Shown: positions 1-64,000 of the stretch, piece after piece | Layout: each line of letters begins with the position of its first letter | How positions within the stretch are numbered: position 1 is the first letter of the stretch | Source of the DNA: Candidatus Bathyarchaeia archaeon | GTDB lineage: Archaea > Thermoproteota > Bathyarchaeia > Bathyarchaeales > Bathycorpusculaceae | Length of the DNA: 64,000 bases | Direction: 5' to 3' | Assembly (NCBI GenBank): GCA_049516875.1 | Contig: JBEKSS010000014.1 | Coordinates: 19,743-83,742, forward strand | Notes under the pieces: model-generated | Databases searched by the model: none | Seen by the model: only the letters and a program-made list of their open reading frames with translations | Told to the model about the DNA's origin: nothing | Translations under genes and position numbers: made by a program

Positions 1-96
1 AAAGCTTTAGAAGCAAAGTTCAGTGTGTATTCGCTGTAGCCGTTGCTTTTCACGTCTATTAACACGTTGATGATGTTTTCAGGATGCTTGTTCAAA
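1..96 (-). CDS. 5' part of a probable further tyrosine integrase (intC of a third element), running off the left window edge
   Basis: Immediately past the att copy at 120-143 the minus strand reads LNKHPENIINVLIDVKSNGYSEYTLNFASKA. This resembles the start of the 14156-15094 integrase (LAEFMIHCEKQAFADATIETKYKIL). Only about 30 codons are visible. Confidence 0.45.
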
Positions 97-213
97 AAAG
101 ACTGACGTGCTGCTAAGAGGGCTGGCGTGTTGGTCGTAACCCGTCATTAGCCTTAGTAATTTTTCATTTTGTTGTTTTTGTTCTTCTGGTTTTGTGTTGT
201 TTGGGTTTTCCAT
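79..213 (-). pseudogene. Integrase N-terminal fragment (intN) of element 2, cut by att
   Basis: ORF MENPNNTKPEEQKQQNEKLLRLMTGYDQHAS(PLSSTSVFFEQAS*) with GAGGT RBS. It crosses att in the same GYDQHAS frame as 6351-6626 and the integrase. Confidence 0.65.
120..143 (-). repeat. att direct repeat 3 (duplicate of rnpB 3' end)
   Basis: GGCTGGCGTGTTGGTCGTAACCCG, identical to 6386-6409 and 15073-15096. Confidence 0.95.
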
Positions 214-1026
214 TTTCTGTTACCTCTGTCATGTATATATCAACCCAACTTCCTAATTTATGGTTGACGAGGAGACAATATGCCTTTCTAGCATGATGCA
301 AGCATGAAGCGAAGCGCACTTGGTGGCTGACGCCAGATAACGAGCTTGCTATGGCTAGGACAGATAGCTTTCAAACCCTTCCCCCTTAAATTGCGAATGG
401 GGGAAAGGCTTATGTCTCCGAGGAGCGCGCGCTGTATTGTTGTCTTCTAGGTATAAGCTTCTAGATGGTTACCATAGCTCCTTTAGTGGCTTTAACGTTT
501 CTTGCCCTTGGCAGGAAGTTGCTGTCTCAACTGTTTCTTTTTCGCTTCTTTATCCCGTTCTATCTTTTTCTGTTGTGCGATTTGAGTATTCTTTTGTTTA
601 CGTTTCATTACACTCGGCATAAATCTCAGCTACAAATTAACGATAAATAAACAAGCTAAAAAATATTTCTTTCGCATTAATGGAGGAAGCCAATAATATC
701 CAAAACTGACGCGTCTTTCTTTCATTTCATTAAAGAAGCCAACTTTATGGTAAAAAGAGAAAAAGAGTTTTGCAAAGCTCTTTCTTGGGGCTTAAGAAGC
801 CTGTGTTTTGCTTTGCTTTTCCTAAGTCTAGAAGAGGCTCGGCTTACAGATTTTGGGTCTTGGGGCGCGCGCTAGGAGTTAAAGCGCGTTGCAGAGGGGT
901 TTTGGGGTTGAGAATTCTGGAACGCATGCTGGCTTTAGCGCGCGCTGTCGGTGCTGGTGTTCTAGGTTTTCAATCGAAGGTTCTTCCACAAATCATAAGA
1001 CTGAAAACAGTAGATATAACAAATGA

Positions 1027-1995
1027 TTGAAAATGAGCCGAAAACTTGTTTTGATGTTGACCTTGACACTTCTCATTGGCACGTTGGACTTGTCATTTGA
1101 AGTTCAAAGGGTTGAAGCATCTGGAACCATTTACATACGGGCTGACGGAAGTATAGACCCGCCAACAGCACCTATTTCAACAATTGACAATATCACATAC
1201 AGCTCAACGGGTAACATTAACGACAGCATCATTATCGAGCGGGATAACATTGTGGTTGATGGAGCACGCTACACCGTGACTGGAAACGGATATAGCGGGA
1301 ACGGAATAACGCTTACTGACAGGAACAACGTAACAGTGAGAAACATGACGATAAAAAACTTCTACATCGGCACCTATCTCTACTCTTCTTCTAACAATGT
1401 TTTGTCTGGCAACAGCGTCACAAACAACTCTTATGGCATTTTGCTCGTGTCTTCTTCTAACAATGTTTTGTCCGGCAACAACGTCACGGCAAACAACGGA
1501 AACGGCATCTATCTCCTCACACCTTCTTATCTCCTCACTTCTTCCGATAACAACACCTTGTCCGACAACAACATCGCAAACAACAACGCTGCCATAGAGC
1601 TCGACTCTTCTGATGACAACGTCTTGTCCGGCAACAACATCACAAACAGCGGGATAAGTGTCGAGCTCGTTTCTTCTTCAGGCAACAGTATCTACCACAA
1701 CAACTTCATCAACAACACCCAGCAGGCATTAACCAGCGAGGGCTATACCAACAGCTGGAATGAGAGCTATCCTTCTGGGGGCAACTGCTGGAGCGACTGC
1801 AACGGAACAGATGCAAACCATGATGGCATCGGTGATACCCCGTACATCATTGACGCAAACAACACAGACAACTATCCACTTATGGTTCCATATACAATTC
1901 CAGAGTTTCCAGCATTCCTCATTCTGCCGTTATTCTTCATAGCAACACTACTGGCGGTCATAGTGCAAAGAAGAAAACACCCTCGCGCGCGCTAG
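1027..1995 (+). CDS. Secreted NosD/CASH parallel beta-helix protein with PEF-CTERM-like sorting signal
   Basis: Signal peptide, repeated SSNNVLSGNNVT beta-helix units, GNCWSD...DGIGDTPY motif, C-terminal IPEFP + TM + RRK. Confidence 0.85.
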   Translation: MKMSRKLVLMLTLTLLIGTLDLSFEVQRVEASGTIYIRADGSIDPPTAPISTIDNITYSSTGNINDSIIIERDNIVVDGARYTVTGNGYSGNGITLTDRNNVTVRNMTIKNFYIGTYLYSSSNNVLSGNSVTNNSYGILLVSSSNNVLSGNNVTANNGNGIYLLTPSYLLTSSDNNTLSDNNIANNNAAIELDSSDDNVLSGNNITNSGISVELVSSSGNSIYHNNFINNTQQALTSEGYTNSWNESYPSGGNCWSDCNGTDANHDGIGDTPYIIDANNTDNYPLMVPYTIPEFPAFLILPLFFIATLLAVIVQRRKHPRAR

Positions 1996-2011
1996 CGTGC
2001 GCATGCCAAAA

Positions 2012-2668
2012 TCAATTTTTCTTGATTGACTTGATAACCTTGTTTGTCAGTTCTGTACACTGTTTCAACGCAGCTTTGTTCTTTAGGACTTCGCCCTTTT
2101 CATCACCTGCTCTGACGTTGACCGCTATGAAGGGAGGACGATCGTGTGAGACTAATGTCAACCCAAGAGATTCGATATACTCTACAACAGTACGCAGTGT
2201 TTCCTTCTTGAATCTGCCCGTGCCTGACAAGGCAAAAACGCAGAAAGGTTGTTGCTTCGGTAGAAGCTTATAGTTTGGTTCTGCGAAGGTGTGTTTGTAG
2301 CCTTTGTGTTTTCGCATATGAACAATTGTGTCCAGTCTTTCCAAGAAAGCTAAGAATTTTGAGGAAGCCAACAGATACTTGGGGAATATGAACATTAACG
2401 CGTCGGCTTTCTTCATCTCTGCGAGAATCTGGTTCAGATCATCTGTAAGGACACATTCTTCGTGCACACATTTTTCGCAGAGAACGCAAAACTCAATCTT
2501 CTTGCTTGCCAATTGGATTATTCGGGACTTGGAACTTGTAGACTCGAGGATAGACTTGGCTAATGCGTAACAGTTGCCATCGTTTCTGTGGGAGCCCACT
2601 ATCGCCAGAAGTTTTGTTTTCATAGACATAATTAAGCTGGTTTTCATTAAAGTCTTTATTGGTACCAA
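2012..2668 (-). CDS. Flavodoxin-family / iron-sulfur flavoprotein (NADPH-dependent FMN reductase fold); start probably at about 2623-2629
   Basis: GSHRNDGN FMN-binding loop, CxxCxxCxxxxC motif, DDLN..ADA. Confidence 0.8.
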   Translation of the reverse strand: MVPIKTLMKTSLIMSMKTKLLAIVGSHRNDGNCYALAKSILESTSSKSRIIQLASKKIEFCVLCEKCVHEECVLTDDLNQILAEMKKADALMFIFPKYLLASSKFLAFLERLDTIVHMRKHKGYKHTFAEPNYKLLPKQQPFCVFALSGTGRFKKETLRTVVEYIESLGLTLVSHDRPPFIAVNVRAGDEKGEVLKNKAALKQCTELTNKVIKSIKKN

Positions 2669-2709
2669 CTGACGCGCGCGCTAAGTAACAATACGCAGCT
2701 TTTGTTGGT

Positions 2710-2822
2710 CTTTTGTAACAAAATACTGTAACAAAACGCAAAAATCGGGGAAAAACTCCAGTTTCCAAAAAGTCAATAGAGAGTCCATGCATTTTGGCTT
2801 TTTTTCAGACTTTTGTGACAGG
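2710..2822 (+). repeat. Dispersed ~115-bp repeat, copy 1 (three TGTRACA units)
   Basis: CTTTTGTAACAAAATACTGTAACAAA identical to 61668-61693; similarity continues about 90 bp. Confidence 0.75.
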
Positions 2823-3049
2823 AAACAAAACTCCTAGAAATAAGCTTCTTTCTAGGAAATAGAATGAACTCTTCAACGTTTCCGACTTAACACCAATTAT
2901 AACCTTTCTGTGCAAAAGGCATTTTGACAAGTTCACCGCAAAACAGAGGAACTAGACAAGGATAGAAGGAAATGACGAACAAGGCGATCACGGCTTGGTT
3001 GTCTGAGGAGAAGAAACTGCAAATTGGATAGTGCGCACAAAGTGTAGGT

Positions 3050-3840
3050 TCAACTGCCTTTTTTCAGGAAATCTAGCATCTGCTTCATTTCTCTGTTCTT
3101 ATCGTTCTCTGTGGAATAGTCTCTGAAAAACTCGAATACAAGGTACTTCAGACTCTTGCAACGTTTCAATTGGTCTGTTATGAAGCCCAATTCTTGGACT
3201 GTTGGCTTATAGTGACCAAACCATTTTTTTCGCGGATCCTAGCGACAGAAAGATGGGCTGTGCATATTTCATCATTCAAACGAGAAACCCAATCAACAAG
3301 AGCTTCCATCTTCCCCTGATTTGACTCCAGAACGTGTCCTATGTCCATGCAGGAGAATAGGCTACTGTTATCCATAACCTTTGCATAGGTTCCCAAATTC
3401 GAGAATATGCCATTATTACAGTTTTCAACCGTTATCTTGCCAACTCTCTTGATTTCCTTCCCCATTTCTTTCAATGTTTTGGCTATGCGGGACGAAGTGA
3501 CGTTTTCTTCTTCAAAGCTCCCCAAATCCGTCTGTATGTGAATGTTGAAGTATTCTGACTTGATTCGCGATGCAAAGCTTGCTACCGATAAGATGGTATC
3601 ATGACTACCTTTTCGGACTCCTTCCCAAGGAGAGTACAAATAGATCGTCTCCCAAGGAGATTGAACACCTGCCTCTAGAGAGTATTCTTCAAGAGCCTCT
3701 AGTATTTTTCCTGTGTCTTCATCTAACCATGTGGGTGTGTCTATTATGATATCAACGAAATCAAAACTGAGGTTGCCAGCGATTGTTATGCCATTGACGA
3801 TTGAACCATGTCTAAAAATCACAGGAAACCCGAATTTCAT
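3050..3840 (-). pseudogene. Sugar-phosphate isomerase/epimerase (AP endonuclease 2 TIM barrel), frameshifted at an A7 run near 3224-3230
   Basis: NIH, TVEN, CMDIGH and AHLS motifs. After the A7 run another frame continues KWFGHYKP...YLVFEFF...KKGS* to 3050. Confidence 0.65.
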
Positions 3841-4095
3841 CTTGGGTCACGGATACAATAGCACGCGTGAATACTTTATAAAATAAACGCGCGCTCTTTT
3901 ACTTTCCAACCATGATTCAAAAGTGTGTCGTTAAATGGGAAAAGATAACATTAAACTTATTAACGATATCCTAAATGCATTGCATTTTAGCGTCTGATAC
4001 TCAATGAATTTAGTGAACGCACGTTTCTGTCAGCTGGTAGTCTAGTAGGTACGTTTTGATTTTGCCCTCAACTTGTGAATCGAAGGACTCGAAGG

Positions 4096-4833
4096 CTAGA
4101 GAAAAAAGCGTGCATTCAGTTCTGTTATTGGTAAAAATCTCTGGAATGCTTCTCTGATGTCACCGCTGTTTTCCAATTCGTATAGATATCCTAGTGCCCA
4201 GTAATCTTCTCCGTCGAAAGATTGATTCAACATTCCCCTAAGGTATTTTTCAATATGCGTTCCAAGGCACATCGAATTGCAGACGAAATGTAATCCCCAA
4301 TTTCTTTCGTTTTCACCGACCAGATAAGCGTCGATGTATTGCTTGATTGTACTCGCGAGTTCCCCATCATTTCTCCAGCTAAGCTGTTTCGTCCTGTCGT
4401 CACTAAGTAATTCTAGAGCAATTTCAGTTCCTTTAGAAGCGAAGTTAAGTATTTCATCAACAGAAGAGCTGTAATCTGAAAGTACCTTAGGTCTATCAAG
4501 CTCAAATTCATAGTCTCTTATCTCAAGCTTGTCCTGTTGGGGGTTGACGAGGAATCTTGAAGACAAGTCAGCCATTGCATCTCGGATTTCCGGTGGGATT
4601 TGTGTTTTCTGTTCCTCTGAAAGGTAAATGCTGCGACTTGTTGGTGGATTCATCGAAGGTATGCTGAGACAGGCGTAGAGCGAATCATCAGGAGTGCGGG
4701 GAGATTCGAAGTGGTAAGTCAGGACACAGCCGTTGATCAGCGAATTTCGCCACTTGAGGACTAATGATCTGAATAATTTGTGCAGCTTTATCTGCATGTC
4801 AACTTTGCATTTAAAATCAAAATGCACCCACAA
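4096..4833 (-). CDS. Hypothetical protein
   Basis: 245-aa ORF of normal composition, no motif recognised. Confidence 0.6.
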   Translation of the reverse strand: MWVHFDFKCKVDMQIKLHKLFRSLVLKWRNSLINGCVLTYHFESPRTPDDSLYACLSIPSMNPPTSRSIYLSEEQKTQIPPEIRDAMADLSSRFLVNPQQDKLEIRDYEFELDRPKVLSDYSSSVDEILNFASKGTEIALELLSDDRTKQLSWRNDGELASTIKQYIDAYLVGENERNWGLHFVCNSMCLGTHIEKYLRGMLNQSFDGEDYWALGYLYELENSGDIREAFQRFLPITELNARFFL

Positions 4834-5171
4834 GGCTCTTCCACATCGGTAGCTAGCTAGTTTCAGCTATAACTTTTCCGCAAAATCCTGTAAGGTTTCC
4901 TTGTGTGTCTCCTGTCGCCCCCGTGGCCCCGGGTCCGTGGCCCCCTTTTCTTTTTCCATTTTCCTTAGGAAAAATTAGAGGTGCCTCTTTCCCTTGCCCA
5001 CCCCTTTTGTGCGTGTGTGGGTGATATGGAGAGAGTAGGTAGGTGTGTGCTTGAGTGTGTGTTAGTAAGAGTCGTAGAGAGTAGTAGAGAGCGCGTGGCG
5101 TGGTGCGGCTTGAGGGGTAAAGTCTTATCCCAAACCCAATTCATAGTTGACTGGCAGGGTCTGAAGGAGAC

Positions 5172-5477
5172 GTGGGCGTTTCGACAGGAGCACATTGGAA
5201 ACGAAGGCTAATCTCTCTCGTCTGGATTCTTTTGCCATTTTTTTCGTATGGTTTGTATCTGACTTGGTTTGATGGGGGCGTTCTCGAGGGGATGGAAGCT
5301 GAATCTGTTGTTGTGTATGTTCCCCTTGCCTTTCTGCTTGCTTTTCTTGATTTGATTGTCAATAAGTGGCTGCTACTGATGCTGTATTACGTGTTGTCCT
5401 TTGTAGCGCTATTCGTCGGTTACTACATTTATGACAAACGCAGGCAAAGGGTGCGCACGCTACCGCAAAAAACCTGA
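5172..5477 (+). CDS. Small membrane protein
   Basis: GGAG RBS, about 3 hydrophobic segments. Confidence 0.5.
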   Translation: MGVSTGAHWKRRLISLVWILLPFFSYGLYLTWFDGGVLEGMEAESVVVYVPLAFLLAFLDLIVNKWLLLMLYYVLSFVALFVGYYIYDKRRQRVRTLPQKT

Positions 5478-5623
5478 ACATTATTGTTACCGTCTGCTTT
5501 GTTCGTCGTTCATCCATTTTGTGACTATTTCTTCTGCATTGGTTTGGTTTGGGGTAAAGTTTTATCCCAAACCCAAACCCAAAAACAGAAAAGTGTGTGT
5601 TACGAAGTTATGAGTGACGCGGA

Positions 5624-6310
5624 ATGAAACGAAAAGTCGTTCTTGTGCTTTGCATATTGCTTGTGATGGTGATTCTAGTATCGTCAATGGTTTACTACTT
5701 CTGGTACGTGCCTTATGTGCACGTTCCACAAGCGCTCGGGCGGCAGTATATGTCGGTGTCTTTCTGGCCAGAATTTATTGGAGATATCAAAAGCAGCCCG
5801 ACTCCCCTCCACCTAAACTATGAAGGGAATGCGATGAACGTAACTTATGTCTCAATAGAAATCAATGTGACCAATAGCTACTTCCAACCTGTATACATAA
5901 ACTTCAGCGGTTTTGACGTAGTCTGGCTCATATATAAAAGGACGGTAACTGACCCTTCAGATGTCCTGAGTAACAGAGACTCTCTCGTTTGGGGGGCTTA
6001 CTATTATTTGGTTTATGAAGCAATATCGAACCCACGTAGAGGTATCCACGACTTCGCGGGAGACGATCTAGAATTCTATTCAGCAAATAGAAACAACACA
6101 AATTTCCAGACAGACATACCGAGCGGTAGCAGATCACAGTACTATGGGTACGCGTTGTTCGATGATCACATGGGCGGCGAGTGGTATGGCCAATATTATT
6201 CAAATCCTGAGTCACTCGTATCTCCAGGAACGTATTTCATGTACTGCATAATCTACGACTTTTCATGCACTCTACAAAACATAACCATAACTTCAGCAGC
6301 CCTACACTAG
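5624..6310 (+). CDS. Membrane-anchored/exported hypothetical protein
   Basis: N-terminal basic + hydrophobic anchor, Ig-like C-terminus (PGTYFMY), several N-x-S/T sites. Confidence 0.7.
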   Translation: MKRKVVLVLCILLVMVILVSSMVYYFWYVPYVHVPQALGRQYMSVSFWPEFIGDIKSSPTPLHLNYEGNAMNVTYVSIEINVTNSYFQPVYINFSGFDVVWLIYKRTVTDPSDVLSNRDSLVWGAYYYLVYEAISNPRRGIHDFAGDDLEFYSANRNNTNFQTDIPSGSRSQYYGYALFDDHMGGEWYGQYYSNPESLVSPGTYFMYCIIYDFSCTLQNITITSAALH

Positions 6311-6350
6311 CAAAAACGATCCTGTATTGAGACTCAGCGCACGCGCTATC

Positions 6351-6626
6351 TTAGGGTTCGACTCTTGTGGTATTCGGGAAATTAAGGCTGGCGTGTTGGT
6401 CGTAACCCGTCTTTAGTACAAGTAATTCTGGTTTTGGTGTTGTCGATTGATCTTTAGCTTGTGGTTGGTCTTTGGTTTCGGGTTTGGTTTCTTCATTCAT
6501 ACTTTTTGCCCTTTCTAGGAGTTTGGGGATTTCTATTTCTGTCCTTAGTCTCCCGTGTTCTATTTCGTCACGTGTTCTTTTTTGGGTTTCGTTTGTTTGA
6601 TTTGTCATGTATATCCTCCAATTCAC
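6351..6626 (-). pseudogene. Integrase N-terminal fragment (intN) of element 1; probable start 6608
   Basis: GGAGGA RBS before MTNQ. Reads ...ELLVLKTGYDQHASL across att, in the same frame as the integrase C-part. Confidence 0.75.
6386..6409 (-). repeat. att direct repeat 2 (distal att of element 1)
   Basis: 24-bp identity (26 bp with the AA at 6384-6385) to the rnpB 3' end. Confidence 0.95.
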
Positions 6627-6833
6627 CGCGTGCGTCGGTTTTTCTTTTTAACGTTTGGTCTCGCATGTACATCAACCCACATTCCTAATCGTTTCATTGA
6701 CGAGGCGACAATATGCCTTTCCCGACTGAGCAACTTTTTAGGACTGCGGGGAGCGCGCGCTGTGCGGGCGACTTGTTGCTCTGTTGGATTTCCGCGCTAC
6801 TTTACTGAGCGTTAAAACGGCGGGTGTTTATAG

Positions 6834-6907
6834 CGTTCTGTTGTTTACTGTTGTTTGTTGTTTGTTCTGTTGTTGTTTGTTCTGTTGTTGTTTGTTCTGT
6901 TGTTGTT
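6834..6907 (+). repeat. T/G-rich tandem repeat, about 3 copies of TTTGTTCTGTTGTTG
   Basis: Directly visible 15-bp periodicity in the non-coding part of element 1. Confidence 0.7.
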
Positions 6908-7155
6908 AGCGTGTGTTAGTTAATTCGTTCCTGTTAGCGAGAGTATAGCGAGTTGTTTGTGGCGTTATTGTTGCTGTTCCTTTGGCGTTCGATTGGCGTT
7001 TTGCCTATTTTTGTAGCGCGCGCGACCTTGTTGGATATTTTGTATCAGTAAAAAGTTGCGAAGGAGGCGCACCCTGAGCGGAGCGAGGGGGAAAGGCTTA
7101 TGTCGCCGAGGATTTCGAAGCGCGCGCTATAATACTTTTGCGCGCGATTTCTTGC

Positions 7156-7746
7156 TCATTTGAGCAGTTGGGATATTTTTGACAGTTTTTCCTGAGTCTG
7201 GTTTACTGAATCCACGATTTGTCGGTATTGTTTTGGATACTTCTTTGCGATTGTTATGAACTGTTTTACCACTTGGGGGGTGAATCCTGTGCGCATTTGG
7301 TTGGCTAGGATGGAATCGATGTCGGTTTGTTCTATTTTTCCCTTGGTTAATGCTGCGAGATATAATACCTCGAACGCGTTTTCTCCGAGAATCGGTGTGG
7401 TTTCTATGAGAAATTGAAGGTTAATGTCTTTTGGATAAAATTCACGTGCTCTGATAAGAATTGTTTGGGGATCTGCTCCTCTGCTTATTGCGAGGAATAT
7501 GCCTAGTTCGGTAAGCCAGAAAGACGGGTATTTTGTGCCGTGATATTCTTTAGTTGTTACGCTTTTGATCAGTCCTTTCTTCTTCAGTGTGTCGAAAGCA
7601 ATCCATGTGGATTTGTACTGCCCGTTGATTTGCTTCATAGTTTCATTAATGGTTTGAGCGTTGTTCCTTGCCAGACTCAGAATTACACGCTCCTGCAAGG
7701 GAGGAAAGTCACGTGTCTTCCTATTTTGCTTAGACATATGTCTCAC
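7156..7746 (-). CDS. Winged-helix DNA-binding protein, divergent from the Rep operon
   Basis: AFDTLKKKGLIKS...FWLTELG wHTH signature. Confidence 0.7.
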   Translation of the reverse strand: MRHMSKQNRKTRDFPPLQERVILSLARNNAQTINETMKQINGQYKSTWIAFDTLKKKGLIKSVTTKEYHGTKYPSFWLTELGIFLAISRGADPQTILIRAREFYPKDINLQFLIETTPILGENAFEVLYLAALTKGKIEQTDIDSILANQMRTGFTPQVVKQFITIAKKYPKQYRQIVDSVNQTQEKLSKISQLLK

Positions 7747-7875
7747 TGAGCTTAGATATGTTATATCTCACCATATATAAAAGTTCTTGCCTAAAACTAC
7801 TCGGTGAGAAAAGTTGTTTGAAAATTCGAAACGGAAAACTGCGCACGCTGTGCTCCCTTTGGGAGTTGATTTTCT

Positions 7876-8076
7876 ATGGCTGAGGGTAAGCTGCTGAACT
7901 GTATCTTCTGGGATGGTGTCGCTTGTAAGCATCGTAAGTCTGAGACGGTGAACATGATGGTTCGATGTTGGAGCTGTCGCCAGTTCAAGCGGTTTGTGAG
8001 ACAAATGGATGATGCTGATGCGAAAATCATGGAGGAAAATGAGAAGAGGCGTTCGGAAGGTGACGGTCTTGGTTGA
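7876..8076 (+). CDS. Small Cys-rich (Zn-finger-like) protein upstream of Rep
   Basis: CIFW..C, CWSC motifs; overlaps Rep start. Confidence 0.6.
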   Translation: MAEGKLLNCIFWDGVACKHRKSETVNMMVRCWSCRQFKRFVRQMDDADAKIMEENEKRRSEGDGLG

Positions 8077-9094
8077 CGCTGCTGTCCTCCGATTGGTTCG
8101 CTATTTTCTGGTTCTCCTTAGGTTGAACCCTCAGTTGATGGAGAATGCCTATTGGTATCTGCCCGTTCTGGACGATGGCCACGATAATTATGCGCAGGTG
8201 GGTCATAGCCCTAGCGTTGTAACTCCTTACTGTTGCTATTTCAGGGGTTGGAAGGTCTGTCGTGAAAAGGACTTGCATAAGGGTGTGGTTGTGAACGGTG
8301 TTGATTTTACGGATAAATCGGCGGTTTCCCCTTCACATCTCTGGTGTAAGAATTGGCATTGCCCTAAGTGTTTTCTTCACGGTGCTTGTGTCGTTGGTGC
8401 CCGTAGGATTGAAGACCGCCTGACTGCCTTCGTTGAGCGTGGACTTGGTAAGGTCGAGCACGTAGTTTTTTCGGTTCCAAAGGCTTCTCAGGACTTACCA
8501 TTGGAAGTCTTGTTCAAGATGCTTCCGTCAGTGGCAAAGGACAGGGGCGTGTCTGGTGTCTCAATTTTTCATGGGCGGTACATAAATACTGAGCTTGGCG
8601 GCCTTGCATGGAGAGCACATTTCCACGTGTTGGGTTTTGTTGACGGTGGCTTTTACCGTTGCAGGACTTGTGAACATGAGCGCAGTGCATGTGCTAGCTG
8701 TGACGGTTTCAAGGGTTGTGAAGTTCGAGGCTTTGCCAAAGACGGGTGGATTGTCAAGGTTGCTGATGAACGTTTGAGCATCTTTGGTACGGCGTGGTAT
8801 CAGTTAAATCACCATACGGTAAAGCTCGGTTTTCGCAGGGTGCACTCTGTCAGATGGTTTGGTAAGTGTGGCAACAGGATGCTAAAATCCAAGTACCATA
8901 GGTCTGGTGCTGGTTGCTCCTGTCCCGTTTGTCGGGCTGCTGGTCACGAGTCGGTAATGGATAATGGCGGATACTGGGGTAAACGTTTGCCTGATGATGT
9001 CTCCGATCCGCGTTACAAGTCTGTTTACGCTGTGCCTGATTTGGATGAAGAGGGCTTGCCAAACTTTGCCGATGGAGGTGATAGACTTGGTTAA
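8009..9094 (+). CDS. rep: HUH rolling-circle replication initiator with Zn-binding motifs (IS91/SNJ1-RepA-like architecture); start probably GTG about 8060
   Basis: CKNWHCPKC Zn motif, motif I HVVFSVP, HUH motif AHFHVLGF, motif III TAWYQLNH, C-terminal CPVC. Confidence 0.8.
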   Translation: MMLMRKSWRKMRRGVRKVTVLVDAAVLRLVRYFLVLLRLNPQLMENAYWYLPVLDDGHDNYAQVGHSPSVVTPYCCYFRGWKVCREKDLHKGVVVNGVDFTDKSAVSPSHLWCKNWHCPKCFLHGACVVGARRIEDRLTAFVERGLGKVEHVVFSVPKASQDLPLEVLFKMLPSVAKDRGVSGVSIFHGRYINTELGGLAWRAHFHVLGFVDGGFYRCRTCEHERSACASCDGFKGCEVRGFAKDGWIVKVADERLSIFGTAWYQLNHHTVKLGFRRVHSVRWFGKCGNRMLKSKYHRSGAGCSCPVCRAAGHESVMDNGGYWGKRLPDDVSDPRYKSVYAVPDLDEEGLPNFADGGDRLG

Positions 9095-9245
9095 GGTCCA
9101 AATATGTCCTTTCGATGGCTTACCATGCGAGTTTGTGGATTCTTGCGATGATGCTATGGTCTTGCTCTTAGAGCGTGAAGGTCTCAAAGGCTTCGATACT
9201 GAGAATGGTGAACATTGTTCACGCGCTGTTATTCGGCTAAAATGA
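9087..9245 (+). CDS. Small Cys-rich protein coupled to the end of Rep
   Basis: GGAGGTGA RBS, TTG start, CPFDGLPCEFVDSC motif. Confidence 0.55.
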   Translation: MVKVQICPFDGLPCEFVDSCDDAMVLLLEREGLKGFDTENGEHCSRAVIRLK

Positions 9246-9287
9246 GTTTCGTACCAAGCGCGCGCTCTAATCTTCTCTTTTTTTCTC

Positions 9288-10082
9288 TTAGCGCGCCCAC
9301 AAGCGCCATTTTTTGGTTTCAGACAAAATAGTTTTGCCCAATTCAGTAAAGTAGTATTCTGGCTGACCGCCATACACTTTTTTCCTGAAGGGAATCGGCT
9401 TTGCACTTCTAATGACTCCGAGATTGATAAGGTCACGGGCGATTCTTCTCAAGTCGTTCTTCTCACAGCTTTCATGGTAGAGACCATACTCTCCTTTGCG
9501 GCTTGAATCGAATGCACATAAGTCAAAACCCCTATCAACATATCCTCGGACTACTTCCAAAAATGAGATCATATCAATGTCCAATGCGCCCAAAACATTT
9601 CTGACCATTAAGTCTCTCGTTAAGTCCACTTGTTTTTCGGCATTTATCACAAGCTTTCTTATTTTGTCTCTTGAATTTTTTGCATTCTGTGTGGAAAATT
9701 TGTTCCATCTGAGGTGCCTAATATCAAAAGAAATATTTTCTGACTTTTCATCCCTTACGATGATTACCTCCTGTGGCAGACGGATGGCATGAGCTATGCC
9801 CAGTTCGTACATAACATTTGGATTTGGTCGGTCTTTTTCATCATTCGAAATATCGAATAACAACAACTTTGCTCTGCCGACTCCTTCCAAAACATCAATA
9901 GGAATCGAGTCGCTAACAAGTCGCTCTTTTGTACGATATGGTTTCAGACCGCATGAAAGAATAGCAGGTTTAAAGATATCTTTCCATCGTTGTTCGAATT
10001 GAGAGGAGAAAGGCATTGCCACAAATACTTCCATTGTCCTATCGAATGACCTGAACAAGTCCATGTAAGTTTTTGGGTACAT
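9288..10082 (-). CDS. Nucleoside 2-deoxyribosyltransferase/TIR-like domain protein with possible C-terminal wHTH
   Basis: VFVAMPFS, D-I-S, NPNVMYELGIAHA, FDIRHLR motifs; YYFTELGK at the C-terminus. Confidence 0.75.
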   Translation of the reverse strand: MYPKTYMDLFRSFDRTMEVFVAMPFSSQFEQRWKDIFKPAILSCGLKPYRTKERLVSDSIPIDVLEGVGRAKLLLFDISNDEKDRPNPNVMYELGIAHAIRLPQEVIIVRDEKSENISFDIRHLRWNKFSTQNAKNSRDKIRKLVINAEKQVDLTRDLMVRNVLGALDIDMISFLEVVRGYVDRGFDLCAFDSSRKGEYGLYHESCEKNDLRRIARDLINLGVIRSAKPIPFRKKVYGGQPEYYFTELGKTILSETKKWRLWAR

Positions 10083-10165
10083 TCCTATTGCATCATTCCA
10101 ATTTCTTGTACCTTACGTGGAACTTTCCAAACAAATTGGTTTCACCAGACATTTGATTGAGTGCC

Positions 10166-10759
10166 TTATTGTTCTTGTTGGATTCTCAGCCAGTCTTTTA
10201 TCAGAAGCTTGAACCTTACTATCTCATCATTGTCCAGTTCGCAGCTATGGGCGATAATGTTTCTAATGTTATTGAATTGACAGAGTGTGTCTTGAACTGC
10301 CTTTCTGCTTCTGAGAATATCTGCAAAGTCATTCCAATTTGAGTTGAATATGTCGGTTAACTCACCGAAGTTTGTATAGGATAAGTTATCATCAGACCGA
10401 ATCGACATTGCAGTTTCTCTTTCCTTTGCTTGCAGTTTCTTGACGTTATCTTTTATAACCACTGGAACTTTTTTTTCCCACCAATCGGTGCCGTGTTTTT
10501 CTCTCAGAACGTCAGTGATGAGCTTACGTACACTGTTCTCCATGCTGAAATATAATACATAGAAATCTGCCATTTTGCGAGCTTTCTGAAGGATTTCGAG
10601 TTCAAATAGGTCGGTGTCTACTAGTTCGTCTTTCTTCATTTGTTGTGAATGCCCGATTTCGATACCTGACCTTTCCAATTTCGCGAGTTCACCTTCAAGC
10701 ATCAAGTTCTTCATTCCAAAAACTAGGATTTGTTTGTTTCTTTCATTCTCGTCTTTCAT
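10166..10759 (-). CDS. Swt1-like HEPN domain protein (putative RNase)
   Basis: ENSVR, DWW, YTNFGEL and RNIIAH (Rx4H) motifs. Confidence 0.8.
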   Translation of the reverse strand: MKDENERNKQILVFGMKNLMLEGELAKLERSGIEIGHSQQMKKDELVDTDLFELEILQKARKMADFYVLYFSMENSVRKLITDVLREKHGTDWWEKKVPVVIKDNVKKLQAKERETAMSIRSDDNLSYTNFGELTDIFNSNWNDFADILRSRKAVQDTLCQFNNIRNIIAHSCELDNDEIVRFKLLIKDWLRIQQEQ

Positions 10760-11370
10760 GTTAGGAGGTGCTCCTTCAGAGCTTTGAAGATAGCATTGAA
10801 CACTTCGACGTCGTTTGTTGCAGGAAGGTTGAGATTTATCGTATAGGATATTCCGAGTTTCTCAATCGGTTGCTGCTTCGACTTTAATTGAGGCTCTAAC
10901 GGTTCCTGTGAAACAGCTGACGTTGCTTCTGTTATTTCTGTTGTCTCAAAATCAGCTAAGCTGCACAGTGCTAAAAAAGTACTCACCACTTTAGGCGTAA
11001 CCTTATCGTCTGAGGGAGTGCCTAGAACTGTATTCAGTTTGGCGATTATTTCATCTCTTTTGAGCTTTTGTGCGTACTCATTAGCGGCAAATATCTCTTT
11101 GTAAGCCTTCTTCACTTGTTGAGCCATTACAATTTTGGATTTCATTGGGTCGCGGTACTCTCTGTAGGCAGGGGTTGGGCCATTAGCTTCATCAACAAAT
11201 CCGAGTCTCTTAAGAAGTGCGATAAAAGGTCTAAAACTTGATGACTTCAAACCGAGTTTTGTGTATATGAAATCGACTGTGATTTTGGGTGGCACCTGTG
11301 CTTCCGTTATTCTTTTGAAAAACTCTTCTATTCTACCGTAAGCGTCCACATAAGGAGGATAAGTGACCAA
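10756..11370 (-). CDS. DUF5343-like DNA-binding protein, translationally coupled to the HEPN gene
   Basis: PPY...VPPK...LKRLGFVD..GPT..Y and C-terminal YTINLNLPAT..VFNAIF pattern; ATGA overlap at 10756-10759. Confidence 0.65.
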   Translation of the reverse strand: MVTYPPYVDAYGRIEEFFKRITEAQVPPKITVDFIYTKLGLKSSSFRPFIALLKRLGFVDEANGPTPAYREYRDPMKSKIVMAQQVKKAYKEIFAANEYAQKLKRDEIIAKLNTVLGTPSDDKVTPKVVSTFLALCSLADFETTEITEATSAVSQEPLEPQLKSKQQPIEKLGISYTINLNLPATNDVEVFNAIFKALKEHLLT

Positions 11371-11755
11371 TTTTATTCTCCGTTATCTCGTTAGTGAACT
11401 AACACATAAGAGGTTTTTGGTCAGTATGTCTTTTGTTCAATTTTGTGGTCTGAAACCACGTTCATGTAGTACGCGACGTCGGTTCTTTGAGCACATCGTC
11501 TGGAACGTGCGCGCGCGCATTGATGTTGGGTCGATTCGTAAGTTTCATAGAAAATGAGCAATTAGAAGCGTGGATGATGGCGAAAATGGAAAGATTGATA
11601 AAGGGGCAGCGAGTATTTGTGAGGAGTTTGTTTCGTCAAGGGTGACGCTTGCATGGACGCTGTCTTCGCGGCCTAGGCCGTTATTGCACTGTGTTGGTAG
11701 CCTAGTCTATAGGTCTGTTTGGCGCCACCAATCTTGAAACCAGGAGGTTTCCATT

Positions 11756-12025
11756 TTGGGTTTGATTTCAACTTTGAGAGATGAGTTTGCGTTTCTTCGC
11801 GGCAACATTCTGGTCATGATGACCAGTTGGTTAGTGATGAACTTTGCTGGCGCTGTTCCCAACACTTACTATTCTCTCTTTGTCCTGGGGTTAGGCGGCA
11901 CGCCCTTCATCATAGGCTTAATGCAGTTCTTTTCATACCTGGCTTTAGCTTCGACGCAGTTTCCAGGGGGTTATTTGGCAGACAAGCGCTGGAGAAAGAA
12001 CCTCGTGGTGAAGCGCGGGCTTTAA
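11756..12025 (+). pseudogene. Truncated MFS transporter (N-terminal fragment)
   Basis: GGAGG RBS; ends just after MFS motif A (GGYLADKRWRK). Confidence 0.7.
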
Positions 12026-12037
12026 AGGGGAACACTG

Positions 12038-13321
12038 ATGAGCAAGAATAAGTCAAGAGATGAGCTGGACCCTAAACGAAGATCTCATTGGTTTTCAAGT
12101 ATTTCTTTGAAGGCGGGGTTCTCAGGCTTGTCCTCCCAAGTGTATATCCTAGTGTTTCTGGGCTTTCTGTTCTCACTTGGAAATAACATTGCTTTCCCCT
12201 ACCTTGCCATGTTCTTGGCAGGAAAAACTCAAAACGGGGGTTTAGGGTTTGCCTCGTCACTCGTGGGTTTGATGCTTATGACAGGAGGATTCACTTCCAC
12301 CTTTGCACTCCTGTTCACTGGAAGCTTGTGTGACAGATTTGGCAGAAAAATAATGATGATGTCCTCACTGATTCCACAGATTCTGCTGACCATCGGCTTT
12401 GCATACGTTCACGCATATCTCGAATTCCTGCTGCTGTATGCAACACTTGGAATTGTAATGGCCTTTTTCAACCCAGCTTACGGTGCCATGATCGCGGATC
12501 TCGTCCAGCCAGAAAGAAGGGAACAGGTCTACGGCCTAAATTACATGGTAGGCAACGTTGGTTTTATGGCTGGATTGCCCATCGGGGGTTTAATTGCAAG
12601 CATGAGTGGCTTCTCTGTGCTATACTTCTACGCTGCCATTTTTGTATCCGCAGGGGCAGCTGGCCTTGGTCTACTGATCAAGGAATCTAAGCCTCTTGAG
12701 GTCGCTAAGGAAAAGTTTTTTTCCGATGTTACCCCGATCTTTAGAGACAGAGTTTTCATACTGTTTTGTTTCATGGGAGCCTTGACAATTGTCGTTTACT
12801 CACAACTGTACAGTTTGCTATCCGTCTACACGGAGTACCTTGGCTTTGAGCCCTACGTCTTTGGCTTTCTCTCCTCAATAGCTGGTGCGATGGTGGTGAC
12901 CCTCCAAATCCCAATCAGATTGGGAACTGTGCGAATAGGTCCGACAAAAGCATTCATAATCGCTGAGACACTCTTTGGTGCGGGATTAATCTGTTTAATG
13001 TTTGCTGCGAACTTTTCCCAATTCTTAGTAGCCATTGCAATTCTGACCATTGGAGAAATAATCTTCTTCCCTGCAAGCTCAGCTTTTGTTGCTAATCTTG
13101 CTCCAGCAGATATGCGGGGAAGATACTTGGCTCTGATGGGACTATTCTTTGGAATAGGAGGTGCAACAACAGAACTGACGATCTTCAGTATTTATGGATT
13201 GTTGGCTAACAAAAGCTTGATCTGGGGGATTTGGGGAACGCTTGGATTCGCGATTCTCCCTGGCTATTTGATGTTATTCAAGATGGCTAAGAGACACAGA
13301 TCAATTCCGACGCGGCCCTGA
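12038..13321 (+). CDS. MFS transporter
   Basis: GSLCDRFGRK motif A, about 12 TM helices, APADMRGRY. Confidence 0.9.
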   Translation: MSKNKSRDELDPKRRSHWFSSISLKAGFSGLSSQVYILVFLGFLFSLGNNIAFPYLAMFLAGKTQNGGLGFASSLVGLMLMTGGFTSTFALLFTGSLCDRFGRKIMMMSSLIPQILLTIGFAYVHAYLEFLLLYATLGIVMAFFNPAYGAMIADLVQPERREQVYGLNYMVGNVGFMAGLPIGGLIASMSGFSVLYFYAAIFVSAGAAGLGLLIKESKPLEVAKEKFFSDVTPIFRDRVFILFCFMGALTIVVYSQLYSLLSVYTEYLGFEPYVFGFLSSIAGAMVVTLQIPIRLGTVRIGPTKAFIIAETLFGAGLICLMFAANFSQFLVAIAILTIGEIIFFPASSAFVANLAPADMRGRYLALMGLFFGIGGATTELTIFSIYGLLANKSLIWGIWGTLGFAILPGYLMLFKMAKRHRSIPTRP

Positions 13322-13456
13322 GTCAAGGCTAGTCATCTATGAAAGGTGCTGGAACCCTTAACCTATTATGTGGAAACTGCAATGCGCGCGCGTTAGAAAG
13401 CGTTATATGAAAATGAACTCGATTAAAAGTCGAGGATAGCGCGGGCGACATTTCGG

Positions 13457-14038
13457 GTGGAGGGGCACAATTTGAGACTTAACTATTTAGGTTTTATCGG
13501 AGGCATATTGGCTTTCATCAGCTTGGTGTTACCGTGGTGGGCTATGAGCATTTCGGGTTCAGCCATGGAAATTAACGTCTCTGACGAGGTTACTCTGTAC
13601 CTATACCAAACGAGAGTGACCATAATAGGTTTATCAGTATCCGCTTCAACGAATCTTCCTTGGTATTGTTCGATTGCCTTAGCATTTGTGGTGTTAGGCG
13701 GCTTGCTGGGCTTGGCAGGTAGTGTCATTGCTAATGGGAGAAGGATTGTACTTTCACTTGGCGCCATACTTGCCTCGTTTTCGGTTATCATATTCGCTGT
13801 AGGATTGCAAAACCAGATTTCAAATGGGTCTTTGGTTTCGGGTTTGCCAACAGGAGTAGGTTTGTTCTCCAGTGGTGCATACGGCTATGGAATGGATTAC
13901 TCGTCGTACCTGTCTTTCGGTTTTTGGCTGGCCTTGGTTGCCGCGATTATAATGTTTGTCGCACTAACGAGAGAGCGCATGCTAGAACCCGCTGAGACAA
14001 TAATACCACCTCAACCTTCTCCCCCTGCGCCGACGTAG
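13457..14038 (+). CDS. Four-TM membrane protein with Pro-rich tail
   Basis: LPWW motif, GFWLAL, hydrophobic segments. Confidence 0.75.
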   Translation: MEGHNLRLNYLGFIGGILAFISLVLPWWAMSISGSAMEINVSDEVTLYLYQTRVTIIGLSVSASTNLPWYCSIALAFVVLGGLLGLAGSVIANGRRIVLSLGAILASFSVIIFAVGLQNQISNGSLVSGLPTGVGLFSSGAYGYGMDYSSYLSFGFWLALVAAIIMFVALTRERMLEPAETIIPPQPSPPAPT

Positions 14039-14155
14039 AATCGCGCGCGCTGTTGTTGTTTTGAGTTTTTGCGAGTTGGAGCGCGAAGCGAAGCTGAGCG
14101 CGACATTGTGGTCAGGAATGACATTGAATAGAAAAAAAGGTGGGCTGTTTGTGTC

Positions 14156-15094
14156 TTATTTGCGTTTTCGGAACATCATTATATTTTGGGGCGTTGTCAG
14201 AATGTATGTCCATCCGTTGTCTATTAGTTCGCCTGCTTCTTTTTCGTCTTTGGCTATTGCATGGTGGTAGTTTTGGCTTTCTTCGTCAAATTGAACTATG
14301 TGAGTGTAAACCATTGTTGAGTTTATGTTTCGGTGTCCTAGTCTTGCTTGAACTTCGATTAGGCTTTTGGTTTCGTTATAGAGACGTGTGGCGTGGTAGT
14401 GTCGTAGAGTGTGGAAATGTATTTGTTTGAGTCGTGGGTTGTTTAGTTTTTCAGCGAGGCGTTTCTTTTGATAATTGAACATGGTCCGAGTGAAGCCTAA
14501 GCGGGTGTTGCTGAATATGTAATTGTTTCGTTTCGGTAATGTGTTGAGTCGTGCAAATAGCTTAGCTGAGATTTTTACTTCTCTCGGTTTGCATCCTTTT
14601 TCAGGGTTGTTGCATTTGAGTGTGTTTTTTTCTTCGTCTATGTCTGTCCATTTGCATTGCCATAGTTCGCCTATTCTGAAGCCTGTTTCTTTGAGTGTTT
14701 GGAGTGCAATGGAGACTTTTTTGCTCGTTCCGCTTATGAGTGCGTCTATCTCTTTTTCTGTTGGAACGAATGGGAGTGTTTCATTTTTGGGATAGAGTGG
14801 TGGTGTCCATTGGATACCTTTCATTTTGGCGTATTCGTTGTAGGTGAAAACTGCTAGATTCTTGTGTCCGTTGGACCATTTGCCGTTTCTTTTTATGTAG
14901 AGTTTTACGGCTTCGGGGTCTGCTAGGTTTACGTTCTCTTTTATCATGTGTCGTAGAATCTTGTATTTCGTTTCGATGGTTGCGTCTGCGAAGGCTTGTT
15001 TTTCGCAATGTATCATAAACTCTGCGAGGTCTGTGTTTGTGATGACGTCAGAGCAGGCGGGTTCCTTTGAAAGGCTGGCGTGTTGGTCGTAACC
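14156..15094 (-). CDS. int: Tyrosine integrase, catalytic C-part (intC); open frame extends upstream through att into rnpB
   Basis: Catalytic residues in TGFRIGE, EKG, HTLRH, LGH, TMVY. Frame is open from GYDQHASLSKEPACSDVITNTDLAEF to the ATG at 15016. Confidence 0.92.
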   Translation of the reverse strand, partial: GYDQHASLSKEPACSDVITNTDLAEFMIHCEKQAFADATIETKYKILRHMIKENVNLADPEAVKLYIKRNGKWSNGHKNLAVFTYNEYAKMKGIQWTPPLYPKNETLPFVPTEKEIDALISGTSKKVSIALQTLKETGFRIGELWQCKWTDIDEEKNTLKCNNPEKGCKPREVKISAKLFARLNTLPKRNNYIFSNTRLGFTRTMFNYQKKRLAEKLNNPRLKQIHFHTLRHYHATRLYNETKSLIEVQARLGHRNINSTMVYTHIVQFDEESQNYHHAIAKDEKEAGELIDNGWTYILTTPQNIMMFRKRK

Positions 15095-15391
15095 CGCCTT
15101 TTGTTTTTTGTGGCATTCGGCTAATCGGGCTACCCGCGCCTTCCGGTAGATTCTTCATCGGCGTCTGTTTGCCCTTTCCACTTGCAGGACGGCCGTTTCA
15201 CCGTTTCGCACCCTGCATTCTCGACAACTTAGCATGTGTCATCGGCATATGCCGGGCGGACGTTTCGTTTCTGCTCCGTAGCCAAGGTTCTCACCTTACG
15301 CCCTTGCAGGCGTTGCAATTCTACGCGTGGGCGGAGTTTCCTCAAGCCTTCCAATATGAGGCTCGAAAGCCACACACCAACTCGCCAGCCC
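15072..15391 (-). ncRNA. rnpB: Archaeal RNase P RNA
   Basis: P1 helix GGCTGGCGAGTTGGT / ACCAACACGCCAGCC; GAGGAAACTCCGCCC pairing with AACAAAAGGCGGGTTA (P4); internal GCAGAAAC and TGAAACGGCCGTCC conserved regions; about 320 nt. Confidence 0.92.
15073..15096 (-). repeat. att direct repeat 1 (within rnpB 3' end)
   Basis: CGGGTTACGACCAACACGCCAGCC on the minus strand. Confidence 0.95.
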
Positions 15392-15558
15392 AACAGTAAC
15401 TATCACATCAGTCTCCAATAAGAATTTTGGCACCTATGTACTTCCTGACTTATAGTCCGAGAAAATGGCATATTGAGTCAAGTTGGAGAAACGGGGGTCG
15501 CACGCGCAACCTATTTAAGAATCAAGGCGCACCACACCGATGATCTGGTGCACTAATC

Positions 15559-16944
15559 ATGAAAAGTATGACACGATTAGTCTTGGGCGTTGTTCTTCTC
15601 GCCGTCTTCATCTCAACGTCATGCATTCCGTTCGGCTCCGCCGCGACGACAGGATGGAGTCAGACATACGGAGGCTCTGGAGACGACGAAGCCTATTCAG
15701 TCGTCCAGACCAGCGACGGAGGCTACGCATTGGTAGGGTACACGAACTCTTCCGGCGCGGGCAGCTACGATTTCTGGTTAATCAAGACCAACTCTTCCGG
15801 AGGCATGCTGTGGAACCAAACCTACGGAGGACCAGGTGACGATGAAGCTTATTCAGTCGTCCAATGCAACGACACGGGATACGCAGTAGCCGGGTACACG
15901 AATTCTTACGGTATCGGTGAAACCAATGCTTGGCTGGTTAAAACTGACTCTTCTGGAAACATGCAGTGGAGCCAAACGTACGGGGGAAGAGCGGAAAACA
16001 TCGCATACTCTGTAATCCAAACAAGCGACGGAGGCTATGCGTTGGCAGGATACACAGATTCCTTCGGTGCGGGCAGCTTCGACTTCTGGCTTGTCAAGAC
16101 CAACTCTTCCGGAGGCATGCTGTGGAACCAAACGTACGGTGGGACAGGGGACGATGAGGCTTCCTCCGTAATCCAGACCAGCGACGGAGGCTATGCGTTG
16201 GCAGGATACACAGATTCCTTCGGTGCGGGCAGCTATGATTTCTGGCTGGTTAAAACCGACTCCTCGGGAAACATGGTGTGGAGTCAGACGTACGGAGGCT
16301 CAGGGGACGATGAAGCTGGCTGGGTGATTCAGACCAGTGACGGAGGCTACGCTCTAACCGGGCTCACAAACTCTACTGGAGCGGGCAGCTATGATTTCTG
16401 GCTGGTTAAAACCGACTCCTATGGAACGTATCTGTGGAGCCAAGCCTATGGAGGAGCATACGACGAAGTAGCAAACGCGTTAGTTCAGACCAGCGACGGA
16501 GGCTATGCCCTAGGAGGTTTGACAGGTTCCTACGGCGCCGGCGACATTGATTACTGGCTCGTCAAGACCACATCTTCCGGAAGCACGCAGTGGAGCCAAA
16601 CCTACGGAGGATCAGATGACGATGAAGCGTATTCCCTAGTCCAGACAAGCGACGGAGGCTACGCGTTAGCCGGATTCACAGCTTCCTACGGCGCCGGCAG
16701 CTATGACGCCCTTCTAGTCAAAACCGACTCCTCAGGAAACAGTGTGATGCCACAGTCGCCACCATTCTCCATCCCATATGCTGCCATAGTGATAGTGTTG
16801 ATTATAGTGGTCATAATAATAGTGGTAGTGGTCATAGCCCGCAGCAGGCGTTCCAGATCCGACACAAGCACCAGTCAACAGTACCCGCCCACAAGCCCTG
16901 AAATGAAACCGACACAAGAGACGCGCGGGGCGCAACCAAGCTGA
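15559..16944 (+). CDS. Secreted beta-propeller-like repeat protein with C-terminal TM anchor
   Basis: Seven ~51-aa repeats WSQTYGG..DDEAYSVIQTSDGGYALAG...DFWLVKTDSSG; signal peptide. Confidence 0.85.
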   Translation: MKSMTRLVLGVVLLAVFISTSCIPFGSAATTGWSQTYGGSGDDEAYSVVQTSDGGYALVGYTNSSGAGSYDFWLIKTNSSGGMLWNQTYGGPGDDEAYSVVQCNDTGYAVAGYTNSYGIGETNAWLVKTDSSGNMQWSQTYGGRAENIAYSVIQTSDGGYALAGYTDSFGAGSFDFWLVKTNSSGGMLWNQTYGGTGDDEASSVIQTSDGGYALAGYTDSFGAGSYDFWLVKTDSSGNMVWSQTYGGSGDDEAGWVIQTSDGGYALTGLTNSTGAGSYDFWLVKTDSYGTYLWSQAYGGAYDEVANALVQTSDGGYALGGLTGSYGAGDIDYWLVKTTSSGSTQWSQTYGGSDDDEAYSLVQTSDGGYALAGFTASYGAGSYDALLVKTDSSGNSVMPQSPPFSIPYAAIVIVLIIVVIIIVVVVIARSRRSRSDTSTSQQYPPTSPEMKPTQETRGAQPS

Positions 16945-17043
16945 CAACAGGTTCTCAAAAAGGTTAGAGTTGATTCAAACCTCGCCGTTGTGGAAGCCTT
17001 ATTTTCTGGCTAGCCCAACATAGGCCTGCAGGACTGTTCAAAC

Positions 17044-17631
17044 ATGTCCAAACGTGTCATCCTCGTGACTGGGACGCCGTCCGTCGGAAAAACCGTTACG
17101 GCACGTCTGCTCGCGTCCAAGCTCGACGCATTGTACGTCGACCTAACCGATCTCGCCCTGAGAAACAACCTGGTTCTGGGCAAGGACGAGAAAAGAGACA
17201 CTGTCATCATCGACGAAAGGAAGATGCGACGGCGAATCAGTCAGATTATCGAGAAAACGGGAAAGAACGAAATCGTGGTCGATGGACACTACGCCGTCAA
17301 CGTCGTTCCACAGAAACTCGTGACTCTCGTGTTCGTGCTGAGACGTGACCCTGTTGAACTCCGAAAATTCATGGAACAGCGCGGTTATCCGGAGCCGAAA
17401 CTCGTGGAGAACCTTGCCTCAGAAATACTCGACGTGTGCCTCGTAGACGCTTTAAACGCTGGATATGAAGGGAGAACCTGTGAACTGAATGTTACGGGCA
17501 AGAAAACAGAGGAAACCGTCAAGGCGATGCTGGAACTGATGGCCGATCCCAGCAAGTGCGGCGTGGGCGTCGTGGATTGGCTGGGCAAACTCGAAAACGA
17601 AGGCCTACTCGACGAGTACCTGAAAATCTAA
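17044..17631 (+). CDS. Adenylate kinase, AK6/Fap7 family
   Basis: VTGTPSVGKT Walker A, VDGH, RGY..KL.EN..EILD. Confidence 0.85.
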   Translation: MSKRVILVTGTPSVGKTVTARLLASKLDALYVDLTDLALRNNLVLGKDEKRDTVIIDERKMRRRISQIIEKTGKNEIVVDGHYAVNVVPQKLVTLVFVLRRDPVELRKFMEQRGYPEPKLVENLASEILDVCLVDALNAGYEGRTCELNVTGKKTEETVKAMLELMADPSKCGVGVVDWLGKLENEGLLDEYLKI

Positions 17632-17636
17632 CCGGT

Positions 17637-17999
17637 CTACCGTAGGCTTGAGGATATCTGCCTCTTCGTGAGCAGCGTGATTTTCCTTCGGTTTGCGTAG
17701 GATTTTGCGTGGTCGCTGAACTTTTCGCCCACTATAATGGGGCTCGACAGCCCCACATCCTCAGAAGCCTTGTCAATGTTTATTATGACGTTGACGCCTA
17801 TGGTCCTGTTCCAATCTCTAATCCAGACTCCCTGCTCAACACGTCCCTTCTGAACTATCAAATCAAACTTACTTGAAGTCCCGCTGAAACCCTCAAGCGT
17901 CGTAACGTTCTGCTGCATCTTGTAACCCTCCTTCTTAAAATAATGCACCGCCGCCTGAACCAGAGCTGATTTCGGTTTGGCTTCTTGCTCGTTGCTCAT
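17637..17999 (-). CDS. Small Mrr-like restriction-endonuclease-fold protein
   Basis: GFSG...FDLIV, DW.R.IG, FS..A..YA pattern. Confidence 0.65.
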   Translation of the reverse strand: MSNEQEAKPKSALVQAAVHYFKKEGYKMQQNVTTLEGFSGTSSKFDLIVQKGRVEQGVWIRDWNRTIGVNVIINIDKASEDVGLSSPIIVGEKFSDHAKSYANRRKITLLTKRQISSSLR

Positions 18000-18067
18000 G
18001 CGCTCTTTCCTCTTCGCACTAAGCGTTATCTAGTTGATTGTGGAAAAGGCTTTCGATTGGTGAAAAG

Positions 18068-18286
18068 ATGGCTCCGACCCTGATAATCGTGTGCAGCAGA
18101 TGCGGTGGGCTCCTCCTAGCTAAGGCTGACCAGAAAACAAGAAGTTGCCCGCACTGCGGCTTCACAATCCTCCTGCAGAAGGCACAGAAGCTCGGTTCGG
18201 CCAACACGGCAAACGAGGCGTCAGTGATGCTGCGCAAAATGAAAAGCGATGCCGCCGCAAGGGAAAGAGGACTGCAAACGTCTTAG
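18068..18286 (+). CDS. Zn-ribbon protein (DUF1922-like)
   Basis: CSRC...KTRSCPHCG. Confidence 0.7.
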   Translation: MAPTLIIVCSRCGGLLLAKADQKTRSCPHCGFTILLQKAQKLGSANTANEASVMLRKMKSDAAARERGLQTS

Positions 18287-18304
18287 CACAGGCTGCGCTT
18301 TACA

Positions 18305-19255
18305 TCACTTTATGTATTTGAGTAGCTGGCACGTCCTGCAAACCTTCTCTGTCGTGGGTTCTCCGCATTCGATGCACTCGTTCAACCCTTCCCTTTTCGC
18401 GGTTTCTTCGAGTGCCGGCCGGATTTTCTCTATCGACTTGAAAATGGTGAATTTTATTCCAGGATGCTTCTCTTCCATCATGTTAAGCATCGCACGCGCG
18501 TCGTTCCTCAAGGCCTCTGAAGCGTAGGGGCACCGGGTGCTCTGGAACCTTATTCCCTTAACGTACGCGTACAATGCAGTTTCCCTCTCGGGAATCTCGC
18601 AAAAAGGCTTTATTCTCCTCACAAGCTTGGGATGCACCTCATCCGTGACCGGCTTCTCCTTCGCTATGCGCAGGACGTCACCGTGGAGAATGTTCAAAAG
18701 AATCGTCTGCGTCTCGTCATCCAGCGTATGGGCTGTTGCAAGCTTGTTCGCACCGATTTTTCTAGCAGCCGTGTTCAACGCTTTTCTCCGCAAGACGCCG
18801 CAGTACGCGCACGGCGTAAGCTTCATATCATCCTTATCCTTCAAGCGTCTCACCATCCGGTCGAACGTAAGGCCAAAAAGCTGTTTGAAAGAAACCACGC
18901 AATGCTCAACATCAAGCTTCTCACAGTTCTCTGCCGCTATCTTCAACGCTTCATCCCGGTACCCTCTGATCCCCTCATCAACCGTCACCGCAACAAGCCG
19001 AGCCTTCGGATGCCTCAACTCTATCCTCGCTAAAACATGCAATAAGCCAACACTGTCTTTCCCTCCCGAAACGGCCACAGCTATCCTGTCATCAAACCTG
19101 AACATCCCATACTTCGCAATCGTCGCCCTCGCCTTCTCCTCAACAGAACCGACGAAACATCTCCTACAGAGACCCACCCCAGAGTAAGGCCTAAAGAAAA
19201 ACGCTTCCCTCCGACTACACACATTGCAAACGGCAGTGTTAACGCTCAACACCAT
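18305..19255 (-). CDS. ncsA: tRNA 2-thiolation protein (TtuA/NcsA/Ctu1 family)
   Basis: SGGKDS PP-loop, CAYCGVLRR, AHTLDD, CPY, terminal Zn fingers. Confidence 0.88.
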   Translation of the reverse strand: MVLSVNTAVCNVCSRREAFFFRPYSGVGLCRRCFVGSVEEKARATIAKYGMFRFDDRIAVAVSGGKDSVGLLHVLARIELRHPKARLVAVTVDEGIRGYRDEALKIAAENCEKLDVEHCVVSFKQLFGLTFDRMVRRLKDKDDMKLTPCAYCGVLRRKALNTAARKIGANKLATAHTLDDETQTILLNILHGDVLRIAKEKPVTDEVHPKLVRRIKPFCEIPERETALYAYVKGIRFQSTRCPYASEALRNDARAMLNMMEEKHPGIKFTIFKSIEKIRPALEETAKREGLNECIECGEPTTEKVCRTCQLLKYIK

Positions 19256-19374
19256 TCACTCTGCAAACATACCTTTCCAGAACTAATAATGCACACAACA
19301 AAACTAAAGTACATTTTGCCCATGGCCCACACAACATGACGTTTGGAGTCTAAGAAAATGCGGTTACGTCTAGT

Positions 19375-20163
19375 TCAAACAGAGTCTGGATAAATTAATT
19401 CTTTCTTATCCTTCTTTCTGAGGTTTGTCTTTTTTCTGCAAAGCAAGAGATAACTTGTTGTTGCCATGACAAGTAATGGTGGCATAAGGGACGTTGGGAA
19501 CTCTGGGACAACACTGCTCCAATGGACAGTTAGCTCAGGAGCATAGTCCGTTAAGTTAGATACGGGTGCTTCCTTAGAATCGAACGCAACGGGTTCACTA
19601 AAACCATAAGACGGCTCAAGAACTATTGTTACTGTTTTAGCGGTGCCATTCAAAGCGTCTCTGACAGCATCAACCACGCTCCAATTGTACCATTCATAAG
19701 AGGTTCCAACCGTTACCGAGTCCATTGATGTCATATTGTAGCTCGGCATATTGGAATATGTCAACGTCAGCTCCGTCCAAGAATCGTTAGAACATGAATG
19801 AGCATTAATATCGAATGATGTCATTATATCAGGTACCGCGATAATCTCACCATTCTCATACAAGTGAAGTGTAGCCTCGTCAACTACTGCCCCGTCTGGA
19901 ATAGAAGACAGGTTGAATTTCAGCCACACTATGCTTTCGGAGGTTTCATTATCAAGCACAAATAGATAATTCTGGAATAGAAGATCTTCTCGTCCTCCCA
20001 AGATATAGTCTGGCATGTCAGAATCAGCGTATGTATCATCTGTTGGCTTGAGTCCAACTTGTCCAGATTGAGCAAAGACTGTTCTGAACCTAAAAGAAGA
20101 CAACAGCAATACCAGGCCTAGAACAACTACAAGTTTTCTAAAATCAACTTCCTCTCGTCTCAT
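19375..20163 (-). CDS. Secreted DNRLRE-like domain protein with PEF-CTERM-like signal
   Basis: DDTY, LKFNLSSIP..A.L.LY, W.E..LTY.N.P, SKE, PEL; VPEFP + hydrophobic + basic tail. Confidence 0.75.
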   Translation of the reverse strand: MRREEVDFRKLVVVLGLVLLLSSFRFRTVFAQSGQVGLKPTDDTYADSDMPDYILGGREDLLFQNYLFVLDNETSESIVWLKFNLSSIPDGAVVDEATLHLYENGEIIAVPDIMTSFDINAHSCSNDSWTELTLTYSNMPSYNMTSMDSVTVGTSYEWYNWSVVDAVRDALNGTAKTVTIVLEPSYGFSEPVAFDSKEAPVSNLTDYAPELTVHWSSVVPEFPTSLMPPLLVMATTSYLLLCRKKTNLRKKDKKELIYPDSV

Positions 20164-20400
20164 TTTCCGAAGCCCCCCTCTTTTCTGTTCAGTCGTCCTT
20201 CAGATATAAAACTTTTAATAAGACGTAATAGAAGCCGATTTCATGCTTCAGCGCGCGCTAAAATCCCTTCAGCCCACAACCCAAACACTCCCAAAGCGCA
20301 CTTCACATAAGCAAGCTCCAAGTCAAAACGCGCACCGTTCAGCACCCGTTCATGGAAACCCACCTCACTTCACCGCAAGCTCTCAATTCCATGACAAGAT

Positions 20401-20545
20401 TTTGAGTCTCAAAGAAATCATGAATTGAGTACTCAAACAAAAGGACTCAAAACCTAACATCGCATCAACATGCCACAACAACGTTTTGACACTCAAAGAA
20501 ATCACGGGTTGAGTACTCAAACACAAGGGCTCAAAACTCAACATT
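20401..20545 (+). repeat. Two units of the TTGAGTACTCAA-core ~60-bp repeat family
   Basis: CTCAAAGAAATCA...TTGAGTACTCAAACA.AAGG.CTCAAAAC..AACAT at 20401 and 20485. Confidence 0.85.
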
Positions 20546-20693
20546 GAACCGCCAAACATGAACCTTCACACGCCTCCACCCAACATCTCATAGCAGTGTC
20601 TCGCAATCCATGCACCCCAAACCGTTTATCATCTGTTTTCCCAGCACTACTAAAATAAACCAAATGCATTACTCCTTTGAAAGAGGCTGAACA

Positions 20694-21404
20694 ATGGCGA
20701 AGAAACCCGTGAGACGCTCAGAGTACAGAGATACAGTCTACAACAGTGAACGCTGGGTTCTACTCGAAGAGTTAAGAAAGAAAGCCATGCAACTGATGAA
20801 CGTTCTGGGAAAAGCCAATCTTGAAACAGTCGTGCACGGCAGCATCGCAAGAGGAGACGTTACCAAGAAAAGCGACATAGACATTCTCGTACAATCTCAA
20901 GCATCGTCCTTCGCCGTCGAAGCAGCCTTGGAAAAAGCAAACATATTCGCATACAGACGTTTGGTCGTGCAGGCTACACCCTCTTACGCGATGAAGGCAC
21001 ACATCGAAATCGACGAGGCGACAAGCGTCTCGTTTCCGCTCATGAAACTGCGCAAGGTTGAACGAGAGTTCTACAAGTTCGGCGGAGAAGCCGACCTACA
21101 GACTTTAAACGAGGGCTTGCGCGTACCCGGCGTGGACAAACGTTTGATGCTCGTTGAACCCACCATAAAAGGCCACCGTGAAAGCGCCATTGTCGGACGT
21201 GAAGAACACGCTGCAAAACTGCTCGGAATATCCGTTGAAACCGTTCTAGACCGGGTGCACGCTCTGCTCAGAAGAGACACCGTTGGCAGAACCGGAGTCT
21301 TCATAAAGCACGAATTGTCCGAGAGAGAGACGTTTGAGATGGCTCTGAGGCGGCTTGCAGACAGGAACCCTGCTGTCCGCCGGCGACTAGAAAGCCTGTA
21401 TTAA
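20694..21404 (+). CDS. Archaeal nucleotidyltransferase-domain protein
   Basis: HGSIARGDV...SDIDI; GVDKRL, GRTGVF. Confidence 0.85.
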   Translation: MAKKPVRRSEYRDTVYNSERWVLLEELRKKAMQLMNVLGKANLETVVHGSIARGDVTKKSDIDILVQSQASSFAVEAALEKANIFAYRRLVVQATPSYAMKAHIEIDEATSVSFPLMKLRKVEREFYKFGGEADLQTLNEGLRVPGVDKRLMLVEPTIKGHRESAIVGREEHAAKLLGISVETVLDRVHALLRRDTVGRTGVFIKHELSERETFEMALRRLADRNPAVRRRLESLY

Positions 21405-21408
21405 GCCT

Positions 21409-21981
21409 CTATTCTGGGTAGAAAATGAGGTTTTGTTCTTCCAGTATCGCTTGAAGCTTGCCAACTGCCTCATAGACGTCCTGTTCTTTCTTCGCGCCCA
21501 CGCACACCAGCTTTCCCGCTGAGAATATGAGGAACACCACCTTCGGTTCGTCCATTCTGTAAACCGCTCCTGGAAACTGTTCAGGCTCGTACATCACCTT
21601 TTTGAGTTTGTAAACGACGTTCTCCAAGTCTATTTCACCGTTTAACTCCGCAGAAGCAACGACGTTCTGCACGGTGATGGCCGGCTTGTTAGCGATTGGT
21701 ATTCCGTGGCTTTTCAGCTCCTTCGTCACCTTGTTCACCGCCTGTATCGCTTCCTTCTCCGATTTCGCTCCTGTGCAAACCATCTTACCGGTTTCAAATA
21801 TCAACGTGGCTGTCTTGGGCTTCTTCAACCGGAAAACAAGTCCAGGGAACACCCTTGGACTGTACTCAGCGTGCGGAAACTTCTCAACAATCATTTTCAG
21901 GCTTATTCTTTGGTTGAGCGCTGCCGAAGCAACTATGTTCTGGATGTGTATGGACGGTTTTCTCTTGGCCATTCTATTCAT
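21409..21981 (-). CDS. tbp: TATA-box binding protein
   Basis: Two repeats NIVAS...Y.P..FPG...LIF..GK.VC.GAK. Confidence 0.97.
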   Translation of the reverse strand: MNRMAKRKPSIHIQNIVASAALNQRISLKMIVEKFPHAEYSPRVFPGLVFRLKKPKTATLIFETGKMVCTGAKSEKEAIQAVNKVTKELKSHGIPIANKPAITVQNVVASAELNGEIDLENVVYKLKKVMYEPEQFPGAVYRMDEPKVVFLIFSAGKLVCVGAKKEQDVYEAVGKLQAILEEQNLIFYPE

Positions 21982-22075
21982 CTCAAACCTGCACCATAGG
22001 ATATAGTAAGGCTTTATATAATACAGTTTTTATTTGAAACGATGTTTTTCTGCCTCTCGAAAGAGAACCAGATCA

Positions 22076-23185
22076 TCATCGACTTGAGTTTTGGTAGAGC
22101 GAGAAGCGAAGAAGTGCAGCCATGCCGCCGAGTCCGCTGAGCTGAGTTCCTGCCTCGTGTTCAGTGCTGACAACAGTTATCGTGCCGCCTTTCTGCTCAA
22201 CCGTTTCCATCATCTCTTCAATGAGCAGACGCTTCTCATCACTAGACTCGCGGAGCATCTTGTCCGTCAAAACAAGCCTTTCAACGGCGCCGAGCCCTGC
22301 CGTTCTCTTGACTTCTTCAAGCCCGTAGGCAACTGCTGCTTCGTTTTTTCCCAGCCTTTTCAAAACTTCTTCAACAACCCCCGTTTCCTCGGCGATCCGC
22401 AGCTGTTTCATGGTTTTCAGCAGCACACCTGAGCGGAGCGCCTCATGTAATCCAGCGATGCCCCCGTTGTTGACGCTTTTCACGTCTGCCACTGAGCCTG
22501 CAACGTCAGCTGCTTCGTTTTCCACGAATCTTGCGAAGTCGTTCTTGATGAAGCCTACGCCGATGATTGCTATCGGGCTACGTGCTGGTGTCCAGACTTG
22601 ACGCAGACTGTTCAGCGCCTTTCTGAAATACTCTTTCGTGGCTTCGCTTCTCTTGTCCGTCTCGAGCTTTCCAGGAAGTCTTATCCTCTCTTCGACCCTT
22701 TCCTCGATTCCATACTGAGCCGTCGTTGCGATCAAGTAGCCTTCATCGTCTATTGAGATTATTATGATGGACTTTTCAGACGTTCTGCTGGCTCTTTTCA
22801 GCCTTTCAACCTGATGTCTCGCCCAAGCTTTCTTCACGATGGTGATCGGCGTGTTCAAAGTGATGTTGAGCGTGTGATGCGCACCCGTGGGCACCGTTTC
22901 CGGCGCGTCGCAGATTGTGCCGTGCACCCTGAGCCTGCCCAAGAACTTGTCCCAACCGACATCTTCCACGTTGATTCCCAGAAAAACAGGAACTCTCTCC
23001 CCCCGTTTGGGTCTGCCGTATTTTTTATCGACCTTGAGTTCCCGGGTCGTGCTCGCGTAGACTTTGTCGTTTTTGTATATGACGTTGTACAGGTGCCAGA
23101 AGTCGTCAAGTGTCTCAGGGATTACCTTCGCAAAACCTTTCTTGAGGTTTATCTCCAAAATCTTCAAAATCCCTTGCCCTCGCAA
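22076..23185 (-). CDS. pelA: mRNA surveillance protein pelota
   Basis: PETLDDFWHL, RLRVHG, HHTL, AYG..EV, LGGMAALLRF. Confidence 0.95.
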   Translation of the reverse strand: MRGQGILKILEINLKKGFAKVIPETLDDFWHLYNVIYKNDKVYASTTRELKVDKKYGRPKRGERVPVFLGINVEDVGWDKFLGRLRVHGTICDAPETVPTGAHHTLNITLNTPITIVKKAWARHQVERLKRASRTSEKSIIIISIDDEGYLIATTAQYGIEERVEERIRLPGKLETDKRSEATKEYFRKALNSLRQVWTPARSPIAIIGVGFIKNDFARFVENEAADVAGSVADVKSVNNGGIAGLHEALRSGVLLKTMKQLRIAEETGVVEEVLKRLGKNEAAVAYGLEEVKRTAGLGAVERLVLTDKMLRESSDEKRLLIEEMMETVEQKGGTITVVSTEHEAGTQLSGLGGMAALLRFSLYQNSSR

Positions 23186-23380
23186 CTTGGCTGGTTAACA
23201 CTCAATACTCTTCTCCTCATATTAAAAATCATAGATTCATCAGGCGTGAATCAACCAACCTTCATGTCGAACAAATGCTGTTTTGAATGGGGGGGGTGCC
23301 CCCTCACAGTGTTTTGGTTTTCTACTAGATTGTCGAAAAGTCTATCAGTGTGTCTTGTGTAGCTTCTGCTTCTGACTTGC

Positions 23381-25519
23381 GTGCGGGTGCCGACGTTGGT
23401 GATTGTCGAGTTCAAGTACGATCTGGGCAAGGTTGAAAGGGGCTACAACAACAGGACCTTGTACATAGATCTCTCAAACATGCGCCTTGCAAGTAAACCG
23501 GTGAGCAAAGAAATGAGGGACACGTTCACTGGTGGCCGCGGCTTCAACCTCTGGCTGTTGTGGAACGCTCTGCCCAAGGATCGCGTTGTCAAGTGGGATG
23601 ACCCTGAGAACGAGGTGTGCATCGCCTGCGGCCCGCTGGGCGGAACTCCAGTCTATCCGGGCAGCGGAAAGAGCGTTGCAGTCGCAATCTCCCCGCTGAC
23701 CGACAGCGTGATTGACTCGAACGTCGGCGGCTATTTTGGTCCATACTTGAAATTCGCCGGTTGGGACGCGCTTGAGATTCAGGGAAAGGCCAAATCTGAA
23801 GTGGTCATCTTTATAGATGGCGATGAGGGCAGGGTTCGGGTTGAAGATGCGTCTTCGCTGCCTTCGGAAACTTATCCTATCACGGAGCTCTTGGTCAAGA
23901 AATATGCTCCTGAGAACGGTCAGAGCGTCTCTGTGGTGTCATCGGGGCCGGGGGCTGAGCACACTTTTTTTGGGTGTCTGAACGTTTCGTGGTACGATGC
24001 TGGAAGGAAGATTCACCGGTTCAAGCAGGCTGGAAGAGGCGGGATTGGCACGGTGTTGCGTGATAAGAGGGTGAAGGCTGTGGTGGTGAAGTATTCGGGC
24101 AGGGTTTCCGTGGAGACTAACGGTCCTGCTGACGCGGAGATGGTGAAGCGGGCGGGGTCGGCTCACAGCATGGAGATACGGAGGCTCGATGGGATGCAGA
24201 ATGAGATGGCGGTTGTGGGCACGACGAACCTGGTGACCACCATGAACGAGTTTGACCTGTTGCCCGTGGACAACTTCAGGTTCGGAAGCTCTCGAAGAGC
24301 GGGAGAGTTGGGCAAGGAGGTTTACAGGAAGAAGTTCAGCAAGGGGTTTGACGGTTGCTGGATGGGTTGTGCGATGGCGTGCGCTCACGGCGTCAAGGAC
24401 TTCGAACCGAGGACGGGGCCGTTTAGGGGGCGGAGAGTTTTCGTGAGCGGTCCGGAGTACGAGACCATCGCGGGGGTGGGCAGCAGTTGCGGAATCTTTG
24501 ACGCGGACTACGTTGTTGAAATGAACTTCTACTGTGATTTGTACGGGTTGGACACGATTTCGGTGGGAACGGCCACGGCGTTTGCGATGGAGTGCTACGA
24601 GATGGGATTAATCGACAGGGGAGTGACGGGCGGCTTGGAGCTGAGGTTTGGGAACAAGGAGGCAGCGTTGGAGCTTGTGCATCAGATGGCAAGGGGTGAA
24701 GGGTTCGGCATGGTGGTGGGTCGGGGTATAAGGCGGATGAAACGGGTTTTCGCGGAGAAGTATGGTGCTGACCCGAACGTGTTGCGGGACATTGGGATGG
24801 AGGCTAAGGGGTTGGAGTTTTCTGAGTATGTTACGAAGGAGTCGTTGGCGCAGCAGGGCGGTTATGGGCTTGCTTTGAAGGGGCCTCAGCACGATGAGGC
24901 ATGGTTGATATTCTTGGACATGGTGCACAATCTGATGCCGACGTTTGAGCAGAAGGCTGAGAACCTGCACTGGTTTCCGATGTTTCGCACGTGGTTTGGG
25001 CTTAACGGTTTGTGCAAGCTTCCGTGGAACGATGTGGTTCCGGAGGACAACAAGAACACGAAGGAGCCGGCTAAGGTGATGGCTCACGTGGAAAACTATG
25101 CGCGGTTCTTTTCAGCCGTCACGGGCGAGAAGGTCACGGTGGAAGACATGATTCTGATGAGTGAAAGGGTGTACAATTTCCAGCGAATCTTCAACCTGAG
25201 GATGGGTTTCGGTACGCGGGAGTACGATGCGCTGCCTTACCGTGCTGTTGGGCCTGTTACACGGGAGGAGTATGAAAGCCGCGCGGAACGCTACGACAAA
25301 CAGCTCAGGGAAAAAGTCGGCTACGACCCAGAGGGCAAGTCTACGGAAGAGAAGATGGCGGCGTTGCGGAAGTACCGTGAGGCAGAGTACGAGAAGCTGA
25401 AGGATGCGGTGTACGCGAGACGAGGATGGAACAAAAACGGAGTGCCCACCCTGGAGAAAGTGAAGGCGTTGGGGATAGATTTTCCAGACGTGGTGGAGCT
25501 TCTGAGGAAACACGAGTGA
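23381..25519 (+). CDS. aor: Tungsten-containing aldehyde:ferredoxin oxidoreductase family protein
   Basis: SPLT...SNVGG, AGRGGIG, CWMGCAMAC, GPEYET, DLYGLDTIS, Y..RGW...G.P. Confidence 0.93.
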   Translation: MRVPTLVIVEFKYDLGKVERGYNNRTLYIDLSNMRLASKPVSKEMRDTFTGGRGFNLWLLWNALPKDRVVKWDDPENEVCIACGPLGGTPVYPGSGKSVAVAISPLTDSVIDSNVGGYFGPYLKFAGWDALEIQGKAKSEVVIFIDGDEGRVRVEDASSLPSETYPITELLVKKYAPENGQSVSVVSSGPGAEHTFFGCLNVSWYDAGRKIHRFKQAGRGGIGTVLRDKRVKAVVVKYSGRVSVETNGPADAEMVKRAGSAHSMEIRRLDGMQNEMAVVGTTNLVTTMNEFDLLPVDNFRFGSSRRAGELGKEVYRKKFSKGFDGCWMGCAMACAHGVKDFEPRTGPFRGRRVFVSGPEYETIAGVGSSCGIFDADYVVEMNFYCDLYGLDTISVGTATAFAMECYEMGLIDRGVTGGLELRFGNKEAALELVHQMARGEGFGMVVGRGIRRMKRVFAEKYGADPNVLRDIGMEAKGLEFSEYVTKESLAQQGGYGLALKGPQHDEAWLIFLDMVHNLMPTFEQKAENLHWFPMFRTWFGLNGLCKLPWNDVVPEDNKNTKEPAKVMAHVENYARFFSAVTGEKVTVEDMILMSERVYNFQRIFNLRMGFGTREYDALPYRAVGPVTREEYESRAERYDKQLREKVGYDPEGKSTEEKMAALRKYREAEYEKLKDAVYARRGWNKNGVPTLEKVKALGIDFPDVVELLRKHE

Positions 25520-25569
25520 ACAAGGAACCTGCAGACTAGCGCGTATTGACTAAGAAAAGTCAGTGGCTC

Positions 25570-25826
25570 AATGTTGGTTGTCGAGGCCTTGTGTTTGAGT
25601 GCTCAATCCGTGATTTCTTTGAGTGTCAAAACATTGTTGAAGCATGTTGGTTTGAAGCTTTTTTTGCTCAATTCCGCGAGGCTTTTGAGTGTCAAAAGGG
25701 GAATTTTGATGGGTGTTCGTGCGGGTTGCATGTTGGGTTTCGAGCTTCTTCTTTTGAGTACTCAACCTGTGATTTATTCACAAAAAGAGTCAATTTCTAA
25801 ACTCGATTTAAAGCAAGCGCGCGCCA
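25570..25826 (-). repeat. Composite ~250-bp element of the TTGAGTACTCAA family ending at a GCGCGCGC motif
   Basis: Closely similar to 46828-47075, including GAGTCAATTTCTAAACTCGATTTAAA. Confidence 0.85.
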
Positions 25827-26151
25827 GAAACTTCGAGATTGTAGAATCAGCACCTCTTTTGGGACGAGGTAGATCCATTGAGTTTGATGTTCCTCTTGAA
25901 CATCTGTTCTTTGTTGAAACTATCAATCGCCTCGTAAGCCATCTTCAGAGTAATAATGTCCCGTTCCGTCGGAACGTATCAGTAATTTCCATTAGGATGA
26001 ACCCAGAAATTAGCGCCTTGAGTATGCCATTGAACTAGCAAGAGGCGCCGTCCATCAGGAGACAATCTTACCTCAAGCATTGTTGTTTCTTTTGATCGCC
26101 CACCTGGCAAATCCATAGCGGTCGATCAACTATAATCTCGCACCGGCTGTG

Positions 26152-26187
26152 AGTGGAGACGTCTCCCGCACAACCCCTCTTTTTCTA
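26152..26187 (+). repeat. Inverted repeat with palindromic GGAGACGTCTCC core
   Basis: AGTGGAGACGTCTCCCGC...; inverted copy at 27973-28006, direct degenerate copy at 28131-28157. Confidence 0.7.
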
Positions 26188-26275
26188 TGTCAAATCTGGT
26201 GCGCCTTGACGTTTGTGAAGAATGCCTCTGCCCTCGGGTTAGAATAGACAAGTGACAAATGAACGAAAAAGGGGG

Positions 26276-27943
26276 TTATTCGTGTTGGTTGAAGTAGGCG
26301 ACGGCTATTGCTATGTCCTTCATGTTGACGACGCCGTCGTCGTTGACGTCTGCGTTGGGCATCCAATTCGGCGAACTCGGCCTAGTGTTGAACAAGCTGA
26401 CCAGGTAGGCGACGTCTTTCATGTTGACGGTTCCGTCGTACACTCCTGGAGTCGTGCCGGAAACGTCGCCTGGAACGCTCACGTGGATTGTGATGTCGCA
26501 CGTGCATTTGTTGTTTTCAATGTTCACTTCGCCCGGAACAGGCCAAGCGCAAGCGTTCAGAGTGTAGTTGCCGAATGCAAAGCCCGTCGTGTCCCACGTG
26601 AGGGTGATGATCGTAGAGTTTCGGCTTGTGAGGGTTATCTGTGTTTCATTGATTGCGGCTGCGTTGGCGTAGACCGTGACGTTGAATGTTTCTTCGTAGA
26701 CTCCGTTTTGTAAGGTTGCGTTTATGCTGACACCGTACCGCTGCCCCACAACTGTCTTGGCCAGTGTGATATTGCTTATTGCTACGTCGGCAATGGTCAG
26801 AGGATAATTGTCTGTGCTGTTTGCGTCGATGATGTATGGAGCGTCGCCTATCCCGTCGCTGCCAGTATCGTTCTGGTAAGGACCGCTGTACGAGTCTTGA
26901 CCTGCGTAGTCGCTCCAGTAGTTTCCGCCAGCGGGGTAGCCGTCATCCCAGACATTGGTGAACCCACCGATGACTTGAACTGTGTTCCCCACGAAGTTGT
27001 CGTGATAGAAAATGTTGTTGCCAGAGTGTGAATAGACGGCCAAATTGTTGTCTGTGACGTTGTTCCCGACTATGCTGTTGTTGTTACAATTAAAACCGAA
27101 GTAGAATCCGTACTGGATGCATTCCGCTATGTTGTTCCCGACTATGCTGTTGTTATTACAACCTTCGCACCAGAACCCCCAGAAGTCGTGTATCATGTTG
27201 TTTCCGACTATGTTGTTGAAATCCGAACCGAGAAAAATGCCAGCCATGTTGTAACTGATGTTGTTCCCGACTACACTGGTGTTGGAACACCCGAGCGCGA
27301 CACCGTCCTGATTGCCTCCTATGTTGTTCCCGACTACGCTGTCATTGTAGCCGTGACCCCCAACTACGATGCCATCCATCATGTCAGCTGTGACGTTGTT
27401 TCCCACTACTATGCTGTTGCAGGAACTGTCAAGGATGATGCCATCCCACCAGTTGTTTTCTACGTTGTTTTCTTCAACAGTGCAGTAGTTTGCGCCGTTC
27501 AGTGTGATTCCTGCGTGCGGTTCAAGTATGTACCCGCTGCCGTTTCGTATTGTGAAGCCTTTCACATCAACATAATCCGCTTCAACATTAACAACGTCTG
27601 CGGACCAATTTCCTCCTCCGTCGATGGTTGTGTTCTGTGGGTTTTCTCCGACGAGCGACAGCGTTTTGTTCACCTTGACGTTCTCGTAGTACGTTCCTGC
27701 CCTCACGTACACCGTGTCTCCTGGGGCCGCGGCGTCTACGGCCGCTTGTATCGTCGGGTAATCGTCGGGAACCGTTATGGTCGTGGGTGACGACCTTGCG
27801 GGCTGAATCCTAAGGGCCAGAGTTAACATGTTAAACATAAGAAGTGCCACAATTACTCCAAAAAGTAGCCTCTTCGTTTCCACTCCCCATTCCACTCTTA
27901 CTGTATTATTTTCGTACTTATGAATCTTGCGTTGCAGACTCAT
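26276..27943 (-). CDS. Surface protein: pectin-lyase/NosD beta-helix, Ig/CARDB-like domain, dockerin-like C-terminus
   Basis: VPDDYPTIQAA, GNN repeats, GGNYWSDY, DGIGD.PY, DVNDDGVVNMKDI. Confidence 0.88.
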   Translation of the reverse strand: MSLQRKIHKYENNTVRVEWGVETKRLLFGVIVALLMFNMLTLALRIQPARSSPTTITVPDDYPTIQAAVDAAAPGDTVYVRAGTYYENVKVNKTLSLVGENPQNTTIDGGGNWSADVVNVEADYVDVKGFTIRNGSGYILEPHAGITLNGANYCTVEENNVENNWWDGIILDSSCNSIVVGNNVTADMMDGIVVGGHGYNDSVVGNNIGGNQDGVALGCSNTSVVGNNISYNMAGIFLGSDFNNIVGNNMIHDFWGFWCEGCNNNSIVGNNIAECIQYGFYFGFNCNNNSIVGNNVTDNNLAVYSHSGNNIFYHDNFVGNTVQVIGGFTNVWDDGYPAGGNYWSDYAGQDSYSGPYQNDTGSDGIGDAPYIIDANSTDNYPLTIADVAISNITLAKTVVGQRYGVSINATLQNGVYEETFNVTVYANAAAINETQITLTSRNSTIITLTWDTTGFAFGNYTLNACAWPVPGEVNIENNKCTCDITIHVSVPGDVSGTTPGVYDGTVNMKDVAYLVSLFNTRPSSPNWMPNADVNDDGVVNMKDIAIAVAYFNQHE

Positions 27944-27972
27944 AGAAAAAAGTTCTATTCAAAGAAGGCAGG

Positions 27973-28006
27973 TAGAAAAAAGGGAGTCGCGGGAGACGTC
28001 GCCACT
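27973..28006 (-). repeat. Inverted repeat partner of 26152-26187
   Basis: Reverse complement AGTGGCGACGTCTCCCGCGACTCCCTTTTTTCTA. Confidence 0.7.
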
Positions 28007-28099
28007 GGCCATAGGCGTGCACGTTGCGCATTTTTGGGAAAGTTATGAATTCAAGTCTTTGCAACCAAAAAACCCGAGAGCGCAAGTCACATCATGGAA

Positions 28100-28124
28100 G
28101 CAGGCCGGTTGGGATTCGAACCCC
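28100..28124 (-). other. tRNA 3'-end fragment (T-arm + acceptor strand), possible old att remnant
   Basis: Minus strand GGGGTTCGAATCCCAACCGGCCTGC; no 5' half found. Confidence 0.55.
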
Positions 28125-28290
28125 ACTCTGAGTGGCGATATCTCCCGATGTCCCCTCAAAAAGTTGGCTTTCTGCAGCTTCTGATATACCCAGTTAAAAA
28201 AAAAGTCAGCCACTCACATAAGCATTGTTCTACATTACATATAGCAGAATGTTCTATGTGGAAAGTCAATTCTGCTGTCTGTATGCTTCT

Positions 28291-28478
28291 TAGCGCGCAT
28301 GCGTGTTCCTAAAATGGTCAAAAATGGTTTTAATTCCGCTCTGCCCGTTTATCCTGTGTTCGAGGAGGACAAAATACCCAGAGAAATCAAGAACAGACAC
28401 GGAGCCCAAGGCCGTCCCTAGATCATGAAGGCGAATAAAAACCATTTTAGGCCAATTTCGGAACAAACATGCGCGCTA
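28291..28478. mobile_element. MITE with 38-bp terminal inverted repeats beginning TAGCGCGC
   Basis: Left TAGCGCGCATGCGTGTTCCTAAAATGGTCAAAAATGGT vs right (reverse complement) TAGCGCGCATGTTTGTTCCGAAATTGGCCTAAAATGGT, 32/38 identical. Confidence 0.8.
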
Positions 28479-28517
28479 AGTTCTGCGCTATTTTTTACAC
28501 ACCGTTAATAAATTTTT

Positions 28518-29021
28518 TCATACGAACAGGTCCAACAAGGCGTTAAGCAAATGTTTCGTAATGAAGTTTTCATTCACCAACTCACCATCTTCAGCGTTTA
28601 GGCCGTTACAGCAAGGAATAAGCTTAAGCGTGAAGGAGTTCGGACTGGCTCTTTCAAAGTCGAACGGGTATAATCTGCAGCGAGCTGGCCTAGAATCGTA
28701 GATCGGACACTCGTAAACTCCTCTCCTTGGGCTGGATTTTAGGAAAATACACGATCCATCGTTACTGTTTTTCAAGCTTCCAACCATCATAGGCAAGCCC
28801 CTGAACTTCGGATCCACTGTTGTCTCCAAAAAGTCTTCCAACCTGTGTCCTGCCCGCTTTGCACGCTCCATATCGCTCTTAGTGAATATTGGTCCCCCAA
28901 GCTTGCAGCAGAAGACTGCACATCGTCTACACCTGAAACGAAGATCATCATGATAAAAAGTCATCCTCACAATTCGTTTAGCCTTAGGATCAAAGATAAC
29001 CTCTGCAATGTTTTCGTCCAA
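28518..29021 (-). CDS. YkgJ-family cysteine-cluster protein
   Basis: CRRCAVFCC, CIFL, CPIY..RP..CRLYPF, C.GL. Confidence 0.88.
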   Translation of the reverse strand: MDENIAEVIFDPKAKRIVRMTFYHDDLRFRCRRCAVFCCKLGGPIFTKSDMERAKRAGHRLEDFLETTVDPKFRGLPMMVGSLKNSNDGSCIFLKSSPRRGVYECPIYDSRPARCRLYPFDFERASPNSFTLKLIPCCNGLNAEDGELVNENFITKHLLNALLDLFV

Positions 29022-30013
29022 GTTCTTGCCCTAGCCCAAACAGCTCACTTTTTGGGATCATTCTTTGTCTAAAGCTCTGCTGGCTTTCTGTCTATATAAC
29101 TATCGGTAGGTCATAATTGAGCACGTGCGGGGGAGCTTCACAAAACGGCCTTGCTCGCATCGTTGAGAGTTTGGCGAAGCCAAACGACCTGCATCTCTTA
29201 TTCACGATTGTTTCTGATGTTTTTTGTTCTTCAACAATAGAGGATTCTTGATTCACCAAAAGCGAGCGTTATCCTTTAATGGGCAGGTTTGCTGAGTTCA
29301 CGAGCATGAATCAAGGATGCCCTGGCGGGTTCATCCGTCAGCGTAGCGCGCGGGGCTTGATTACACACGGAGATAATTCAAATCTGTCTACTCCTTGTCT
29401 CAGAGCGTTTGATGGCAGTAAGGTAATCTGTGGGGTTTCTAGGTGGTACCTATATGGATTCGTGAAAGGAGATCATGCTAAGTGGGCGCGGAGTTAGAGC
29501 GCGCACTCAAGAGCGAGCTCTGGTCTTGTATGTTATCTTCACCATAGATTGCTTGTCAGGATGACGAACAAATATAACGGAACAAGCGCTGTTTTCGCAC
29601 CAGTACTTAGCCTTGTGCGTGCCCTTTTTCAATGGTTTCCCACATTCTGGACAATTGACCATCTTCAAATTCCCTCTTGGATAACTAGAGAAGATGGTGT
29701 AAAAATGTTATGAATCTCGGATAGTGACGACACCTCTGTTTCTGCTAATTGATCGATTTTGGCAAGCGGCGCGCGCTGGCATATTCATAATTCAGAACAA
29801 TGCAAGGGGAATGGGGAAAACTTGCGCAACAGGGAACGACCTGCAGGGATGACTAAGCATGGTGTCCCCGCGTCATTTTTCGTCGTCGTGACTTCACTTG
29901 ATAGCTAGTTACAAAACTGTACGCTGATTTCATTGAACTCGCGCGCAGGCAACAGCTTGTGCGTAAACAAAGAAAATGAGGGGATTTGTGTGTTTGTAAG
30001 TGATTTCCAGTTC

Positions 30014-30061
30014 TTACTTCTTTGGGGGCTTTTTCTTCTTTCCTTTTGCGGCTTTGGGCAC
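30014..30061 (-). CDS. Candidate 15-aa Lys-rich peptide (MPKAAKGKKKKPPKK)
   Basis: GTG start, GAGG upstream, TTTAAATA box upstream; similar to 36510-36590. Confidence 0.35.
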   Translation of the reverse strand: MPKAAKGKKKKPPKK

Positions 30062-30174
30062 TATTTTGGCCTCAAATTACAATTGTCGCGTTTTTTTATT
30101 TAAATCTTTGGTTGGCGCGCGCGATAATAATTATAAAGCAATTCCGATACTGAGAAGTTACGGAGAGGAGTTGA

Positions 30175-30627
30175 ATGGAGTTTTCACTTGAACAAAGGTT
30201 TCGTATGGTTGCTTCCGCCCTAAACGCAAATGTCGGGTCAATAGCCAAAGCAGTTGATAAGAAGTTTGGTGCTGGGGGTCGAGATGTGTTGAGACAAGTC
30301 CAGAGTGTAGAAGGTGTGGCAATGGGTGAGATGTTGAAACTTATGAGCCCAGGAGAGGACTTCAAGTCTGTTGGAACATTTTACGTCCAATTCTTGAAGA
30401 TGTTTGGTGTGAACATTGAGGTTAAGGTGAAGAAAGATGAGGTTGTAGTCGAGGTTCCGAAGTGTCCTTATGGCTTGGAAGGTACTAGCAGAGAACTCTG
30501 TGAAGCAATGATGGCTTTAGACGTAAGCGTGGTTAAGACCATGAGTCCTAATGTAACTTTGGAAATCGTTAAGAGGGTAGCTGTAGGAGACCCTCAGTGC
30601 GAATTGTCAATTACACCTAAAAAGTGA
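30175..30627 (+). CDS. V4R/ATC-hydrolase-like small-ligand-binding protein
   Basis: KCPY, LC, GDPQC motifs. Confidence 0.7.
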   Translation: MEFSLEQRFRMVASALNANVGSIAKAVDKKFGAGGRDVLRQVQSVEGVAMGEMLKLMSPGEDFKSVGTFYVQFLKMFGVNIEVKVKKDEVVVEVPKCPYGLEGTSRELCEAMMALDVSVVKTMSPNVTLEIVKRVAVGDPQCELSITPKK

Positions 30628-30734
30628 AGCACTTTTCAATCCGTGTTAAAAAATCTTTTGCTCCTCTAGCGCGCACTCAAGGTTGATGAAAAATCCGATG
30701 CAATATTCTGTGTAGACTATGCAAGCGCGCGCGC

Positions 30735-30785
30735 TCGACTCTTCCTCTGGTAACACTTTGTCTGGCAACAACGTCGCATACAACA
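30735..30785 (+). pseudogene. NosD beta-helix gene fragment starting at a (GC)5 motif
   Basis: LDSSSGNTLSGNNVAYN matches the repeat unit of 1027-1995. Confidence 0.55.
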
Positions 30786-30870
30786 TACCCGAATCTTATT
30801 GTCTAACACGGCATAGTGAAAGATTGAGGGTCTTCCAGCCAATTCATGGCCACTTCGTCGCGGACTTTGG

Positions 30871-31404
30871 TCAATTGAAGAATTCCACGGTGATTTTCTT
30901 TTCTTTTTCTGCTGGTTCTTCATCAGGGTGCCCGCAAATGACGGCTGCTGCAATCTTGCTCTCGCTCGACATGTGAAGTTCTTGCAATAGCTCTTTGTCT
31001 TCCTCGATAAATCTGGCCATTCCTATGAAGCATGTTCCTAGACCAATCGAGGTCGCATACAACATGATGTTTTGAGCTGCATGTGCCGCGTCTGAATAGA
31101 TCCAAACGTTTTCCTTTGGCCCAGTGACAATTATCAGAAGCGGCGCATCGTAAAACAGGTTCGACCCTTCTCTCATCTTGATGGATGGATATTTCTGTTT
31201 CACTATGGTAGTAATTCTCTCCGAGATTTTCCTAGTCAGATCTCTGTTCGTAACTACTTTGTATTTCAGTTCCTGAAGATTTCTGGCCGTCGGTGCATAT
31301 TTCGCAGCTTCCAATATTGAATCAATCACATTTTTGGAAACGAGCTTGTTCTTGTACGCACAAATGCTTCTTCTCTTCTTGATCACATCAAGAATTTGAT
31401 CCAT
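30871..31404 (-). CDS. Nitroreductase family protein
   Basis: RRSI..Y, APTARNLQ, DA..AAQNIML.A...GLGTC.IG. Confidence 0.92.
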   Translation of the reverse strand: MDQILDVIKKRRSICAYKNKLVSKNVIDSILEAAKYAPTARNLQELKYKVVTNRDLTRKISERITTIVKQKYPSIKMREGSNLFYDAPLLIIVTGPKENVWIYSDAAHAAQNIMLYATSIGLGTCFIGMARFIEEDKELLQELHMSSESKIAAAVICGHPDEEPAEKEKKITVEFFN

Positions 31405-31740
31405 TCAGTTCACTACCTGTGTCTTTTTCCAGTCCAGTTAAAAACCTATTCCCTCACAAGGTTGAATTTTGCCGCTGGTCCTAGTGTTTTTGGAACAATC
31501 AATACGATTCCTCCAATATCCCTAGGAGCTCGGTTCTGCTGGCTTGACGCGGATTTGAGGTTATCTCGATTGCCTGCGCGCGCGCTAAGGCGATAACCTA
31601 ATAGAGTTTATTCCGCACGGAACCTCGTAGAAGAAACTTTTTGTGTCGTCTTATCCCTTTGTTAGCGCGCGCGCTTCGCCTGTTTTAAATAGGGCTTTGC
31701 GCAAAGTCTTTTCCATTCACCATTTACATGCGTGAGAATA

Positions 31741-32790
31741 ATGTCAGAAGAAACAGAAAATATAGCCGTTGAAAGCCCAGAAAAAGAGGAGGAAGAACCG
31801 GAATTACCGAAGAAGGAGTACCGGTTCATGGAGGATCTTCCAGGTGTGGGTCCTGCCACAATGCAGAAACTGCGTGAGCTCGGTTTTCACACTGTCGAGT
31901 CTCTGGCTATGGCTACTGCCCGCGAGATGGAGCCTGCGGGTGTAAGCGAAAAAAAAGCATTTCAAATAATCGTGGCGGCGCGCTCCTCGATAGGTCTTTC
32001 CTTTGTGCGGGCCGATGAGCTTTTCAAGATGCGCCAGGCCGTTTTGCGTTTGACCAGCGGAGACAGAGGATTGGACAAACTGGTGGGTGGCGGGCTGGAA
32101 ACGCAGAGTATCACGGAGTTTTACGGAGAGTATGGTAGCGGCAAGAGCCAGATGTGTCACCAGCTGTGTGTGAACGTTCAACTGCCTCCTGAACGCGGGG
32201 GTCTCGACGGCGCCGCATTGTACCTTGACACGGAGAACACCTTCAGAACTGAACGGATTGTTCAGATGTCCAAGCACTTGGGTCTTGATCCTGCCCGGGT
32301 GGCCAAGAACATCATCTACGCTGAAGCGTACACTTCTGATCATCAAATGTTTCTCTTGGAAAACGCCGATGAAATGATCAAGGAGAACAATGTGAAGCTG
32401 ATCATCGTGGATTCTCTAACGGCCCATTTCAGGAGCGAATACATTGGGCGAGAAACGCTGGCGCCTAGACAGCAGAAGCTGAACAAGCACATGCACAAGC
32501 TAATCGCTCTGGCCAGAGCCTTCAACGCCGTGGCCGTCGTCACCAACCAGGTCATGGCTAAGCCCGACATGTTTTTCGGCGATGCCGTTCAGGCCATCGG
32601 CGGTAACATCGTTGGACACACAAGCCACACGCGGATTTATCTCAGGAAGGCTCCACATGGTCCGGCGCGAATTGCCAGGCTCGTTTCAAGTCCCTATCTG
32701 CCCGACGGGGAGGAAATATTCAAGGTAACTGAGAACGGCATAGAAGAGGTTTCTGAAGTAGAGAAAGCCGCCAGGTCTCGTAGCCGTTAG
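31741..32790 (+). CDS. radA: DNA repair and recombination protein RadA
   Basis: HhH LPGVGP, GEYGSGKSQ, YLDTENTFR, IVDSLT.HFR.EY.GR..L..RQQKL. Confidence 0.97.
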   Translation: MSEETENIAVESPEKEEEEPELPKKEYRFMEDLPGVGPATMQKLRELGFHTVESLAMATAREMEPAGVSEKKAFQIIVAARSSIGLSFVRADELFKMRQAVLRLTSGDRGLDKLVGGGLETQSITEFYGEYGSGKSQMCHQLCVNVQLPPERGGLDGAALYLDTENTFRTERIVQMSKHLGLDPARVAKNIIYAEAYTSDHQMFLLENADEMIKENNVKLIIVDSLTAHFRSEYIGRETLAPRQQKLNKHMHKLIALARAFNAVAVVTNQVMAKPDMFFGDAVQAIGGNIVGHTSHTRIYLRKAPHGPARIARLVSSPYLPDGEEIFKVTENGIEEVSEVEKAARSRSR

Positions 32791-33358
32791 CCACTTCCTG
32801 AACCTTAAGCCAGAAGGATTTGGGCCCTGCAAGATCATTCTTCTTTTTTCAGCTCCGCAATCTTCGATATTTTTGTCGAGTTGTTCTTCCAGTCTTTTCT
32901 TGAAGGCTTAGCTAAAAAGATGCTTTCGATTATACCTCATCTGCTTTTGACTGGTGAGTATTTGGAGACAGGTTTGAAGCCTAAGCGGCTTGGGGTGATT
33001 AGGCCCAGGGATATTTCGGTTCCCTTTGAGAAGGCGCGAAGGTCATGCCGGCAAGAACATGCGGTTTCTTTTTACGGATGCTGAGAACAAGCGATGGGAA
33101 CGCAGGGTTAAAGTGGAGCAGTTAATCGAGAAGGGCGTGAATGCAGACGCTTCGGAATACATGCAACTTTTGTATGCTTCAGCGGCAAGCCTGCTTGCTT
33201 TTTCAGGCCATACAACAAGATCGATCTACGAAGCCATTAGGGGACATAAATGCAGGAGCCTAACAGATTACTGAACGGAGTGAGGATTGGCACTTGATGT
33301 TGCAAAGTTTATTTTGCGGGAAACGTGAATCACAGTACTCAAGCGTGGTCCGCAAGCT

Positions 33359-35440
33359 TTGAAAATGTACTCATTGATCATCACCGAAAAACCTGATGCT
33401 GCTAACAGAATAGCCTCAGCACTAGACGTTGCAGGGAAAGCAAAGAAAATCGTGGACAACGGCGTTCCATACTACGTGGCGAAAAACGGCAAGGAAATAG
33501 TTGTGGTTCCAGCTTTAGGACACCTGTACACGGTAGCAAGCCAGGGAAAAGGCAATTGTTACCCAGTTTTTGACATAAAGTGGGTTCCACGATACTTGGC
33601 TGAACGAGGAACACGGCAAATCCGAACATGGCTTGAAACAATTTCAAAACTGGCGAAAGATGCAGACACCTTCATCGATGCATGCGACTACGATATAGAA
33701 GGAAGCGTAATTGGCTATTGCATACTGAAATACGCGTGCGGGAACAAGGAAAACATTTCAAAACGCATGAAATACTCCACTCTCACTAAAGAGGAACTTG
33801 AAAAATCGTACGCGGAACCATTGCCAAATTTAGATTTTGCCGTAATACAGGCAGGTCTGACGAGGCACGAAGTAGACTGGCTTTACGGCGTAAACCTTTC
33901 CAGAGCTTTGACGATAGCCGCCAAGAAATGGAGCGGCCAATACGCTGTTCTCAGCACTGGAAGGGTACAAGGGCCGACACTCAAACTTCTTGTAGCACGA
34001 GAAAAAAGCATCAGGTGTTTTGTCCCAGATCCATACTGGACCGTGAAAGCAACGATCAGGATAGGCAACTCGTTTTTTGAGATTGAACATGAAAAAAGAG
34101 TTTTTAGGGTTAAAGACGAAGCCGAGGCTGTAGTTAACTTGTGCAAAGGGAAGAGCGGCGCGGTGGAAAAGATTGAGACTGAAAAGTTCCAGCAGATGCC
34201 TCCGCTGCCCTTTGATCTGGGTTCCCTTCAAAGCGAAGCTTACAGTCTCTTTGGGTACACGCCGATGCGCACTTCAAGCGTAGCTCAGCGCCTATATCTA
34301 GACGCGTTAATCTCATATCCGAGAACCAGCAGCCAAAAACTACCATCGGCAATAGGATACGAAACGATCCTGAAGAATCTAGCCAAAACCGATGAATTCA
34401 AGAAACTAACTGCTGAACTTCTCGTTGAGCCAAAGCTGAGGCCAGTCGGGGGAAAGAAGGAAGACCCCGCCCACCCCGCCATTTATCCCACAGGAAATCT
34501 TCCAGAAAAGACTCTTGACTTCGCTGAGAGAAACATTTGGAACCTTGTCGTCAGAAGGTTCATGGCTGCTTTTGGCGGACCAGCCGTACGTCAAAGCGTA
34601 AAAGTTACTATCAAAATAGATGGAAGCCAGTTTCATTTGAGGGGCATGCAGACTTTGCAGGAAGGCTGGATCTGTTTCTACAAACCCTTCGTTCGGTCGG
34701 AGGATACGTTTTTGCCGGAGATGAAAGAAGGGCAAGGAGTGAGCGTTGAAAAAGTGATTTTGGAGGATAAGTTCACTAAGCCGCCACCTCGGTACAATCC
34801 CAGCAGTTTGCTAAGAAGGATGGAAGAAGAAGAAATCGGAACAAAAGCCACTAGGGCGGGAATAATACAAACTCTCTATGACAGGAAGTATATTCGTGAT
34901 GAAAAAATCGCGGTAACAGACCTCGGCTTTGAAGTGACGGACATCCTCAAGAAATACTGTCCATCCGTTGTATCCTTGGAGCTGACGAGAAAACTCGAAG
35001 AGAAGATGGATGAGATTCAACAGGGCAAAGAAACAAGAGAAAACGTCCTAACCGACACGATTGGACTTTTGAAGCCAATAACGGAGAAGTTGAAAGAGAA
35101 AGAAAGAACAATAGGAGAACAGCTAACCCAGGCGATCAAGAAAGCCAAACTGGAAGAACGAGCAGTCGGCGCATGCCCGACCTGCCAGAGCGGAAAACTT
35201 GTGATTTTGACTTCAAAAAGAACGGGCAAACGCTTTGTTGGTTGCACAAACTATTTTGAAGGCATCTGTAAAACAGCGTTTCCCCTTCCGCAAAGAGGCT
35301 ATGTGAAGCCGTCAGGCAAAGCGTGCAAAGGCTGCGGCTGGCCGACCATACTGGTGGGGATAAAAGGAAAGCGTCACTGGAACCTGTGTTTTAATCCTGA
35401 ATGCCCGCTTAAGGAGAAGAGGAAAAACGCTGCACTGTAA
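33359..35440 (+). CDS. topA: Type IA DNA topoisomerase with C-terminal Zn ribbons
   Basis: ITEKP, ACDYDIEG, STGRVQGPTL, ISYPRT, AHPAI.PT, GTKATR. Confidence 0.96.
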   Translation: MKMYSLIITEKPDAANRIASALDVAGKAKKIVDNGVPYYVAKNGKEIVVVPALGHLYTVASQGKGNCYPVFDIKWVPRYLAERGTRQIRTWLETISKLAKDADTFIDACDYDIEGSVIGYCILKYACGNKENISKRMKYSTLTKEELEKSYAEPLPNLDFAVIQAGLTRHEVDWLYGVNLSRALTIAAKKWSGQYAVLSTGRVQGPTLKLLVAREKSIRCFVPDPYWTVKATIRIGNSFFEIEHEKRVFRVKDEAEAVVNLCKGKSGAVEKIETEKFQQMPPLPFDLGSLQSEAYSLFGYTPMRTSSVAQRLYLDALISYPRTSSQKLPSAIGYETILKNLAKTDEFKKLTAELLVEPKLRPVGGKKEDPAHPAIYPTGNLPEKTLDFAERNIWNLVVRRFMAAFGGPAVRQSVKVTIKIDGSQFHLRGMQTLQEGWICFYKPFVRSEDTFLPEMKEGQGVSVEKVILEDKFTKPPPRYNPSSLLRRMEEEEIGTKATRAGIIQTLYDRKYIRDEKIAVTDLGFEVTDILKKYCPSVVSLELTRKLEEKMDEIQQGKETRENVLTDTIGLLKPITEKLKEKERTIGEQLTQAIKKAKLEERAVGACPTCQSGKLVILTSKRTGKRFVGCTNYFEGICKTAFPLPQRGYVKPSGKACKGCGWPTILVGIKGKRHWNLCFNPECPLKEKRKNAAL

Positions 35441-35726
35441 AAAGACTTTTGTTAGGACCGGCGCGTAATTTTCCGTCAACCTTCAGCGGAATGTTTTACG
35501 TTTTACATGGAATATCGGGTGAGCTGCCCGCATTTTTTCAGGGCCCTTCAAAAAGCCAAGCGGATAAACTCCCACAAAATTCACAGATTACCCGCCGGCT
35601 CCAGAGTTTATTGGAGACACTGAATCAAGTTTGCTTGAAGGAGAGGCCCTGATAGATGACAGAAAAGCTTAACTTTTCAGGTTGATACTCTTCGTTTTGA
35701 TCGGTTTACATACACGGTGATGTTCT

Positions 35727-35907
35727 TTGTCTGACGAGAAACTTGCAGATTTTCTTAAGACTGGAAAAGACTGGTCAAGGCTAAGGGCGAGTGTTCCAAG
35801 CGTCTACGTTGTGAAGCTTCCACCCTACAGGAGCTCTCCAGCCCGCCTGGTAGTCGAGCTCAACCCGGTGGACGAGACCGGAACCCCGAAGAAGAGCGCG
35901 CGCGCTA
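35727..35907 (+). pseudogene. Probable truncated hypothetical gene; appears to break at a (GC)5TA motif
   Basis: DWSR...VKLP...VELNPVD..G.PKK runs directly into GCGCGCGCGCTA. Confidence 0.5.
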
Positions 35908-36038
35908 ATTCGCCGATTGAGAGTTGGATTCAACGTGATTTGGGACATGTATGCTCGATTATTATTGAAACGTAATTCAGTTTATAAAGATAATAGCGCG
36001 CGCGGTCTAATATAGTTCAGATATGTGCTTGGAGGAAC

Positions 36039-36185
36039 ATGTGTTTGGGGAGTGTGCGCACAAAACAGATCAAACGAATGGCTAAGGAGCTTATCACACG
36101 TTTTCCTGATAGGTTTTCTAATGATCGCGTCATCTTATTAAGTGTTTCAACTTTTTGGAAGCCAAAAAGAAGCGAAGACAGATGA
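36039..36185 (+). pseudogene. rps17e: Ribosomal protein S17e N-terminal fragment (decayed copy)
   Basis: GGAGG RBS; LGSVRTKQIKRMAKELITRFPDRFSND, then loss of similarity. Confidence 0.7.
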
Positions 36186-36509
36186 TGAGTGGCTACACAG
36201 AGGGTTGGGCTCTTCAGCATCTTCGTGAAGCGAAAGTGGAGCTTGTGGCTCCAAGAAAAATGCCTTACATGGCGCTAAGTCCGGTTTTACATGCTGTGAG
36301 GAAAGCATGAAACGCCTTCTACCACAACCTAAGCAAGCCTACATTCTCGTTTTCTCACCATTACCCTTGACATAATCTCCCTCCGAGATACTGCCTTTTT
36401 GGCTGCAAGTAGGGAAGAATTCAAGCGCGCACGGAGAAAAAAATAGGGAAAGTTACGTGTATAACACCATTCTCCCAATCAATAATGACTCAACAATTTA
36501 GTAATAGAG

Positions 36510-36590
36510 TTACTTCTTTTCCTCTGGCTTTTTCTCTGCGGGTTTCTTTGCCTCTTTTTTCTCTTCCTTCTTCTTTCCCTTCAAGGGCAC
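36510..36590 (-). CDS. Candidate 26-aa Lys/Glu-rich peptide (MPLKGKKKEEKKEAKKPAEKKPEEKK)
   Basis: GAGGTGA RBS, GTG start, TTTTAAGA box upstream. Confidence 0.5.
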   Translation of the reverse strand: MPLKGKKKEEKKEAKKPAEKKPEEKK

Positions 36591-36814
36591 GTCAATCACC
36601 TCGTGCTTGTTGCTTTTATGCTTTCTTAAAAGGCCTTGGGTAGGAGAGCGCACGTGGATTTTTCAGGAATCTCTCCTCTCTTTTTCAGGTTTTTCGCCCG
36701 ATTTTGTGACTGCTCAAGTACAGCAACATATGCGTGGTTTAGGCAACAGATGGAAAATAGTCTTAAGAGCCGTCACGCGCGCCGTTCAAAACCTACCGCA
36801 AAGTTGCAGACACG

Positions 36815-37411
36815 TTAAAACTCATTTTCAAGTGGCAGAGCCGCTTCTTTCTTAGACTTTTCGAATGCTTTTTCTCTCCACTTGTTCTTCCAGCTTTTCC
36901 ATCCTGATTTTACGAGTTTCTCTCTTAGCTCAGGTCTTTCCCCAACCCATTCCAGAAGTGTCCAGAAACGTCTTTTGTCTTCCAGCCTTTCCGCTGGTAC
37001 TCCTACTTCAACACACCATCTTATGTAGCCTCTTTCAACCGTCTCTTGGAGTTCGCCTGTGATTTCTACTTCTTCCACGTCGAATCCTCGGTCTCGCAGG
37101 TGTCTGCGTATGCCGGACAGAACGTATCCTGAGCAGACCTTAAAATGGGTTTCCACATCGGGCCGCATAACCTCAACGATCTCATCAGCAATCTTCACTG
37201 CGTCATCCAAATACCTCTTATTCTCGAAGTTTGGCGGCTGGAAGGACGAGACAGGGATCCTGCGTTCCATGTACCGACGGTCTGGAGGCTTGAGGGCACC
37301 GATTACTACGCCCAAGATAAGGTCTCCCCATCCGGCGTCGTCTATCAAGATCTCTTTTCTTGACATAAACCGATTCAGCCCCATAACCCAACCGCCCAAG
37401 ACCCATAGCAA
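36815..37411 (-). CDS. Hypothetical protein with RNase HII-like N-terminal motif; start probably about 37366
   Basis: ILIDDAGWGDLILGVVIG resembles the GIDEAGRG..GP motif; VCSGY, ITGELQ, KSGWKSW. Confidence 0.6.
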   Translation of the reverse strand: MLWVLGGWVMGLNRFMSRKEILIDDAGWGDLILGVVIGALKPPDRRYMERRIPVSSFQPPNFENKRYLDDAVKIADEIVEVMRPDVETHFKVCSGYVLSGIRRHLRDRGFDVEEVEITGELQETVERGYIRWCVEVGVPAERLEDKRRFWTLLEWVGERPELREKLVKSGWKSWKNKWREKAFEKSKKEAALPLENEF

Positions 37412-37642
37412 ACTGACTATTACAAGCTGTTTGATGCAAATTATAGTGTTTTCTAATTCTTTTACCTTTTTACAAGTAGCAGCAACAATCGCCTAGACAA
37501 AGCGCGCGTGTATGAAGTGATAGAATGACGGCCGAGGACAAGTCGAAGAATTCTGAACTAGAAAAGGGGCCAACTGAAAAACAAGAAGAAACTTTTCGCC
37601 GTGCCAAGGAAGTTTATAAACAGGTAAGGAGGATCTCAACGA

Positions 37643-37846
37643 ATGAGTGCGGATGCTAAAGGTCCAAAGTTTGAGAAAAAGTGCAAAGAGATTCATCCAG
37701 ATGGGAAATGGACTTGCCCGAACTGCGGCACAAAGCATGAGCATCCGCACTGGGAAGACCATCATCAAAAACAGAAAGTCGACAAAAACTTCTGCAAAGA
37801 CTGGTGTAAAGAATCAGATGGTTCGTATGAGCTGACGCTTGACTAA
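37643..37846 (+). CDS. Small Zn-finger protein
   Basis: GGAGG RBS, WTCPNCG, C..WC. Confidence 0.55.
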   Translation: MSADAKGPKFEKKCKEIHPDGKWTCPNCGTKHEHPHWEDHHQKQKVDKNFCKDWCKESDGSYELTLD

Positions 37847-37971
37847 AGACATAAATGCGGGCTGTCTCCTTACAACCCTAATATCAAATCATTCCTCGGT
37901 TAAGACCCGATGATCCGTTAGGGGAGGGCAAAATTCACGGTTAGTAGTCTTTATCCGAAGGGTGAGCAATC

Positions 37972-38133
37972 ATGAGATCTGAGCAAGAAATAAAAGACAA
38001 GCTGAAAGAGTTTGAGGAGATCCTGAAGACAAATCCGCGATTCTACGGTTGCCTTGCATACGAATTCTATGCGCAGAAAGACGCTCTCGAGTGGGTTCTG
38101 GGACTAAAAGAGCTTTTGGTACCGACAACCTAG
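37972..38133 (+). CDS. Small virus-like hypothetical protein (53 aa)
   Basis: GGTGA RBS; MRSEQEIKDKL...ALEWVLG. Confidence 0.5.
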   Translation: MRSEQEIKDKLKEFEEILKTNPRFYGCLAYEFYAQKDALEWVLGLKELLVPTT

Positions 38134-38577
38134 TCCATTTTTTCTCTTAAGTGCCATTATGCAAAGGGTGCATCAAGTGAAGCCAAAGAAAAAGATCGTA
38201 GACGGAATATCTCCTATGAGAGTGCTTTCTCTGTTATATTGGCTATGCGAAGACTGTCATCAGAGGAAAGGAAGCGCGAGCCCTTCAATTAACCCTTCTT
38301 TTTCTAACGGGTGAAAATATGATGAGCGCACGCGCTATAGTGTAGCGGACGCTTATATGCCCTTTACAAAAGCCTTATGTTGCCAGTGTATAGAAGCTTC
38401 CCGCACATTCCCTATTTTTCTCTGATACATAAAATTGGCTTGAAGGAGATTTCTTAAAGGGATAAGCAAGCTTTAACAGCGATTTCCATTCTATAATAGC
38501 TGGAGCGAAGACATGAAGTGACGAGACTGTCGATTCATAGACTATTCTGCTATTTCCCTTGAGGAGGTAAAAGAGGA

Positions 38578-38805
38578 ATGAGATTAAGAGTTTTGCAAAT
38601 AAGCAGTTTAGTTCCGCCAGAATGGGGATTTACAAAGACCGAGGCAAAGAAACCAGCTGGATTCTGTACGCTTAAAGAAGCAACAGAATTCGCCATGCAA
38701 AATTTAGGTTTGAAACAGGGCGAATTTAAAGTGTTAAAGGGCAGAGGAGTCGATTTAGACGGCAATCCTAAAGGAAAATGGATTCTTAAAGTTAAGATGG
38801 AGTGA
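38578..38805 (+). CDS. Small hypothetical protein
   Basis: GAGGAGGT upstream, 75 aa. Confidence 0.5.
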   Translation: MRLRVLQISSLVPPEWGFTKTEAKKPAGFCTLKEATEFAMQNLGLKQGEFKVLKGRGVDLDGNPKGKWILKVKME

Positions 38806-39004
38806 TTTCAAATGGGCAGAATGGTAATCCACGATTTGGTACTTCCGATAGTTCTTAGGAAAAGAACAACATTAGGATAAAAGGGGGAAATTATAAAAAA
38901 TTTTAGTTAGATATCTTTGTATCGAATTCTTGTTAATACTGCTACAGCAGAAAAGCAAATGAACTTTAGAAAAATAATACTTGCACTTCAAAAGTCATTT
39001 TACT

Positions 39005-39268
39005 TCACTTCGCTTTCACTTTTTTTCCATAAACCACATAACTCTTACCTTTCTCTGTTAAACTAACCATTTTAGGTGCCTTACTATTGTCTATAATGAA
39101 AAGTCCTTGACTCTCCAGATCCTTTATGTCTCGCCACCATCCAGGCAATTCATATAGTGGAATAGGCTCATTTGTTTCAGCCAACATCTTAACTATGTCC
39201 CTTCTGTATTGCTCTCTTCCTTTGATACCTTTTATAGGCTTGATTTCCTTAACCATCAATCCTTCCAT
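39005..39268 (-). CDS. Small winged-helix protein
   Basis: DLESQGL....VSLTEKGK. Confidence 0.55.
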   Translation of the reverse strand: MEGLMVKEIKPIKGIKGREQYRRDIVKMLAETNEPIPLYELPGWWRDIKDLESQGLFIIDNSKAPKMVSLTEKGKSYVVYGKKVKAK

Positions 39269-39369
39269 CTATCTCGCCATGTTCTCTTCTGGTTCAAATA
39301 TTAATATCAATTTTAATTAAATATACCCACTCAAAAGTTCTGCGTCAACCTGTTTTTCGAATCGTGGGT

Positions 39370-39609
39370 TGGCATCTCGGTTGTTTCCCACCAGCCTCTT
39401 TCCTGCGATTTGTATCCCAACCTGACTTTCTCCGAGCCTGTCTTGCAGTCATGAGCTGAAGCCTCTCCTAACAGCCTGCTTCAACGCTTCTTGAAGGCAT
39501 ACATGACAGAGTTGACCGCCATACATGCGTTGAAGTCTCCTCCTACTGGCTGAAAGGTTCGTAGATTAGATGGCATCAACATAGGAACGCTAGGCAAGAC
39601 GCGACCACA
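39370..39609 (-). pseudogene. rpl34e: Decayed rpl34e 3' half (frameshifted) plus probable cytidylate kinase remnant
   Basis: CGRVLPSVP...LSASRRRLQRMYGGQLCHVCLQEALKQAVR; ATGA overlap into a fragment with LGY...RGWWE. Confidence 0.65.
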
Positions 39610-40097
39610 TTAGCGCACGCCCTGCGCGCTAAAAACAGTTGTAGCAGTCAAACCTAACTATGCAACACGGAGACCATCAGCGGCTTCACCAGAATATCCT
39701 CTGCTTTAATGTAAAAGCGTCCCGAAAATGTGAGAAAAAAGGGAGAGTAACCCATCGCTGTTAGCTCTCTATTTAGTTTTCTTTTTACTTCCTTTTTTCT
39801 TCTTTCCGGTCGGACTTTTAGACACGATTGCGACCTCAATCCTACAGCTATCAGCGATTCCTCTATATATAATTTCATATGCACTCAGTGTACTGACACA
39901 TTATCCAAAATCTGCCCAAATACGGTTATTAACAATAAATTAACAATTTTTTGAAGAGAAAATGTTGCTTGGAATTTTCCGGATGCGAGGAGTCAACGCA
40001 CAGTCAGATGGGAATCGAACTGGCCGGTCCGACCTGACAATGTCGTCCAACATTCAAGGGAATTGCTTAGCGTGCTTGCGGAGCGCGCGAGATCAAG

Positions 40098-40323
40098 CGG
40101 CGCGCTGGCCTGTCCCGAAATTGGTGTAAAATGGTTTTTATTCTTCTTTTACCTATTCGCGTCTAATACGGGCTTGTTTGACGTGCAAATCCTTGCCGTG
40201 TTGACGGATGGCAAATCACGGGAGCTCCGGCACATCCTACAGGAAGCATTGTTTTCCCATATCCAAACCCTAAAAAAGGAATAAATACCATTTTTAACCA
40301 TTTTAGGACAAGCCAGCGCGCTA
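40098..40323. mobile_element. MITE of the same TIR family as 28291-28478, carrying a wHTH gene remnant
   Basis: GCGCGCTGGCCTGTCCCGAAATTGG..AAAATGGT.TTTATTC vs reverse complement GCGCGCTGGCTTGTCCTAAAATGG..AAAATGGT.TTTATTC; internal FDVQILAVLTDGKSRE. Confidence 0.72.
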
Positions 40324-40333
40324 GCAAAGATGA

Positions 40334-41305
40334 TTAGTCCGCTAGTTTCAGCTGCCTTTTCAGGGTCTTGTAGCGGTTTCTCACCGTGACCTCAGTGACG
40401 CTTGCTGCTTCGGCTATGTCCTTCTGTGTCTTCTTCTCGTTGTTCTGCAAACAAGCGATATACAATGCTGCAGCAGCCAACCCCATAGGGTCTTTTCCGG
40501 CGGCAGCCCGTTTATTTCTGGCTTCTCGAAGAATCCGTATAGCAATTCCTTGGGTCTTGCCCGAAATTCCTGTTCTTTCAGCGATTTTTGAAACGTACGT
40601 GAGGGGGTCAGCGATGGGCATGTGCATGTCAAGTTCACGCAGCAAAAGGCGGTAGCAACGGGCAACGTCCTTTTTATCGACTAGGCTTGCCTCTGCGATT
40701 TCATGAAGTGCTCTTGGGGTTCCACTTCCACGGCAAGCCGCATAAGCCGCAGCAGCCGTTATGGCTGCGATAGACCTTCCGCGGACTAGGCTCTTATCTA
40801 AGGCTTTACGGTAAATGACCGCAGCCTTCTCTTTGATTGGGCGTGGAATGTAGACCTTGCCTGAGAGGCGGTCAAGCTCAGCCATTGCCTGGGCAAGGTT
40901 TCTGTCGATTGAAGAGTGCACTCTTGAGCGTATCTGCCATTTTCTTAGACGCCACATTTGCAGACGTGTCGAGAGTGGAAGTTTTCTTCCGAAGGCGTCA
41001 CGGTCAACTTGGCTTATGGCCGTTGACAAGCCTTTATCATGGACAGAATAAGACGTTGGCACTCCAACGCGGCTTCTTGACGCTTTCTCTTCCTGGGTGA
41101 AAGCGCGCCATTCCGGTCCTTTATCCATCATTTGCCCGTATAAGACGAGTCTGCAGTCGCCGCAAACAGTCTCACCAGTATCATAATCATGGATAAGGTT
41201 TACACCAGCGCATTCCGGACACTTATCTCGCAACGTTTGCTGAGACCGTGCCACTTTCTTTCTCTTTTCCATCTTTTCTGTCTCTATCATGTGGAGTAGG
41301 GTCAT
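40334..41305 (-). CDS. tfb: Transcription initiation factor IIB
   Basis: CPEC Zn ribbon, GPEWRAF, HDKGLST, cyclin repeats, TEVTVRNRYK. Confidence 0.97.
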   Translation of the reverse strand: MTLLHMIETEKMEKRKKVARSQQTLRDKCPECAGVNLIHDYDTGETVCGDCRLVLYGQMMDKGPEWRAFTQEEKASRSRVGVPTSYSVHDKGLSTAISQVDRDAFGRKLPLSTRLQMWRLRKWQIRSRVHSSIDRNLAQAMAELDRLSGKVYIPRPIKEKAAVIYRKALDKSLVRGRSIAAITAAAAYAACRGSGTPRALHEIAEASLVDKKDVARCYRLLLRELDMHMPIADPLTYVSKIAERTGISGKTQGIAIRILREARNKRAAAGKDPMGLAAAALYIACLQNNEKKTQKDIAEAASVTEVTVRNRYKTLKRQLKLAD

Positions 41306-41792
41306 AACAGATAACCTTCACAAAACGCAATTCGTCATATTACTGATCAGAATTTGAGCGATTTGATCGTTAGTCCGCGCGCGCTTGTACAATTGCAATG
41401 TGTGCTGAATAAACGTTTCGGCATGGTAATTTTTCAGTTAAGGTTTGATACCGTTAAGATAAATTGGACTAAAACCAATGAATACAAGAAGCTACAGTAA
41501 AGATATAACTGGGAAAACTAAAGAAACTGGTGGAGGGCAACTATGTCCAATCAAGCTTCATCTCGGGGGTTCAACTTTTTTAAAGGACTCTTAAGATTCT
41601 AGCTGATTCTTCCGAAGACATAAGGCTTTGACAGATATCGTATTTGTATTTAAGGTCCACTAGCCATGCAGGTTAAGGCGGCATTTCTTTTGGGCGCTGT
41701 GATATCGATCACTAGCGCGCGCTGTAAACTTGTGTTACGGAAAGTTTAAAACTTCTTGAATGACAAGGTATTAGTCGTAGGAGGAAAAGATT

Positions 41793-42413
41793 ATGGAAAC
41801 AGGCAAACTCTACGTTCTGCCGAAGCTGCCCTACGATTACGGAGACTTACAGCCGCACATGTCTAAAGAGCAGTTGACGATACACCACGACAAGCACCAT
41901 CAAGCATACGTCAACGGTGCAAACGCGATACTTCAAAAGCTTGATCAGGCCCGAAAAGAAGGAGCCGACCTGGACGTCAAATCCACCCTGAAGGAACTGT
42001 CCTTCAACATAGGCGGAAACCTTCTCCACTCACTGTTCTGGAACAACCTGGCACCACCGAAGAAAGCAGGCGGAAAACCAGGCGGAGCCCTGGGCGACGC
42101 CATGGACAAAGAGTTCGGAAGCTTCGACAGGTTCAAGAAAGAATTCACACAAGCAGCCGCCAGCGTTGAAGGCTCAGGATGGGCCGCCCTGACCGTCTGC
42201 AAACAGACCAAAAGACCCATAATAATGCAGATAGAAAAACACAACACCAACGTGTACCCAGGCTTCCAAATCCTCATGGTCCTAGACGTCTTCGAACACG
42301 CATACTACATAGACTACAAAAACGACAGAGCCAAATACATAGAAGCATTCTGGAACATCATCAACTGGAACAAACCGAACGAAAGACTCCAAGAATTCCA
42401 AAAACAAACCTAA
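41793..42413 (+). CDS. sod: Fe/Mn superoxide dismutase
   Basis: [32 protein letters not shown]. Confidence 0.96.
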
Positions 42414-42480
42414 AAAACCCCAAACAACCCACACAACCCACACTTTCTCTACACCAAAAAACAAGAAGCCAACATCGATT

Positions 42481-42541
42481 TTTTGAGGCTCAAAGAAATC
42501 ACGGATTGAGTACTCAAACACAAGGACTCAAAACCCAACAT
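42481..42541 (+). repeat. Single unit of the TTGAGTACTCAA repeat family
   Basis: CTCAAAGAAATCACGGATTGAGTACTCAAACACAAGGACTCAAAACCCAACAT. Confidence 0.85.
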
Positions 42542-42664
42542 ACCCAGCACCGCACAAAAGCATAGATAACTGAACCCAACATCGCCGCACAGCCTGTTCT
42601 CCAAAGACTAACACGGCAAAAGGCAGAGAAGAGAACGGATTGAGCCTTCGAACGCTTACACTTC

Positions 42665-43615
42665 TCACTTCACAATCAGAACTGCCTCATTCGCATAGTG
42701 AACAACATGGTCACTCACACTGCCCAACAGAAACCTTCTGACACTGCTGTGACCCTTGTTTCCCATCACTATAACATCGTAGGCCTCTTCATTAGACACA
42801 TCAACAATGACCTTGGCCGCATCGCCTGATTCCAGCGTCTGCTCCACTTTTGCGCCCTTGAAGAGATTTGCAGCGCTTGAAAGTATTCGGTCTCCAATCT
42901 CCTTGCTCAGCTCAGGCCTCATCCTGAACAAGCTTGATTCCTGCACATAAAGCAACGTCACCTTAGCATCAGTTTTCTCGGCGATTATCGCAGCATGTTC
43001 CGCCGCTTTCTGCGATGCTTTCGAACCGTCGACTGCAACCAGAATCTTCGAAATCCGCGTCTTTTCCGCCCCCACCAAGACCGGAATCTTTGCGTGACGC
43101 ACAACCTTCGCGGCTACACTTCCCAAGTGCGGCTTCTCCTCTTCCTCCCCCGCGCTTCGCCCCATAACTATCAAGTCATACTTCTCTTCCTCAGCCTCTT
43201 TAACTATGGCCCCAGCCGGATCAGCATGCTCAAAAAGCTTCCTATCCGCCGAAACGCCCCGCTCCTTGAAAAGGGCCACAGCCTCATCGAGAATCCCCTC
43301 GCCCTCTTCTCGATATGCACTAATGATCTCACCCACAATCTTACTAGGTCGAGAAGTCGAAGGCTGTCTAGGCATCTGCGTCGGAATCGTATAGTCTCCC
43401 CTCGTAATGCCAGCCGCAGGCATATCAGTGTCCCCCCCTCCCGGAAGGAAGTCTCGCATAGCAGGGTTCATCAGTTCATGCGCCACAACGTGAAAAGCCG
43501 TAACCTTCGAACCAAACTTTTTTGCTATCAAGGCCGTCAATTCCTCAGCGGCTAGGGAAGAAGTCGAATCGTCAACAGGAATCAGAATCTTCCCGAAGAA
43601 TTGCTTCTCTTGCAT
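42665..43615 (-). CDS. Tandem-domain universal stress protein
   Basis: Two USP domains (KIL..VD.S, DLIVMG, LGSV). Confidence 0.93.
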   Translation of the reverse strand: MQEKQFFGKILIPVDDSTSSLAAEELTALIAKKFGSKVTAFHVVAHELMNPAMRDFLPGGGDTDMPAAGITRGDYTIPTQMPRQPSTSRPSKIVGEIISAYREEGEGILDEAVALFKERGVSADRKLFEHADPAGAIVKEAEEEKYDLIVMGRSAGEEEEKPHLGSVAAKVVRHAKIPVLVGAEKTRISKILVAVDGSKASQKAAEHAAIIAEKTDAKVTLLYVQESSLFRMRPELSKEIGDRILSSAANLFKGAKVEQTLESGDAAKVIVDVSNEEAYDVIVMGNKGHSSVRRFLLGSVSDHVVHYANEAVLIVK

Positions 43616-43780
43616 GATTTCACCATTTCTGGTCTTACAGTAATTAACTTATTAAGCCTTTTTGAAACCGTCGCAGGTATTCTACGCTTCAAAAACCAAT
43701 ATCTCCAGCCTTTGAATCGAAACCAAATCATTATATTCCCCTTCGATAATACGCTAACCACAAAACGGCTCGTGAAAAGA

Positions 43781-44065
43781 ATGGAAAAAATCCGAGTTTC
43801 CGGCAAAAACAAGAAGCACAAAGTACTCATGTACGCGATAAGCACCTGCGCATGGTGCAAGATGACAAAAAAATTCCTGAAAGACAACGACATCGAATAC
43901 GAGTACGTCGACGTTGACCTCGCAGGCGACGAAGAGCACGAGAAAATCAGACAGGACATCACAACTCGAGGAGCTGAACCCAGCTATCCAACGATGATAG
44001 TCGACGACAAAACCGTCATCACAGGCTTCCGCAAGGACAAGATAAAAGAGGTACTCGAGATTTGA
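43781..44065 (+). CDS. Glutaredoxin-like protein
   Basis: CAWC active site, YPT, ITGF. Confidence 0.88.
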   Translation: MEKIRVSGKNKKHKVLMYAISTCAWCKMTKKFLKDNDIEYEYVDVDLAGDEEHEKIRQDITTRGAEPSYPTMIVDDKTVITGFRKDKIKEVLEI

Positions 44066-44619
44066 TCACGCTGGAAAGGGTTCGCCAAAGAGCCGAAAGC
44101 GACGCAAAAACCTTCGGCTACTACCTGCACCCTGACCCCCAGTTTCTCCAAGACCTCCTCGAAGGGCTAAAAAAGAACGAAGAACGATACGGCTATCCAT
44201 CATGCCCCTGCAGAATTGCCACAGGAAACCTCGAGCTTGACCGGGACATAATCTGTCCCTGCGACTACCGAGACCCAGACGTGGCGGAATACGGATGCTG
44301 CTACTGCGCGCTCTACGTGCGAAAAGATCTGTACGAAGGCAAGACGCCCATAAACCCGATCCCTGAACGCAGGCCTCGGGAAAAGCAAGCCAGAGCCTAC
44401 GGGACAGGCGGAGCAGTCACGGCTGAACCGGCAGTTCAAGAAGCTCGTGAAACGAAAGCAGCCGTTCCCGTGCAACCTGAGGTCAAGAAGAAACTCTGGT
44501 ACTGCAAACAATGCGGTTACGTTACTTTCCGCGAAGATCCACCGTACGTCTGTCCGATTTGCAAAGCAAAAAGAGAGATGTTCGCTGAACTGGAGATAAG
44601 CACAAGGGTGCAGGGATAA
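44062..44619 (+). CDS. Ferredoxin:thioredoxin reductase catalytic subunit fused to a rubredoxin-like domain
   Basis: CPCR, CPC, CYC; C-terminal CKQCGY...CPICKA. Confidence 0.9.
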   Translation: MITLERVRQRAESDAKTFGYYLHPDPQFLQDLLEGLKKNEERYGYPSCPCRIATGNLELDRDIICPCDYRDPDVAEYGCCYCALYVRKDLYEGKTPINPIPERRPREKQARAYGTGGAVTAEPAVQEARETKAAVPVQPEVKKKLWYCKQCGYVTFREDPPYVCPICKAKREMFAELEISTRVQG

Positions 44620-44641
44620 ACCAAGGTCAAAAGGCGAATGT

Positions 44642-44791
44642 TTACTTCGTGACCACTATTTCAATCTTCTTCCAGTCTTTCTTTATATCTCGCAAAGAAG
44701 TCACCGCTCCGGCAATTGTACCGCTCAGGATTTTCTCTACGAACTCGTTCAAGTCCATCTTTTCACCATCAACCAGCAATTTGGCATTCAA
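44642..44791 (-). CDS. Small hypothetical protein (49 aa)
   Basis: GGTGA RBS, TTG start; LLVDGEKMDLNEFVEKILSGTIAGAVTSLRDI. Confidence 0.6.
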   Translation of the reverse strand: MNAKLLVDGEKMDLNEFVEKILSGTIAGAVTSLRDIKKDWKKIEIVVTK

Positions 44792-44865
44792 ACACTATCA
44801 CCCCCAACGTAACAGGTCATCTGGAAAGTAAAAACTTTCTGTAAACTTTTTTAGCAAAAGGACTC

Positions 44866-45546
44866 ATGATGAACATGGTGACGGAAATGAAAAGCAACAC
44901 TGCAGAAACGGACGACAAAGCGAGAGCATCGATGATGATTGAGCTCTTAGAAAAGAAGTATCCGAAAGCAAAGATAGCCTTGAACTATCACAATCCGCTG
45001 GAGCTTCTGGTCGCCACTATTCTTTCGGCTCAATGCACCGACAAGAGAGTAAACATCGTTACTGAAACGTTGTTCAAGAAGTACAGAAGAGCAGAGGACT
45101 ACGCCGACGCGGATTTGACTGAGCTTGAGAAGGACGTAAAATCCACGGGATTCTACAGAAACAAAGCCAAGAACGTTAAGCAGACGGGCCGAATCCTTGT
45201 GGAGAAGTTTAGCTCTCAAGTCCCGAAGACGATGGAGGAGATGCTGGAACTGCCTGGCGTAGCCAGAAAGACCGCAAACGTCGTCCTGCAGAACGCTTAC
45301 GGCATCGTTGAAGGAGTGACCGTGGACACGCACGTGCGCAGAGTGTCTAGAAGACTTGGGTTAACACGGAACGAAGACCCGAACAAGATAGAACGGGACC
45401 TGATGGAAATCATCCCGAAGAACGAGTGGATGAGGATAACCGACCTGCTCATATCTCTGGGCAGAGACGCGTGCGTGGCAAGGAAGCCCAAGTGCGAAAT
45501 ATGTGTGCTGAACAGGATGTGTCCTTCAGCCTTCACTTTTGACTAG
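44866..45546 (+). CDS. nth: Endonuclease III
   Basis: LSAQCTD, LPGVARKTAN HhH, VDTHV, C-x6-C-x2-C-x5-C Fe-S motif. Confidence 0.95.
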   Translation: MMNMVTEMKSNTAETDDKARASMMIELLEKKYPKAKIALNYHNPLELLVATILSAQCTDKRVNIVTETLFKKYRRAEDYADADLTELEKDVKSTGFYRNKAKNVKQTGRILVEKFSSQVPKTMEEMLELPGVARKTANVVLQNAYGIVEGVTVDTHVRRVSRRLGLTRNEDPNKIERDLMEIIPKNEWMRITDLLISLGRDACVARKPKCEICVLNRMCPSAFTFD

Positions 45547-45654
45547 GACATCGAGTTCCCAATCGAACAACGACGGTTTCGACGCTCGATGCAAAATAAA
45601 CGATTTTGGAAAAATATAATTCCCAGTGCATCCACAATGCTGTAAGGGATCAGT

Positions 45655-46611
45655 TTGTCGCAGCAGAACGTCGACGGTCCGAAGATAGTTATCGTGGGCG
45701 CAGGTTTCGTTGGAACAGCCTTCGCCTATTCTCTTCTCATCCGTGGGTTGGCGTCCCAAATCGCCATCATTGACGTCAACAGAGAGAGGGCTGAGGGCGA
45801 GGTCATGGATTTGAACCATGGAATGCCGTTTGCTCAACCGGTCAAAATATGGGCCGGCGACTATGCGGACTGTCAGGACGCCGACATCGTGGTCATCGCC
45901 GTGGACAAGGGGCAGAAGATTGAACAGTCGCGGTTGGACTTGGCTCAGGGAAACTTTGAGGTGCTGAAGCAAATCGTGCCCAGCATTACGAAATACAACG
46001 ACGGCTGCATCTTGCTGGTGGTGACTAATCCTTTGGACGTGATGACTTACGCGGCGTTGAAGCTTTCCGGTTTTCCCAAGAACAGGGTTATTGGTTCAGG
46101 AACGATTCTGGACACGGCTAGGCTTCGGTACCTGTTGGGTGAACGGCTTCAGGTTGACTCCAGAAACGTCCATGCGTACATCATCGGGGAACATGGTGAC
46201 AGCGAAGTGCCGGTGTGGAGCCTCGCAAACGTGGCGGGCATCAGGCTGAAAGACTACTGCCCGCTCTGCAACGTGCCGTACAGTCCAAGCGAGCTTAACG
46301 ACCTGTTCCTGAAGGTGAGAAACGCGGGGTACGAGATCATAAAGCGTAAGGGCAGAACGTTCTATGCGGTCGCGTTGGGAATGACCAAGATTGTGGAGAG
46401 CATAATTCGAAACGAGAACGCCGTTTCAACCGTGTCATGCCTGCTCGAGGACTACTACGGCGTGAGCGACATTTGCTTGAGCGTCCCCGTCATTCTTGAC
46501 CGAAGCGGCGTAAAAGAGGTCATCAGGCTTCCGCTTGATGAAGGAGAGATTGAGAGTTTCCGGAAGTCAGCCGCCATCATACGAAGCGTCGTGAACTCCA
46601 TCGGTCTATGA
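45655..46611 (+). CDS. ldh: L-lactate dehydrogenase
   Basis: GAGFVG, Gln in the substrate-specificity loop (GQK...SRLDL), NPLD, GT.LDTAR, GEHGDS. Confidence 0.88.
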   Translation: MSQQNVDGPKIVIVGAGFVGTAFAYSLLIRGLASQIAIIDVNRERAEGEVMDLNHGMPFAQPVKIWAGDYADCQDADIVVIAVDKGQKIEQSRLDLAQGNFEVLKQIVPSITKYNDGCILLVVTNPLDVMTYAALKLSGFPKNRVIGSGTILDTARLRYLLGERLQVDSRNVHAYIIGEHGDSEVPVWSLANVAGIRLKDYCPLCNVPYSPSELNDLFLKVRNAGYEIIKRKGRTFYAVALGMTKIVESIIRNENAVSTVSCLLEDYYGVSDICLSVPVILDRSGVKEVIRLPLDEGEIESFRKSAAIIRSVVNSIGL

Positions 46612-46827
46612 ATTCCAAGGTTCCAGTCTTCATGTATAGCGCAGCAGGAGACGTCTGAAAACAGTTAACGCGCGCGACGACGTGACGCAAAAAGCGAGAT
46701 GCTCAGTCTTGGTTTTGCCTTGAACACGCAAGGAAGCGCTTGTTATCGGAAAAACCGTGGAATCAATAACGAGCTAAGACCCGCAGCGTCAACTGTGTTG
46801 TAACCTTTTGCTTGAATGTTGAGTTTC

Positions 46828-47075
46828 TCATGTTGGCGTCTGAGGCCTTGTGTTTGAGTACTCAATCCGTGATTTCTTTGAGTGTCAAAACATTGTTGAA
46901 GCATGTTGGTTCGGTGCTTTTTTTACTCAATTCTGCCTGGTTTTTGAGTGTCAGAAGTTTTGGGCATGCTGAGTTTCTCATGTTAGAGTCGGAGGCCTTG
47001 TGTTTGAGTGTTCAATCCGTGATTTAGTCACAAGAGGAGTCAATTTCTAAACTCGATTTAAATAAAGTGCGTGCT
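46828..47075 (-). repeat. Composite ~250-bp element of the TTGAGTACTCAA family
   Basis: Paralogous to 25570-25826. Confidence 0.85.
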
Positions 47076-47151
47076 TTAAATTTAGCGCCGACTATTGTGC
47101 GTATGCCTGTTCCTAAATTCGTTTGCGAGATAGTTTGTGCTTCTGCGTGCG

Positions 47152-47544
47152 CTAGAAATGAAGTGTTGTGTTGAACTTTTCAACTATTTCTGTCAGGCTG
47201 TCCGTTCTTGTGTCTGGACCCGCGAAGATGGGGCTGTCTTTCATCCCCTTGCCTTCAGCTATCTCTTGGTTGCGCTTGCGTTCCTCTTCAACCCAGACGT
47301 CGGGGTAATAGTAGAGATGGAAAGCATCTTTTTCCTCCTTGACTTCCCACCAACGCAGTTTGTCTCTTTCGATTCTGAACTTCACCATCGCCACCTGTTG
47401 CAGGTCCTTCTTTTTATAGCGTTGTCCGTTATCAGCTTTGCACAGAACTGCACAGTAGGACGCTTTCCGCGCTCGTGCATCCCAGAGAGCGATTATGTTG
47501 TTAGATTTTAACCTCCGACCTCTTCCCAGCATTTTTCCACCCAA
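47152..47544 (-). CDS. Hypothetical protein
   Basis: 130-aa ORF with upstream TTAAAG box. Confidence 0.5.
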   Translation of the reverse strand: MGGKMLGRGRRLKSNNIIALWDARARKASYCAVLCKADNGQRYKKKDLQQVAMVKFRIERDKLRWWEVKEEKDAFHLYYYPDVWVEEERKRNQEIAEGKGMKDSPIFAGPDTRTDSLTEIVEKFNTTLHF

Positions 47545-48282
47545 AAAGAATTAGCGGTAGCAAGCTTTAAGCTGTTTGATTCGCTGTTCCCACTTTAGCC
47601 CCATGCGCGCGCGCTCTGCATCGGAGGCATGACTATTCGATTTCTAAGAGTTAGCCCCTTTACTTCCAAGGGATCAAGAAGACCTGCCAATTCTTAACTC
47701 CTCTAGTCGATTTCAAGCTAGTTCACACCTACAAAGGCATACCGCGAAGAAAAAAGGATAGGTCCACGCGCTTATTGGAATTTGAAGCAGGTCCCCAAAG
47801 AAGCCCAAACTCCTCAGAGTATTAGTCCAAACGGGATTTGCTTGAACCTTAGGCCCCACGCTTGGTGGGAACACACAGCATGCGGGTTCTGTAAACTTCT
47901 CGTCGGGTTTGTCTCCGTGTAAACTTTCGTCGGATACCTTGTGCACATTTGAAAATAAATGTTAATACGGCTAAACTTTTGGTGGAAAAGATATTGAGTC
48001 TTAGAGGATTATACTGAGAACCATGACGATTACGCCAACAAACAACAATAATCCGCCAATTCTAATTCTATATGTGACAAATGGACTCTTCCTATTAACC
48101 AGCCCCGTTGCCCTAAATAGAATCAAGCCCATTACGAAAAGCACGAAACCAACAACTGGGAAGAAACCAGTTATCATAAATATTCAAAGCATAAAATCCT
48201 TAGACCCTTATTTAAGATTATTATTTCATTCGAGGGCGCTATGCGCAACTATTTTAAGTCGATAGAATCAGATACGCCGATT

Positions 48283-48843
48283 ATGGCCAAACCGATTCAG
48301 ATTCTGGGTTTCGCTGGAAGCTTGCGGAAGAACTCGTACAACAAAGCACTATTGCGAGCTGCCGCAGAATTAATGCCGAAAGATGCTGTGTTCGAAACCT
48401 TCGACCTTGAAGGAATCCCTCCGTTCAATCAGGACTTGGAGACTCAACCACCTGAGAAAGTCAAGGACTTCAAGGCCAAGGTCAAAGCGGCAGATGCAAT
48501 ACTGATCGCCACACCAGAATACAACTATTCCATCCCAGGCGTACTCAAGAATGCAATCGACTGGGCTTCAAGACCTTACCCGGACAACGCTTTCGACGAT
48601 AAACCTGTGGCTATGATGGGGGCTTCAACAGGGATGTTGGGAACAGCGAGGGCACAGTATCATCTGCGACAATGCTTCGTGTTCCTCAACATGCACACGG
48701 TCAACAAACCAGAGGTCATGGTGAACTATGCGCCAGAAAAGTTCGATGCGGACGGCAGGCTGAAGGACGAGAAGGCCAGAGAGCGGATTGCAGAGCTGAT
48801 TGAAAGCCTGATTGCTCTCACCACGAGAATGACGAAACAGTGA
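48283..48843 (+). CDS. NAD(P)H-dependent FMN reductase (ChrR/SsuE family)
   Basis: GSLRKNSYN, TPEYNYSIPGVLKNAIDW. Confidence 0.93.
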   Translation: MAKPIQILGFAGSLRKNSYNKALLRAAAELMPKDAVFETFDLEGIPPFNQDLETQPPEKVKDFKAKVKAADAILIATPEYNYSIPGVLKNAIDWASRPYPDNAFDDKPVAMMGASTGMLGTARAQYHLRQCFVFLNMHTVNKPEVMVNYAPEKFDADGRLKDEKARERIAELIESLIALTTRMTKQ

Positions 48844-48901
48844 TTCTAATAGACGTATCGAAACGAAGTGTATAAGTCTATATAACTGGAGGGCGCTTAG
48901 T

Positions 48902-49234
48902 ATGTATCAGCTAAACAGGCAGGGAAGGCAGATGACAAACACACAAACAGCGCGCGCTAAGAATGGCGCGGTCTGTGCTGATGTTCTTCACGAACCTCGA
49001 CTTGACACGGTATTGATGGTTGAAAAAGCAGTTTGGGAAGCTGAGGAGTATCCCACGCGAATGCAGCTCTGGAGAAAGCTGCCTAGAAGAGTGCAGTACC
49101 AGACCTTCAAGCGCATAATTAACTACTTGGAGGCTTCTGGAAAGATAGCGTTTGATGGCTCAAAAATAATCTACACTGGCGTGAACAATCCCAAGTTGGA
49201 AGCCCTGATGCGGTCAAGCGTCAAGGTCCGTTAG
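48902..49234 (+). CDS. Small wHTH protein (antitoxin-like)
   Basis: PRLDTVLMVE...LPR.VQYQT...YLEASGKI. Confidence 0.55.
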   Translation: MYQLNRQGRQMTNTQTARAKNGAVCADVLHEPRLDTVLMVEKAVWEAEEYPTRMQLWRKLPRRVQYQTFKRIINYLEASGKIAFDGSKIIYTGVNNPKLEALMRSSVKVR

Positions 49235-49504
49235 TCAAGTAGTTTTGTACCCAAAGATCCTGTCATACTCAGAGTGCGGCATTACGTCAAACACAACAGG
49301 GCATCGGTTCACGATAGTGTAGCATGAACGATATCCTTCAGGATGATCATAGCGGTAGAGGTTGTTCACTCCATACTTTTCAATGTAACGTTTAGGAATC
49401 TGGCTTTTCCTTATCTGTTCACCAGCAAATTTGTTTTCCTTGAGGACTTCTTTCATGTCGCTCATCCACTTCGCACGTTTATCCTTTGCGTTGAGCTGCC
49501 TCAA
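49235..49504 (-). CDS. RelE-like toxin-fold protein
   Basis: G..I....IP.......NL..Y.....YR..YTI...H.EY..IFGY. Confidence 0.55.
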   Translation of the reverse strand: MRQLNAKDKRAKWMSDMKEVLKENKFAGEQIRKSQIPKRYIEKYGVNNLYRYDHPEGYRSCYTIVNRCPVVFDVMPHSEYDRIFGYKTT

Positions 49505-49988
49505 GAAATCCTCAAGCTCTTTCGAGAAATAGACAGCTTGGGAAGGTTCCCGCTTATTGGCTGAGAACTAAGGCACCCTTGTATATTTAACCTTCAGTCA
49601 AACAACTACGCATTCAATAAATCCATGGACTTCAACATTATGCCCCGTTTCATGACATTAGAGACACTCGTTACAAATGAAGCGTACGAGTGGAAGCAGT
49701 ATCATAGGCGTCGTAGTTCATTAGCCAGCTTTTTTGCTTACATGCTCATATATCCTTTCCATCTCCTCTTCAACCAGTCTCTCTTGTTCAGTCTCAATCT
49801 TTGGAGAAATGTCTGGGACGAAAGGGTAATAATCACGCTTGACATCCGCTCACGGAATAGCGCGCGTTTTTTCACTAATTATCAGCAAGCGTGTGTGCGT
49901 TAGAGTTTCGCGCGCGCTGTGACTGCAGAACCGCAACAACATATCGTTAATATACTCGACGTAACTTTTCAGATGTGGACGTGAATCT

Positions 49989-50630
49989 TTGTCTGGACCG
50001 ATTGACATAGTGCGTTCTATTCATAATGCGTTTCGTCGAGATATTTTCCAGATTGATGATTCAGTCTTCAAAATAGCGCGTGCTGGTGAGGATCCAACGC
50101 CCATTTTCGACCGACTCCATACCGTGGCCGAGATTTTGGACTACCATGCGAAGGGTGAGGAGGCGGCGGTTTTCCCCGCTGTTGACAACGCGACCCCTCT
50201 TGTGGCGAAGGCTTACTTCATGGATCACCGTGAGCTTGACACCATGGTTAGTGGGCTGGAAGCAATGCGAAGAACACCTGATCCTCTAACAACAGCGAGG
50301 GCGACAGCAGTCCTAGCTTCGCATTTAAGAATTCATCTGGACAAGGAAGACGCTCATCTGTACGCGATTCTCAGAGAGCGAACAACAGAGAGCGAGCAGG
50401 CCTCCATTGTTGGACTCATGTCAAAAAAAGTGCCGCCTGACAGATTTCCAACTCTAGTTCAATGGCTGTTCCCCTTACTTGACTTTGAAGACCGAGTTGT
50501 AATTACAAAGGGGTGGATGACTCTGATGCCGCCACAGGTTTTTGCTGGTCTCAAACCGCTAATAAAAAAGACCGTTGCTGAAAACTGGGTCGAGCTGGCT
50601 CGGCGAATTCCAGAGCTCGACGACAAGTAA
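49989..50630 (+). CDS. Hemerythrin-like (HHE) domain protein
   Basis: H.AFRRD, YHAKGEE...FP, DH, HLDKED..LY. Confidence 0.85.
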   Translation: MSGPIDIVRSIHNAFRRDIFQIDDSVFKIARAGEDPTPIFDRLHTVAEILDYHAKGEEAAVFPAVDNATPLVAKAYFMDHRELDTMVSGLEAMRRTPDPLTTARATAVLASHLRIHLDKEDAHLYAILRERTTESEQASIVGLMSKKVPPDRFPTLVQWLFPLLDFEDRVVITKGWMTLMPPQVFAGLKPLIKKTVAENWVELARRIPELDDK

Positions 50631-50822
50631 ACCTGCACGACTTTCCAAAACGTTTGGGTTTGGGCGCGCGCGTTTACAAACAGTTTTCGAAATGGGTTTT
50701 CCAACGCGCTTGCCAAAGGCGAAAAATTCTAGAAACAAATTAAATACAAGAAACACAGAAGACAGAACTGACGCGGCAACATGCACCACAGAAACGTGGC
50801 ATCAATTAGATGTGGGAACTGA

Positions 50823-52016
50823 ATGAAAAAAATTCTCTTTGTGAGCGGTTCGATCGGTTTAGGACATGTAGGCAGAGATTTGGAAGTTGCTGGAGCGCTC
50901 AGGAAGATTCGGCCTGACCTTGAAATATCTTGGATGGCTGAGCCCCCAGCTACGGACGTGCTCGAAAAAGCTGGGGAAAAGCTTCTTCCAGAAGCAGGTT
51001 TGTTATCATCGGCCAACGCGGAGTTGGAAGGATTAGCCAGAGAATACGAGGCAAACTTGGTACAGTGGGTCATGAACATGCGAAAGGGTTGGTCTCGGAA
51101 TGCCGAAGTCTATGCTAGGATTTCTGAAGCATACAGTTTTGACCTGGTGATAGGGGACGAACCATATGATATTATGATTGCAATGCAAAAGAACCCAGGC
51201 TTGAAGAAGTGCCCGTTTGTAGTTATTTATGACTTCTTGGGGCTTGACGCAACAACTCGGAATCCGGTTGATCATCTTGCCGCTTACATGACGAATAGGC
51301 TCTGGGTCAAGTTTTTGGTAGGTGAGCCGTCTCTCGCGGATCGAAGCATCTTTGTCGGTGAAATCGAAGACGTTCCAGACAAGAGGTTTGGTTTCATGCT
51401 ACCCAACCGTCGCAGACTCGCCGAGAAACTGATTAACTTTGCGGGCTATGTGCTTCCAGAGGATATTGAAGACTTCAGAAACAAGGCTAAGGCGCGCAAA
51501 CTCTTGGGTTACGGAAATGAACCGTTGATTTTATGTTCTATCGGTGGGACATCAGCGGGGAAAAACCTGCTGGATCTGTGCGTTAAAGCATACCCGATAG
51601 TCAAGAACAAAATTCCTAGCCTTCAAATGGTCTTGGTTTGCGGGCCGCGTGTAGCGCCAGACTCGATTCAAACTCCCGCAGGGGTGAAGACTGTCGGGTA
51701 CTTGCCCAGTCTGTATAGACACTTGGGCGCTGCAGACCTTAGCATTGTCACTGGAGGCGGAACAATAACGCTTGAATTGACTGCCCTTCAAAGACCGTTC
51801 TTGTATTTTCCGCTTGAGCACCATTTTGAACAGGAAGTTGACGTGGCGAATAGATGCCAAAGACACAGGGCAGGCATCAGAATGACTTGCTCCAAAACCA
51901 CGCCCGAATCATTATCAGAAGCTATCGTCTCAAACATTGGAACGCAGGTCGATTACGCATCGATACCCACTAATGGCGCACAAGAAGCAGCCAAAACAAT
52001 CCTGTCAATTCTCTAG
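50823..52016 (+). CDS. GT-B glycosyltransferase (family 28-like)
   Basis: IGLGHVGRD, SIGGT, GPR, GG.T.LEL, HFEQ. Confidence 0.85.
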   Translation: MKKILFVSGSIGLGHVGRDLEVAGALRKIRPDLEISWMAEPPATDVLEKAGEKLLPEAGLLSSANAELEGLAREYEANLVQWVMNMRKGWSRNAEVYARISEAYSFDLVIGDEPYDIMIAMQKNPGLKKCPFVVIYDFLGLDATTRNPVDHLAAYMTNRLWVKFLVGEPSLADRSIFVGEIEDVPDKRFGFMLPNRRRLAEKLINFAGYVLPEDIEDFRNKAKARKLLGYGNEPLILCSIGGTSAGKNLLDLCVKAYPIVKNKIPSLQMVLVCGPRVAPDSIQTPAGVKTVGYLPSLYRHLGAADLSIVTGGGTITLELTALQRPFLYFPLEHHFEQEVDVANRCQRHRAGIRMTCSKTTPESLSEAIVSNIGTQVDYASIPTNGAQEAAKTILSIL

Positions 52017-52146
52017 GGCTCCTGTTTCCATGTTTTTCGCTCTGGAAAAAGGCTTGCCCACTTTTTAGGCATAATTTCTGCGGATTATTTTTTTCGCGGG
52101 ATTGCTCAAGAACTGTCTCCTTAACATCTTAAAGCGTAATATTTGG

Positions 52147-52248
52147 GTGGGCATTCGGCAGCTTGGACTACTGCACCGTTGAAAACGTCAAGGCCGTATT
52201 GCAGGTTTAGCGAGGACGAATGGGACAGTGAACTCGCCGAATGCCCGC
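52147..52248. ncRNA. Candidate structured RNA upstream of the ChrB-like genes
   Basis: Closing stem GGGCATTCGGC/GCCGAATGCCC (11 bp perfect), internal CTGCA/TGCAG stem. Confidence 0.3.
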
Positions 52249-52306
52249 GCTGAAAAGGACACATCTTATTAGTCCAGTATTCTTAGATGTCGGTAGATGA
52301 AAAACA

Positions 52307-52810
52307 ATGAAATGGGTGACAAGACAATACGTGCATGTTGACAGAACAGCATGTCCATGGTTGATTAAGAGATTCGTTGACCCCAAGGCTGAATTTGTCT
52401 TCGTTCCCGTAGAGAAGATTGAGGAAATTGTGAAGAAGGAGAAAACAATACCCTATGATGCCCCCAATGTTGAGTTGGGTCATCACGGTGAAAAATGCAG
52501 TTTTGACGCCATAGTTGAAAAATACAAAATAAAAGACCCAGCGGTTCTGGAACTTGCTGAAATCGTCCGAGCGGCTGACACGGATAAAATGGAAACTGTT
52601 CCCGAAGCAGCGGGGCTGGAAGCAATCATGACGGGAATTGGCATAGTGGCTAAGGACGACCATGAAGCTATAGAAAAAGCCAGACCAGTCTACGATGCCC
52701 TCTACACCAACTGCAAATTGAAGCTTATCCGTGACAAGCACAAAGACGAAATCGAAAAATTGGACAGAAAACAGCGAAGGGAATTCCTAAAGAAGAAATT
52801 AACAGAGTAA
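52307..52810 (+). CDS. Chromate-resistance ChrB C-terminal domain protein
   Basis: MKWVTR..VHVDR.ACPWLI.RF.D..AEF.F; HHGEKCSFD; EAAGL. Confidence 0.88.
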   Translation: MKWVTRQYVHVDRTACPWLIKRFVDPKAEFVFVPVEKIEEIVKKEKTIPYDAPNVELGHHGEKCSFDAIVEKYKIKDPAVLELAEIVRAADTDKMETVPEAAGLEAIMTGIGIVAKDDHEAIEKARPVYDALYTNCKLKLIRDKHKDEIEKLDRKQRREFLKKKLTE

Positions 52811-52833
52811 ATCTAGTATTCTTTGATAAGAAG

Positions 52834-53265
52834 GTGATTCGGATGCTTTGGGTTACTCGGCATAATCCTCACGTTGACCGTTGCGCTTCGGCTTGGCTAA
52901 TCAAAAGGTTCATTGACAAGAAAGCTAGATTCGCATTTATTTCTAAAGATGATCCCATACCAAAAGGAGCAATAGCCTTTATACTACCGAAAGCAGAGAT
53001 TAGACCAGTTGAAAAGGAAAAAACAACATATGATGTTTTGGTGGAGAAATACAACATACGAGACACGATTGCTCTAAAGATAGGCAAGTTTATTCATGAT
53101 TTTGAAACTGATGCAGAAGAGAACCCAGAGAAAGTGAAGTTTAAAGAAACCTTAGGTCTGTGTTACGTGCTTAAAGGTATGGAAAAAACGTCAAAGACAG
53201 ACAACGAGACAGTGGAAAAAGGTCTGGTTGTTTTGGATGCTCTTTGTGCATCCTTGACAGACTAG
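52834..53265 (+). CDS. Second, divergent ChrB-domain protein
   Basis: WVTR..PHVDRCASAWLIKRFID. Confidence 0.8.
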   Translation: MIRMLWVTRHNPHVDRCASAWLIKRFIDKKARFAFISKDDPIPKGAIAFILPKAEIRPVEKEKTTYDVLVEKYNIRDTIALKIGKFIHDFETDAEENPEKVKFKETLGLCYVLKGMEKTSKTDNETVEKGLVVLDALCASLTD

Positions 53266-53462
53266 TGCGCTTTAGTTTGGACACTATTTGTGGAAGTTGT
53301 TGCTCTTGCTTGCAACATCTTTAACATTTGGCTTTCTTTGCCTGTTACCTGCATGGAAAGGATTAATTCTAACACGCGCTGCATTTTTTTTCTCATGGTA
53401 CATGAGATTTGTTTTCACGGCAGATTTACCGCCCTCAGGATTCCGCAAGACTGAGTCGTTGA

Positions 53463-56400
53463 TTATCTTTCTCCTTTGAGCCAGCCCTTGATTCCGAGTT
53501 CCTTGACCGTTATGTTTGTTCGTTTGGGCTCATGGGTTTTCTCCATGCCGCTCGCATCGATGTATAGTATTCTTGGTTCTATGTGAAGAGTGCCTTGGAC
53601 CTTTGGTGTCAGAACGAGCTTTACTATTTCTGTCTCTTGTGGGCCAAGCCGCTTTTCCTTCATGTTGAGACAATTATCTTCCATGCGGTACAATTCAGGT
53701 TTCTTTACCATTGCGAAGCCTTCTGGGATGACTTCTGTGATTTTGGTCAGCAAAACGGCGCCTTTCTTGCGCGTGTTTGTAACTTCTATTTCCAGCTCAA
53801 GATTCTCACCTATCTTCAATTCGTGCGGTGTAGCTATGACGTTGCATTGAACCTCAGCGTAACCATGACTTTCTGGGCCGACTGTTTCTTTGCGTATCTC
53901 AATCAGAGGAGGAGGTAAAGCCTCGACCAATTTCATTGTTCTCTCAATTTCTTTTTTGGCCCCCATCTTCTGGAATATCTCTAGTGCTTCGTTGAGAAGC
54001 TTGCGAGCTTTCTCTCTGTCACCTTCTTGATTTCTCTCCAAATACATTTTAGCATACTCACAGAACACCATTTTGGCAAGCCAATAGACGTTCCATCGCT
54101 TTGCATCTAGAGTTTCGAACTCCCTAAGGCTCTTCTCAAAAAGCTCAATAGATTCAGCCCATTTCTTCTCGGCGTGTAACAGCATTGCCCCAAGACCATC
54201 TGCAACGGCGACCAGAAACTTGTTCCCTTTTTCAAGAGCATATTCTTGCATGCCGTCAATCAGATCTCTTGCTTTCTCGATTTCACCGATCTCCAGATAC
54301 ACGGGGACGACAAACCTGGAGACGCCTATTTGATGGCTTTTTGCCCCATGTCTTTCAGCGACCTGGTACATTTTTTCAAGGAATTCCTTTGCCTTGGCGT
54401 ATTCCCCTTTGTCAAAATGGAACCAGCCGAGATATCCGAAAGCGCTCATGATTGCCTGATAATCGTCCAATTTCTGGGAAACGCTTAGAGCCTCATTATA
54501 GTATTGCTCGCCTTTGCTCCATTCTCCCAGTAGCATATGGGCGAATCCGAGAAGGTCCAAAGAAAAAGGAAGGTGAGTAATATAACCGGCCTTTTTGTCC
54601 AGCGCAACAGATTCTTCCAGCATTGGCACCGCCTTGTTGACATCTCCCATGTCAACGTAATTTCCAGCAAGATTGGTGCCAATCCAAGACATCCATGAAG
54701 GATCGCCCACCTTCTTTGCAAGTTCAAATCCTTTCTCCAAATATTCCAATTTTTTCTCATGCTCTTCTGCGGGTAGAAAGCCAGTGTCATTGTAAACCCA
54801 GAGAGCGGTATCTGTATAGCCGTTGTCAAGAGCTATCTTTAAAGCCTTGTCCATACACTCTGCAGCTTTCCTCCTTTCTCCAAGCATTCCAAGGATTTCG
54901 CCTAAACTTGCGTACGAACGTGCAATAACATCGAACGCGTTCAGTTGCGTGGCAAGCTCAACAGCCTTCTCAGCCCAAGAGCGGGCCTCAGTTAAGTTGC
55001 CGCTGGCGCCCATGCAGATCATGGCTGCAATGTCTTCGTAAAGCCTGGCCAATTCAACGCCCGCGGTCCCTGCCTCCAAGATTTTCAAAGCGTTACCATG
55101 ATGTTCCCTTGCCTTTTCTCTGTTGCCCAGATTGCTCCAGAGAACGTTTGCCATTTTACGGTGCAATGCAGCCGCGGTCTCTCTTTCGCCCAGTTGCTTC
55201 CACAAACGCAAGGCTTCGTCCCAGTGCTTTATTCCTTTATCATATTCCCCGACGAGTTTCTCGATGTCGCCCACCTTCTCAAGGAGACAGGCCCTTTTCC
55301 GCGGTTCGCCTTTCGTTTCTTCCAACAGTTTGAGGGCACACTGGAAGTATGAGATCGCCTCGTCGTTGGCATAGATTTTTGCGGCTTTTTCTCCTGCCTC
55401 TAAGAAATAGTTTAGAGCTTTCTCCTCCTCTCCTCCTTCAAGAAAATGGTACGCGAGTTCTCCAAGATGTTGGTCGACGTTTTTCGCGAAGGCCTTTTCC
55501 AAGGCACATCCGACGGTGTTGTGAAGTTTCTTATGTCTGAGCAAGCTGACTTCCTCGTGCACAACGTCTCTTATGATGATGTCTGAAAAAGAATACACAT
55601 CTTCGCCGCGAATCAACTTCTCCTTGATTAGTCCGGTTTTGAGTATTCTTTCCAAAAGTTCAAGAAGTCTGTTTTCTTCAATTCCAGTGACTCCGCGTAT
55701 GGCCTCAAAAGTGAAATCGCTCCCAATAAAGGAAGCCAGAGTCAAAATGTTCTGACACTCGTCATCTAAGCGATTTATTCTTGCCTTTATGACGTTCTTA
55801 ACAGTCTCAGGAAACTCAATCCTTGAAACTTCTTTAATCTTCCATTTGTTCTCCTCTCGAAAGATTACCTCTTCTTCTTTGAGTGAGTTTATCACTTCCT
55901 CTGCGAAGAACGGGTTGCCTCTCGTTTTCTCGTAGACCATCCTGCAAAATTCCGTCGGAACATCTTCTTGCTCCAGTATCTGCTTAATCATTTCAGAAAT
56001 ATCGTTTAGAGACATTCGTTTCAAAGAAACAGACTGGGGTATGCGTTCCCTGTTCAACTCCGTCAAGACAGGTGTCAACGGATGCTTAGCATCAATGTCG
56101 GTGCTGCGGTAAGCCCCAAGAAGGAGCAGAGGCGTCTTTTGGACGCCGCGTGCCATATAGTGCAAAAGCAGAAGTGAAGATGGATCAGTCCACTGCAAGT
56201 CATCAAGAACCACTAACAAGGGAACTTCTCTGGAAATGTTGGTGATGAACTGGGAAACTGCTTCAAAGAGCCTGTTTTGTTCCTGCTCGGGGCTTATCGG
56301 AAAGGACTGAGGGATTGTCCTGAGCTTCTGGCCAAGCTCTGGAACCAGCTTGGCAACTTCAGCCGGATAGAAGCCAACGACCCTGTACAACTGTTCCGGG

Positions 56401-56720
56401 CTGCTGTTTTCCAAATAGTCTCTGATGACTTCGCTCCACAGAACGTATGGTGGAACGCCGTCCATTCTGAACAGGGCTGGGCATCTGCCATACAGAACTT
56501 GCATTCCACGTAGGTGTGCGTAGGCTCTAAGCTCTCTTGCCAACCGCGTCTTGCCGATTCCTGCCTCTCCATAGAGAAGAACGAGGCCGCCCTCACCTTG
56601 AATCGTCCTGTCGACAGCTTCTTTCAGAAGCTTCATTTCTTCAACCCTGTCGATAAGCGGAATCTCTTTTGCAGCGATAGGACGGGGACTCGGAATGCGG
56701 CCGCGTTCAAGTGACGTCAA
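53463..56720 (-). CDS. STAND-like AAA ATPase with TPR array and C-terminal Ig-like domain
   Basis: GEAGIGKT, LVVLDDLQW, GNPFF, multiple TPR-like repeats. Confidence 0.88.
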   Translation of the reverse strand: MTSLERGRIPSPRPIAAKEIPLIDRVEEMKLLKEAVDRTIQGEGGLVLLYGEAGIGKTRLARELRAYAHLRGMQVLYGRCPALFRMDGVPPYVLWSEVIRDYLENSSPEQLYRVVGFYPAEVAKLVPELGQKLRTIPQSFPISPEQEQNRLFEAVSQFITNISREVPLLVVLDDLQWTDPSSLLLLHYMARGVQKTPLLLLGAYRSTDIDAKHPLTPVLTELNRERIPQSVSLKRMSLNDISEMIKQILEQEDVPTEFCRMVYEKTRGNPFFAEEVINSLKEEEVIFREENKWKIKEVSRIEFPETVKNVIKARINRLDDECQNILTLASFIGSDFTFEAIRGVTGIEENRLLELLERILKTGLIKEKLIRGEDVYSFSDIIIRDVVHEEVSLLRHKKLHNTVGCALEKAFAKNVDQHLGELAYHFLEGGEEEKALNYFLEAGEKAAKIYANDEAISYFQCALKLLEETKGEPRKRACLLEKVGDIEKLVGEYDKGIKHWDEALRLWKQLGERETAAALHRKMANVLWSNLGNREKAREHHGNALKILEAGTAGVELARLYEDIAAMICMGASGNLTEARSWAEKAVELATQLNAFDVIARSYASLGEILGMLGERRKAAECMDKALKIALDNGYTDTALWVYNDTGFLPAEEHEKKLEYLEKGFELAKKVGDPSWMSWIGTNLAGNYVDMGDVNKAVPMLEESVALDKKAGYITHLPFSLDLLGFAHMLLGEWSKGEQYYNEALSVSQKLDDYQAIMSAFGYLGWFHFDKGEYAKAKEFLEKMYQVAERHGAKSHQIGVSRFVVPVYLEIGEIEKARDLIDGMQEYALEKGNKFLVAVADGLGAMLLHAEKKWAESIELFEKSLREFETLDAKRWNVYWLAKMVFCEYAKMYLERNQEGDREKARKLLNEALEIFQKMGAKKEIERTMKLVEALPPPLIEIRKETVGPESHGYAEVQCNVIATPHELKIGENLELEIEVTNTRKKGAVLLTKITEVIPEGFAMVKKPELYRMEDNCLNMKEKRLGPQETEIVKLVLTPKVQGTLHIEPRILYIDASGMEKTHEPKRTNITVKELGIKGWLKGER

Positions 56721-57054
56721 GGAAACCTCTCCACATTAACCTATCAATATGACATTATTAGATTCTGCGTTCTTATCGCTTGTGGAAGAACGTCTGATTC
56801 AATCATTGGCTCAACTGCTCAAATGAACAGGTCTTGTATGTACCACGAGCCAAAGTCCGCACACACGTTTCTTAAGCAATGTTGCAAAGTTGGAGCTCAC
56901 GCGCTTTTAGACCATTTTAACAACATGCATGCGCACGTCAGGTTGCCATATGTGCGGTACACATTTTTGGAAAGTTTCTGTAAGTATTCTTTTGACGAGC
57001 TGTAATTTTATATGAATTTCTGGCGAGTAGCTCGCTAATGTGAGCGCTGATGCA

Positions 57055-57987
57055 TTAGACTGCATATGGGTCATGGCCATTTCTCATTCTCGCAATTGAC
57101 TTTGAAGAATAGATTTTAAGCAAAATGTAGGCAGTTAAAAATACTACCAAGATTCCTGCCGCCAAGTAGGGAAGATTGCTTGTGAATGTAGTATATGAAC
57201 TCGGGTTGAGGTAGGCTCCAAGCCCAACCCCAAACGCGATTAAGAAATTCGAGAGAAAGAATGATAGCTTCCACAGCATCGGCGGTGCCCGAGAAGCTTT
57301 TTTCGCCTCTATGTGCCTCTTTATTTCACCTACGCCCAAAACTAGAGAAATGCCCAAAACGCCGATTAACAAAGGACCAATAAAGTTGAAGCTAAATTGG
57401 GGGTGGTAAAAATCGGTGAAAGTCCTAACCCCAAACACAGACAGGAGAGCCAAAAACAGGATGAGTGCAGTTGAACCAACAAAAATTCCTATATCCAAGA
57501 TACCGCCGGAATAGAAGGGACCGTATATCCTTCGCCAGGGCCTTAGAGTAAAATCTTTCATATCCGCAGCGGTTTTTCTGGTGAGCTCGACTGGGTCGTT
57601 TTGATACATATATACCTTAGTTTTGATGTCGGGTGCGATTTTTTTACCTTCGTGATCATACCTAGCTTTCTTCACCAGCCTTGAGAAAGGATAAAGCCAC
57701 TCCACCCCGCGATCTTTTGCTGTGTTGATACCATCAAGAAGAGTATGACAGAAGGCACCTATTGCAAGGTAAGGACTAATCAGAAAAAGGATCCCAATGA
57801 AAACGAAGTTGTGGTATAGCGCCCGATGGAGCTGATGGCCGCGGAAGTAATCTTTGCTGAAAAAGCCATACTCCCTATCCATATCAGGGAGGACTGACCC
57901 GATGGCAACAAGCAAAATGATGTCCCACCTCCCAAAGAAAAGAGCTCCGATCAGCGCACCAAACATTATATGCGTAGGAAGATTCAT
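57055..57987 (-). CDS. Membrane-bound metal-dependent hydrolase (YdjM-like)
   Basis: TH, LPDMD, HR..YH, H.LLD, GV.WLYP. Confidence 0.8.
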   Translation of the reverse strand: MNLPTHIMFGALIGALFFGRWDIILLVAIGSVLPDMDREYGFFSKDYFRGHQLHRALYHNFVFIGILFLISPYLAIGAFCHTLLDGINTAKDRGVEWLYPFSRLVKKARYDHEGKKIAPDIKTKVYMYQNDPVELTRKTAADMKDFTLRPWRRIYGPFYSGGILDIGIFVGSTALILFLALLSVFGVRTFTDFYHPQFSFNFIGPLLIGVLGISLVLGVGEIKRHIEAKKASRAPPMLWKLSFFLSNFLIAFGVGLGAYLNPSSYTTFTSNLPYLAAGILVVFLTAYILLKIYSSKSIARMRNGHDPYAV

Positions 57988-58237
57988 GTGAATTTACCTA
58001 CCCGCGATTCGTCAAGGACCTCAATTTGAGAAAGTCCAAGATTTTGCTGAACCTTAGCCATTCGAATCTAAGCAATTGTACGCTGCAACTCTATATATTA
58101 TTTTTGCGCGCGCGCCGACGTGGGGAAACACGCAGCTCGGATTACGCTGCATGTAAAGTGCGCTGGCCGGCGAATAGTTGTCACACACTTCGGACAAGGC
58201 CCAAGTGGAAGGGCTCTTGCCGTGGCCGCTGAAGCGA

Positions 58238-58645
58238 TTATTTGGGAGCTTTAGGAGCGTCGGGAGCGTTGGCGTATCCGGTTGAAAAAGGTGCTTGGAA
58301 TCTGCCCACGTTCTCTCTGATGATGCCATATCCCTTTTCTGCAAGGGGGGTTGGTAACTTGCCCAGCTCTAGTGGCTTTGCATCGCGTTTGAGCGTAAGT
58401 TTGATTGTTGATCTCATTATTCCCTTGTCCAACGTTACACCCGCGATGTCCGAGTAACTGTAATCGGTGTAGTCTCTCTTCAATCTGAGCGCGTGGGGGT
58501 GTCGCAGAATTACCCGTTGGTCCGTAATGATTAAGGAGTCGATGTTGATCTGAGGATGGTAGATTTTCTCCTTAATATATAGCTCAACCTTTTCGTTTGG
58601 GCCAAGTATGTTCTTTATATCATCAGGCGTAGCCATTACCATCAC
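58238..58645 (-). CDS. Bacterial-type PH domain protein
   Basis: LGPNEKV, ITDQRVI, YSDI..V.L.KG. Confidence 0.75.
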   Translation of the reverse strand: MMVMATPDDIKNILGPNEKVELYIKEKIYHPQINIDSLIITDQRVILRHPHALRLKRDYTDYSYSDIAGVTLDKGIMRSTIKLTLKRDAKPLELGKLPTPLAEKGYGIIRENVGRFQAPFSTGYANAPDAPKAPK

Positions 58646-58885
58646 AACCTAGATGATTTTTCCTAGCATTACTTCTATTGCCAGCTTCGTATAAATAGCT
58701 ATTTGACTTGGAGACTGCATCGACATCTGTGCGCAGACAATTCCCTGGCGCGTGTTATGATTGATACCATGTTAACAAAAATATGCTGGAAAACTGTAAT
58801 TTAGCATCCAAGTCGTCAGTTATCATGAAGATCAGCGAAGCCGCAGAGATGTTATTCAAGATCTGCAAGATTGCATGCTATCTAG

Positions 58886-59584
58886 ATGGCAAAATTTTTA
58901 TCCCAAGCTCAGATTTTGTGTCCTATGAACCAATCCCGTTTAAGAAACCCTTATGGCTCACCAGCAATCTACTTGATCTTAACACTGCTAATAGGCATAT
59001 TCGTTGTCCTTTTGCCGCTGAATGAAACAGAATGCAATCTTGTATTAAATCTGCAGAATTTCGCTCAAAAGACTGTAGGGCTGCAAGCCTTCCAAGTTTT
59101 GACATATTTGGGTGACTTTTACTTGTGGATCATTTTTACCCCAATCTACTTGCTTTATGCATACTCTAAGTCGAGAAAGCACCTTGACTCCGCTATTGAG
59201 CTTGCGGTTTTCTTGGTTATAACGACGGCGCTTACCTATTCCATAAAAATGGTTTTCGCCCGTCCGAGACCAAACTGTCCAGGTATCAGCGTGTATGATG
59301 AGGATATCATTTCCTCGTTTTCATATCCGTCTGGCCACGTCTCCAGAGCCACAGGCGCATTCGTAATTCTGTCCAAAGGAAGCAAAACCAGAGAATCATT
59401 AGCCGTAATAGCTATATCATTAGTTTCTTTGAGCAGAATCATTCTCGGGGCACACTATTTGACAGATGTTATTGGCGGAATATTTCTATCACTTGCAGCT
59501 CAAAAACTTGCAAACCTCAGCTTGCCTTTTCTCGTCCGCGCTAAGCACGTGTTCAATTCTCGGCCCCAGCTCACAACATCCTGA
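58886..59584 (+). CDS. PAP2-family phosphatase
   Basis: K....RPRP, SYPSGH, SR..LGAHYLTDV..G. Confidence 0.92.
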   Translation: MAKFLSQAQILCPMNQSRLRNPYGSPAIYLILTLLIGIFVVLLPLNETECNLVLNLQNFAQKTVGLQAFQVLTYLGDFYLWIIFTPIYLLYAYSKSRKHLDSAIELAVFLVITTALTYSIKMVFARPRPNCPGISVYDEDIISSFSYPSGHVSRATGAFVILSKGSKTRESLAVIAISLVSLSRIILGAHYLTDVIGGIFLSLAAQKLANLSLPFLVRAKHVFNSRPQLTTS

Positions 59585-59713
59585 AGCAAAGTTCTTATCA
59601 TTTAAATGCGTATTGGACACGTGAGCCGAAGGTACGAGATTTGTTGAGTAGGCTATTTATGGCAATATTGCTGCGCGCTAGAGAAAGGTAAGCAGTTCAC
59701 TCGCGCGCGCTGT

Positions 59714-60961
59714 TTGATTGTAGCTTTATATTCAATCGTGAAGAACAGCTTCAGCAAGAGTGGACCCTTTACGTACAAAACCCTGGAAGTCCTAGGCCCA
59801 GAGCACGAGTTTTCAATTGTGAATGACGAGCTTGAGGCATTGCCCATCGTAGACAAAATCATAAAGGATTTCCATGGCCGAGTTGTCAACTTCGTCGAAC
59901 AGCCAAGCTTTACCTTTGGCAAAGAGCTTCAGTTGCACGTCATGGAATTCAAGCCCAACGCTCCTTTCAAGACACCGGTGGAGTTTGAGGAAACAATGCA
60001 GGAAGCCATCTTGACGATTCAGGATTTCCTGCAACGTAAATTTCACGCACATCTTCTCGGAACGGGCATGCACCCACTACTAGAACTCGACGAAACTGGA
60101 ATTTGGCCCCACCGCCACAGACAAATCTACGAGGCTTACAGCAAAATCTTCAACCTCAGACGGCACGGATGGCTCAACATTCAGAGCTTCCACCTCAACC
60201 TCCCATACTCAAACGAAGAAAGCGGAATCCTGCTTCACAACACACTTGCAAACATATGCCCATACTTGTCCGCAATCAGCGCTTCTTCACCAATCTACGA
60301 AGGCAGGCTCGGAGACGGAGTCGACAACAGACTGTACTTCTACATGCAAAACCAAAAAGAAATCCCATCAGTAACCGGCGACGTGATTCCAGAATACACA
60401 TCCTCATTCAGCCAGTACAAAACGAACATCATAGGCAAGTACTCAGACGATCTATCCAAGGCAGGCGCAGACAAGCTTGTCCTGAACAAAGAATGGGTGA
60501 ACAGCCGAGGAGTGATTTTCAGGTTCGACAGAAGAGCCATCGAAATTCGAATAATGGACGAACAAGAATGCATCAAATCAGACGTCGCATTGAGCTGTTT
60601 CATCAGAGCGGTATTGAGGGGACTAATGAATCAGGACCCAGAGTTTCTCCCTCACACAGTCCTAGTACAGGATCTCAACGCAATCATGATGAATGGACTC
60701 AGCGCCAGCGTTCATCACCCACACGGAGAGACTGCACGTCGAGTCTGCGAATATTATTACAGCATCGCTCTGGGGAACGCCACAGCAGACGAAAAAAAAT
60801 ATCTCCCTATAATCCAGAGAAGAATAGAATGTGGAAACCTCTCTGAAATCCTGCGGGAAAGAGTGGAGAAAAAAAGCCAGAGAACGGATTTGAGAGAAGT
60901 CATCATCGACACCTACTCGAAACTTGCAGAGAGCCTTGCTAGAAATCAGCCCTACTTCTAG
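59714..60961 (+). CDS. Glutamate-cysteine ligase family 2 (GCS2) protein
   Basis: G.EHEF, KELQ.H..E, GMHP, QSFHLN, SASSP, AIEIR..D.Q. Confidence 0.85.
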   Translation: MIVALYSIVKNSFSKSGPFTYKTLEVLGPEHEFSIVNDELEALPIVDKIIKDFHGRVVNFVEQPSFTFGKELQLHVMEFKPNAPFKTPVEFEETMQEAILTIQDFLQRKFHAHLLGTGMHPLLELDETGIWPHRHRQIYEAYSKIFNLRRHGWLNIQSFHLNLPYSNEESGILLHNTLANICPYLSAISASSPIYEGRLGDGVDNRLYFYMQNQKEIPSVTGDVIPEYTSSFSQYKTNIIGKYSDDLSKAGADKLVLNKEWVNSRGVIFRFDRRAIEIRIMDEQECIKSDVALSCFIRAVLRGLMNQDPEFLPHTVLVQDLNAIMMNGLSASVHHPHGETARRVCEYYYSIALGNATADEKKYLPIIQRRIECGNLSEILRERVEKKSQRTDLREVIIDTYSKLAESLARNQPYF

Positions 60962-61055
60962 CGTTGAATGATACGTGGAAAAAGTCTCAGTGCTCCTTGA
61001 AAAATTCAAATGTTTCAGACTTAATATAGCCTAAATCTGAAGATACGGTGAAAAA

Positions 61056-61529
61056 ATGACGAAAGATTTGACCCTAGACCCGCAACCAGTCCTGGGCGCA
61101 CTGCATTATGCACTGATGTGTTTAGAGAAAGGAGACACAGCCGGTGCAAAACACGGTATCCATGAGGCCTTGTTCCGGATGGGCTTCACGGATGATAACC
61201 TTAGGATGACACCAAAGGAAAGAAAGGAACTTGAGAGACAGAAAGCAAGGCTGTACGCTGGGCTTGCAAAGGATGTTGAAACCGTCGCCAGACGTCAAAA
61301 GCATTATGCAGCAATAGCGTTCAGTGAACGAAAGATCAGCGATGTCGATGCTCAAAAGGCCAAAAGTCACGGGTCCATGGCCAGGGAATTGGATGACGAA
61401 TCAGAATCTGACATATGCCGGGAATTCAGAGCGTACAGAACCAGCATATCGAATCTTTTCGAAGAGCGCGCGAAAAAATACAGAGAACTCGAAGAAATGC
61501 ACCTGAAAAAGGCAAAAATCATGCAATAG
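61056..61529 (+). CDS. Hypothetical helical protein
   Basis: GGTGA RBS, 157-aa ORF. Confidence 0.6.
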   Translation: MTKDLTLDPQPVLGALHYALMCLEKGDTAGAKHGIHEALFRMGFTDDNLRMTPKERKELERQKARLYAGLAKDVETVARRQKHYAAIAFSERKISDVDAQKAKSHGSMARELDDESESDICREFRAYRTSISNLFEERAKKYRELEEMHLKKAKIMQ

Positions 61530-61667
61530 TCAACATTGCATGGCAAAGATGACACCTTACAGCAAACTTCAACAAAAAGACCAGATACGAGTGCAACCTT
61601 TCCAGCGCGAGTCCCTATCGAGGATAATACAGCGCTTGCTAACAGTTAAGGAACGGTTTTTGATGGA

Positions 61668-61781
61668 CTTTTGTAACAAAATACTGTAACAAACCGTCGC
61701 AAATCGGGAAAGACTCCAATTCTCAAGAAGTCAATAAACGTAACATCGTTTTTGGCTCTTTTTCAAAAGTTTGTAACAGAG
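61668..61781 (+). repeat. Dispersed ~115-bp repeat, copy 2
   Basis: Paralogue of 2710-2822. Confidence 0.75.
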
Positions 61782-61876
61782 AACAGTTCTCGAAGAATTG
61801 AGCTTCTTTAGCGCGCGCTTGATTCCAGCCGCAGAAATGCGAAGTTTCATAAAAGGTTTCAGCATAAGCATAGTAT

Positions 61877-62389
61877 ATGAAGGAATTGCGCACGCGTGCG
61901 CAGCGTGCTAACCTGACCAAGGTGCTTTTCGCGCTGATAAAGAATTCAAAGCGGAGCGACAGGGAGCTGGCTAGAGCTCTGCAGCTCTCTCAGCCAACCG
62001 TGACCCGACTTCGGAAAATTCTGGAGAAAGAAGCGATTGAACAATATACTGCGATCCCGAACTTGTCCTACTTGGGTTTTGATTTGATATCATTCACGTT
62101 CTCCACTACAAAGGAGCTTGTTAACCCTCTCGAGGACAAAGGAAAGAAATGGACAGCGGAACAGCCAAGCGTCATGTTCGCCAGCACTGGACAGGGAATG
62201 GACGCAGACGCGGTCATGGTTTCAGTGCACAAGGACTACGCGGACTTCGCCAAGTTTTACCAGAACTTCAGAAGAGACTGGGGTGGTTCCCTTCAGAACT
62301 TCAGGACTTTTCTGGTTAGCGTGAAGGGAAGCGTACTGCTAAAGGCGTTGTCACCAAACTGCTTAGTCGAATCATATGCCAAGGAATAA
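61877..62389 (+). CDS. Lrp/AsnC-family regulator
   Basis: NSKRSDRELA..L..SQPTVTR....LE; Y.AIP....LGF. Confidence 0.85.
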   Translation: MKELRTRAQRANLTKVLFALIKNSKRSDRELARALQLSQPTVTRLRKILEKEAIEQYTAIPNLSYLGFDLISFTFSTTKELVNPLEDKGKKWTAEQPSVMFASTGQGMDADAVMVSVHKDYADFAKFYQNFRRDWGGSLQNFRTFLVSVKGSVLLKALSPNCLVESYAKE

Positions 62390-62522
62390 GCCTGGCTAAA
62401 CACTCACGTTAGCGGTTAACTTCGACCATTAACCATAGAATCCGGTTTTGATTTCTTCAACAAGTCAGCACAGCAAACCTTGATCAAGGTGGATGAGATT
62501 AGCGCGCGTTCTGTGACTTATG

Positions 62523-62924
62523 CTAGCTTATGAGTTCAGCCAACGTGCCGAATGCTTCGAGGAAGCTCTTTCCTTTAGGAGTGGTTCTGTAGGTGGCTGT
62601 CCTTTTGAGAATTTGTACGTCCAGTAGCCCAAATCTAGTGAGCACGTCCATGTACTTGTGCAGCTGAAGACTGCTTAGCCCGACTCTCCGCATGATTTCC
62701 GTTTTCCTGGTTCCTCCAATCGCACAAGTCAGCATGTCCGAGAATATGCCTAACCGATCCCTGTTGCCCTTCGTCTGCGAAAACGAACCTTTCTGCATCA
62801 TGAAAAAGCTTGCAGTGATATTATGTATAAATCCGTTAGGTACGAGCGCTAATGACTCACCTATCGTTTGAAACGTGGAAGAACAAAGTCTGCCCAGTTT
62901 TGACACCCATTCACGTAAAGACAT
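62523..62924 (-). CDS. Winged-helix regulator (start likely about 62801)
   Basis: RDRL.I..D.L...KTEIM....L......Y...L...GLL; Y.TT.KG..FL. Confidence 0.8.
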   Translation of the reverse strand: MSLREWVSKLGRLCSSTFQTIGESLALVPNGFIHNITASFFMMQKGSFSQTKGNRDRLGIFSDMLTCAIGGTRKTEIMRRVGLSSLQLHKYMDVLTRFGLLDVQILKRTATYRTTPKGKSFLEAFGTLAELIS

Positions 62925-62978
62925 GTATTGGGCAGTTTTTTGCGCGCGCTAATACGGTTTGACCGTCATACTCTTCCG

Positions 62979-63488
62979 TTAGAAGTGATTCATGATAAAA
63001 TTCCTAACGGTTCTATGATTAGCCATGAGTTCGACGATCTTTTTTGTAGCTTTGGTTATTTGCACATCAAACAGTCTTGTTATGACCAACGTCAACACAA
63101 ACACAAATATGCCGAATTCAAACATCCCAACAGCGTCTATTGAGCCAACGTACCATATGAAAAGGAATGTAACTGCCGCACCTATCTCTCCCATGAGGAA
63201 GGATCTTATTATGAAATAAAGTCTCTGCACCCACGTAGAAAACAACAGAACCTTGATCACTGCTCTTCTCTCGATGTCACTTTCAGCTCCACTGCGTTGC
63301 TTTGTAACACTTCCTATCTGTTGCAGTACCCTTTTTGCGTAATGAACATCTGATAAACGCAACATCATTTTTGCATAATGAGCATCTGACAAATCCTTGG
63401 AACTTGCGCTTTCAAGCTCTAACAAAATCCTTTGTGCTATTTCGTCTATTTCAGCATCTACTCTTTTATCAGCATCTTTAGTTACCAT
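62979..63488 (-). CDS. Membrane protein
   Basis: Two C-terminal TM segments; overlaps the upstream gene end. Confidence 0.65.
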   Translation of the reverse strand: MVTKDADKRVDAEIDEIAQRILLELESASSKDLSDAHYAKMMLRLSDVHYAKRVLQQIGSVTKQRSGAESDIERRAVIKVLLFSTWVQRLYFIIRSFLMGEIGAAVTFLFIWYVGSIDAVGMFEFGIFVFVLTLVITRLFDVQITKATKKIVELMANHRTVRNFIMNHF

Positions 63489-63765
63489 TATCCCACCCGA
63501 ATATTCTAAGTATTTTGGTTACCAAGTCGTTTAATATGATTTTTGCCTGCTCTGCAGTTAAAACGAGTCTTATGTCTATTCTGTAATGAAACTTGCCAGT
63601 CCTTACGGTTCTTGTACGGTAATCATCAATTGATCCTTCGGTTTTCAATGCCCTCAATGCTCTCTCTAGAAAGTGTGAGACAAAAACAGGAACGAACCGT
63701 TCAAGGATAGGGAACACTCTAATGAAAATTGGGAATAAATGTATAAAAATAGGAAGAAACCTCAC
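63478..63765 (-). CDS. Hypothetical protein
   Basis: 95-aa ORF overlapping the start of 62979-63488. Confidence 0.5.
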   Translation of the reverse strand: MRFLPIFIHLFPIFIRVFPILERFVPVFVSHFLERALRALKTEGSIDDYRTRTVRTGKFHYRIDIRLVLTAEQAKIILNDLVTKILRIFGWDNGN

Positions 63766-63902
63766 AAGAATTGGGAGGAATCGTTCAAGGTTTGGTTTTC
63801 CAAAAGTTCAGAACCTTGTCTATAGGTATATTTTTCACGCCTACGGAATGGACAACAAAAAAGACAAAGAGAAAACCAGCACTAAGAATGAAGACTGAAA
63901 GT

Positions 63903-64000
63903 ATGAAAAATGAAGACTGCAAATTTAAAGTATTGTTTGTATGTACTGGTAATGCATATCGTAGTCCAATATGTGAAGCACTTCTCAAAAAACTTAGACC
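63903..64000 (+). CDS. Low-molecular-weight phosphatase/arsenate reductase family, partial at window edge
   Basis: KVLFVCTGNAYRSPICEALL P-loop. Confidence 0.75.
   Translation, partial: MKNEDCKFKVLFVCTGNAYRSPICEALLKKLR

What the first reader, a model, noticed from the sequence alone, without database searches (positions are those of the whole stretch)
120..15391. RNase P RNA gene used as a repeated integration site: tandem array of elements with att = rnpB 3' end
Seen: the last 24 nt of rnpB (3' strand of P1 plus part of P4; GGCTGGCGTGTTGGTCGTAACCCG on +) recur exactly at 15073, 6386 and 120. They delimit 8.7-kb and 6.3-kb segments, with a tyrosine integrase abutting the first copy. Established: archaeal tyrosine-integrase elements typically target tRNA genes. 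Inference: this family targets an essential ribozyme gene, restores its 3' end on insertion and accretes in tandem. A probable third integrase start lies just past the att at 120.
Basis: partly seen in the sequence, partly recalled or inferred. Interest (0 to 1): 0.92.

Follow-up and report, generated by a model that had tools for sequence, protein, structure and literature searches.

The report
Mobile elements stacked in rnpB gene
In this peat-soil archaeon, at least three mobile DNA elements plus one decayed remnant have inserted one after another into the last 24 bases of the essential RNase P ribozyme gene, each carrying a copy of that end so the gene stays whole; I found no published report of this docking site.

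Summary
Window 15078-15385 (-) is archaeal RNase P RNA (Rfam RF00373, 196.6 bits). Its last 24 nt recur exactly at 120, 6386 and 15073 (0 expected in shuffles). A fourth copy lies 15 kb upstream of the window (C14:4869).

Tyrosine integrase genes sit directly left of three of the four copies. Two are intact and one is frameshifted. The element at 144-6385 has none.

Relatives, whose records are titled Bathyarchaeia, show presence/absence variation at these boundaries. The 5' side of rnpB is syntenic in 24 of 28 loci. The 3' side holds different elements, arrays or nothing.

Of the 80 best integrase homologues, 30 lie directly behind rnpB, 6 more behind a bare att copy and 13 behind a tRNA gene.

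Joining element ends in silico puts att inside the integrase reading frame with an upstream ATG in 6 of 6 elements. The other two frames give this in 1 of 12 cases. That is the SSV-type ("suicidal") arrangement.

Element 1 also carries a candidate rolling-circle Rep gene. No excised circle or empty site was seen in this strain.

Seven of my eight paper searches looked for a report of rnpB as an attachment site and found none. Earlier notes of this scan describe the same theme on other DNA.

The parts
15073..15390 (-). RNase P RNA gene (rnpB), full length and the only full copy in the genome
   Evidence: Rfam RF00373 at 15078-15385, 196.6 bits. P1 extends 5 bp each side by direct reading. Only one full-length match in G000.
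15073..15096 (+). att copy 1: the last 24 nt of rnpB, at the junction between element 1 and the gene body
   Evidence: Exact 24-mer. It lies within the Rfam match plus the 5-nt P1 extension.
14156..15072 (-). Element 1 integrase, C-terminal part (Int(C)). The annotated ORF is 14156-15016 (286 aa). The frame stays open up to and through att.
   Evidence: PF00589 E 4.4e-24. The frame is open 46 codons upstream through att. R, R, H and Y are invariant in alignment A2.
6410..15072 (.). Element 1 (8,663 nt): a Rep-plus-integrase integrative element, GC 0.443 against 0.472 for the genome
   Evidence: Bounded by att copies 1 and 2. GC. Congeners lack its cargo. The same architecture recurs in metagenome loci L155, L175, L187 and L220.
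6351..6626 (-). Int(N) of element 1. The ORF starts in the element's left arm (GTG 6626 or ATG 6608) and reads through att copy 2 in the same frame (GYDQHAS) that leads into Int(C) at copy 1.
   Evidence: ORF listed. Simulated attP gives 106 open codons in frame with Int(C). The same ORF is kept in G003's homologous arm despite a 55-nt deletion just upstream.
6386..6409 (+). att copy 2, junction of element 2 and element 1
   Evidence: Exact 24-mer. Logan contigs of three other runs span it with 0 differences: X3 5553-6884, X6 5744-6884, X7 6262-6884.
8009..9094 (+). Candidate HUH rolling-circle replication protein of element 1 (361 aa)
   Evidence: ESM Atlas feature score 0.96 to Rep_1 clusters, a lead only. 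H204, H206, Y264 and H268 are invariant in 46 sequences. No Pfam hit. No significant fold match.
7156..7746 (-). Putative transcriptional regulator of element 1 (196 aa)
   Evidence: Weak PHROG hit to phrog_11046, transcriptional regulator, E 7.8e-4. No Pfam hit.
9288..11370 (-). Cargo of element 1: DUF5343 (10756-11370), Swt1-like HEPN (10166-10759) and a 264-aa protein (9288-10082). Possibly a defence or toxin-antitoxin module.
   Evidence: PF17278 E 3.3e-45 and PF18731 E 4.8e-13. phrog_3634 E 4e-13 for the third gene. The function is inferred.
12038..13321 (+). Cargo of element 1: MFS transporter
   Evidence: PF07690 E 4.4e-49.
144..6385 (.). Element 2 (6,242 nt), integrase-less. It has a typical int-distal left arm. 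Cargo: NosD-like beta-helix surface protein (1027-1995), FMN reductase-like (2012-2668), TIM-barrel (3178-3840).
   Evidence: Bounded by att copies 2 and 3. No integrase by tblastn. Pfam hits. The left arm is shared with G002 elements.
120..143 (+). att copy 3, junction of element 3 and element 2
   Evidence: Exact 24-mer.
1..95 (-). First 95 nt of the element 3 integrase gene (295 aa, C14:18950-19837). Element 3 is C14:4893-19861 (14,969 nt), left of the window, and ends at att copy 4 (C14:4869-4892).
   Evidence: ORF and tblastn. Fourth copy.
264..425 (+). Conserved inverted 25-nt motif pair (hairpin element) near the int-distal end of element 2. The counterpart in element 1 is at 6697-7112.
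   Evidence: Short matches in E1, E2 and the C10 and C11 elements. The compact C10 and C11 versions fold to about -30.6 kcal/mol. No shuffle control finished (timed out).

Best explanation
The RNase P RNA gene of this archaeon is the chromosomal attachment site (attB) of a family of integrative elements that move by tyrosine recombination. Relatives' records are titled Bathyarchaeia. Each element carries, next to its integrase gene, a copy of the last 24-32 nt of rnpB. This stretch is the 3' strand of P1 plus part of the conserved CR-V/P4 region.

Recombination between that copy and the gene inserts the element just behind rnpB. It leaves one repeat at each end and rebuilds a full-length ribozyme gene, whose extreme 3' end is then element-derived.

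Every insertion recreates the site, so further elements land there. Here the result is a head-to-tail array, reading from left to right:
- decayed remnant (frameshifted int)
- att
- element 3 (15.0 kb)
- att
- element 2 (6.2 kb, int lost)
- att
- element 1 (8.7 kb)
- att within rnpB

Element 1 is a small plasmid-like unit with a candidate rolling-circle Rep, a regulator, a HEPN/DUF5343 module and an MFS transporter.

The integrases are most likely of the partitioning SSV ('suicidal') type. In the circular form the int reading frame starts in the far arm and runs through att. Integration then separates the catalytic part from its own start codon and presumably its promoter, and places it directly behind and co-oriented with rnpB.

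Shown: the repeats, the gene, the integrases, the array, variation among relatives, and the recurrent integrase-rnpB linkage.
Inferred: the recombination itself, the order of insertions, the partitioned reading frame as expressed protein, and the Rep function.
For: Repeats, gene and integrases
- Four exact 24-nt direct repeats, none expected by chance. No fifth copy in the genome at up to 6 mismatches.
- The rightmost repeat is the 3' end of a full-length RF00373 match.
- Integrase ORFs start 24-62 nt left of three of the four repeats.
- The segments have lower GC (0.43-0.44) than the genome (0.472).

Relatives
- The rnpB 5' flank is syntenic in 24 of 28 relatives' loci. The 3' flank differs from genus to genus.
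- The three congeners that have a match (a fourth, G001, has no rnpB match) carry other contents at the same boundary:
  - G002 has a 92.7%-identical int but different cargo, and four att copies.
  - G003 has an 8.5-kb int-less element with element 1's left arm.
  - G004 has a different int.
- 400 nt of element 2 is 99% identical in G004, while flanking chromosomal genes are 81-93% identical.
- 19 of 24 relatives' loci with 1.5 kb of 3' flank have no integrase there.

Integrase homologues
- Of the 80 best of 182 homologues in 185,579 species genomes, 79 are titled Bathyarchaeia, Bathyarchaeota or uncultured archaeon and one (L091) Thermoproteota archaeon.
- 30 have rnpB directly upstream on the same strand. 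6 have only an att core there. 13 have a tRNA gene. 1 has rnpB convergent. 2 have a tRNA inside the match. 28 have nothing recognised.
- rnpB-linked integrases fall in two separate clades of a 68-sequence tree.

Rep-like gene
- Its 80 best metagenome loci carry an integrase on 43, an att core on 25 and rnpB on 17. Seven are bounded by two cores.

att inside the reading frame
- The in-silico attP junction is open through att with an upstream ATG in the int frame in 6 of 6 two-core elements. The other frames give this in 1 of 12 cases.
- Database homologues carry the att peptide in all three frames. A conserved peptide follows att directly.

Assembly
- Contigs of three other runs span the element 2/element 1 junction.
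Against: - No excised circle, attP junction or empty attB was seen for this strain. The read-laying joints and loose ends at 143/15068, 15071 and 15104 can all be explained by the 32-nt repeat of the unlaid fourth copy, or by other species' rnpB.
- 0 of 80 Rep-bearing metagenome loci had terminal overlaps.
- No close relative in IMG/VR; all 24 hits are at or below 33% identity.
- Element 2 has no integrase and the leftmost integrase is frameshifted, so part of the array is fossil.
- The left chromosomal end of the array is not on this contig, so no complete empty-site comparison could be made within the genus.
- Int(N) of element 1 is low-complexity. Between G000 and G003 it shows about 9 amino-acid changes for about 17 nucleotide changes (hand count), so purifying selection is not evident.
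- G002's near-identical integrase pairs with a different, much shorter arm. Arms may therefore have been shuffled within arrays.
- The Rep assignment has no Pfam hit and no significant fold match (best E 0.03).
Confidence: 0.88

Rival explanations
1. The target and array are as above, but the integrases are of the non-partitioning (pNOB8-like) type. attP would lie just upstream of an intact int gene that starts at the annotated ATG or TTG. The open frame through att would be incidental, since the att sequence has no stop codon in any of its three frames.
For: - The annotated Int(C) ORFs hold the whole Pfam domain and the N-terminal region aligned in A2.
- Many database homologues are called with a start right after att (M/L/V-NPP...).
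- Spacers between att and the annotated start are short (24-56 nt), so openness there is likely by chance.
- Int(N) of element 1 shows no clear purifying selection.
Against: - In 6 of 6 two-core elements the int frame, and almost only that frame (1 of 12 controls), has an ATG in the far arm. It is the longest open frame in 5 of 6.
- Element 1 has 106 open codons across the simulated junction.
- The peptide directly after att is conserved across homologues that read att in three different frames. In element 1 and several homologues no start codon lies between att and that peptide.
- tRNA-targeting relatives L089 and L091 have the tRNA inside the integrase match.
Confidence: 0.22
2. The array is a fixed fossil. 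Integrations into rnpB happened in the past, and the units here are no longer mobile. They behave as ordinary chromosomal islands.
For: - Element 2 lacks an integrase and the leftmost integrase is frameshifted.
- The same element 2/element 1 junction is present in contigs of three other runs with 0 differences.
- No circle or empty site was seen.
Against: - The integrases of elements 1 and 3 are intact, with the catalytic residues conserved.
- All four att copies are identical over 24 nt.
- The three congeners with a match each hold a different array.
- A 400-nt patch is 99% identical in G004, which points to recent exchange.
Confidence: 0.3
3. The repeats are not recombination sites. They would be an assembly artefact, or scattered rnpB pseudogene fragments made by duplication.
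For: The genome is a metagenome-assembled draft of 20 contigs with 5.4% contamination. Contigs of other runs break at rnpB.
Against: - 24 nt is shorter than the 31-nt words of Logan's index (as the sequencing-run tool describes it), and independent contigs span the junction at 6386.
- The same integrase-att-rnpB layout recurs in 36 of 80 loci from other genomes, including complete chromosomes.
- The repeats are in register, co-oriented, and each abuts an integrase or a conserved element arm.
Confidence: 0.02

Closest known systems
SSV-type (type I, 'suicidal') archaeal tyrosine integrases of fuselloviruses and Thermococcales/Methanococcales plasmids (review PMC8371274 and abstract of PMC7253208)
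   Same: - The attachment site lies inside the integrase reading frame, so integration splits the gene into Int(N) and Int(C) at opposite ends of the element.
- The translated att is part of the protein.
- The target's 3' part is duplicated and the RNA gene is restored.
- Tandem integration is known for archaeal elements (passages of PMC8371274).
   Different: - The target is the RNase P RNA gene, not a tRNA gene. 'RNase P' occurs 0 times in that review.
- Int(N) is often only a few codons (elements 3, L175, L216), so Int(C) is nearly the whole protein.
- Different elements read the same att in all three frames.
- Sequence kinship to SSV1 or pT26-2 integrases was not tested here.
Genomic islands and prophages integrated, often in tandem, in the 3' ends of tRNA and tmRNA genes (Williams 2002; Islander/TIGER, passages of PMC12424338)
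   Same: A tyrosine integrase sits next to the intact RNA gene. A direct repeat equals the gene's 3' part. The arrays carry cargo of metabolic, transport, surface and defence genes. Occupancy varies among relatives.
   Different: The target class differs. That resource sorts sites into tRNA/tmRNA, protein-coding and intergenic, and the text does not mention rnpB. The host here is an uncultured archaeal class.
Phage phiEf11 integration into ffs (4.5S/SRP RNA gene) of Enterococcus faecalis (PMC12540744, passages read)
   Same: It is another structural non-coding RNA gene other than tRNA or tmRNA used as attB, with a short (27-nt) identity block near the integrase.
   Different: It is a bacterial phage and a different RNA. 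It is a single prophage, not an array. The integrase gene is not partitioned.
Small rolling-circle (HUH Rep) plasmids that also integrate, such as pRN/pSSVx-like or pT26-2-like integrative plasmids of archaea (recalled, not checked in a call)
   Same: Element 1 and its metagenome relatives are 5.7-8.7 kb units with one Rep-like gene, one integrase and a few cargo genes.
   Different: The Rep-like protein has no Pfam family and no significant solved-structure match. No free circular form was found.

Membership tests
Tyrosine recombinase / Phage_integrase (PF00589) | Pfam domain above the curated cut-off | tested here: met
   Element 1 int: 85.6 bits against a cut-off of 27.1, E 4.4e-24. Database homologues all carry PF00589.
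Tyrosine recombinase / Phage_integrase (PF00589) | Catalytic Arg, (His/Tyr)-x-x-Arg, His and the nucleophilic Tyr are conserved | tested here: met
   R123, R217, H218, H240 and Y249 are invariant in the 8-sequence alignment A2. Assigning these columns to catalytic roles rests on recalled knowledge of the family.
SSV-type (partitioning, 'suicidal') archaeal integrases | attP lies within the integrase open reading frame | tested here: met
   The in-silico junction is open through att with an upstream ATG in the int frame in 6 of 6 two-core elements, against 1 of 12 for the other frames. This is a simulation. No natural attP was observed.
SSV-type (partitioning, 'suicidal') archaeal integrases | The integrated copy shows Int(N) and Int(C) at opposite ends of the element | tested here: met
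   Element 1: Int(N) ORF 6351-6626 (-) reads through att copy 2, and Int(C) 14156-15016 (-) lies behind att copy 1, in the same att frame. For element 3, Int(N) is only 5 codons.
SSV-type (partitioning, 'suicidal') archaeal integrases | Sequence kinship with SSV1 or pT26-2 family integrases | not tested
   No comparison with a named SSV-family protein was run. The IMG/VR scan gave only distant hits at or below 33% identity.
Integrative elements in 3' ends of tRNA/tmRNA genes (Islander class) | The direct repeat equals the 3' part of the RNA gene and the gene stays intact | tested here: met
Integrative elements in 3' ends of tRNA/tmRNA genes (Islander class) | The target is a tRNA or tmRNA gene | tested here: not met
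   Aragorn finds no tRNA or tmRNA in the window. The target is RF00373. The elements work like this class but are not members by target.
Integrative elements in 3' ends of tRNA/tmRNA genes (Islander class) | Presence/absence of the element at the repeat boundaries among relatives | tested here: met
   The congeners with a match hold different contents. 19 of 24 relatives' loci have no integrase within 1.5 kb. The 5' flank is syntenic in 24 of 28. No exact empty site of this strain was seen.
HUH rolling-circle Rep (Rep_1, PF01446) for the gene at 8009-9094 | HUH motif and catalytic Tyr | tested here: met
   H204-x-H206 and Y264 are invariant in 46 sequences. Reading these as the HUH and Tyr motifs is my interpretation.
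HUH rolling-circle Rep (Rep_1, PF01446) for the gene at 8009-9094 | Profile or fold match to a known Rep | tested here: inconclusive
   No Pfam hit at E up to 10 except Zn_Tnp_IS91 at E 0.18. Atlas feature score 0.96 to Rep_1 clusters. Foldseek best E 0.03; HUH entries 2xm3, 3dky, 8amu and 9pqf only at E 0.15-0.29.

The most novel reading that the evidence does not exclude
A large branch of Bathyarchaeia 'suicidal' integrases has moved from tRNA genes to the RNase P ribozyme gene. The coupling may be functional, not just positional.

The ribozyme's P1/P4 3' strand doubles as integrase codons, read in three different frames by different elements. After insertion the catalytic Int(C) sits directly behind and co-oriented with rnpB, with its frame open into the gene.

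Read-through from the strong rnpB promoter, or failure of RNase P RNA 3' end formation, could then be what expresses Int(C) and triggers excision. The array would also act as a platform where arms, integrases and cargo are reshuffled between stacked elements.
Probability: 0.15. Interest if true: 0.85.

Novelty: new variant of a known kind. Interest (0 to 1): 0.66.

Why it matters
Site-specific integrases are thought of as tRNA/tmRNA specialists. In archaea the catalogued alternatives are protein-coding genes and intergenic sites (PMC8371274, passages read).

Here an essential single-copy ribozyme gene serves as a heavily used landing pad across a large, uncultured archaeal class. Two distant integrase clades converge on the same 24 nt, and the elements stack into arrays of 30 kb or more.

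Three consequences follow.
1. It gives a simple rule for finding mobile DNA in Bathyarchaeia genomes: look behind rnpB. Tools limited to tRNA/tmRNA genes would miss these islands. From the TIGER/Islander text I infer that comparative tools may file them as intergenic.
2. The extreme 3' end of RNase P RNA in occupied genomes is element-derived. This bears on using rnpB as a marker and on how its 3' end is made.
3. It offers a defined att/integrase pair for a lineage that has no genetic tools.

Tried and rejected
Reads for attP or an empty attB
I laid Logan contigs of four runs (X3, X5, X6, X7) on window 1-16000.
- The joint 143>15068 is a single contig with side 21 nt and depth 154, against about 23 for the genome.
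- The loose ends at 15071 and 15104 match the flanks of the fourth att copy. I had not included that copy in the laid stretch, so they may be nothing more than its 32-nt repeat aligning.
- Other loose ends at 15072 and 15108 are other species' rnpB.
This gives no verdict on excision.

Circular forms
- 0 of 80 Rep-bearing metagenome loci have a terminal overlap of 15 nt or more.
- The IMG/VR scan with the integrase alignment gave 24 loci, all at or below 33% identity.

Virus hallmark genes
PHROGs gave only a regulator (E 7.8e-4) and two unknown-function families among 10 proteins. I do not call the elements proviruses.

Rep fold
The AlphaFold2 model is good (pLDDT 87.6), but Foldseek against the PDB found nothing at E <= 0.001.

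Other RNA-gene targets
Rfam on 38 integrase loci found only tRNA and RNaseP_arch.

Left end of the array
No fifth att at up to 6 mismatches anywhere in the genome. Two relatives (L017, L032) share a 3' neighbour homologous to C1:17.5-19.7 kb. I could not show that contig C1 abuts C14.

Hairpin element
The shuffle control timed out, so only the plain fold is reported.

Genomes with more than one rnpB match
The family-wide search scored only two candidates per genome. By my hand count of that table, about 96 of 276 genomes with a match have two or more. Some of these are second full-length copies, so I do not use this figure as evidence.

Papers
- Eight searches were made. Seven of them looked for rnpB as an attachment site and found no such paper. 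One search looked for the SSV-type integrase literature and returned the review read.
- Passages were read in PMC2386152, PMC2516327, PMC3541175, PMC10848311, PMC11697101, PMC12540744, PMC12424338 and PMC8371274.
- For PMC7253208 only the abstract in the search listing was seen.
- Williams 2002 and Mageeney 2020 were not held and are cited from recall and from reference lists.
- Supplementary files were not opened. Tables of integration sites in those papers or in the TIGER/Islander database could list rnpB.

Full report
OBSERVATION

There is no further match at up to 3 mismatches, and none in 100 dinucleotide-preserving shuffles.

Rfam places archaeal RNase P RNA (RF00373) at 15078-15385 on the minus strand. 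It scores 196.6 bits against a gathering score of 84 and covers the whole model. Reading the minus strand shows that the first eight bases upstream of and including the model start pair perfectly with the eight bases at and beyond the model end. The RNA is therefore about 15073-15390, and the 24-mer is its exact 3' end: the 3' strand of P1 plus the end of the conserved CR-V/P4 stretch. Naming these regions is from recall.

No tRNA gene lies in the window.

The window is the last 64 kb of an 83.7-kb contig (C14) of a 2.43-Mb, 20-contig genome. A fourth exact copy lies at C14:4869, 15 kb left of the copy at 120. Its identity to rnpB runs to 32 nt. No fifth copy exists anywhere in the genome at up to 6 mismatches.

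Integrase genes lie on the minus strand, immediately left of three of the four copies:
- Window 14156-15016: 286 aa, PF00589 E 4.4e-24.
- C14:18950-19837: 295 aa.
- C14:3846-4806: a copy split by a frameshift into 209-aa and 101-aa ORFs.

The stretch left of the copy at 6386 has no integrase by tblastn.

The layout, from left to right, is:
- remnant with broken int
- att
- element 3 (14,969 nt)
- att
- element 2 (6,242 nt, no int)
- att
- element 1 (8,663 nt)
- att within rnpB

The units have GC 0.43-0.44, against 0.472 for the genome. The two intact integrases are only 31-33% identical.

IS IT MOBILE DNA AT A SPECIFIC SITE?

I searched rnpB in 40 relatives and read the loci.

The flank on the 5' side of rnpB is syntenic in 24 of 28 loci that have 300 nt or more of flank. 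On the 3' side the neighbours are different in nearly every genus.

Of the four congeners searched, G001 has no rnpB match. The other three all have something behind rnpB, and it differs in each:
- G002 has an integrase 92.7% identical to that of element 1 but unrelated cargo. It has four att copies within 19 kb.
- G003 has an 8.5-kb integrase-less element whose far arm is 91-94% identical to element 1's.
- G004 has an integrase related to the broken one here (74% at the DNA level).

A 400-nt patch of element 2 is 99% identical in G004, while chromosomal flanks are 81-93% identical. Of 24 relatives' loci with 1.5 kb of 3' flank, 5 have an integrase there and 19 do not. G003's locus L009 is among the 19 and still holds its integrase-less element.

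It is not met.

HOW GENERAL IS IT?

An alignment of eight of these integrases found 182 relatives in one genome per species of GTDB. The best 80 come from records titled Bathyarchaeia or Bathyarchaeota, or 'uncultured archaeon', and one 'Thermoproteota archaeon'.

I scored these loci with an nhmmer profile built from 28 relatives' rnpB, a fuzzy att search, aragorn and Rfam. The results for the 80 loci:
- 30 have rnpB directly upstream on the same strand. One of these is a 228-nt fragment and one is cut by a contig end.
- 6 have only an att core there, so they are inner members of arrays. One has rnpB 2 kb further on.
- 1 has rnpB convergent.
- 13 have a tRNA gene in that position (Gly, Gln, Ala, Arg, Leu and two intron-bearing tRNAs).
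- 2 have a tRNA inside the integrase match.
- 28 have nothing I could recognise.

Two pairs of loci lie in tandem on one contig, one of them on a complete chromosome (L102+L070 and L050+L051).

I built a FastTree tree, midpoint-rooted, of 68 sequences. 17 of 85 were dropped for stops, frameshifts or length. The rnpB-linked integrases form one large clade, which includes element 3, and a second distant clade, which includes element 1. tRNA-linked clades lie between them. Without a proper root I do not claim two independent origins.

A sibling element on contig C11 belongs to the large clade. It keeps the same arm motif next to a different 17-nt repeat, which is a change of target.

ATT INSIDE THE INTEGRASE FRAME

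The 91-aa ORF at 6351-6626 (minus) starts in element 1's left arm. It reads through att copy 2 in the frame GYDQHAS. The same frame through att copy 1 leads without a stop into the integrase. Joining the ends in a script gives 106 open codons ahead of the annotated start. G003's homologous arm keeps this ORF from its ATG despite a 55-nt deletion just upstream. The substitutions give no clear sign of purifying selection.

For element 3 an ATG lies 5 codons ahead of the 24-mer, in frame with the integrase through a different att frame.

I repeated the simulation on six elements bounded by two att cores: element 1 as L149, plus L155, L175, L187, L220 and L216.
- The integrase frame is open through att and contains an ATG 12-67 codons upstream in 6 of 6.
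- The other two frames contain an ATG in 1 of 12 cases.
- The integrase frame is the longest open frame in 5 of 6.

Database homologues of the element 1 integrase (411 at E <= 1e-20, 120 read) show three patterns:
- rnpB-encoded N-terminal extensions in all three frames
- att peptides preceded by non-rnpB sequence (P0006, P0032, P0034)
- a conserved peptide directly after att.

This fits the partitioning, 'suicidal' type described in PMC8371274 (passages) and in the abstract of PMC7253208. It remains an inference, because no natural attP was seen.

WHAT THE ELEMENTS ARE

No virus hallmark was found.

Element 1 carries:
- a 361-aa Cys-rich protein
- a putative regulator
- a DUF5343 / Swt1-HEPN pair with a third gene
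- an MFS transporter
- a membrane protein.

The 361-aa protein has invariant H-x-H and Tyr positions in 46 homologues. Its Atlas feature score is 0.96 to Rep_1 clusters. It has no Pfam hit. Its confident model (pLDDT 87.6) finds no significant solved structure; HUH nucleases appear only at E 0.15-0.29. I call it a candidate rolling-circle Rep.

It has 554 relatives in JGI metagenome contigs. Among the best 80 loci, 43 carry an integrase, 25 an att core and 17 rnpB. Seven are bounded by two cores, giving units of 2.4-8.7 kb. Element 1 therefore belongs to a common family of small Rep-plus-integrase elements docked at rnpB.

Elements 2 and 3 carry ordinary cargo:
- NosD-like and other surface proteins with PEF-type C-terminal anchors (the anchor type is from recall)
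- an FMN reductase-like protein
- a TIM-barrel protein
- a GH1-like glycosidase, a GNAT, a serine hydrolase and an ABC transporter.

The first three have Pfam hits. The last group I named by reading the translations, without a family search.

ACTIVITY

Seven peat or wetland metagenome runs hold 84-99% of the sampled words of window 6200-15600, which is mostly element 1. Contigs of three runs not flagged as possible sources span the element 2/element 1 junction without a difference. The array is therefore not an assembly artefact.

I found no junction that shows excision or an empty site. The suggestive loose ends can be explained by the fourth att copy, which I had not included in the laid stretch.

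All four att copies here carry T at position 15, where the three congeners' rnpB carries C. This is consistent with the gene's extreme 3' end being element-derived. It is equally consistent with a lineage-specific base.

LITERATURE AND EARLIER NOTES

Eight full-text searches were made. Seven looked for a paper that names rnpB as an attachment site and found none; one search looked for the SSV-type integrase literature.
- The 2021 review of archaeal tyrosine recombinases lists tRNA genes, protein-coding genes and intergenic sites. It mentions neither RNase P nor Bathyarchaeota.
- A 2025 paper presents ffs as a novel non-coding RNA target and lists tRNA/tmRNA and csRNA as the known ones.
- Williams 2002 and Mageeney 2020 were not held, and supplements were closed. 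A listing in a table or database cannot be excluded.

Earlier notes of this scan describe the same theme on other DNA. They cover Bathyarchaeia (e1-5279122, e1-5475381, e1-5216868, e1-4020384), Thermoplasmata, Micrarchaeota, actinobacteria and a soil phage. They are unchecked AI notes. They agree with what I found but are not independent evidence.

VERDICT

It is a new variant of a known kind: RNA-gene-targeting tyrosine-integrase elements, here aimed at the RNase P ribozyme gene, stacked four deep, and most likely with partitioning integrases.

- Confidence in site-specific integration into rnpB: about 0.9.
- Confidence in the SSV-type arrangement: about 0.7.
- Confidence in present-day mobility of this array: open.

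Noticed in passing
window 264-425 and 6697-7112; also G000 C11:10568-10644 and C10:14777-14853: Two conserved 25-nt motifs, inverted relative to each other, lie 120-290 nt inside the integrase-distal end of four different elements. The elements target rnpB, a tRNA gene and another site. In C10 and C11 the motifs form a compact hairpin of about 65 nt (-30.6 kcal/mol). In elements 1 and 2 the loop is expanded by 115-370 nt. Metagenome contigs show the compact form at 10-200 times the genome's depth. It could be an origin, a regulatory RNA or an integrase arm site.
   Followed up: partly
G000 C11:3780-10800: A sibling element has an integrase (C11:3858-4703) in the rnpB-targeting clade. It carries the same arm motif next to a different 17-nt direct repeat, with no rnpB. 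This is an apparent switch of target within the clade.
   Followed up: partly
window 15559-16944: A 461-aa secreted or anchored protein made of about nine 40-aa repeats sits between rnpB and the family-wide syntenic neighbour. It is present in the genus (G003, G004), but in other genera the neighbour lies within about 90 nt of rnpB. It looks like an insertion on the 5' side of rnpB.
   Followed up: no
window 3739-4272 and 4807-5874: Stretches inside element 2 reach depths 10-100 times that of the rest in some runs. Many contig loose ends fall at about 4862-4882, 5136 and 5539-5579. They are probably repeated or widely shared short mobile sequences.
   Followed up: no
L040 (G021:C1:259819-260037) and L055: A 220-228-nt 3' fragment of rnpB lies next to an integrase on a contig other than the one with the full gene. 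Fragments of 115 and 126 nt occur in G013 and G016. Some elements thus carry much longer rnpB identity than 24-32 nt, or these are rearranged arrays.
   Followed up: no
L120 (int 1410-2276 +, rnpB 2317-2624 -): An integrase with an N-terminal zinc-ribbon extension (homologues P0082-P0117, 374-441 aa) lies convergent with rnpB, stop codon 40 nt from the RNA's 3' end. This is the opposite arrangement at the same site.
   Followed up: no
window 9288-11370: A three-gene block in element 1: DUF5343, Swt1-like HEPN and a 264-aa protein matching phrog_3634.
   Followed up: partly

Follow-up and report, generated by a model that had tools for sequence, protein, structure and literature searches.

The alternating-GC palindrome GCGCGCGC marks places of DNA insertion, loss or swap in the genome of a Bathyarchaeia archaeon, and it is identical to the outermost bases of a genus-specific family of insertion sequences (IS) and non-autonomous miniature elements (MITEs). 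On balance, we consider it probable that a solo octamer is a transposon scar in which two element tips have ended up side by side, and that the length of the run subsequently drifts through slippage of GC units. The window analysed here, a stretch of 64,000 nucleotides, comes from a metagenome-assembled genome (G000), the genus of which lives in peat soil.

The window contains 38 overlapping matches to GCGCGCGC, equivalent to 31 maximal runs, 7 of which are 10-mers, at a GC content of 42-51%. As dinucleotide-preserving shuffles averaged 0.80 matches and never exceeded 6, an earlier sequence-only reading of this DNA was right to put the random expectation at under 1. All 30 of the 30 octamers that it listed are exact at their coordinates, and one more run, at 29769, had been missed. 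The excess holds after Markov correction: the whole genome has 388 runs and 447 GCGCGCGC sites, or 894 in a both-strand tally for which an order-3 model predicts 61, and the observed-to-expected ratio is the highest among all octamers with at least 100 counts. Nor are the runs assembly chimeras, since contigs that come from independent metagenomes of peat and wetland read through several of them with 0 differences (X2 record 3 over positions 6878-12103 and X6 record 27 over 6878-13204). Solo octamers lie at 938..945, 9258..9265, 20251..20258, 30115..30122, 41377..41384, 41715..41722, 49910..49917, 50664..50671, 61811..61818 and 62942..62949, and 10-mer variants at 11509..11518, 30725..30734, 47605..47614 and 58106..58115; no strand is assigned to these or to any site given below.

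Across the genome, run length peaks sharply at exactly 8, the longest run being 14 bases, and the exact 8-mers occur in the G..C phase 212 times vs. 28 times in the C..G phase. The consensus is (T)A-GCGCGCGC-T(A); out to 80 nt, the flanks carry no conserved signal except A/T followed by T/A. Around the 212 exact 8-mers, A is found at -1 in 152 and T at +1 in 136, while T is found at -2 in 86 and A at +2 in 92. The TA flanks described earlier are real, but partial, as TA is present on both sides in only 23 of these 212. A (GC)n microsatellite or a Z-DNA-prone fragile site, breaking and rearranging by itself, would account for junctions at the run and for GC-unit length polymorphism, which is seen at two sites that are 8 vs. 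10 bases long among strains about 99% identical. However, it explains neither the sharp length peak and the strong phase preference nor the specific A/T flanks, it leaves about 390 dispersed copies without a source, and it does not account for the restriction to one genus when GC content is similar elsewhere. If it were true, CGCGCGCG and other Z-prone repeats should be equally unstable in the same genomes. We regard this explanation as highly improbable. Z-DNA as such, which the earlier reading had mentioned, may form at the runs, but it too leaves the phase preference and the A/T flanks unexplained.

According to our own crude gene caller, which scored 80% of the genome as coding, 326 of the 388 genome runs are intergenic, as are 144 of 173 on contig C1 of the related genome G003. 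In the window, 29 of 31 runs are intergenic; one, at 1985..1992, occupies the last codons of gene 1027-1995 and adjoins its TAG stop, and one, at 48950..48957, falls within a weak 110-aa ORF (48902-49234). The statement that the copies are nearly all intergenic or at gene ends is thus borne out, and zero runs are found inside aor (23381-25519), radA (31732-32790), topA (33359-35440) or the STAND gene (53463-56720), as had been noted. Other octamers come close to genes: the solo octamer at 2674..2681 is 6 nt from the end of gene 2012-2668, and that at 59703..59710 precedes the start of gene 59714-60961 by 4 nt.

A comparison of gene order, based on a crude orthology of our own and covering only 65% of G003 (contig C1), places the motif at breakpoints. 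Conserved adjacent orthologue pairs enclose it in 4 of 479 cases, broken pairs in 12 of 74 and pairs with a single orthologue in 99 of 566. When spacer length is limited to 100-800 bp, it is present in 3 of 120 conserved vs. 10 of 49 broken pairs (P=2.8e-4). Conserved divergent pairs have it in 0 of 69 cases vs. 29 of 148 for the other divergent pairs, and the corresponding figures for convergent pairs are 0 of 65 and 26 of 157. The motif is not a generic promoter or terminator element. Intragenomic repeats span 3 and end at 41 of the 388 motif sites, compared with 87 spanned and 63 ended at among 1164 random intergenic control sites. A binding site of a regulator or a chromosome-architecture protein, kept by selection, would suit a short intergenic palindrome that has at least one copy in about 275 intergenic regions, but such a site should not be missing from every conserved promoter-containing and convergent spacer. 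Furthermore, its occurrence on the breakpoint side of an orthologue in G000 does not predict its occurrence there in G003 (both in 12 of 714, odds ratio 0.97), and its spacing from other signals is not fixed, with broad distributions of the distance to gene starts and stops. We therefore find a selected protein site quite unlikely.

The possibility of a HIP1-like repeat had also been raised. A methyltransferase-linked mutational or repair drive would write the palindrome genome-wide and selection would clear it from functional DNA, which agrees with an octameric palindrome in extreme excess and with one clean in-situ gain in G003, where GCT[A/C]CT became GCGCGCGC by replacement of a few bases, with no TA duplication and no rearrangement. 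However, the count in coding DNA is near chance (55 runs vs. roughly 25 expected), and homology breaks exactly at the motif, with colinear homology on both sides within the genome at 0 of the 388 sites. The co-occurring methyltransferase did not materialize either: a C5 enzyme scores above the cut-off in 0 of 5 genus genomes, and N4/N6 enzymes are present in 28 of 31 genomes and are therefore non-discriminating. With the excess almost wholly intergenic and limited to one genus, the comparison with HIP1 fails, and a drive of this kind is very unlikely.

GCGCGCGC is abundant only in one Bathyarchaeia genus among the 31 genomes compared. The five genomes of this genus contain 98, 29, 87, 69 (G003) and 115 copies of the 10-mer, and the 26 other genomes contain 0-9.

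In strains that are 96-99% identical, the junctions of indels and replacements fall exactly at motif edges, and a one-sided deletion stops exactly at such an edge. Together with the breakpoint comparison, this upholds the proposal of a recombination or insertion site. Insertions of 400-640 bp with 2-3 bounding octamers sit between conserved neighbors, facing empty conserved spacers without the motif, and a 286-bp gene fragment (C7:14338-14632) has the motif on both sides. In the window, the solo GCGCGCGC at 425..432 opens a block of 400 bp with 92-99% identity to three other species, and the solo octamer at 865..872 is the left edge of a 13-kb stretch (866-14043, loose end at 866) unmatched at the syntenic G004:C3 locus. 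The octamer at 14043..14050 is the right edge of this variable stretch and the right boundary of a single-gene unit (13384-14050), which starts with the octamer at 13384..13391 and is 89% identical motif-to-motif in G003. The solo octamer at 6753..6760 is a homology boundary, the G003 counterpart of which bears, on the far side, about 85 nt of a truncated IS/MITE end; the one at 7016..7023 is retained at the same place in G003; and homology with G003 and a related strain (X6 loose end at 7116) ends just before the one at 7120..7127. The octamer at 25817..25824 forms the right end of a repeat module of ~270 bp (25545-25816), whose left end carries an octamer in strain L173 and only GCGCG in the window, and a multi-copy repeat common to G002-G004 ends at the solo octamer at 29769..29776. 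The 10-mer at 31576..31585 is an 8-mer in strains L173 and L174 (GC-unit slippage). Another 10-mer, at 31665..31674, joins variable upstream DNA to the radA promoter and is an 8-mer in L173; L175 has a junction of its own at a distance of 4 nt, and relatives without the motif continue straight across. Homology with L175 stops at the 10-mer at 35896..35905, and the left edge of the octamer at 35996..36003 is the exact endpoint of a 3.2-kb topA block (32791-35995) that is absent from the 99%-identical L174.

Junctions exactly at motif edges would also arise if a genus-specific endonuclease, restriction- or homing-like and unrelated to the IS, cut AGCGCGCGCT and end joining then inserted, deleted or swapped DNA, the IS ends being merely similar. 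A 10-bp palindrome suits a dimeric enzyme, and Ku is present in three of the five genus genomes (G000, G002 and G004) and in 1 of the 26 others; the search for it in G003 (93% complete) and G001 (77% complete) was negative. However, a search for a candidate enzyme found none, genomes usually avoid, rather than multiply, the sites that restriction systems recognize, and there are no (GC)8 fill-in products among runs of at most 14 bases. The matching genus-only spread of elements with identical termini would also be left unexplained, and we consider such an endonuclease improbable.

These elements have GCGCGC at both ends, each next to a TA, and comprise a 1.1-kb IS as well as MITEs, which are non-autonomous and 160-480 bp long. 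The earlier suggestion of the "end of a mobile unit" is supported, as the motif matches the tips of this family. The IS encodes a 348-aa ORF with DDE_Tnp_1 and DUF772 domains. Its transposase is an IS5/IS1182-like DDE enzyme, with scores below the NCBIfam cut-offs for both the IS1182 (87.7 vs. 270) and the IS5 (66.3 vs. 140) profiles. The terminal inverted repeat (TIR) pattern GCGCGCWKSBBTGTYCC has 43, 11, 26, 6 and 82 matches in the five genus genomes, 1 in G014 and 0 in the 25 others; close transposase homologues (45-100% identity) are found in the five genus genomes only, and the sole close copy of G000 has 3 in-frame stops. The window holds a 184-bp MITE at 28293..28476 with termini GCGCGCATGC... 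and TA flanks on both sides, and a 222-bp MITE of a second subfamily at 40100..40321 with termini GCGCGCTGGC.... In two genomes outside the genus, G018 and G013, the 10-mer is present 9 and 5 times, respectively, and the TIR pattern is matched 0 times.

Several sites connect the solo octamers with these elements. TA adjoins 28 of the 38 ends of 19 paired G000 elements, and solo octamers show a weaker preference in the same sense, for T(-2)/A(-1). In G000:C12, TA[GCGCGCGC]TA is found at the exact base of a G004:C33 MITE end, with an identical left flank, and at two further shared sites a solo GCGCGC is offset from the corresponding MITE end, by 3 nt in one case and by 10 nt in the other. At the G003 counterpart of a G000:C15 MITE there is no GC run, hence GCGCGC is part of the element and not of the target. 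Solo runs and MITE ends would also share positions if the octamer were a preferred insertion or cleavage site (a pseudo-end) of the same transposase and the working site of cassette shuffling, such that elements home to existing octamers and DNA between two octamers can be excised and moved. The recurrence of motif-bounded units in other contexts, such as 13384-14050 in G003, is in line with this proposal, as are the 286-bp gene fragment, the 400-640-bp insertions, the one-sided deletion and a window locus (approximately 29346..29506) where two GCGCGC are separated by about 150 nt and L173 has a single one. However, a GC run is missing not only from the G003 counterpart mentioned above but also from three other boundaries facing MITE ends, and the empty conserved spacers opposite the motif-bounded insertions lack the motif. 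Furthermore, the origin of the first octamers is left unexplained, and an end of 8 bp is far shorter than the usual binding sites of transposases. We deem the pseudo-end rather unlikely.

According to the scar explanation, an inserted element would have its GCGCGC tips flanked by TA copies. Its removal, either by excision and end joining or by loss of a hairpin or cruciform that a MITE could form, would leave the outermost tips abutted between two TA flanks, and the run length would afterwards drift via GC-unit slippage. As insertion and removal would be tolerated in dispensable DNA only, and breaks at element ends would lead to adjacent deletions, replacements and DNA capture, scars should gather at conserved/variable junctions and be missing from genes and conserved spacers. 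We infer that solo octamers derive from element ends, presumably as 4+4 or trimmed 6+6 scars and possibly with the help of Ku-dependent end joining. A series of intermediate-length remnants was looked for and none emerged (1 match per genome in 3 of 4 genomes), which fits a one-step scar. Nevertheless, whole tips abutted would give 12 bases, not 8, and annealed 4-nt self-complementary overhangs would give TAGCGCTA, which is not enriched (13 copies vs. 23 of TAGCGCGCGCTA), so the 8-base mode needs an extra assumption. By the usual account, IS4/IS5-type DDE transposases cut precisely at the ends of the element, so that none of its bases would stay at the site. Solo octamers have weaker TA flanks than element ends do (86/212 and 92/212 vs. 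28/38), and solo runs outnumber element ends by about 9 to 1 in G000 (388 vs. 43), with 69 10-mers vs. 6 TIR ends in G003. A site with all three states (empty, occupied and scar) and alignable flanks on both sides was not found among these genomes, zero excisions were seen, and 0 of 20 MITEs of G004 and G002 sit in flanks that are colinear in G000 or G003:C1. Further points against a scar are the in-situ gain in G003 without a TA duplication, the failure to find Ku in G003 and G001, the 3 in-frame stops of the only close transposase copy in G000, and the 10-mers of G018 and G013, which lack TIR matches.

Eukaryotic cut-and-paste transposons (Tc1/mariner, Sleeping Beauty, hAT, P) leave excision footprints at the donor site via end joining. 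The proposed scar resembles these footprints in being a short stretch of element-tip bases between two TA target-duplication copies. However, the host is a prokaryote, the transposase is IS5/IS1182-like and not Tc1/mariner, scars far outnumber elements, no excision was observed, and a mode of 8 bases does not follow simply from GCGCGC tips. With IS5/IS1182 elements and their MITEs, whose eukaryotic relatives are PIF/Harbinger and the Tourist MITEs, the family shares the DDE_Tnp_1/DUF772 transposase, terminal inverted repeats, TA-centred flanks and autonomous copies beside many short non-autonomous ones, but not profile scores above the cut-offs. Neither palindromic tips of alternating GC nor solo tip-like octamers by the hundred are known as a feature of such elements. 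In the accessible part of a 2024 review of prokaryotic MITEs (PMC10969869), the word "footprint" has 0 occurrences.

Like the repeats of REP/BIME with RAYT and the attC cassettes of integrons, the motif is an intergenic repeat tied to a domesticated or dedicated recombinase and bounds cassette-like units; REP and attC, however, are structured imperfect palindromes of 20-140 bp, whereas nothing is conserved here past 10-12 bp. HIP1 (GCGATCGC) of cyanobacteria is likewise an octameric palindrome among the most over-represented words of a genome, but it is frequent inside genes, linked to CGATCG methylation and phylum-wide, unlike the intergenic motif of a single genus described here. In Neisseria, the dRS3 repeats are 20 bp long and serve as a phage integration target, and the Correia elements are MITEs with a TA duplication. 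Our unit is shorter than dRS3, 8-12 bp, and equal to transposon tips; like the dRS3/NIME/Correia repeats, it is a short genus-specific sequence of the inverted-repeat type with hundreds of intergenic copies, which parts unrelated blocks and is tied to strain-specific islands and rearrangements.

The alternating-GC octamer GCGCGCGC is present at all 30 positions where the sequence-only reading had placed it in the window, and one further copy, at 29769, had been overlooked. Counted with overlaps, there are 38 matches in 31 maximal alternating-GC runs, seven of which are 10-mers. Dinucleotide-preserving shuffles of the window contained 0.80 octamers on average and at most 6, in agreement with the original estimate of less than one by chance. 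The motif had also been described as mostly intergenic and as missing from aor, radA, topA and the STAND gene. Both statements hold, as 29 of the 31 runs are intergenic according to our own crude gene calls and none lies inside these genes. The concern that the motifs might be assembly chimera junctions was dispelled by contigs from independent metagenomes, which cross several octamers with 0 differences. Hence, the octamers are not chimera joints. These contigs cover the window unevenly (their coverage gaps were left out as evidence), and their joints or loose ends fall near motifs only at 866 and 7116.

The source genome (2.43 Mb in 20 contigs, 47% GC), in which the window occupies C14:19743-83742, contains 447 octamer sites. 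In a both-strand tally, where the palindrome is scored twice, this corresponds to 894 counts versus 61 expected from an order-3 Markov model, so that the enrichment noticed in the window persists genome-wide after Markov correction. The resulting 14.6-fold excess is the highest observed/expected ratio among all octamers with at least 100 counts in this genome. In the G..C phase, alternating-GC runs have their length peak at exactly 8 (212 runs versus 28 in the C..G phase), and there are also 48 10-mers and one 12-mer in this phase. The exact 8-mers are preceded by A at -1 in 152 and followed by T at +1 in 136 of 212 cases, with a weaker preference for T at -2 and A at +2. No extended motif, TATA box or partner signal was found within 80 nt of the octamer, there being no information past +2, and the copies show no fixed spacing in the genome. 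As, furthermore, 77% of the 200-nt octamer flanks have no second match in the genome, the unit is a free-standing palindrome of 8-12 bp.

These properties speak against several familiar kinds of repeat. A (GC)n microsatellite would show smooth lengths and no phase or flank preference, whereas we observe a peak at 8, the 212 to 28 phase bias and A/T flanks. REP/RAYT elements and integron attC sites are structured imperfect palindromes of at least 20 bp with conserved flanks, whereas nothing is conserved past +2 here. Membership in a CRISPR repeat was rejected because the octamer is free-standing.

HIP1, to which the motif had been likened, abounds in coding and non-coding DNA alike. The two share an octameric palindrome and an extreme genome-wide excess. 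However, of the 388 runs of at least 8 bases in the source genome only 55 are coding, with 326 intergenic and 7 at gene edges, although our own gene caller makes this genome 80% coding. The octamer occurs in every class of intergenic orientation. No C5 methyltransferase (PF00145) scored above the cut-off in any of the five genomes of the genus, which, together with the near-chance coding count, argues against a HIP1-like drive; that part of the sequence-only reading is not supported. The N4/N6 methyltransferase family PF01555 was found in 28 of 31 genomes and is uninformative, since it is present nearly everywhere.

Judged by its RadA relatives, the organism is a Bathyarchaeia MAG. The 10-mer AGCGCGCGCT occurs in 98, 29, 87, 69 and 115 copies in the five genomes of the genus (G000, the source genome, to G004) and in 0-9 copies in 26 genomes from other genera of the family and order; a reversed control word has 0-6 copies in the same comparison. 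Two genomes of other genera, G018 and G013, have 9 and 5 copies of the 10-mer versus 0-1 of the control word. Of the RadA loci found on genome contigs, 76 of 80 are without the octamer, and so none of the 80 is clearly from the genus. The 14-mer TTAGCGCGCGCTAA matched 35 stretches in viral contigs, mostly of high GC content, with no obvious Bathyarchaeia virus among them. A literature search, judged mostly from listings, found no paper on the octamer. A link to Cas1 and CRISPR- or casposon-type integration was rejected because PF01867 was not found in G001 or in G002 (97% complete), which carry 29 and 87 10-mers, so that the phyletic pattern does not fit.

Counting the words that follow GCGCGC in the source genome revealed a repeat family that starts with (TA)GCGCGC-(A)TGCNTGTYCC. 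In this genome, the family forms 19 paired elements of 163-3166 bp, with sizes near 184 bp or of 220-300 bp in most cases; they include two MITEs in the window, at 28293-28476 and 40100-40321. TA adjoins 28 of the 38 element ends, and no clean empty site was found that would show it to be a duplicated target or a part of the element. The pattern of the terminal inverted repeat (TIR) has 43, 11, 26, 6 and 82 copies in the five genus genomes, 1 in G014 and 0 in the other 25. In G003, a 1.1-kb IS (C2:77969-79081) has both termini and a 348-aa ORF that matches DDE_Tnp_1 (4e-13) and DUF772 (2e-9); the best-scoring NCBIfam families, IS1182 and IS5, both stay under their curated thresholds. Homologues of this transposase (45-100% identity) are found only in the five genus genomes. 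It is intact in G003, at C2:78014-79057, and in G004, at C39:6585-7628, and the copy in the source genome has three in-frame stops. Neither the TIR pattern nor a close transposase was found in G018 and G013, despite their mild 10-mer excess. With TIRs at both ends, many copies and short non-autonomous derivatives, the family resembles an IS5/IS1182-type IS with its MITEs. The source genome also has an element of 480 bp that shares the GCGCGC termini and has an apparent small ORF (C10:117471-117951; locus L313, 372-852), which may be a cargo-bearing MITE, and a TIR element with the end TAGCGCGC.

Gene order was compared with the 1.44-Mb contig C1 of G003, using our own gene calls and 873 reciprocal best hits with a median amino-acid identity of 82%. 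Of 479 neighbouring orthologue pairs that kept their adjacency, 4 have the octamer between them, versus 12 of 74 pairs of which both orthologues are on the contig but no longer adjacent; among the 566 pairs with a single orthologue, 99 have it. With spacers of 100-800 bp only, the figures are 3 of 120 conserved and 10 of 49 broken pairs (P=2.8e-4). The motif coincides with synteny breakpoints, an association that the sequence-only reading had put forward for testing. In each of the three conserved gene pairs that have the motif in the source genome, 400-640 bp of inserted DNA are delimited by 2-3 octamers, and the corresponding spacer of G003 is short and has no motif.

The octamer is found in 0 of 69 conserved divergent (promoter) spacers versus 29 of 148 others and in 0 of 65 conserved convergent spacers versus 26 of 157, and hence is not a general promoter or terminator element. 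Its presence at orthologue breakpoint sides is independent between G000 and G003 (both in 12 of 714, odds ratio 0.97). The sites are lineage-specific with fast turnover, which also argues against a conserved regulatory role.

Similar junctions are found within the genome and among close strains. Among the 388 sites, intragenomic repeats span the octamer at 3 and end there at 41, versus 87 and 63 for 1164 random intergenic controls. The other repeat copy has an octamer at the matching point in only 9 of 71 cases, and no site within the source genome has colinear homology on both octamer sides. A 286-bp fragment of a repeat-protein gene is octamer-bounded on both sides. Between species, blocks of unusually high identity start or stop at octamers at about 424-823, at 6752-7115 and in the motif-to-motif unit 13384-14050. 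The metagenome contig L174, 99% identical to the window, is without the topA block 32791-35995, and its junction (the radA-stop TTA/GCGCGCGC/GGTC) is the exact left edge of the window octamer at 35996. In L175 (96% identical), an octamer or 10-mer stands exactly at both ends of the radA block with different DNA outside, the upstream junction being 4 nt from that of the window; the motif-less relatives L176-L178 continue straight through the L175/window junction points. Near 29346-29506, the window has GCGCGC-X-GCGCGC versus a single GCGCGC in L173. Tallied by hand, about 6 of the 13 boundaries between strains lie at most 3 nt from a (GC) run of at least 3 units in either sequence, versus about 0.2 expected from the share of the window covered by such runs. 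Other changes, namely the replacement of 26186-28499 and two indels (146 nt and 92 nt), are away from motifs.

Several side observations concern the same regions. The topA block adjoins radA only in the window strain and L173, and the two genes are on different contigs in G002 and G004. Relative to L174, the window is short of 146 nt at 36126 and of 92 nt at 37834; the few ORFs in 36-40 kb make the region look like decaying genes, and those in the degraded stretch of L174 were not informative. The 400 bp at about 424-823 contain no ORF of at least 100 aa, always have an octamer on one side and are 99% identical in G004, 98% in G002 and 92% in G003, versus 65-81% for core genes; a search of 1-1100 against Rfam gave nothing convincing. 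The stretch could encode a so far undescribed non-coding RNA, or it may be an element that was exchanged recently. Non-coding blocks are duplicated at 241-288/6674-6721 and 400-424/7088-7112 with an octamer after each, and a contig from sequencing run X6 joins 287 to 7084, so that a related strain is without the intervening 6.8 kb. A related strain that is abundant in runs X5 and X6 has a depth of hundreds at 14.7-20 kb and 1-1.3 kb and of 3-19 at 7338-14674, a hint from contig data which suggests that the latter is a strain-variable island. G002 has a 91%-identical version of the block 14155-15430; the archaeal RNase P RNA (15078-15385, minus strand, 196.6 bits) is the only Rfam family found in the window, which has no tRNA genes. 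A 453-aa protein with repeats of about 52 aa and no Pfam match (15583-16944) has related copies and fragments in other parts of this genome and throughout the genus. A highly repeated module with TTGAGTACTCAA-type palindromes lies inside octamer-bounded insertions with differing outer parts at three loci (window 25545-25816; C3:85986-86463 and C7:70996-71640 of the source genome). One flank has 129 matches within the genome, where GAGTACTC is 3.1-fold over-represented.

The motif-bounded cassettes are better accounted for by the main rival to the explanation that we prefer, namely that the same transposase uses octamers as live pseudo-ends or prefers them as targets. We consider this unlikely. 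As pseudo-ends, two octamers would allow the transposase, acting in trans, to cut out any DNA between them and paste it elsewhere, and single octamers would give one-sided deletions. The rival provides no source for the octamers themselves.

Such a source is suggested by the element tips. The solo octamer, which has no IS or MITE attached, reads (T)A-GCGC GCGC-T(A), and the element reads TA/GCGCGC...GCGCGC/TA, so that tips and flanks spell the extended solo consensus. This resembles a transposon excision footprint, with the octamer representing element-tip bases between two flank copies. On contig C12 of the source genome, TAGCGCGCGCTA is found at the exact base of a MITE end in G004 (C33), with an identical left flank; in two more cases, a solo GCGCGC is 3 nt and 10 nt from the MITE-end match point. 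Only one flank is alignable in each of the three. The G003 site matching a MITE on C15 of the source genome and three other boundaries opposite MITE ends have no GC run, which indicates that GCGCGC is a part of the element and not a required target. Clean empty sites with both flanks colinear were found for none of the 19 MITEs of the source genome, and none of 20 MITEs from G004 and G002 has flanks that are colinear in G000 or G003:C1. The MITEs themselves sit at breakpoints. No excision event was seen in the sequence comparisons. A graded series of internally deleted remnants from MITE to octamer was not found either, and this second result fits a one-step origin.

On balance, we lean towards solo octamers being abutted element tips, a transposon scar whose length has then been shifted by slippage. 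The IS or MITE would be removed and its ends rejoined; slippage would change the length of the scar; and breaks at element ends or scars could give rise to adjacent deletions, replacements and captured fragments at junctions. The mobile-unit end or recombination junction proposed from the sequence alone is supported by transposon tips and junction association. A 4+4 scar could result from a blunt or hairpin cut made 4 bp within the tip, from a MITE cruciform resolved at its base or from a 6+6 scar that then contracted. Strains with about 99% identity differ at two sites in having 8 versus 10 bases, which means that GC units slip fast. In a five-genome spacer alignment, a clean in-situ gain shows GCGCGCGC only in G003 and GCT[A/C]CT in the four others; in a second spacer, the octamer is present in G002, G003 and G004 and absent from G000 and G001. 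The scar explanation has several weak points. Tips abutted whole would add up to 12 bases, and GCGC overhangs would leave 4 after annealing; TAGCGCTA shows no enrichment (13 copies versus 23 of TAGCGCGCGCTA); and solo sites are far more numerous than elements. A further weak point is that Ku (PF02735), which is uncommon in archaea, was found in just three of the five genus genomes (G000, G002 and G004, but not G001, 77% complete, or G003, 93% complete). The Ku homologue of the source genome lies outside the window (C9:92481-93017, 1.7e-40); others are in G002, G004 and G010, and none was found in 27 other relatives.

In summary, the octamer is probably a transposon-derived short repeat of unusual scale, for which several chemical routes to 4+4 are conceivable. 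If the sites are scars, about 390 of them in 2.4 Mb form a dense, readable record of mobile-DNA entry and exit, and end joining would be a routine repair route in an archaeon with Ku in three of five genomes of its genus. Such scar records are familiar in eukaryotes but, to our knowledge, have not been described for the MITEs of prokaryotes. Footprints are not mentioned in the accessible part of a 2024 review of prokaryotic MITEs (PMC10969869). In Bathyarchaeia MAGs, the octamer can be used in practice to mark the boundaries of cassettes and islands, and the transposase, intact in two genomes and with very short GC-palindromic tips, is tractable for biochemistry. The bolder possibility of live pseudo-ends, if true, would represent a new minimal-site mechanism of gene shuffling, in which sites of 8-12 bp serve genome-wide cassette shuffling and genome trimming in an uncultured archaeal genus. 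Built on transposon tips and end joining, such a system would be functionally analogous to integrons.

Follow-up and report, generated by a model that had tools for sequence, protein, structure and literature searches.

The motifs that bracket single genes near the start of the window (the whole 64,000-nucleotide stretch of DNA analysed here) are ordinary members of a lineage-specific population of palindromic, alternating GC runs, with about 1,100 copies in each genome. Sister species have some DNA blocks in common that stand in different contexts, and the ends of these blocks coincide with runs; the run sites turn over fast. We tentatively propose that the runs mark junctions in a flexible genome that swaps modules, and that they derive from the tips of an IS5-like transposon family that left them or acts on them. 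The genes between positions 936 and 2683 are best read as accessory modules lying between GC-run marks, and not as transposons with their own TA-flanked ends.

The focal genes and the GC-run population

The focal region contains the following features:

425..872: run-bounded block, 98–99 per cent identical in G004 and G002 and 92 per cent identical in G003
492-620, minus strand: basic 42-aa ORF inside block 425-872
865..874, plus strand: GGCGCGCGCTA, a GC run plus TA, at the right edge of the conserved block 425-872
936..945, minus strand: TAGCGCGCGC, some 90 nt ahead of the NosD-like gene
1027..1995, plus strand: NosD/beta-helix protein gene (Pfam PF05048), with its final codons and TAG within the run-TA-run junction
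1984..2002: abutted run-TA-run junction CGCGCGCGC-TA-GCGTGCGC, one of three such sites in the genome (at most one mismatch)
2012..2668, minus strand: FMN_red-like flavoprotein gene, accessory
2673..2683, plus strand: CGCGCGCGCTA, directly upstream of the flavoprotein gene

All motifs quoted in the original prediction are present, and because ORF 1027–1995 ends with the TAG at 1993–1995, the junction does supply the stop codon of the NosD-like gene, as had been claimed. Abutted run-TA-run sites number three in the present genome (G000, a 97 per cent complete Candidatus Bathyarchaeia MAG of a peat archaeon) and 0–4 in its relatives. The flanks of block 425–872 are unrelated across all four genomes (G000, G002, G003 and G004). 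The flavoprotein gene was not found in G001–G004, the four other genomes of the genus, and neither it nor the NosD-like gene has a syntenic counterpart in the relatives compared. A flavoprotein homologue in another genus (G033; 52 per cent identical) is likewise accompanied by a GC run at the 3' end. The bin 2002–2668 is shallower than its neighbours, a mere hint of relatives lacking the flavoprotein gene.

In the window, GCGCGCTA occurs 25 times, GCRCGCTA 29 times and GCGCGC 94 times, against 1.19 (mean of 100 shuffles, maximum 6), 2.23 and 12.5 copies, respectively, expected from dinucleotide shuffles. Across the 2.43 Mb of G000 there are 1,123 alternating GC runs of at least 6 nt, intergenic for the most part, usually of the form A/TA-(GC)3-5-T/TA and mostly (GC)4-5 in length. 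ORFs make up 81 per cent of this genome by a crude gene call, yet 292 of the 367 copies of GCGCGCTA are intergenic, and another 13 lie at gene edges. Conservation around GCGCGCTA is limited to the (GC)n extension, with nothing conserved beyond the TA, and A...T flanks are strongly favoured (AGCGCGCGCT, n = 98, versus TGCGCGCGCA, n = 6). The presence of TA on one side of a run is independent of its presence on the other: double-TA palindromes number 36, versus about 44 expected from the single-side TA frequency (arithmetic from the counts). In prokaryotes, alternating GC runs are normally under-represented (PMC4060949). The five genomes of the genus contain 48–231 copies of GCGCGCGCTA, versus 6–22 of a reversed control, and G033, G040 and G047 contain 88–152; richness is patchy across the family, with 0–3 copies in 43 of 61 genomes.

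It is almost inconceivable that the runs reflect compositional chance or an assembly artefact. Nothing was found in favour of such an origin, the MAG source of the sequence being the sole reason to ask. The enrichment over dinucleotide shuffles is at least 20-fold, counts of the reversed pattern are 10-fold lower throughout the genus, and runs of 8–10 nt are shorter than assembler words. Moreover, contigs from four other public sequencing runs (Logan contigs, of insufficient length for filled and empty forms) span 824–5103 or 1468–4729 with zero differences; the focal arrangement is therefore not an artefact of a single assembly. A lone contig (X3) joins 425 to 14053, both GC runs, with a 30-nt side, and is untrustworthy.

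Orientation, block ends and turnover of runs

The original prediction described single-gene mobile cassettes with very short inverted TA-GCGCGC ends that insert at a TA, which is thereby duplicated. We consider such cassettes very improbable. The inward-facing pairs do exist at the quoted sites, but nothing special about their orientation was confirmed: motifs alternate in 20 of 24 steps in the window (our own count), whereas genome-wide they alternate in 149 of 278 steps (P = 0.25; 36 self-overlapping palindromes left out), as in random orientation. Of the pairs that enclose exactly one gene, 11 face inward, and the three remaining orientations account for 12, 16 and 6. Precise presence or absence between TA dinucleotides or motifs was also expected, but in the comparison of G000 with G002 not one collinear indel out of 62 (a set that excludes the two focal genes, which lack a syntenic relative) combines a motif-bounded filled site with a plain-TA empty site. 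No run lies at any boundary of 46 of these indels, and the 16 with a run are about what the intergenic run density gives (about 20 per cent, a rough estimate). Likewise, the clear insertions 15431–17042 and 19319–21403 have no bounding runs, contrary to the proposal that the motif is a cassette boundary. Nor are termini recognizable past the tip: the tip is present alone, without the approximately 20–45-nt repeat that MITEs keep, and the rest of the inverted repeat (at least 11 of 15 positions) is found on just about 62 of 2,240 run sides. Searches for the repeat did not hit the focal sites.

Several other motif sites and run-bounded blocks, and a neighbouring tyrosine recombinase, occur in the window:

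7014..7129: inward-facing motif pair (7014, minus; 7122, plus), 115 bp apart, gene-free inside
13384..14050: single-gene block (ORF 13457-14038) with unrelated flanks, bounded on either side by GC runs in the window as well as in G003
14156-15013: tyrosine recombinase
28291..28478: MITE of 187 bp with inverted repeats of about 45 nt starting TA-GCGCGC-ATGCGTGTTCC; about 25 genome copies
39611..39631: TAGCGCAC...GCGCGCTA pair, 21 bp
40100..40323: second MITE, of repeat type GCGCGC-TGGC(C/T)TGTCCC, with GCGCGCTA at 40316-40323 as its right end
40323..41384: block with a TFB-paralogue gene (40334-41305, minus) and runs at 40316-40321 and 41376-41384; 90–92 per cent identical in G001 and G004
49909..50672: hemerythrin-gene block with runs at 49909-49917 and 50664-50672; 90–91 per cent identical in G001 and G002
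61809..62951: motifs at 61809 (minus), 62500 (minus) and 62944 (plus) around two HTH genes

What speaks for cassettes is that most ends of IS and MITE copies have a TA next to them, that abutted run-TA-run junctions exist, and that in two genomes, amid unrelated flanks, runs bound some single-gene blocks on either side (13384–14050 and 425–872). The bases outside the runs at two-ended blocks are, however, AT, TG, TA and GG, with TA at one of four. Homology to G003 at 6752–7115 begins at the run 6753–6760. An Rfam scan of the window returned RNase P RNA alone, and the window contains no tRNA.

A comparison of junctions between G000 and 1.18 Mb of G002 relates the runs to block ends more generally. 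Among HSPs of at least 90 per cent identity, 26 of 57 ends have a run no more than 3 nt away in one genome or the other (12 in G000, 19 in G002 and 5 in both), far above the 0–11 found in controls offset by 15–200 nt. The run-associated fraction is 19 of 37 at context breaks and 7 of 20 at collinear ends; for HSPs of 80–90 per cent identity, it is 29 of 186 versus 14 of 277. At 21 of the 26 run-associated ends, the run is in just one of the two genomes. The 9-nt GCGCGCGC-T stands in place of 2,203 nt in the comparison of G000 C12:66714–68918 with G002, and an 11-nt motif is inserted within an otherwise aligned spacer at C1:121879. Among 32 orthologous collinear gaps, a run is present in G000 at four, in G002 at eight and in both at one.

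Relative to genes, runs are enriched 0–35 nt after stop codons (187 versus 124 expected) and depleted 0–35 nt before start codons (50 versus 97 expected). This placement, after stops and upstream of but outside promoter-proximal DNA, would suit a functional boundary element, that is, a protein-binding or structural signal at transcription-unit ends (for termination, insulation or supercoiling relief) that travels with genes, rearrangement being a side effect. Several runs directly upstream of TATA-like boxes, and the run at the 3' end of the G033 flavoprotein homologue, point the same way. Such a role is nonetheless quite improbable, given that run presence is not conserved (1 shared of the 11 run-bearing gaps) and is patchy across genomes, that all four spacer types have similar run rates (25–35 per cent), that dimer binding sites do not usually vary in length as (GC)n does, and that such a role leaves unexplained why homology ends 3 nt or less from a run. 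A promoter (BRE-like) role was rejected, as there is merely a mild excess of runs 45–95 nt upstream of start codons.

An IS5-family element with the same tip

Both an IS5-family insertion sequence and its MITEs end in inverted repeats with a conserved TA-GCGCGC tip, and so the original suspicion that the motif is related to transposons was borne out. The proposed genome search for a transposase flanked by the same ends located the one intact copy in G000 (G000:C7:36805–37906), as well as copies in relatives; two MITEs lie in the window. Same-ended elements of 1.08–1.1 kb encode DDE_Tnp_1 plus DUF772 (in G002:C1:34476–35552, two ORFs match PF01609 at 1.7e-22 and PF05598 at 5.4e-12), and transposase frames of 328 aa (L108) and 333 aa (G000:C7) are intact. 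In G000, G002, G003, G004, G032, G033, G040 and G047, transposases are bounded by inverted repeats of 19–27 nt that start with GCGCGC, over spans of mostly 1,082–1,223 bp (one of 1,904 bp). The 187-bp MITE family and shorter families, with the first ~23 nt in common, also begin with TA-GCGCGC. TA precedes the tip at most IS and MITE ends; a clean filled/empty pair was not found, the single candidate locus being complex. The GCGCGC tip is retained with transposases that are 29–81 per cent identical, including those of motif-poor G032 and G005, which indicates that the tip belongs to the element and not to its target. The transposase family is present in all eight motif-rich genomes (the five of the genus plus G033, G040 and G047) and has matches, mostly distant, in 7 of 43 motif-poor genomes.

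Four findings favour the reading of the runs as tip-derived junction marks: the motif is identical to the IS and MITE tip, it occurs together with the transposase family, it turns over fast, and it lies at the ends of recently shared blocks. The runs would be tip remnants after element loss, or sites cut by the transposase. Breaks at self-complementary GC ends would make runs junction hot spots. On this reading, the runs lie at transcription-unit edges within the flexible part of the genome and are the points where small modules (often one gene and its promoter) are joined or lost and pass from one species of the genus to another.

Several observations weigh against this reading. On more than 95 per cent of run sides the remaining repeat has left no trace, nor do decayed repeats form a tail; thus, simple mutational decay of MITE ends fails to explain the runs. 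The elements have a (GC)3 tip, which is shorter than most runs, at (GC)4-5. The lack of an excess of double-TA forms is evidence against classical TA-TSD excision footprints. The eukaryotic PIF/Harbinger superfamily is kin of IS5. Its excision is reported to have been precise in 109 of 110 events (PMC2836001). G037, G055 (67 per cent complete) and G018 are moderately motif-rich (34–56 copies) and have no transposase match, and the collinear indels described above are run-free or run-associated at about the expected density.

A survey for empty sites of G000 and G002 MITEs yielded one usable locus in 37 IS/MITE pairs. At this five-genome locus, G000 has only T-CGCGCG-A, G001 and G002 carry a MITE, and G003 and G004 hold 180–480 nt with runs at the boundaries; it is here alone that the polarity of a junction (insertion or deletion) is fixed, if loosely.

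A more specific mechanism is that palindromic GCGC tips let an IS5-like transposase leave compatible, self-complementary ends at every cut, so that any DNA between two tips or remnants of tips could be released and re-ligated, in either orientation, at any other site of this kind. We judge this mechanism unlikely; if it were true, such cut-and-ligate shuffling would build the flexible genome of these Bathyarchaeia and pass modules between species.

It is somewhat unlikely that the runs are hot spots of host recombination or repair in which the IS has no part, with the self-complementary GC runs acting as universal microhomologies, as nuclease or recombinase sites or as Z-DNA-prone breaks. Unrelated DNA would then be joined at runs, and the IS would merely share or exploit the sequence at its tips. 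The excess of block ends at runs over the offset controls, the frequent presence of the run in one genome alone, and the 9-nt replacement and 11-nt insertion all agree with such a hot spot, as do the many runs without adjoining IS sequence, the three motif-bearing genomes without a transposase match, and the 3–22 tyrosine-recombinase matches per genome. Against it, integrase numbers do not follow motif numbers (3 integrase matches versus 129 motifs in G003), the runs have no conserved surroundings past the TA that could provide binding arms for a site-specific recombinase, and the 8-mer match to the tip of an IS with such diverged transposases would have to be a coincidence. Nor was a candidate enzyme found: C5 DNA methyltransferases over the family cut-off, as for a GCGC-type restriction system, are absent from all five genomes of the genus, and a Y1/RAYT transposase (PF01797) has no match in G000 or G003.

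Other candidate sources were also rejected. An IS630/Tc1-type transposase (PF13358) has no match in G000–G003, the sole match being on a GC-rich, circular-looking 1.9-kb contig of G004 without matching ends. The multi-copy families of G000 (at least 60 per cent identity) include no high-copy transposase and, by sequence reading, are ordinary cellular proteins.

Comparison with known systems

Bathyarchaeia are an uncultured, globally abundant archaeal group, and in only some of its lineages are the runs many-fold enriched, marking the points of cutting and rejoining in these genomes. Should the link to an IS5-like transposase hold, the runs would provide a simple marker, readable from sequence, of where modules begin and end in these MAGs and a testable mechanism for the movement of accessory genes without obvious mobile-element machinery nearby.

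The elements themselves resemble known IS5-family insertion sequences and MITEs in their DDE_Tnp_1 plus DUF772 proteins, length of about 1.1 kb, inverted repeats of 20–45 nt, gene-less miniatures and intergenic location. Here, however, the elements are far outnumbered by solo copies of the 6–8-nt tip, of which each genome has about 1,000, and these solo tips mark joins of unrelated DNA blocks. A literature search, of records rather than full texts, found no published description of such a solo-tip motif. Tc1/mariner-type excision leaves footprints that are palindromes of both ends' terminal bases between TA duplications, similar to TA-(GC)n-TA, but double-TA forms are not in excess here.

REP/BIME sequences and REPINs with RAYT are likewise short, GC-rich, intergenic palindromes that number hundreds per genome, are lineage-specific and are linked to a transposase. 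The runs are much shorter, form no stem-loop beyond the alternating run, and are linked to a DDE transposase instead of a Y1/RAYT enzyme.

Integron cassettes (IntI, attI, attC) share with the modules described here a small, often single-gene size, delimitation by a recurrent site and variability among relatives. In place of a 55–140-nt imperfect attC hairpin, the site here is an 8–12-nt perfect GC palindrome; only this run is conserved, and its orientation is random, unlike that of the co-oriented sites of a cassette array. The sites are also scattered over the genome, and the modules appear to carry their own promoter region.

In mosaic phage genomes, short shared linker or boundary sequences stand at module boundaries where exchange occurs. 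In contrast to these linkers, the Bathyarchaeia runs are one universal, self-complementary motif for all boundaries, and they lie on a cellular chromosome.

Alternating GC runs and the focal genes

Every motif quoted in the original prediction occurs in the window, where GCGCGC is found 94 times (12.5 expected) and GCGCGCTA 25 times (1.19 expected). Across G000, the archaeal genome holding the window (2.43 Mb in 20 contigs, encoding archaeal RNase P RNA, TBP, TFB, and RadA), GCGCGCTA has 367 sites, with 292 intergenic and 13 at gene edges, in a genome that is 81 per cent coding by a crude ORF call. Conservation around the 8-mer is limited to its extension as a GC run, and alternating GC runs of at least 6 nt (hereafter, runs) number 1,123. 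Their flanks strongly prefer A...T over T...A (AGCGCGCGCT 98 versus TGCGCGCGCA 6), and at 36 sites the palindrome TAG(CG)nCTA is complete. Runs are enriched 0–35 nt past stop codons (187 versus 124 expected), are depleted 0–35 nt ahead of starts (50 versus 97 expected), and occupy 25–35 per cent of spacers in each of the four orientation types. A reading of the runs as a boundary element bears on these positions, and we consider it quite improbable.

Features of the focal stretch (936–2683) and of its surroundings
1027–1995, NosD-like ORF, ending inside the run-TA-run junction
1984–2002, run-TA-run junction, giving the TAG stop of the NosD-like ORF
2012–2668, minus strand, FMN_red-like flavoprotein gene, between junction 1984–2002 and CGCGCGCGCTA
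2673–2683, CGCGCGCGCTA, on the far side of the flavoprotein gene from the junction
-792..95, minus strand, tyrosine-recombinase gene 1, spanning the window start
14156–15016, minus strand, tyrosine-recombinase gene 2, abutting the RNase P RNA gene
15078–15385, RNase P RNA gene

As proposed, the junction supplies the NosD stop codon: the ORF runs through (CG)4 before ending. The focal stretch is identical (0 differences) in contigs of four further public sequencing runs, and peat and wetland metagenomes contain the window stretch. The NosD-like gene is a member of a large paralogous family. No homologue of the flavoprotein gene was found in the other four genomes of the genus (G001–G004); those in four other genera are 46–55 per cent identical, and the 3' end of the G033 gene likewise bears a GC run. 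For neither gene did the genomes compared yield a syntenic relative.

The focal genes are part of a stretch lacking synteny (1–15400, extending into the contig before the window) that is flanked by the two tyrosine-recombinase genes, adjoins the RNase P RNA gene, and looks like an island integrated beside it; relatives carry different content at this place, dense in runs. Within it, HEPN_Swt1 and DUF5343 genes stand side by side (10166–11370) and may form a toxin-antitoxin or defence pair. The genome has three TBP copies that share at least 60 per cent identity (window 21409–21981; contigs C1 and C7), and close paralogues in G000 also exist for the window's topoisomerase, MFS transporter, and 198-aa protein. 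Several such paralogues cluster near C1:360–370 kb, which suggests duplicated island content.

Orientation and indels at run-bounded genes

The original prediction held that single genes form cassettes with short inverted TA-motif ends, inserted at TA. Motif orientation alternates at 20 of 24 steps in the window alone and at 149 of 278 genome-wide (p = 0.25; 36 palindromes removed). Single genes are bracketed by inward-facing pairs 11 times genome-wide, versus 12, 16, and 6 times by the other orientations, and the motifs show no preferred orientation towards gene ends (81/79/70/70). Among 62 insertion-like differences between collinear parts of G000 and G002, none pairs runs at both insert ends with an empty site that lacks one: a run is at no boundary in 46, at one insert end in 9, at the empty site only in 6, and at both insert ends and the empty site in 1. 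Two clear window-specific insertions (15431–17042 and 19319–21403) are without bounding runs. Given random orientation, the indels, and the run-free insertions, a TA-bounded cassette with inverted ends is therefore unsupported, and we consider it very unlikely.

The first of these insertions places 1.6 kb between the RNase P RNA gene and an AAA_18 gene and contains a gene without a Pfam match (15559–16944). It is missing from the same place in G002, G003, and G004, is found elsewhere in G001, G002, and G004 (79–84 per cent identity), lacks GC runs at its ends, and possibly has a short TGGAA duplication.

Runs at the junctions of shared blocks

Backbone genes of the window are 72–82 per cent identical to those of G001–G004; short blocks of the window are 87–99 per cent identical, lie elsewhere in these genomes, and end on runs. 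Homology of block 13384–14050 ends at a run on both sides in both G000 and G003, and that of block 425–872 on the left in four genomes, with unrelated DNA beyond in each case. For an unselected test, all of G000 was aligned to 1.18 Mb of G002 (about half of that genome), taking HSPs of at least 90 per cent identity and at least 200 nt and counting ends within 3 nt of a run. Such ends made up 26 of 57 usable ones in at least one genome (G000 12, G002 19, both 5), versus 0–11 when the same 57 were moved by 15–200 nt. The proportion on a run in either genome was 4.9 per cent at 75–80 per cent identity (164 ends), 9.4 per cent at 80–85 (319 ends), 9.9 per cent at 85–90 (151 ends), and 45.6 per cent at 90 or above, with offset controls at 0.8–1.9 per cent per genome. 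Runs were at 19 of 37 context breaks versus 7 of 20 collinear ends in HSPs of at least 90 per cent identity, and at 29 of 186 versus 14 of 277 in those of 80–90 per cent, some breaks possibly being missing data because half of G002 was compared. Paralogous HSP ends inside G000 fall on runs in 68 of 1,316 cases versus ~1 per cent in controls.

Block 425–872 (448 bp) looks non-coding except for one 42-aa, highly basic ORF (492–620, minus strand), and an Rfam search with it gave no match. It is 98–99 per cent identical in G004 and G002 and 92 per cent in G003, far above backbone and in unrelated contexts; the relatives' copies have ~105 additional nt at 823. A run-bounded block with a TFB (TFIIB) paralogue (40323–41384) is 90–92 per cent identical in G001 and G004, and an IS5-like transposase gene lies ~150 bp from the G001 copy (G001:C6:494926–497103). 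A ~150-nt repeat (77 per cent identical) begins at 2700–2851, 17 nt past run 2673–2683, and at 61658–61809 ends exactly at run 61809. At four loci (400–424, 7090–7115, and G000 C10 and C11), a ~26-nt segment immediately before GC runs is conserved at 96 per cent.

An IS5-family element with GCGCGC tips

MITEs of the window
28291–28478, MITE whose long inverted repeats start TA-GCGCGC
about 40100–40323, MITE whose long inverted repeats start TA-GCGCGC

The 187-bp MITE family has ~25 copies in G000 and shares its first ~23 nt with shorter families there. A 1,076-bp element of G002 with the same ends carries DDE_Tnp_1 and DUF772 ORFs, and an intact version encoding a 328-aa transposase is located in G002:C7. 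The original prediction had proposed searching the genome for a transposase between the same ends; the G000 copy is at C7:36805–37906, terminating GCGCGC-TA. Elements of G032, G033, G040, G047, and G005 retain the tip with transposases 29–81 per cent identical; because two of these tip-keeping genomes are otherwise nearly motif-free, the tip belongs to the element. A relative in G023 (41 per cent identical) is without it. No IS630-type transposase or C5 methyltransferase was found, and no Y1 transposase was consistently present. A 1.9-kb, circular-looking contig with repeated ends in G004 (C58) is GC-rich and codes for a DDE_3 transposase; it differs from the remaining genome and may be foreign to that MAG.

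Counts of GCGCGCGCTA are 48–231 across the genus (five genomes; reversed control, 6–22), 88–152 in G033, G040, and G047, 34–56 in G018, G037, and G055, and 0–3 in 43 of the 61 genomes searched. The transposase family is found in all 8 genomes richest in GCGCGCGCTA and, mostly as distant matches, in 7 of the 43 poor ones; a search of G018, G037, and G055 gave no match.

Turnover of runs is visible between G000 and G002: in the 32 collinear orthologous gaps compared, runs occur in 4 on the G000 side, in 8 on the G002 side, and in 1 on both, and 29 intergenic runs within alignments comprise 9 conserved, 18 opposite non-run sequence, and 2 indels, one a motif-sized 11-nt insertion (C1:121879). At C12:66714–68918, 2,203 nt of G000 stand against only GCGCGCGC-T in G002. 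G000 has T-CGCGCG-A at C4:144701, where G001 and G002 have a homologous MITE and G003 and G004 180–480 nt bounded by runs; parsimony suggests that G000 lost the element but retained a run.

From these sequence comparisons, the runs may be tip-derived marks of an IS5-type IS/MITE family at which DNA would be broken and rejoined, a reading that we hold with somewhat less than even confidence; that the host itself makes them hot spots, without the IS, seems to us unlikely. It is limited by the >95 per cent of run sides without further inverted-repeat sequence (a decay tail is absent), by most runs exceeding the (GC)3 tip in length, and by the independent presence of TA on the two sides of a run. 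We take the PIF/Harbinger superfamily to be kin of IS5. Precise excision in this eukaryotic superfamily, described in PMC2836001, is a further limit.

IS5-family elements and MITEs are already known, and alternating GC runs are usually suppressed, according to PMC4060949. The literature listings searched yielded no solo repeat-tip motif, in ~1,000 copies, at junctions of interspecies-shared blocks. What appears new here is that ~1,000 solo repeat-tip copies are enriched despite the usual suppression of GC runs and coincide with the junctions of shared blocks.
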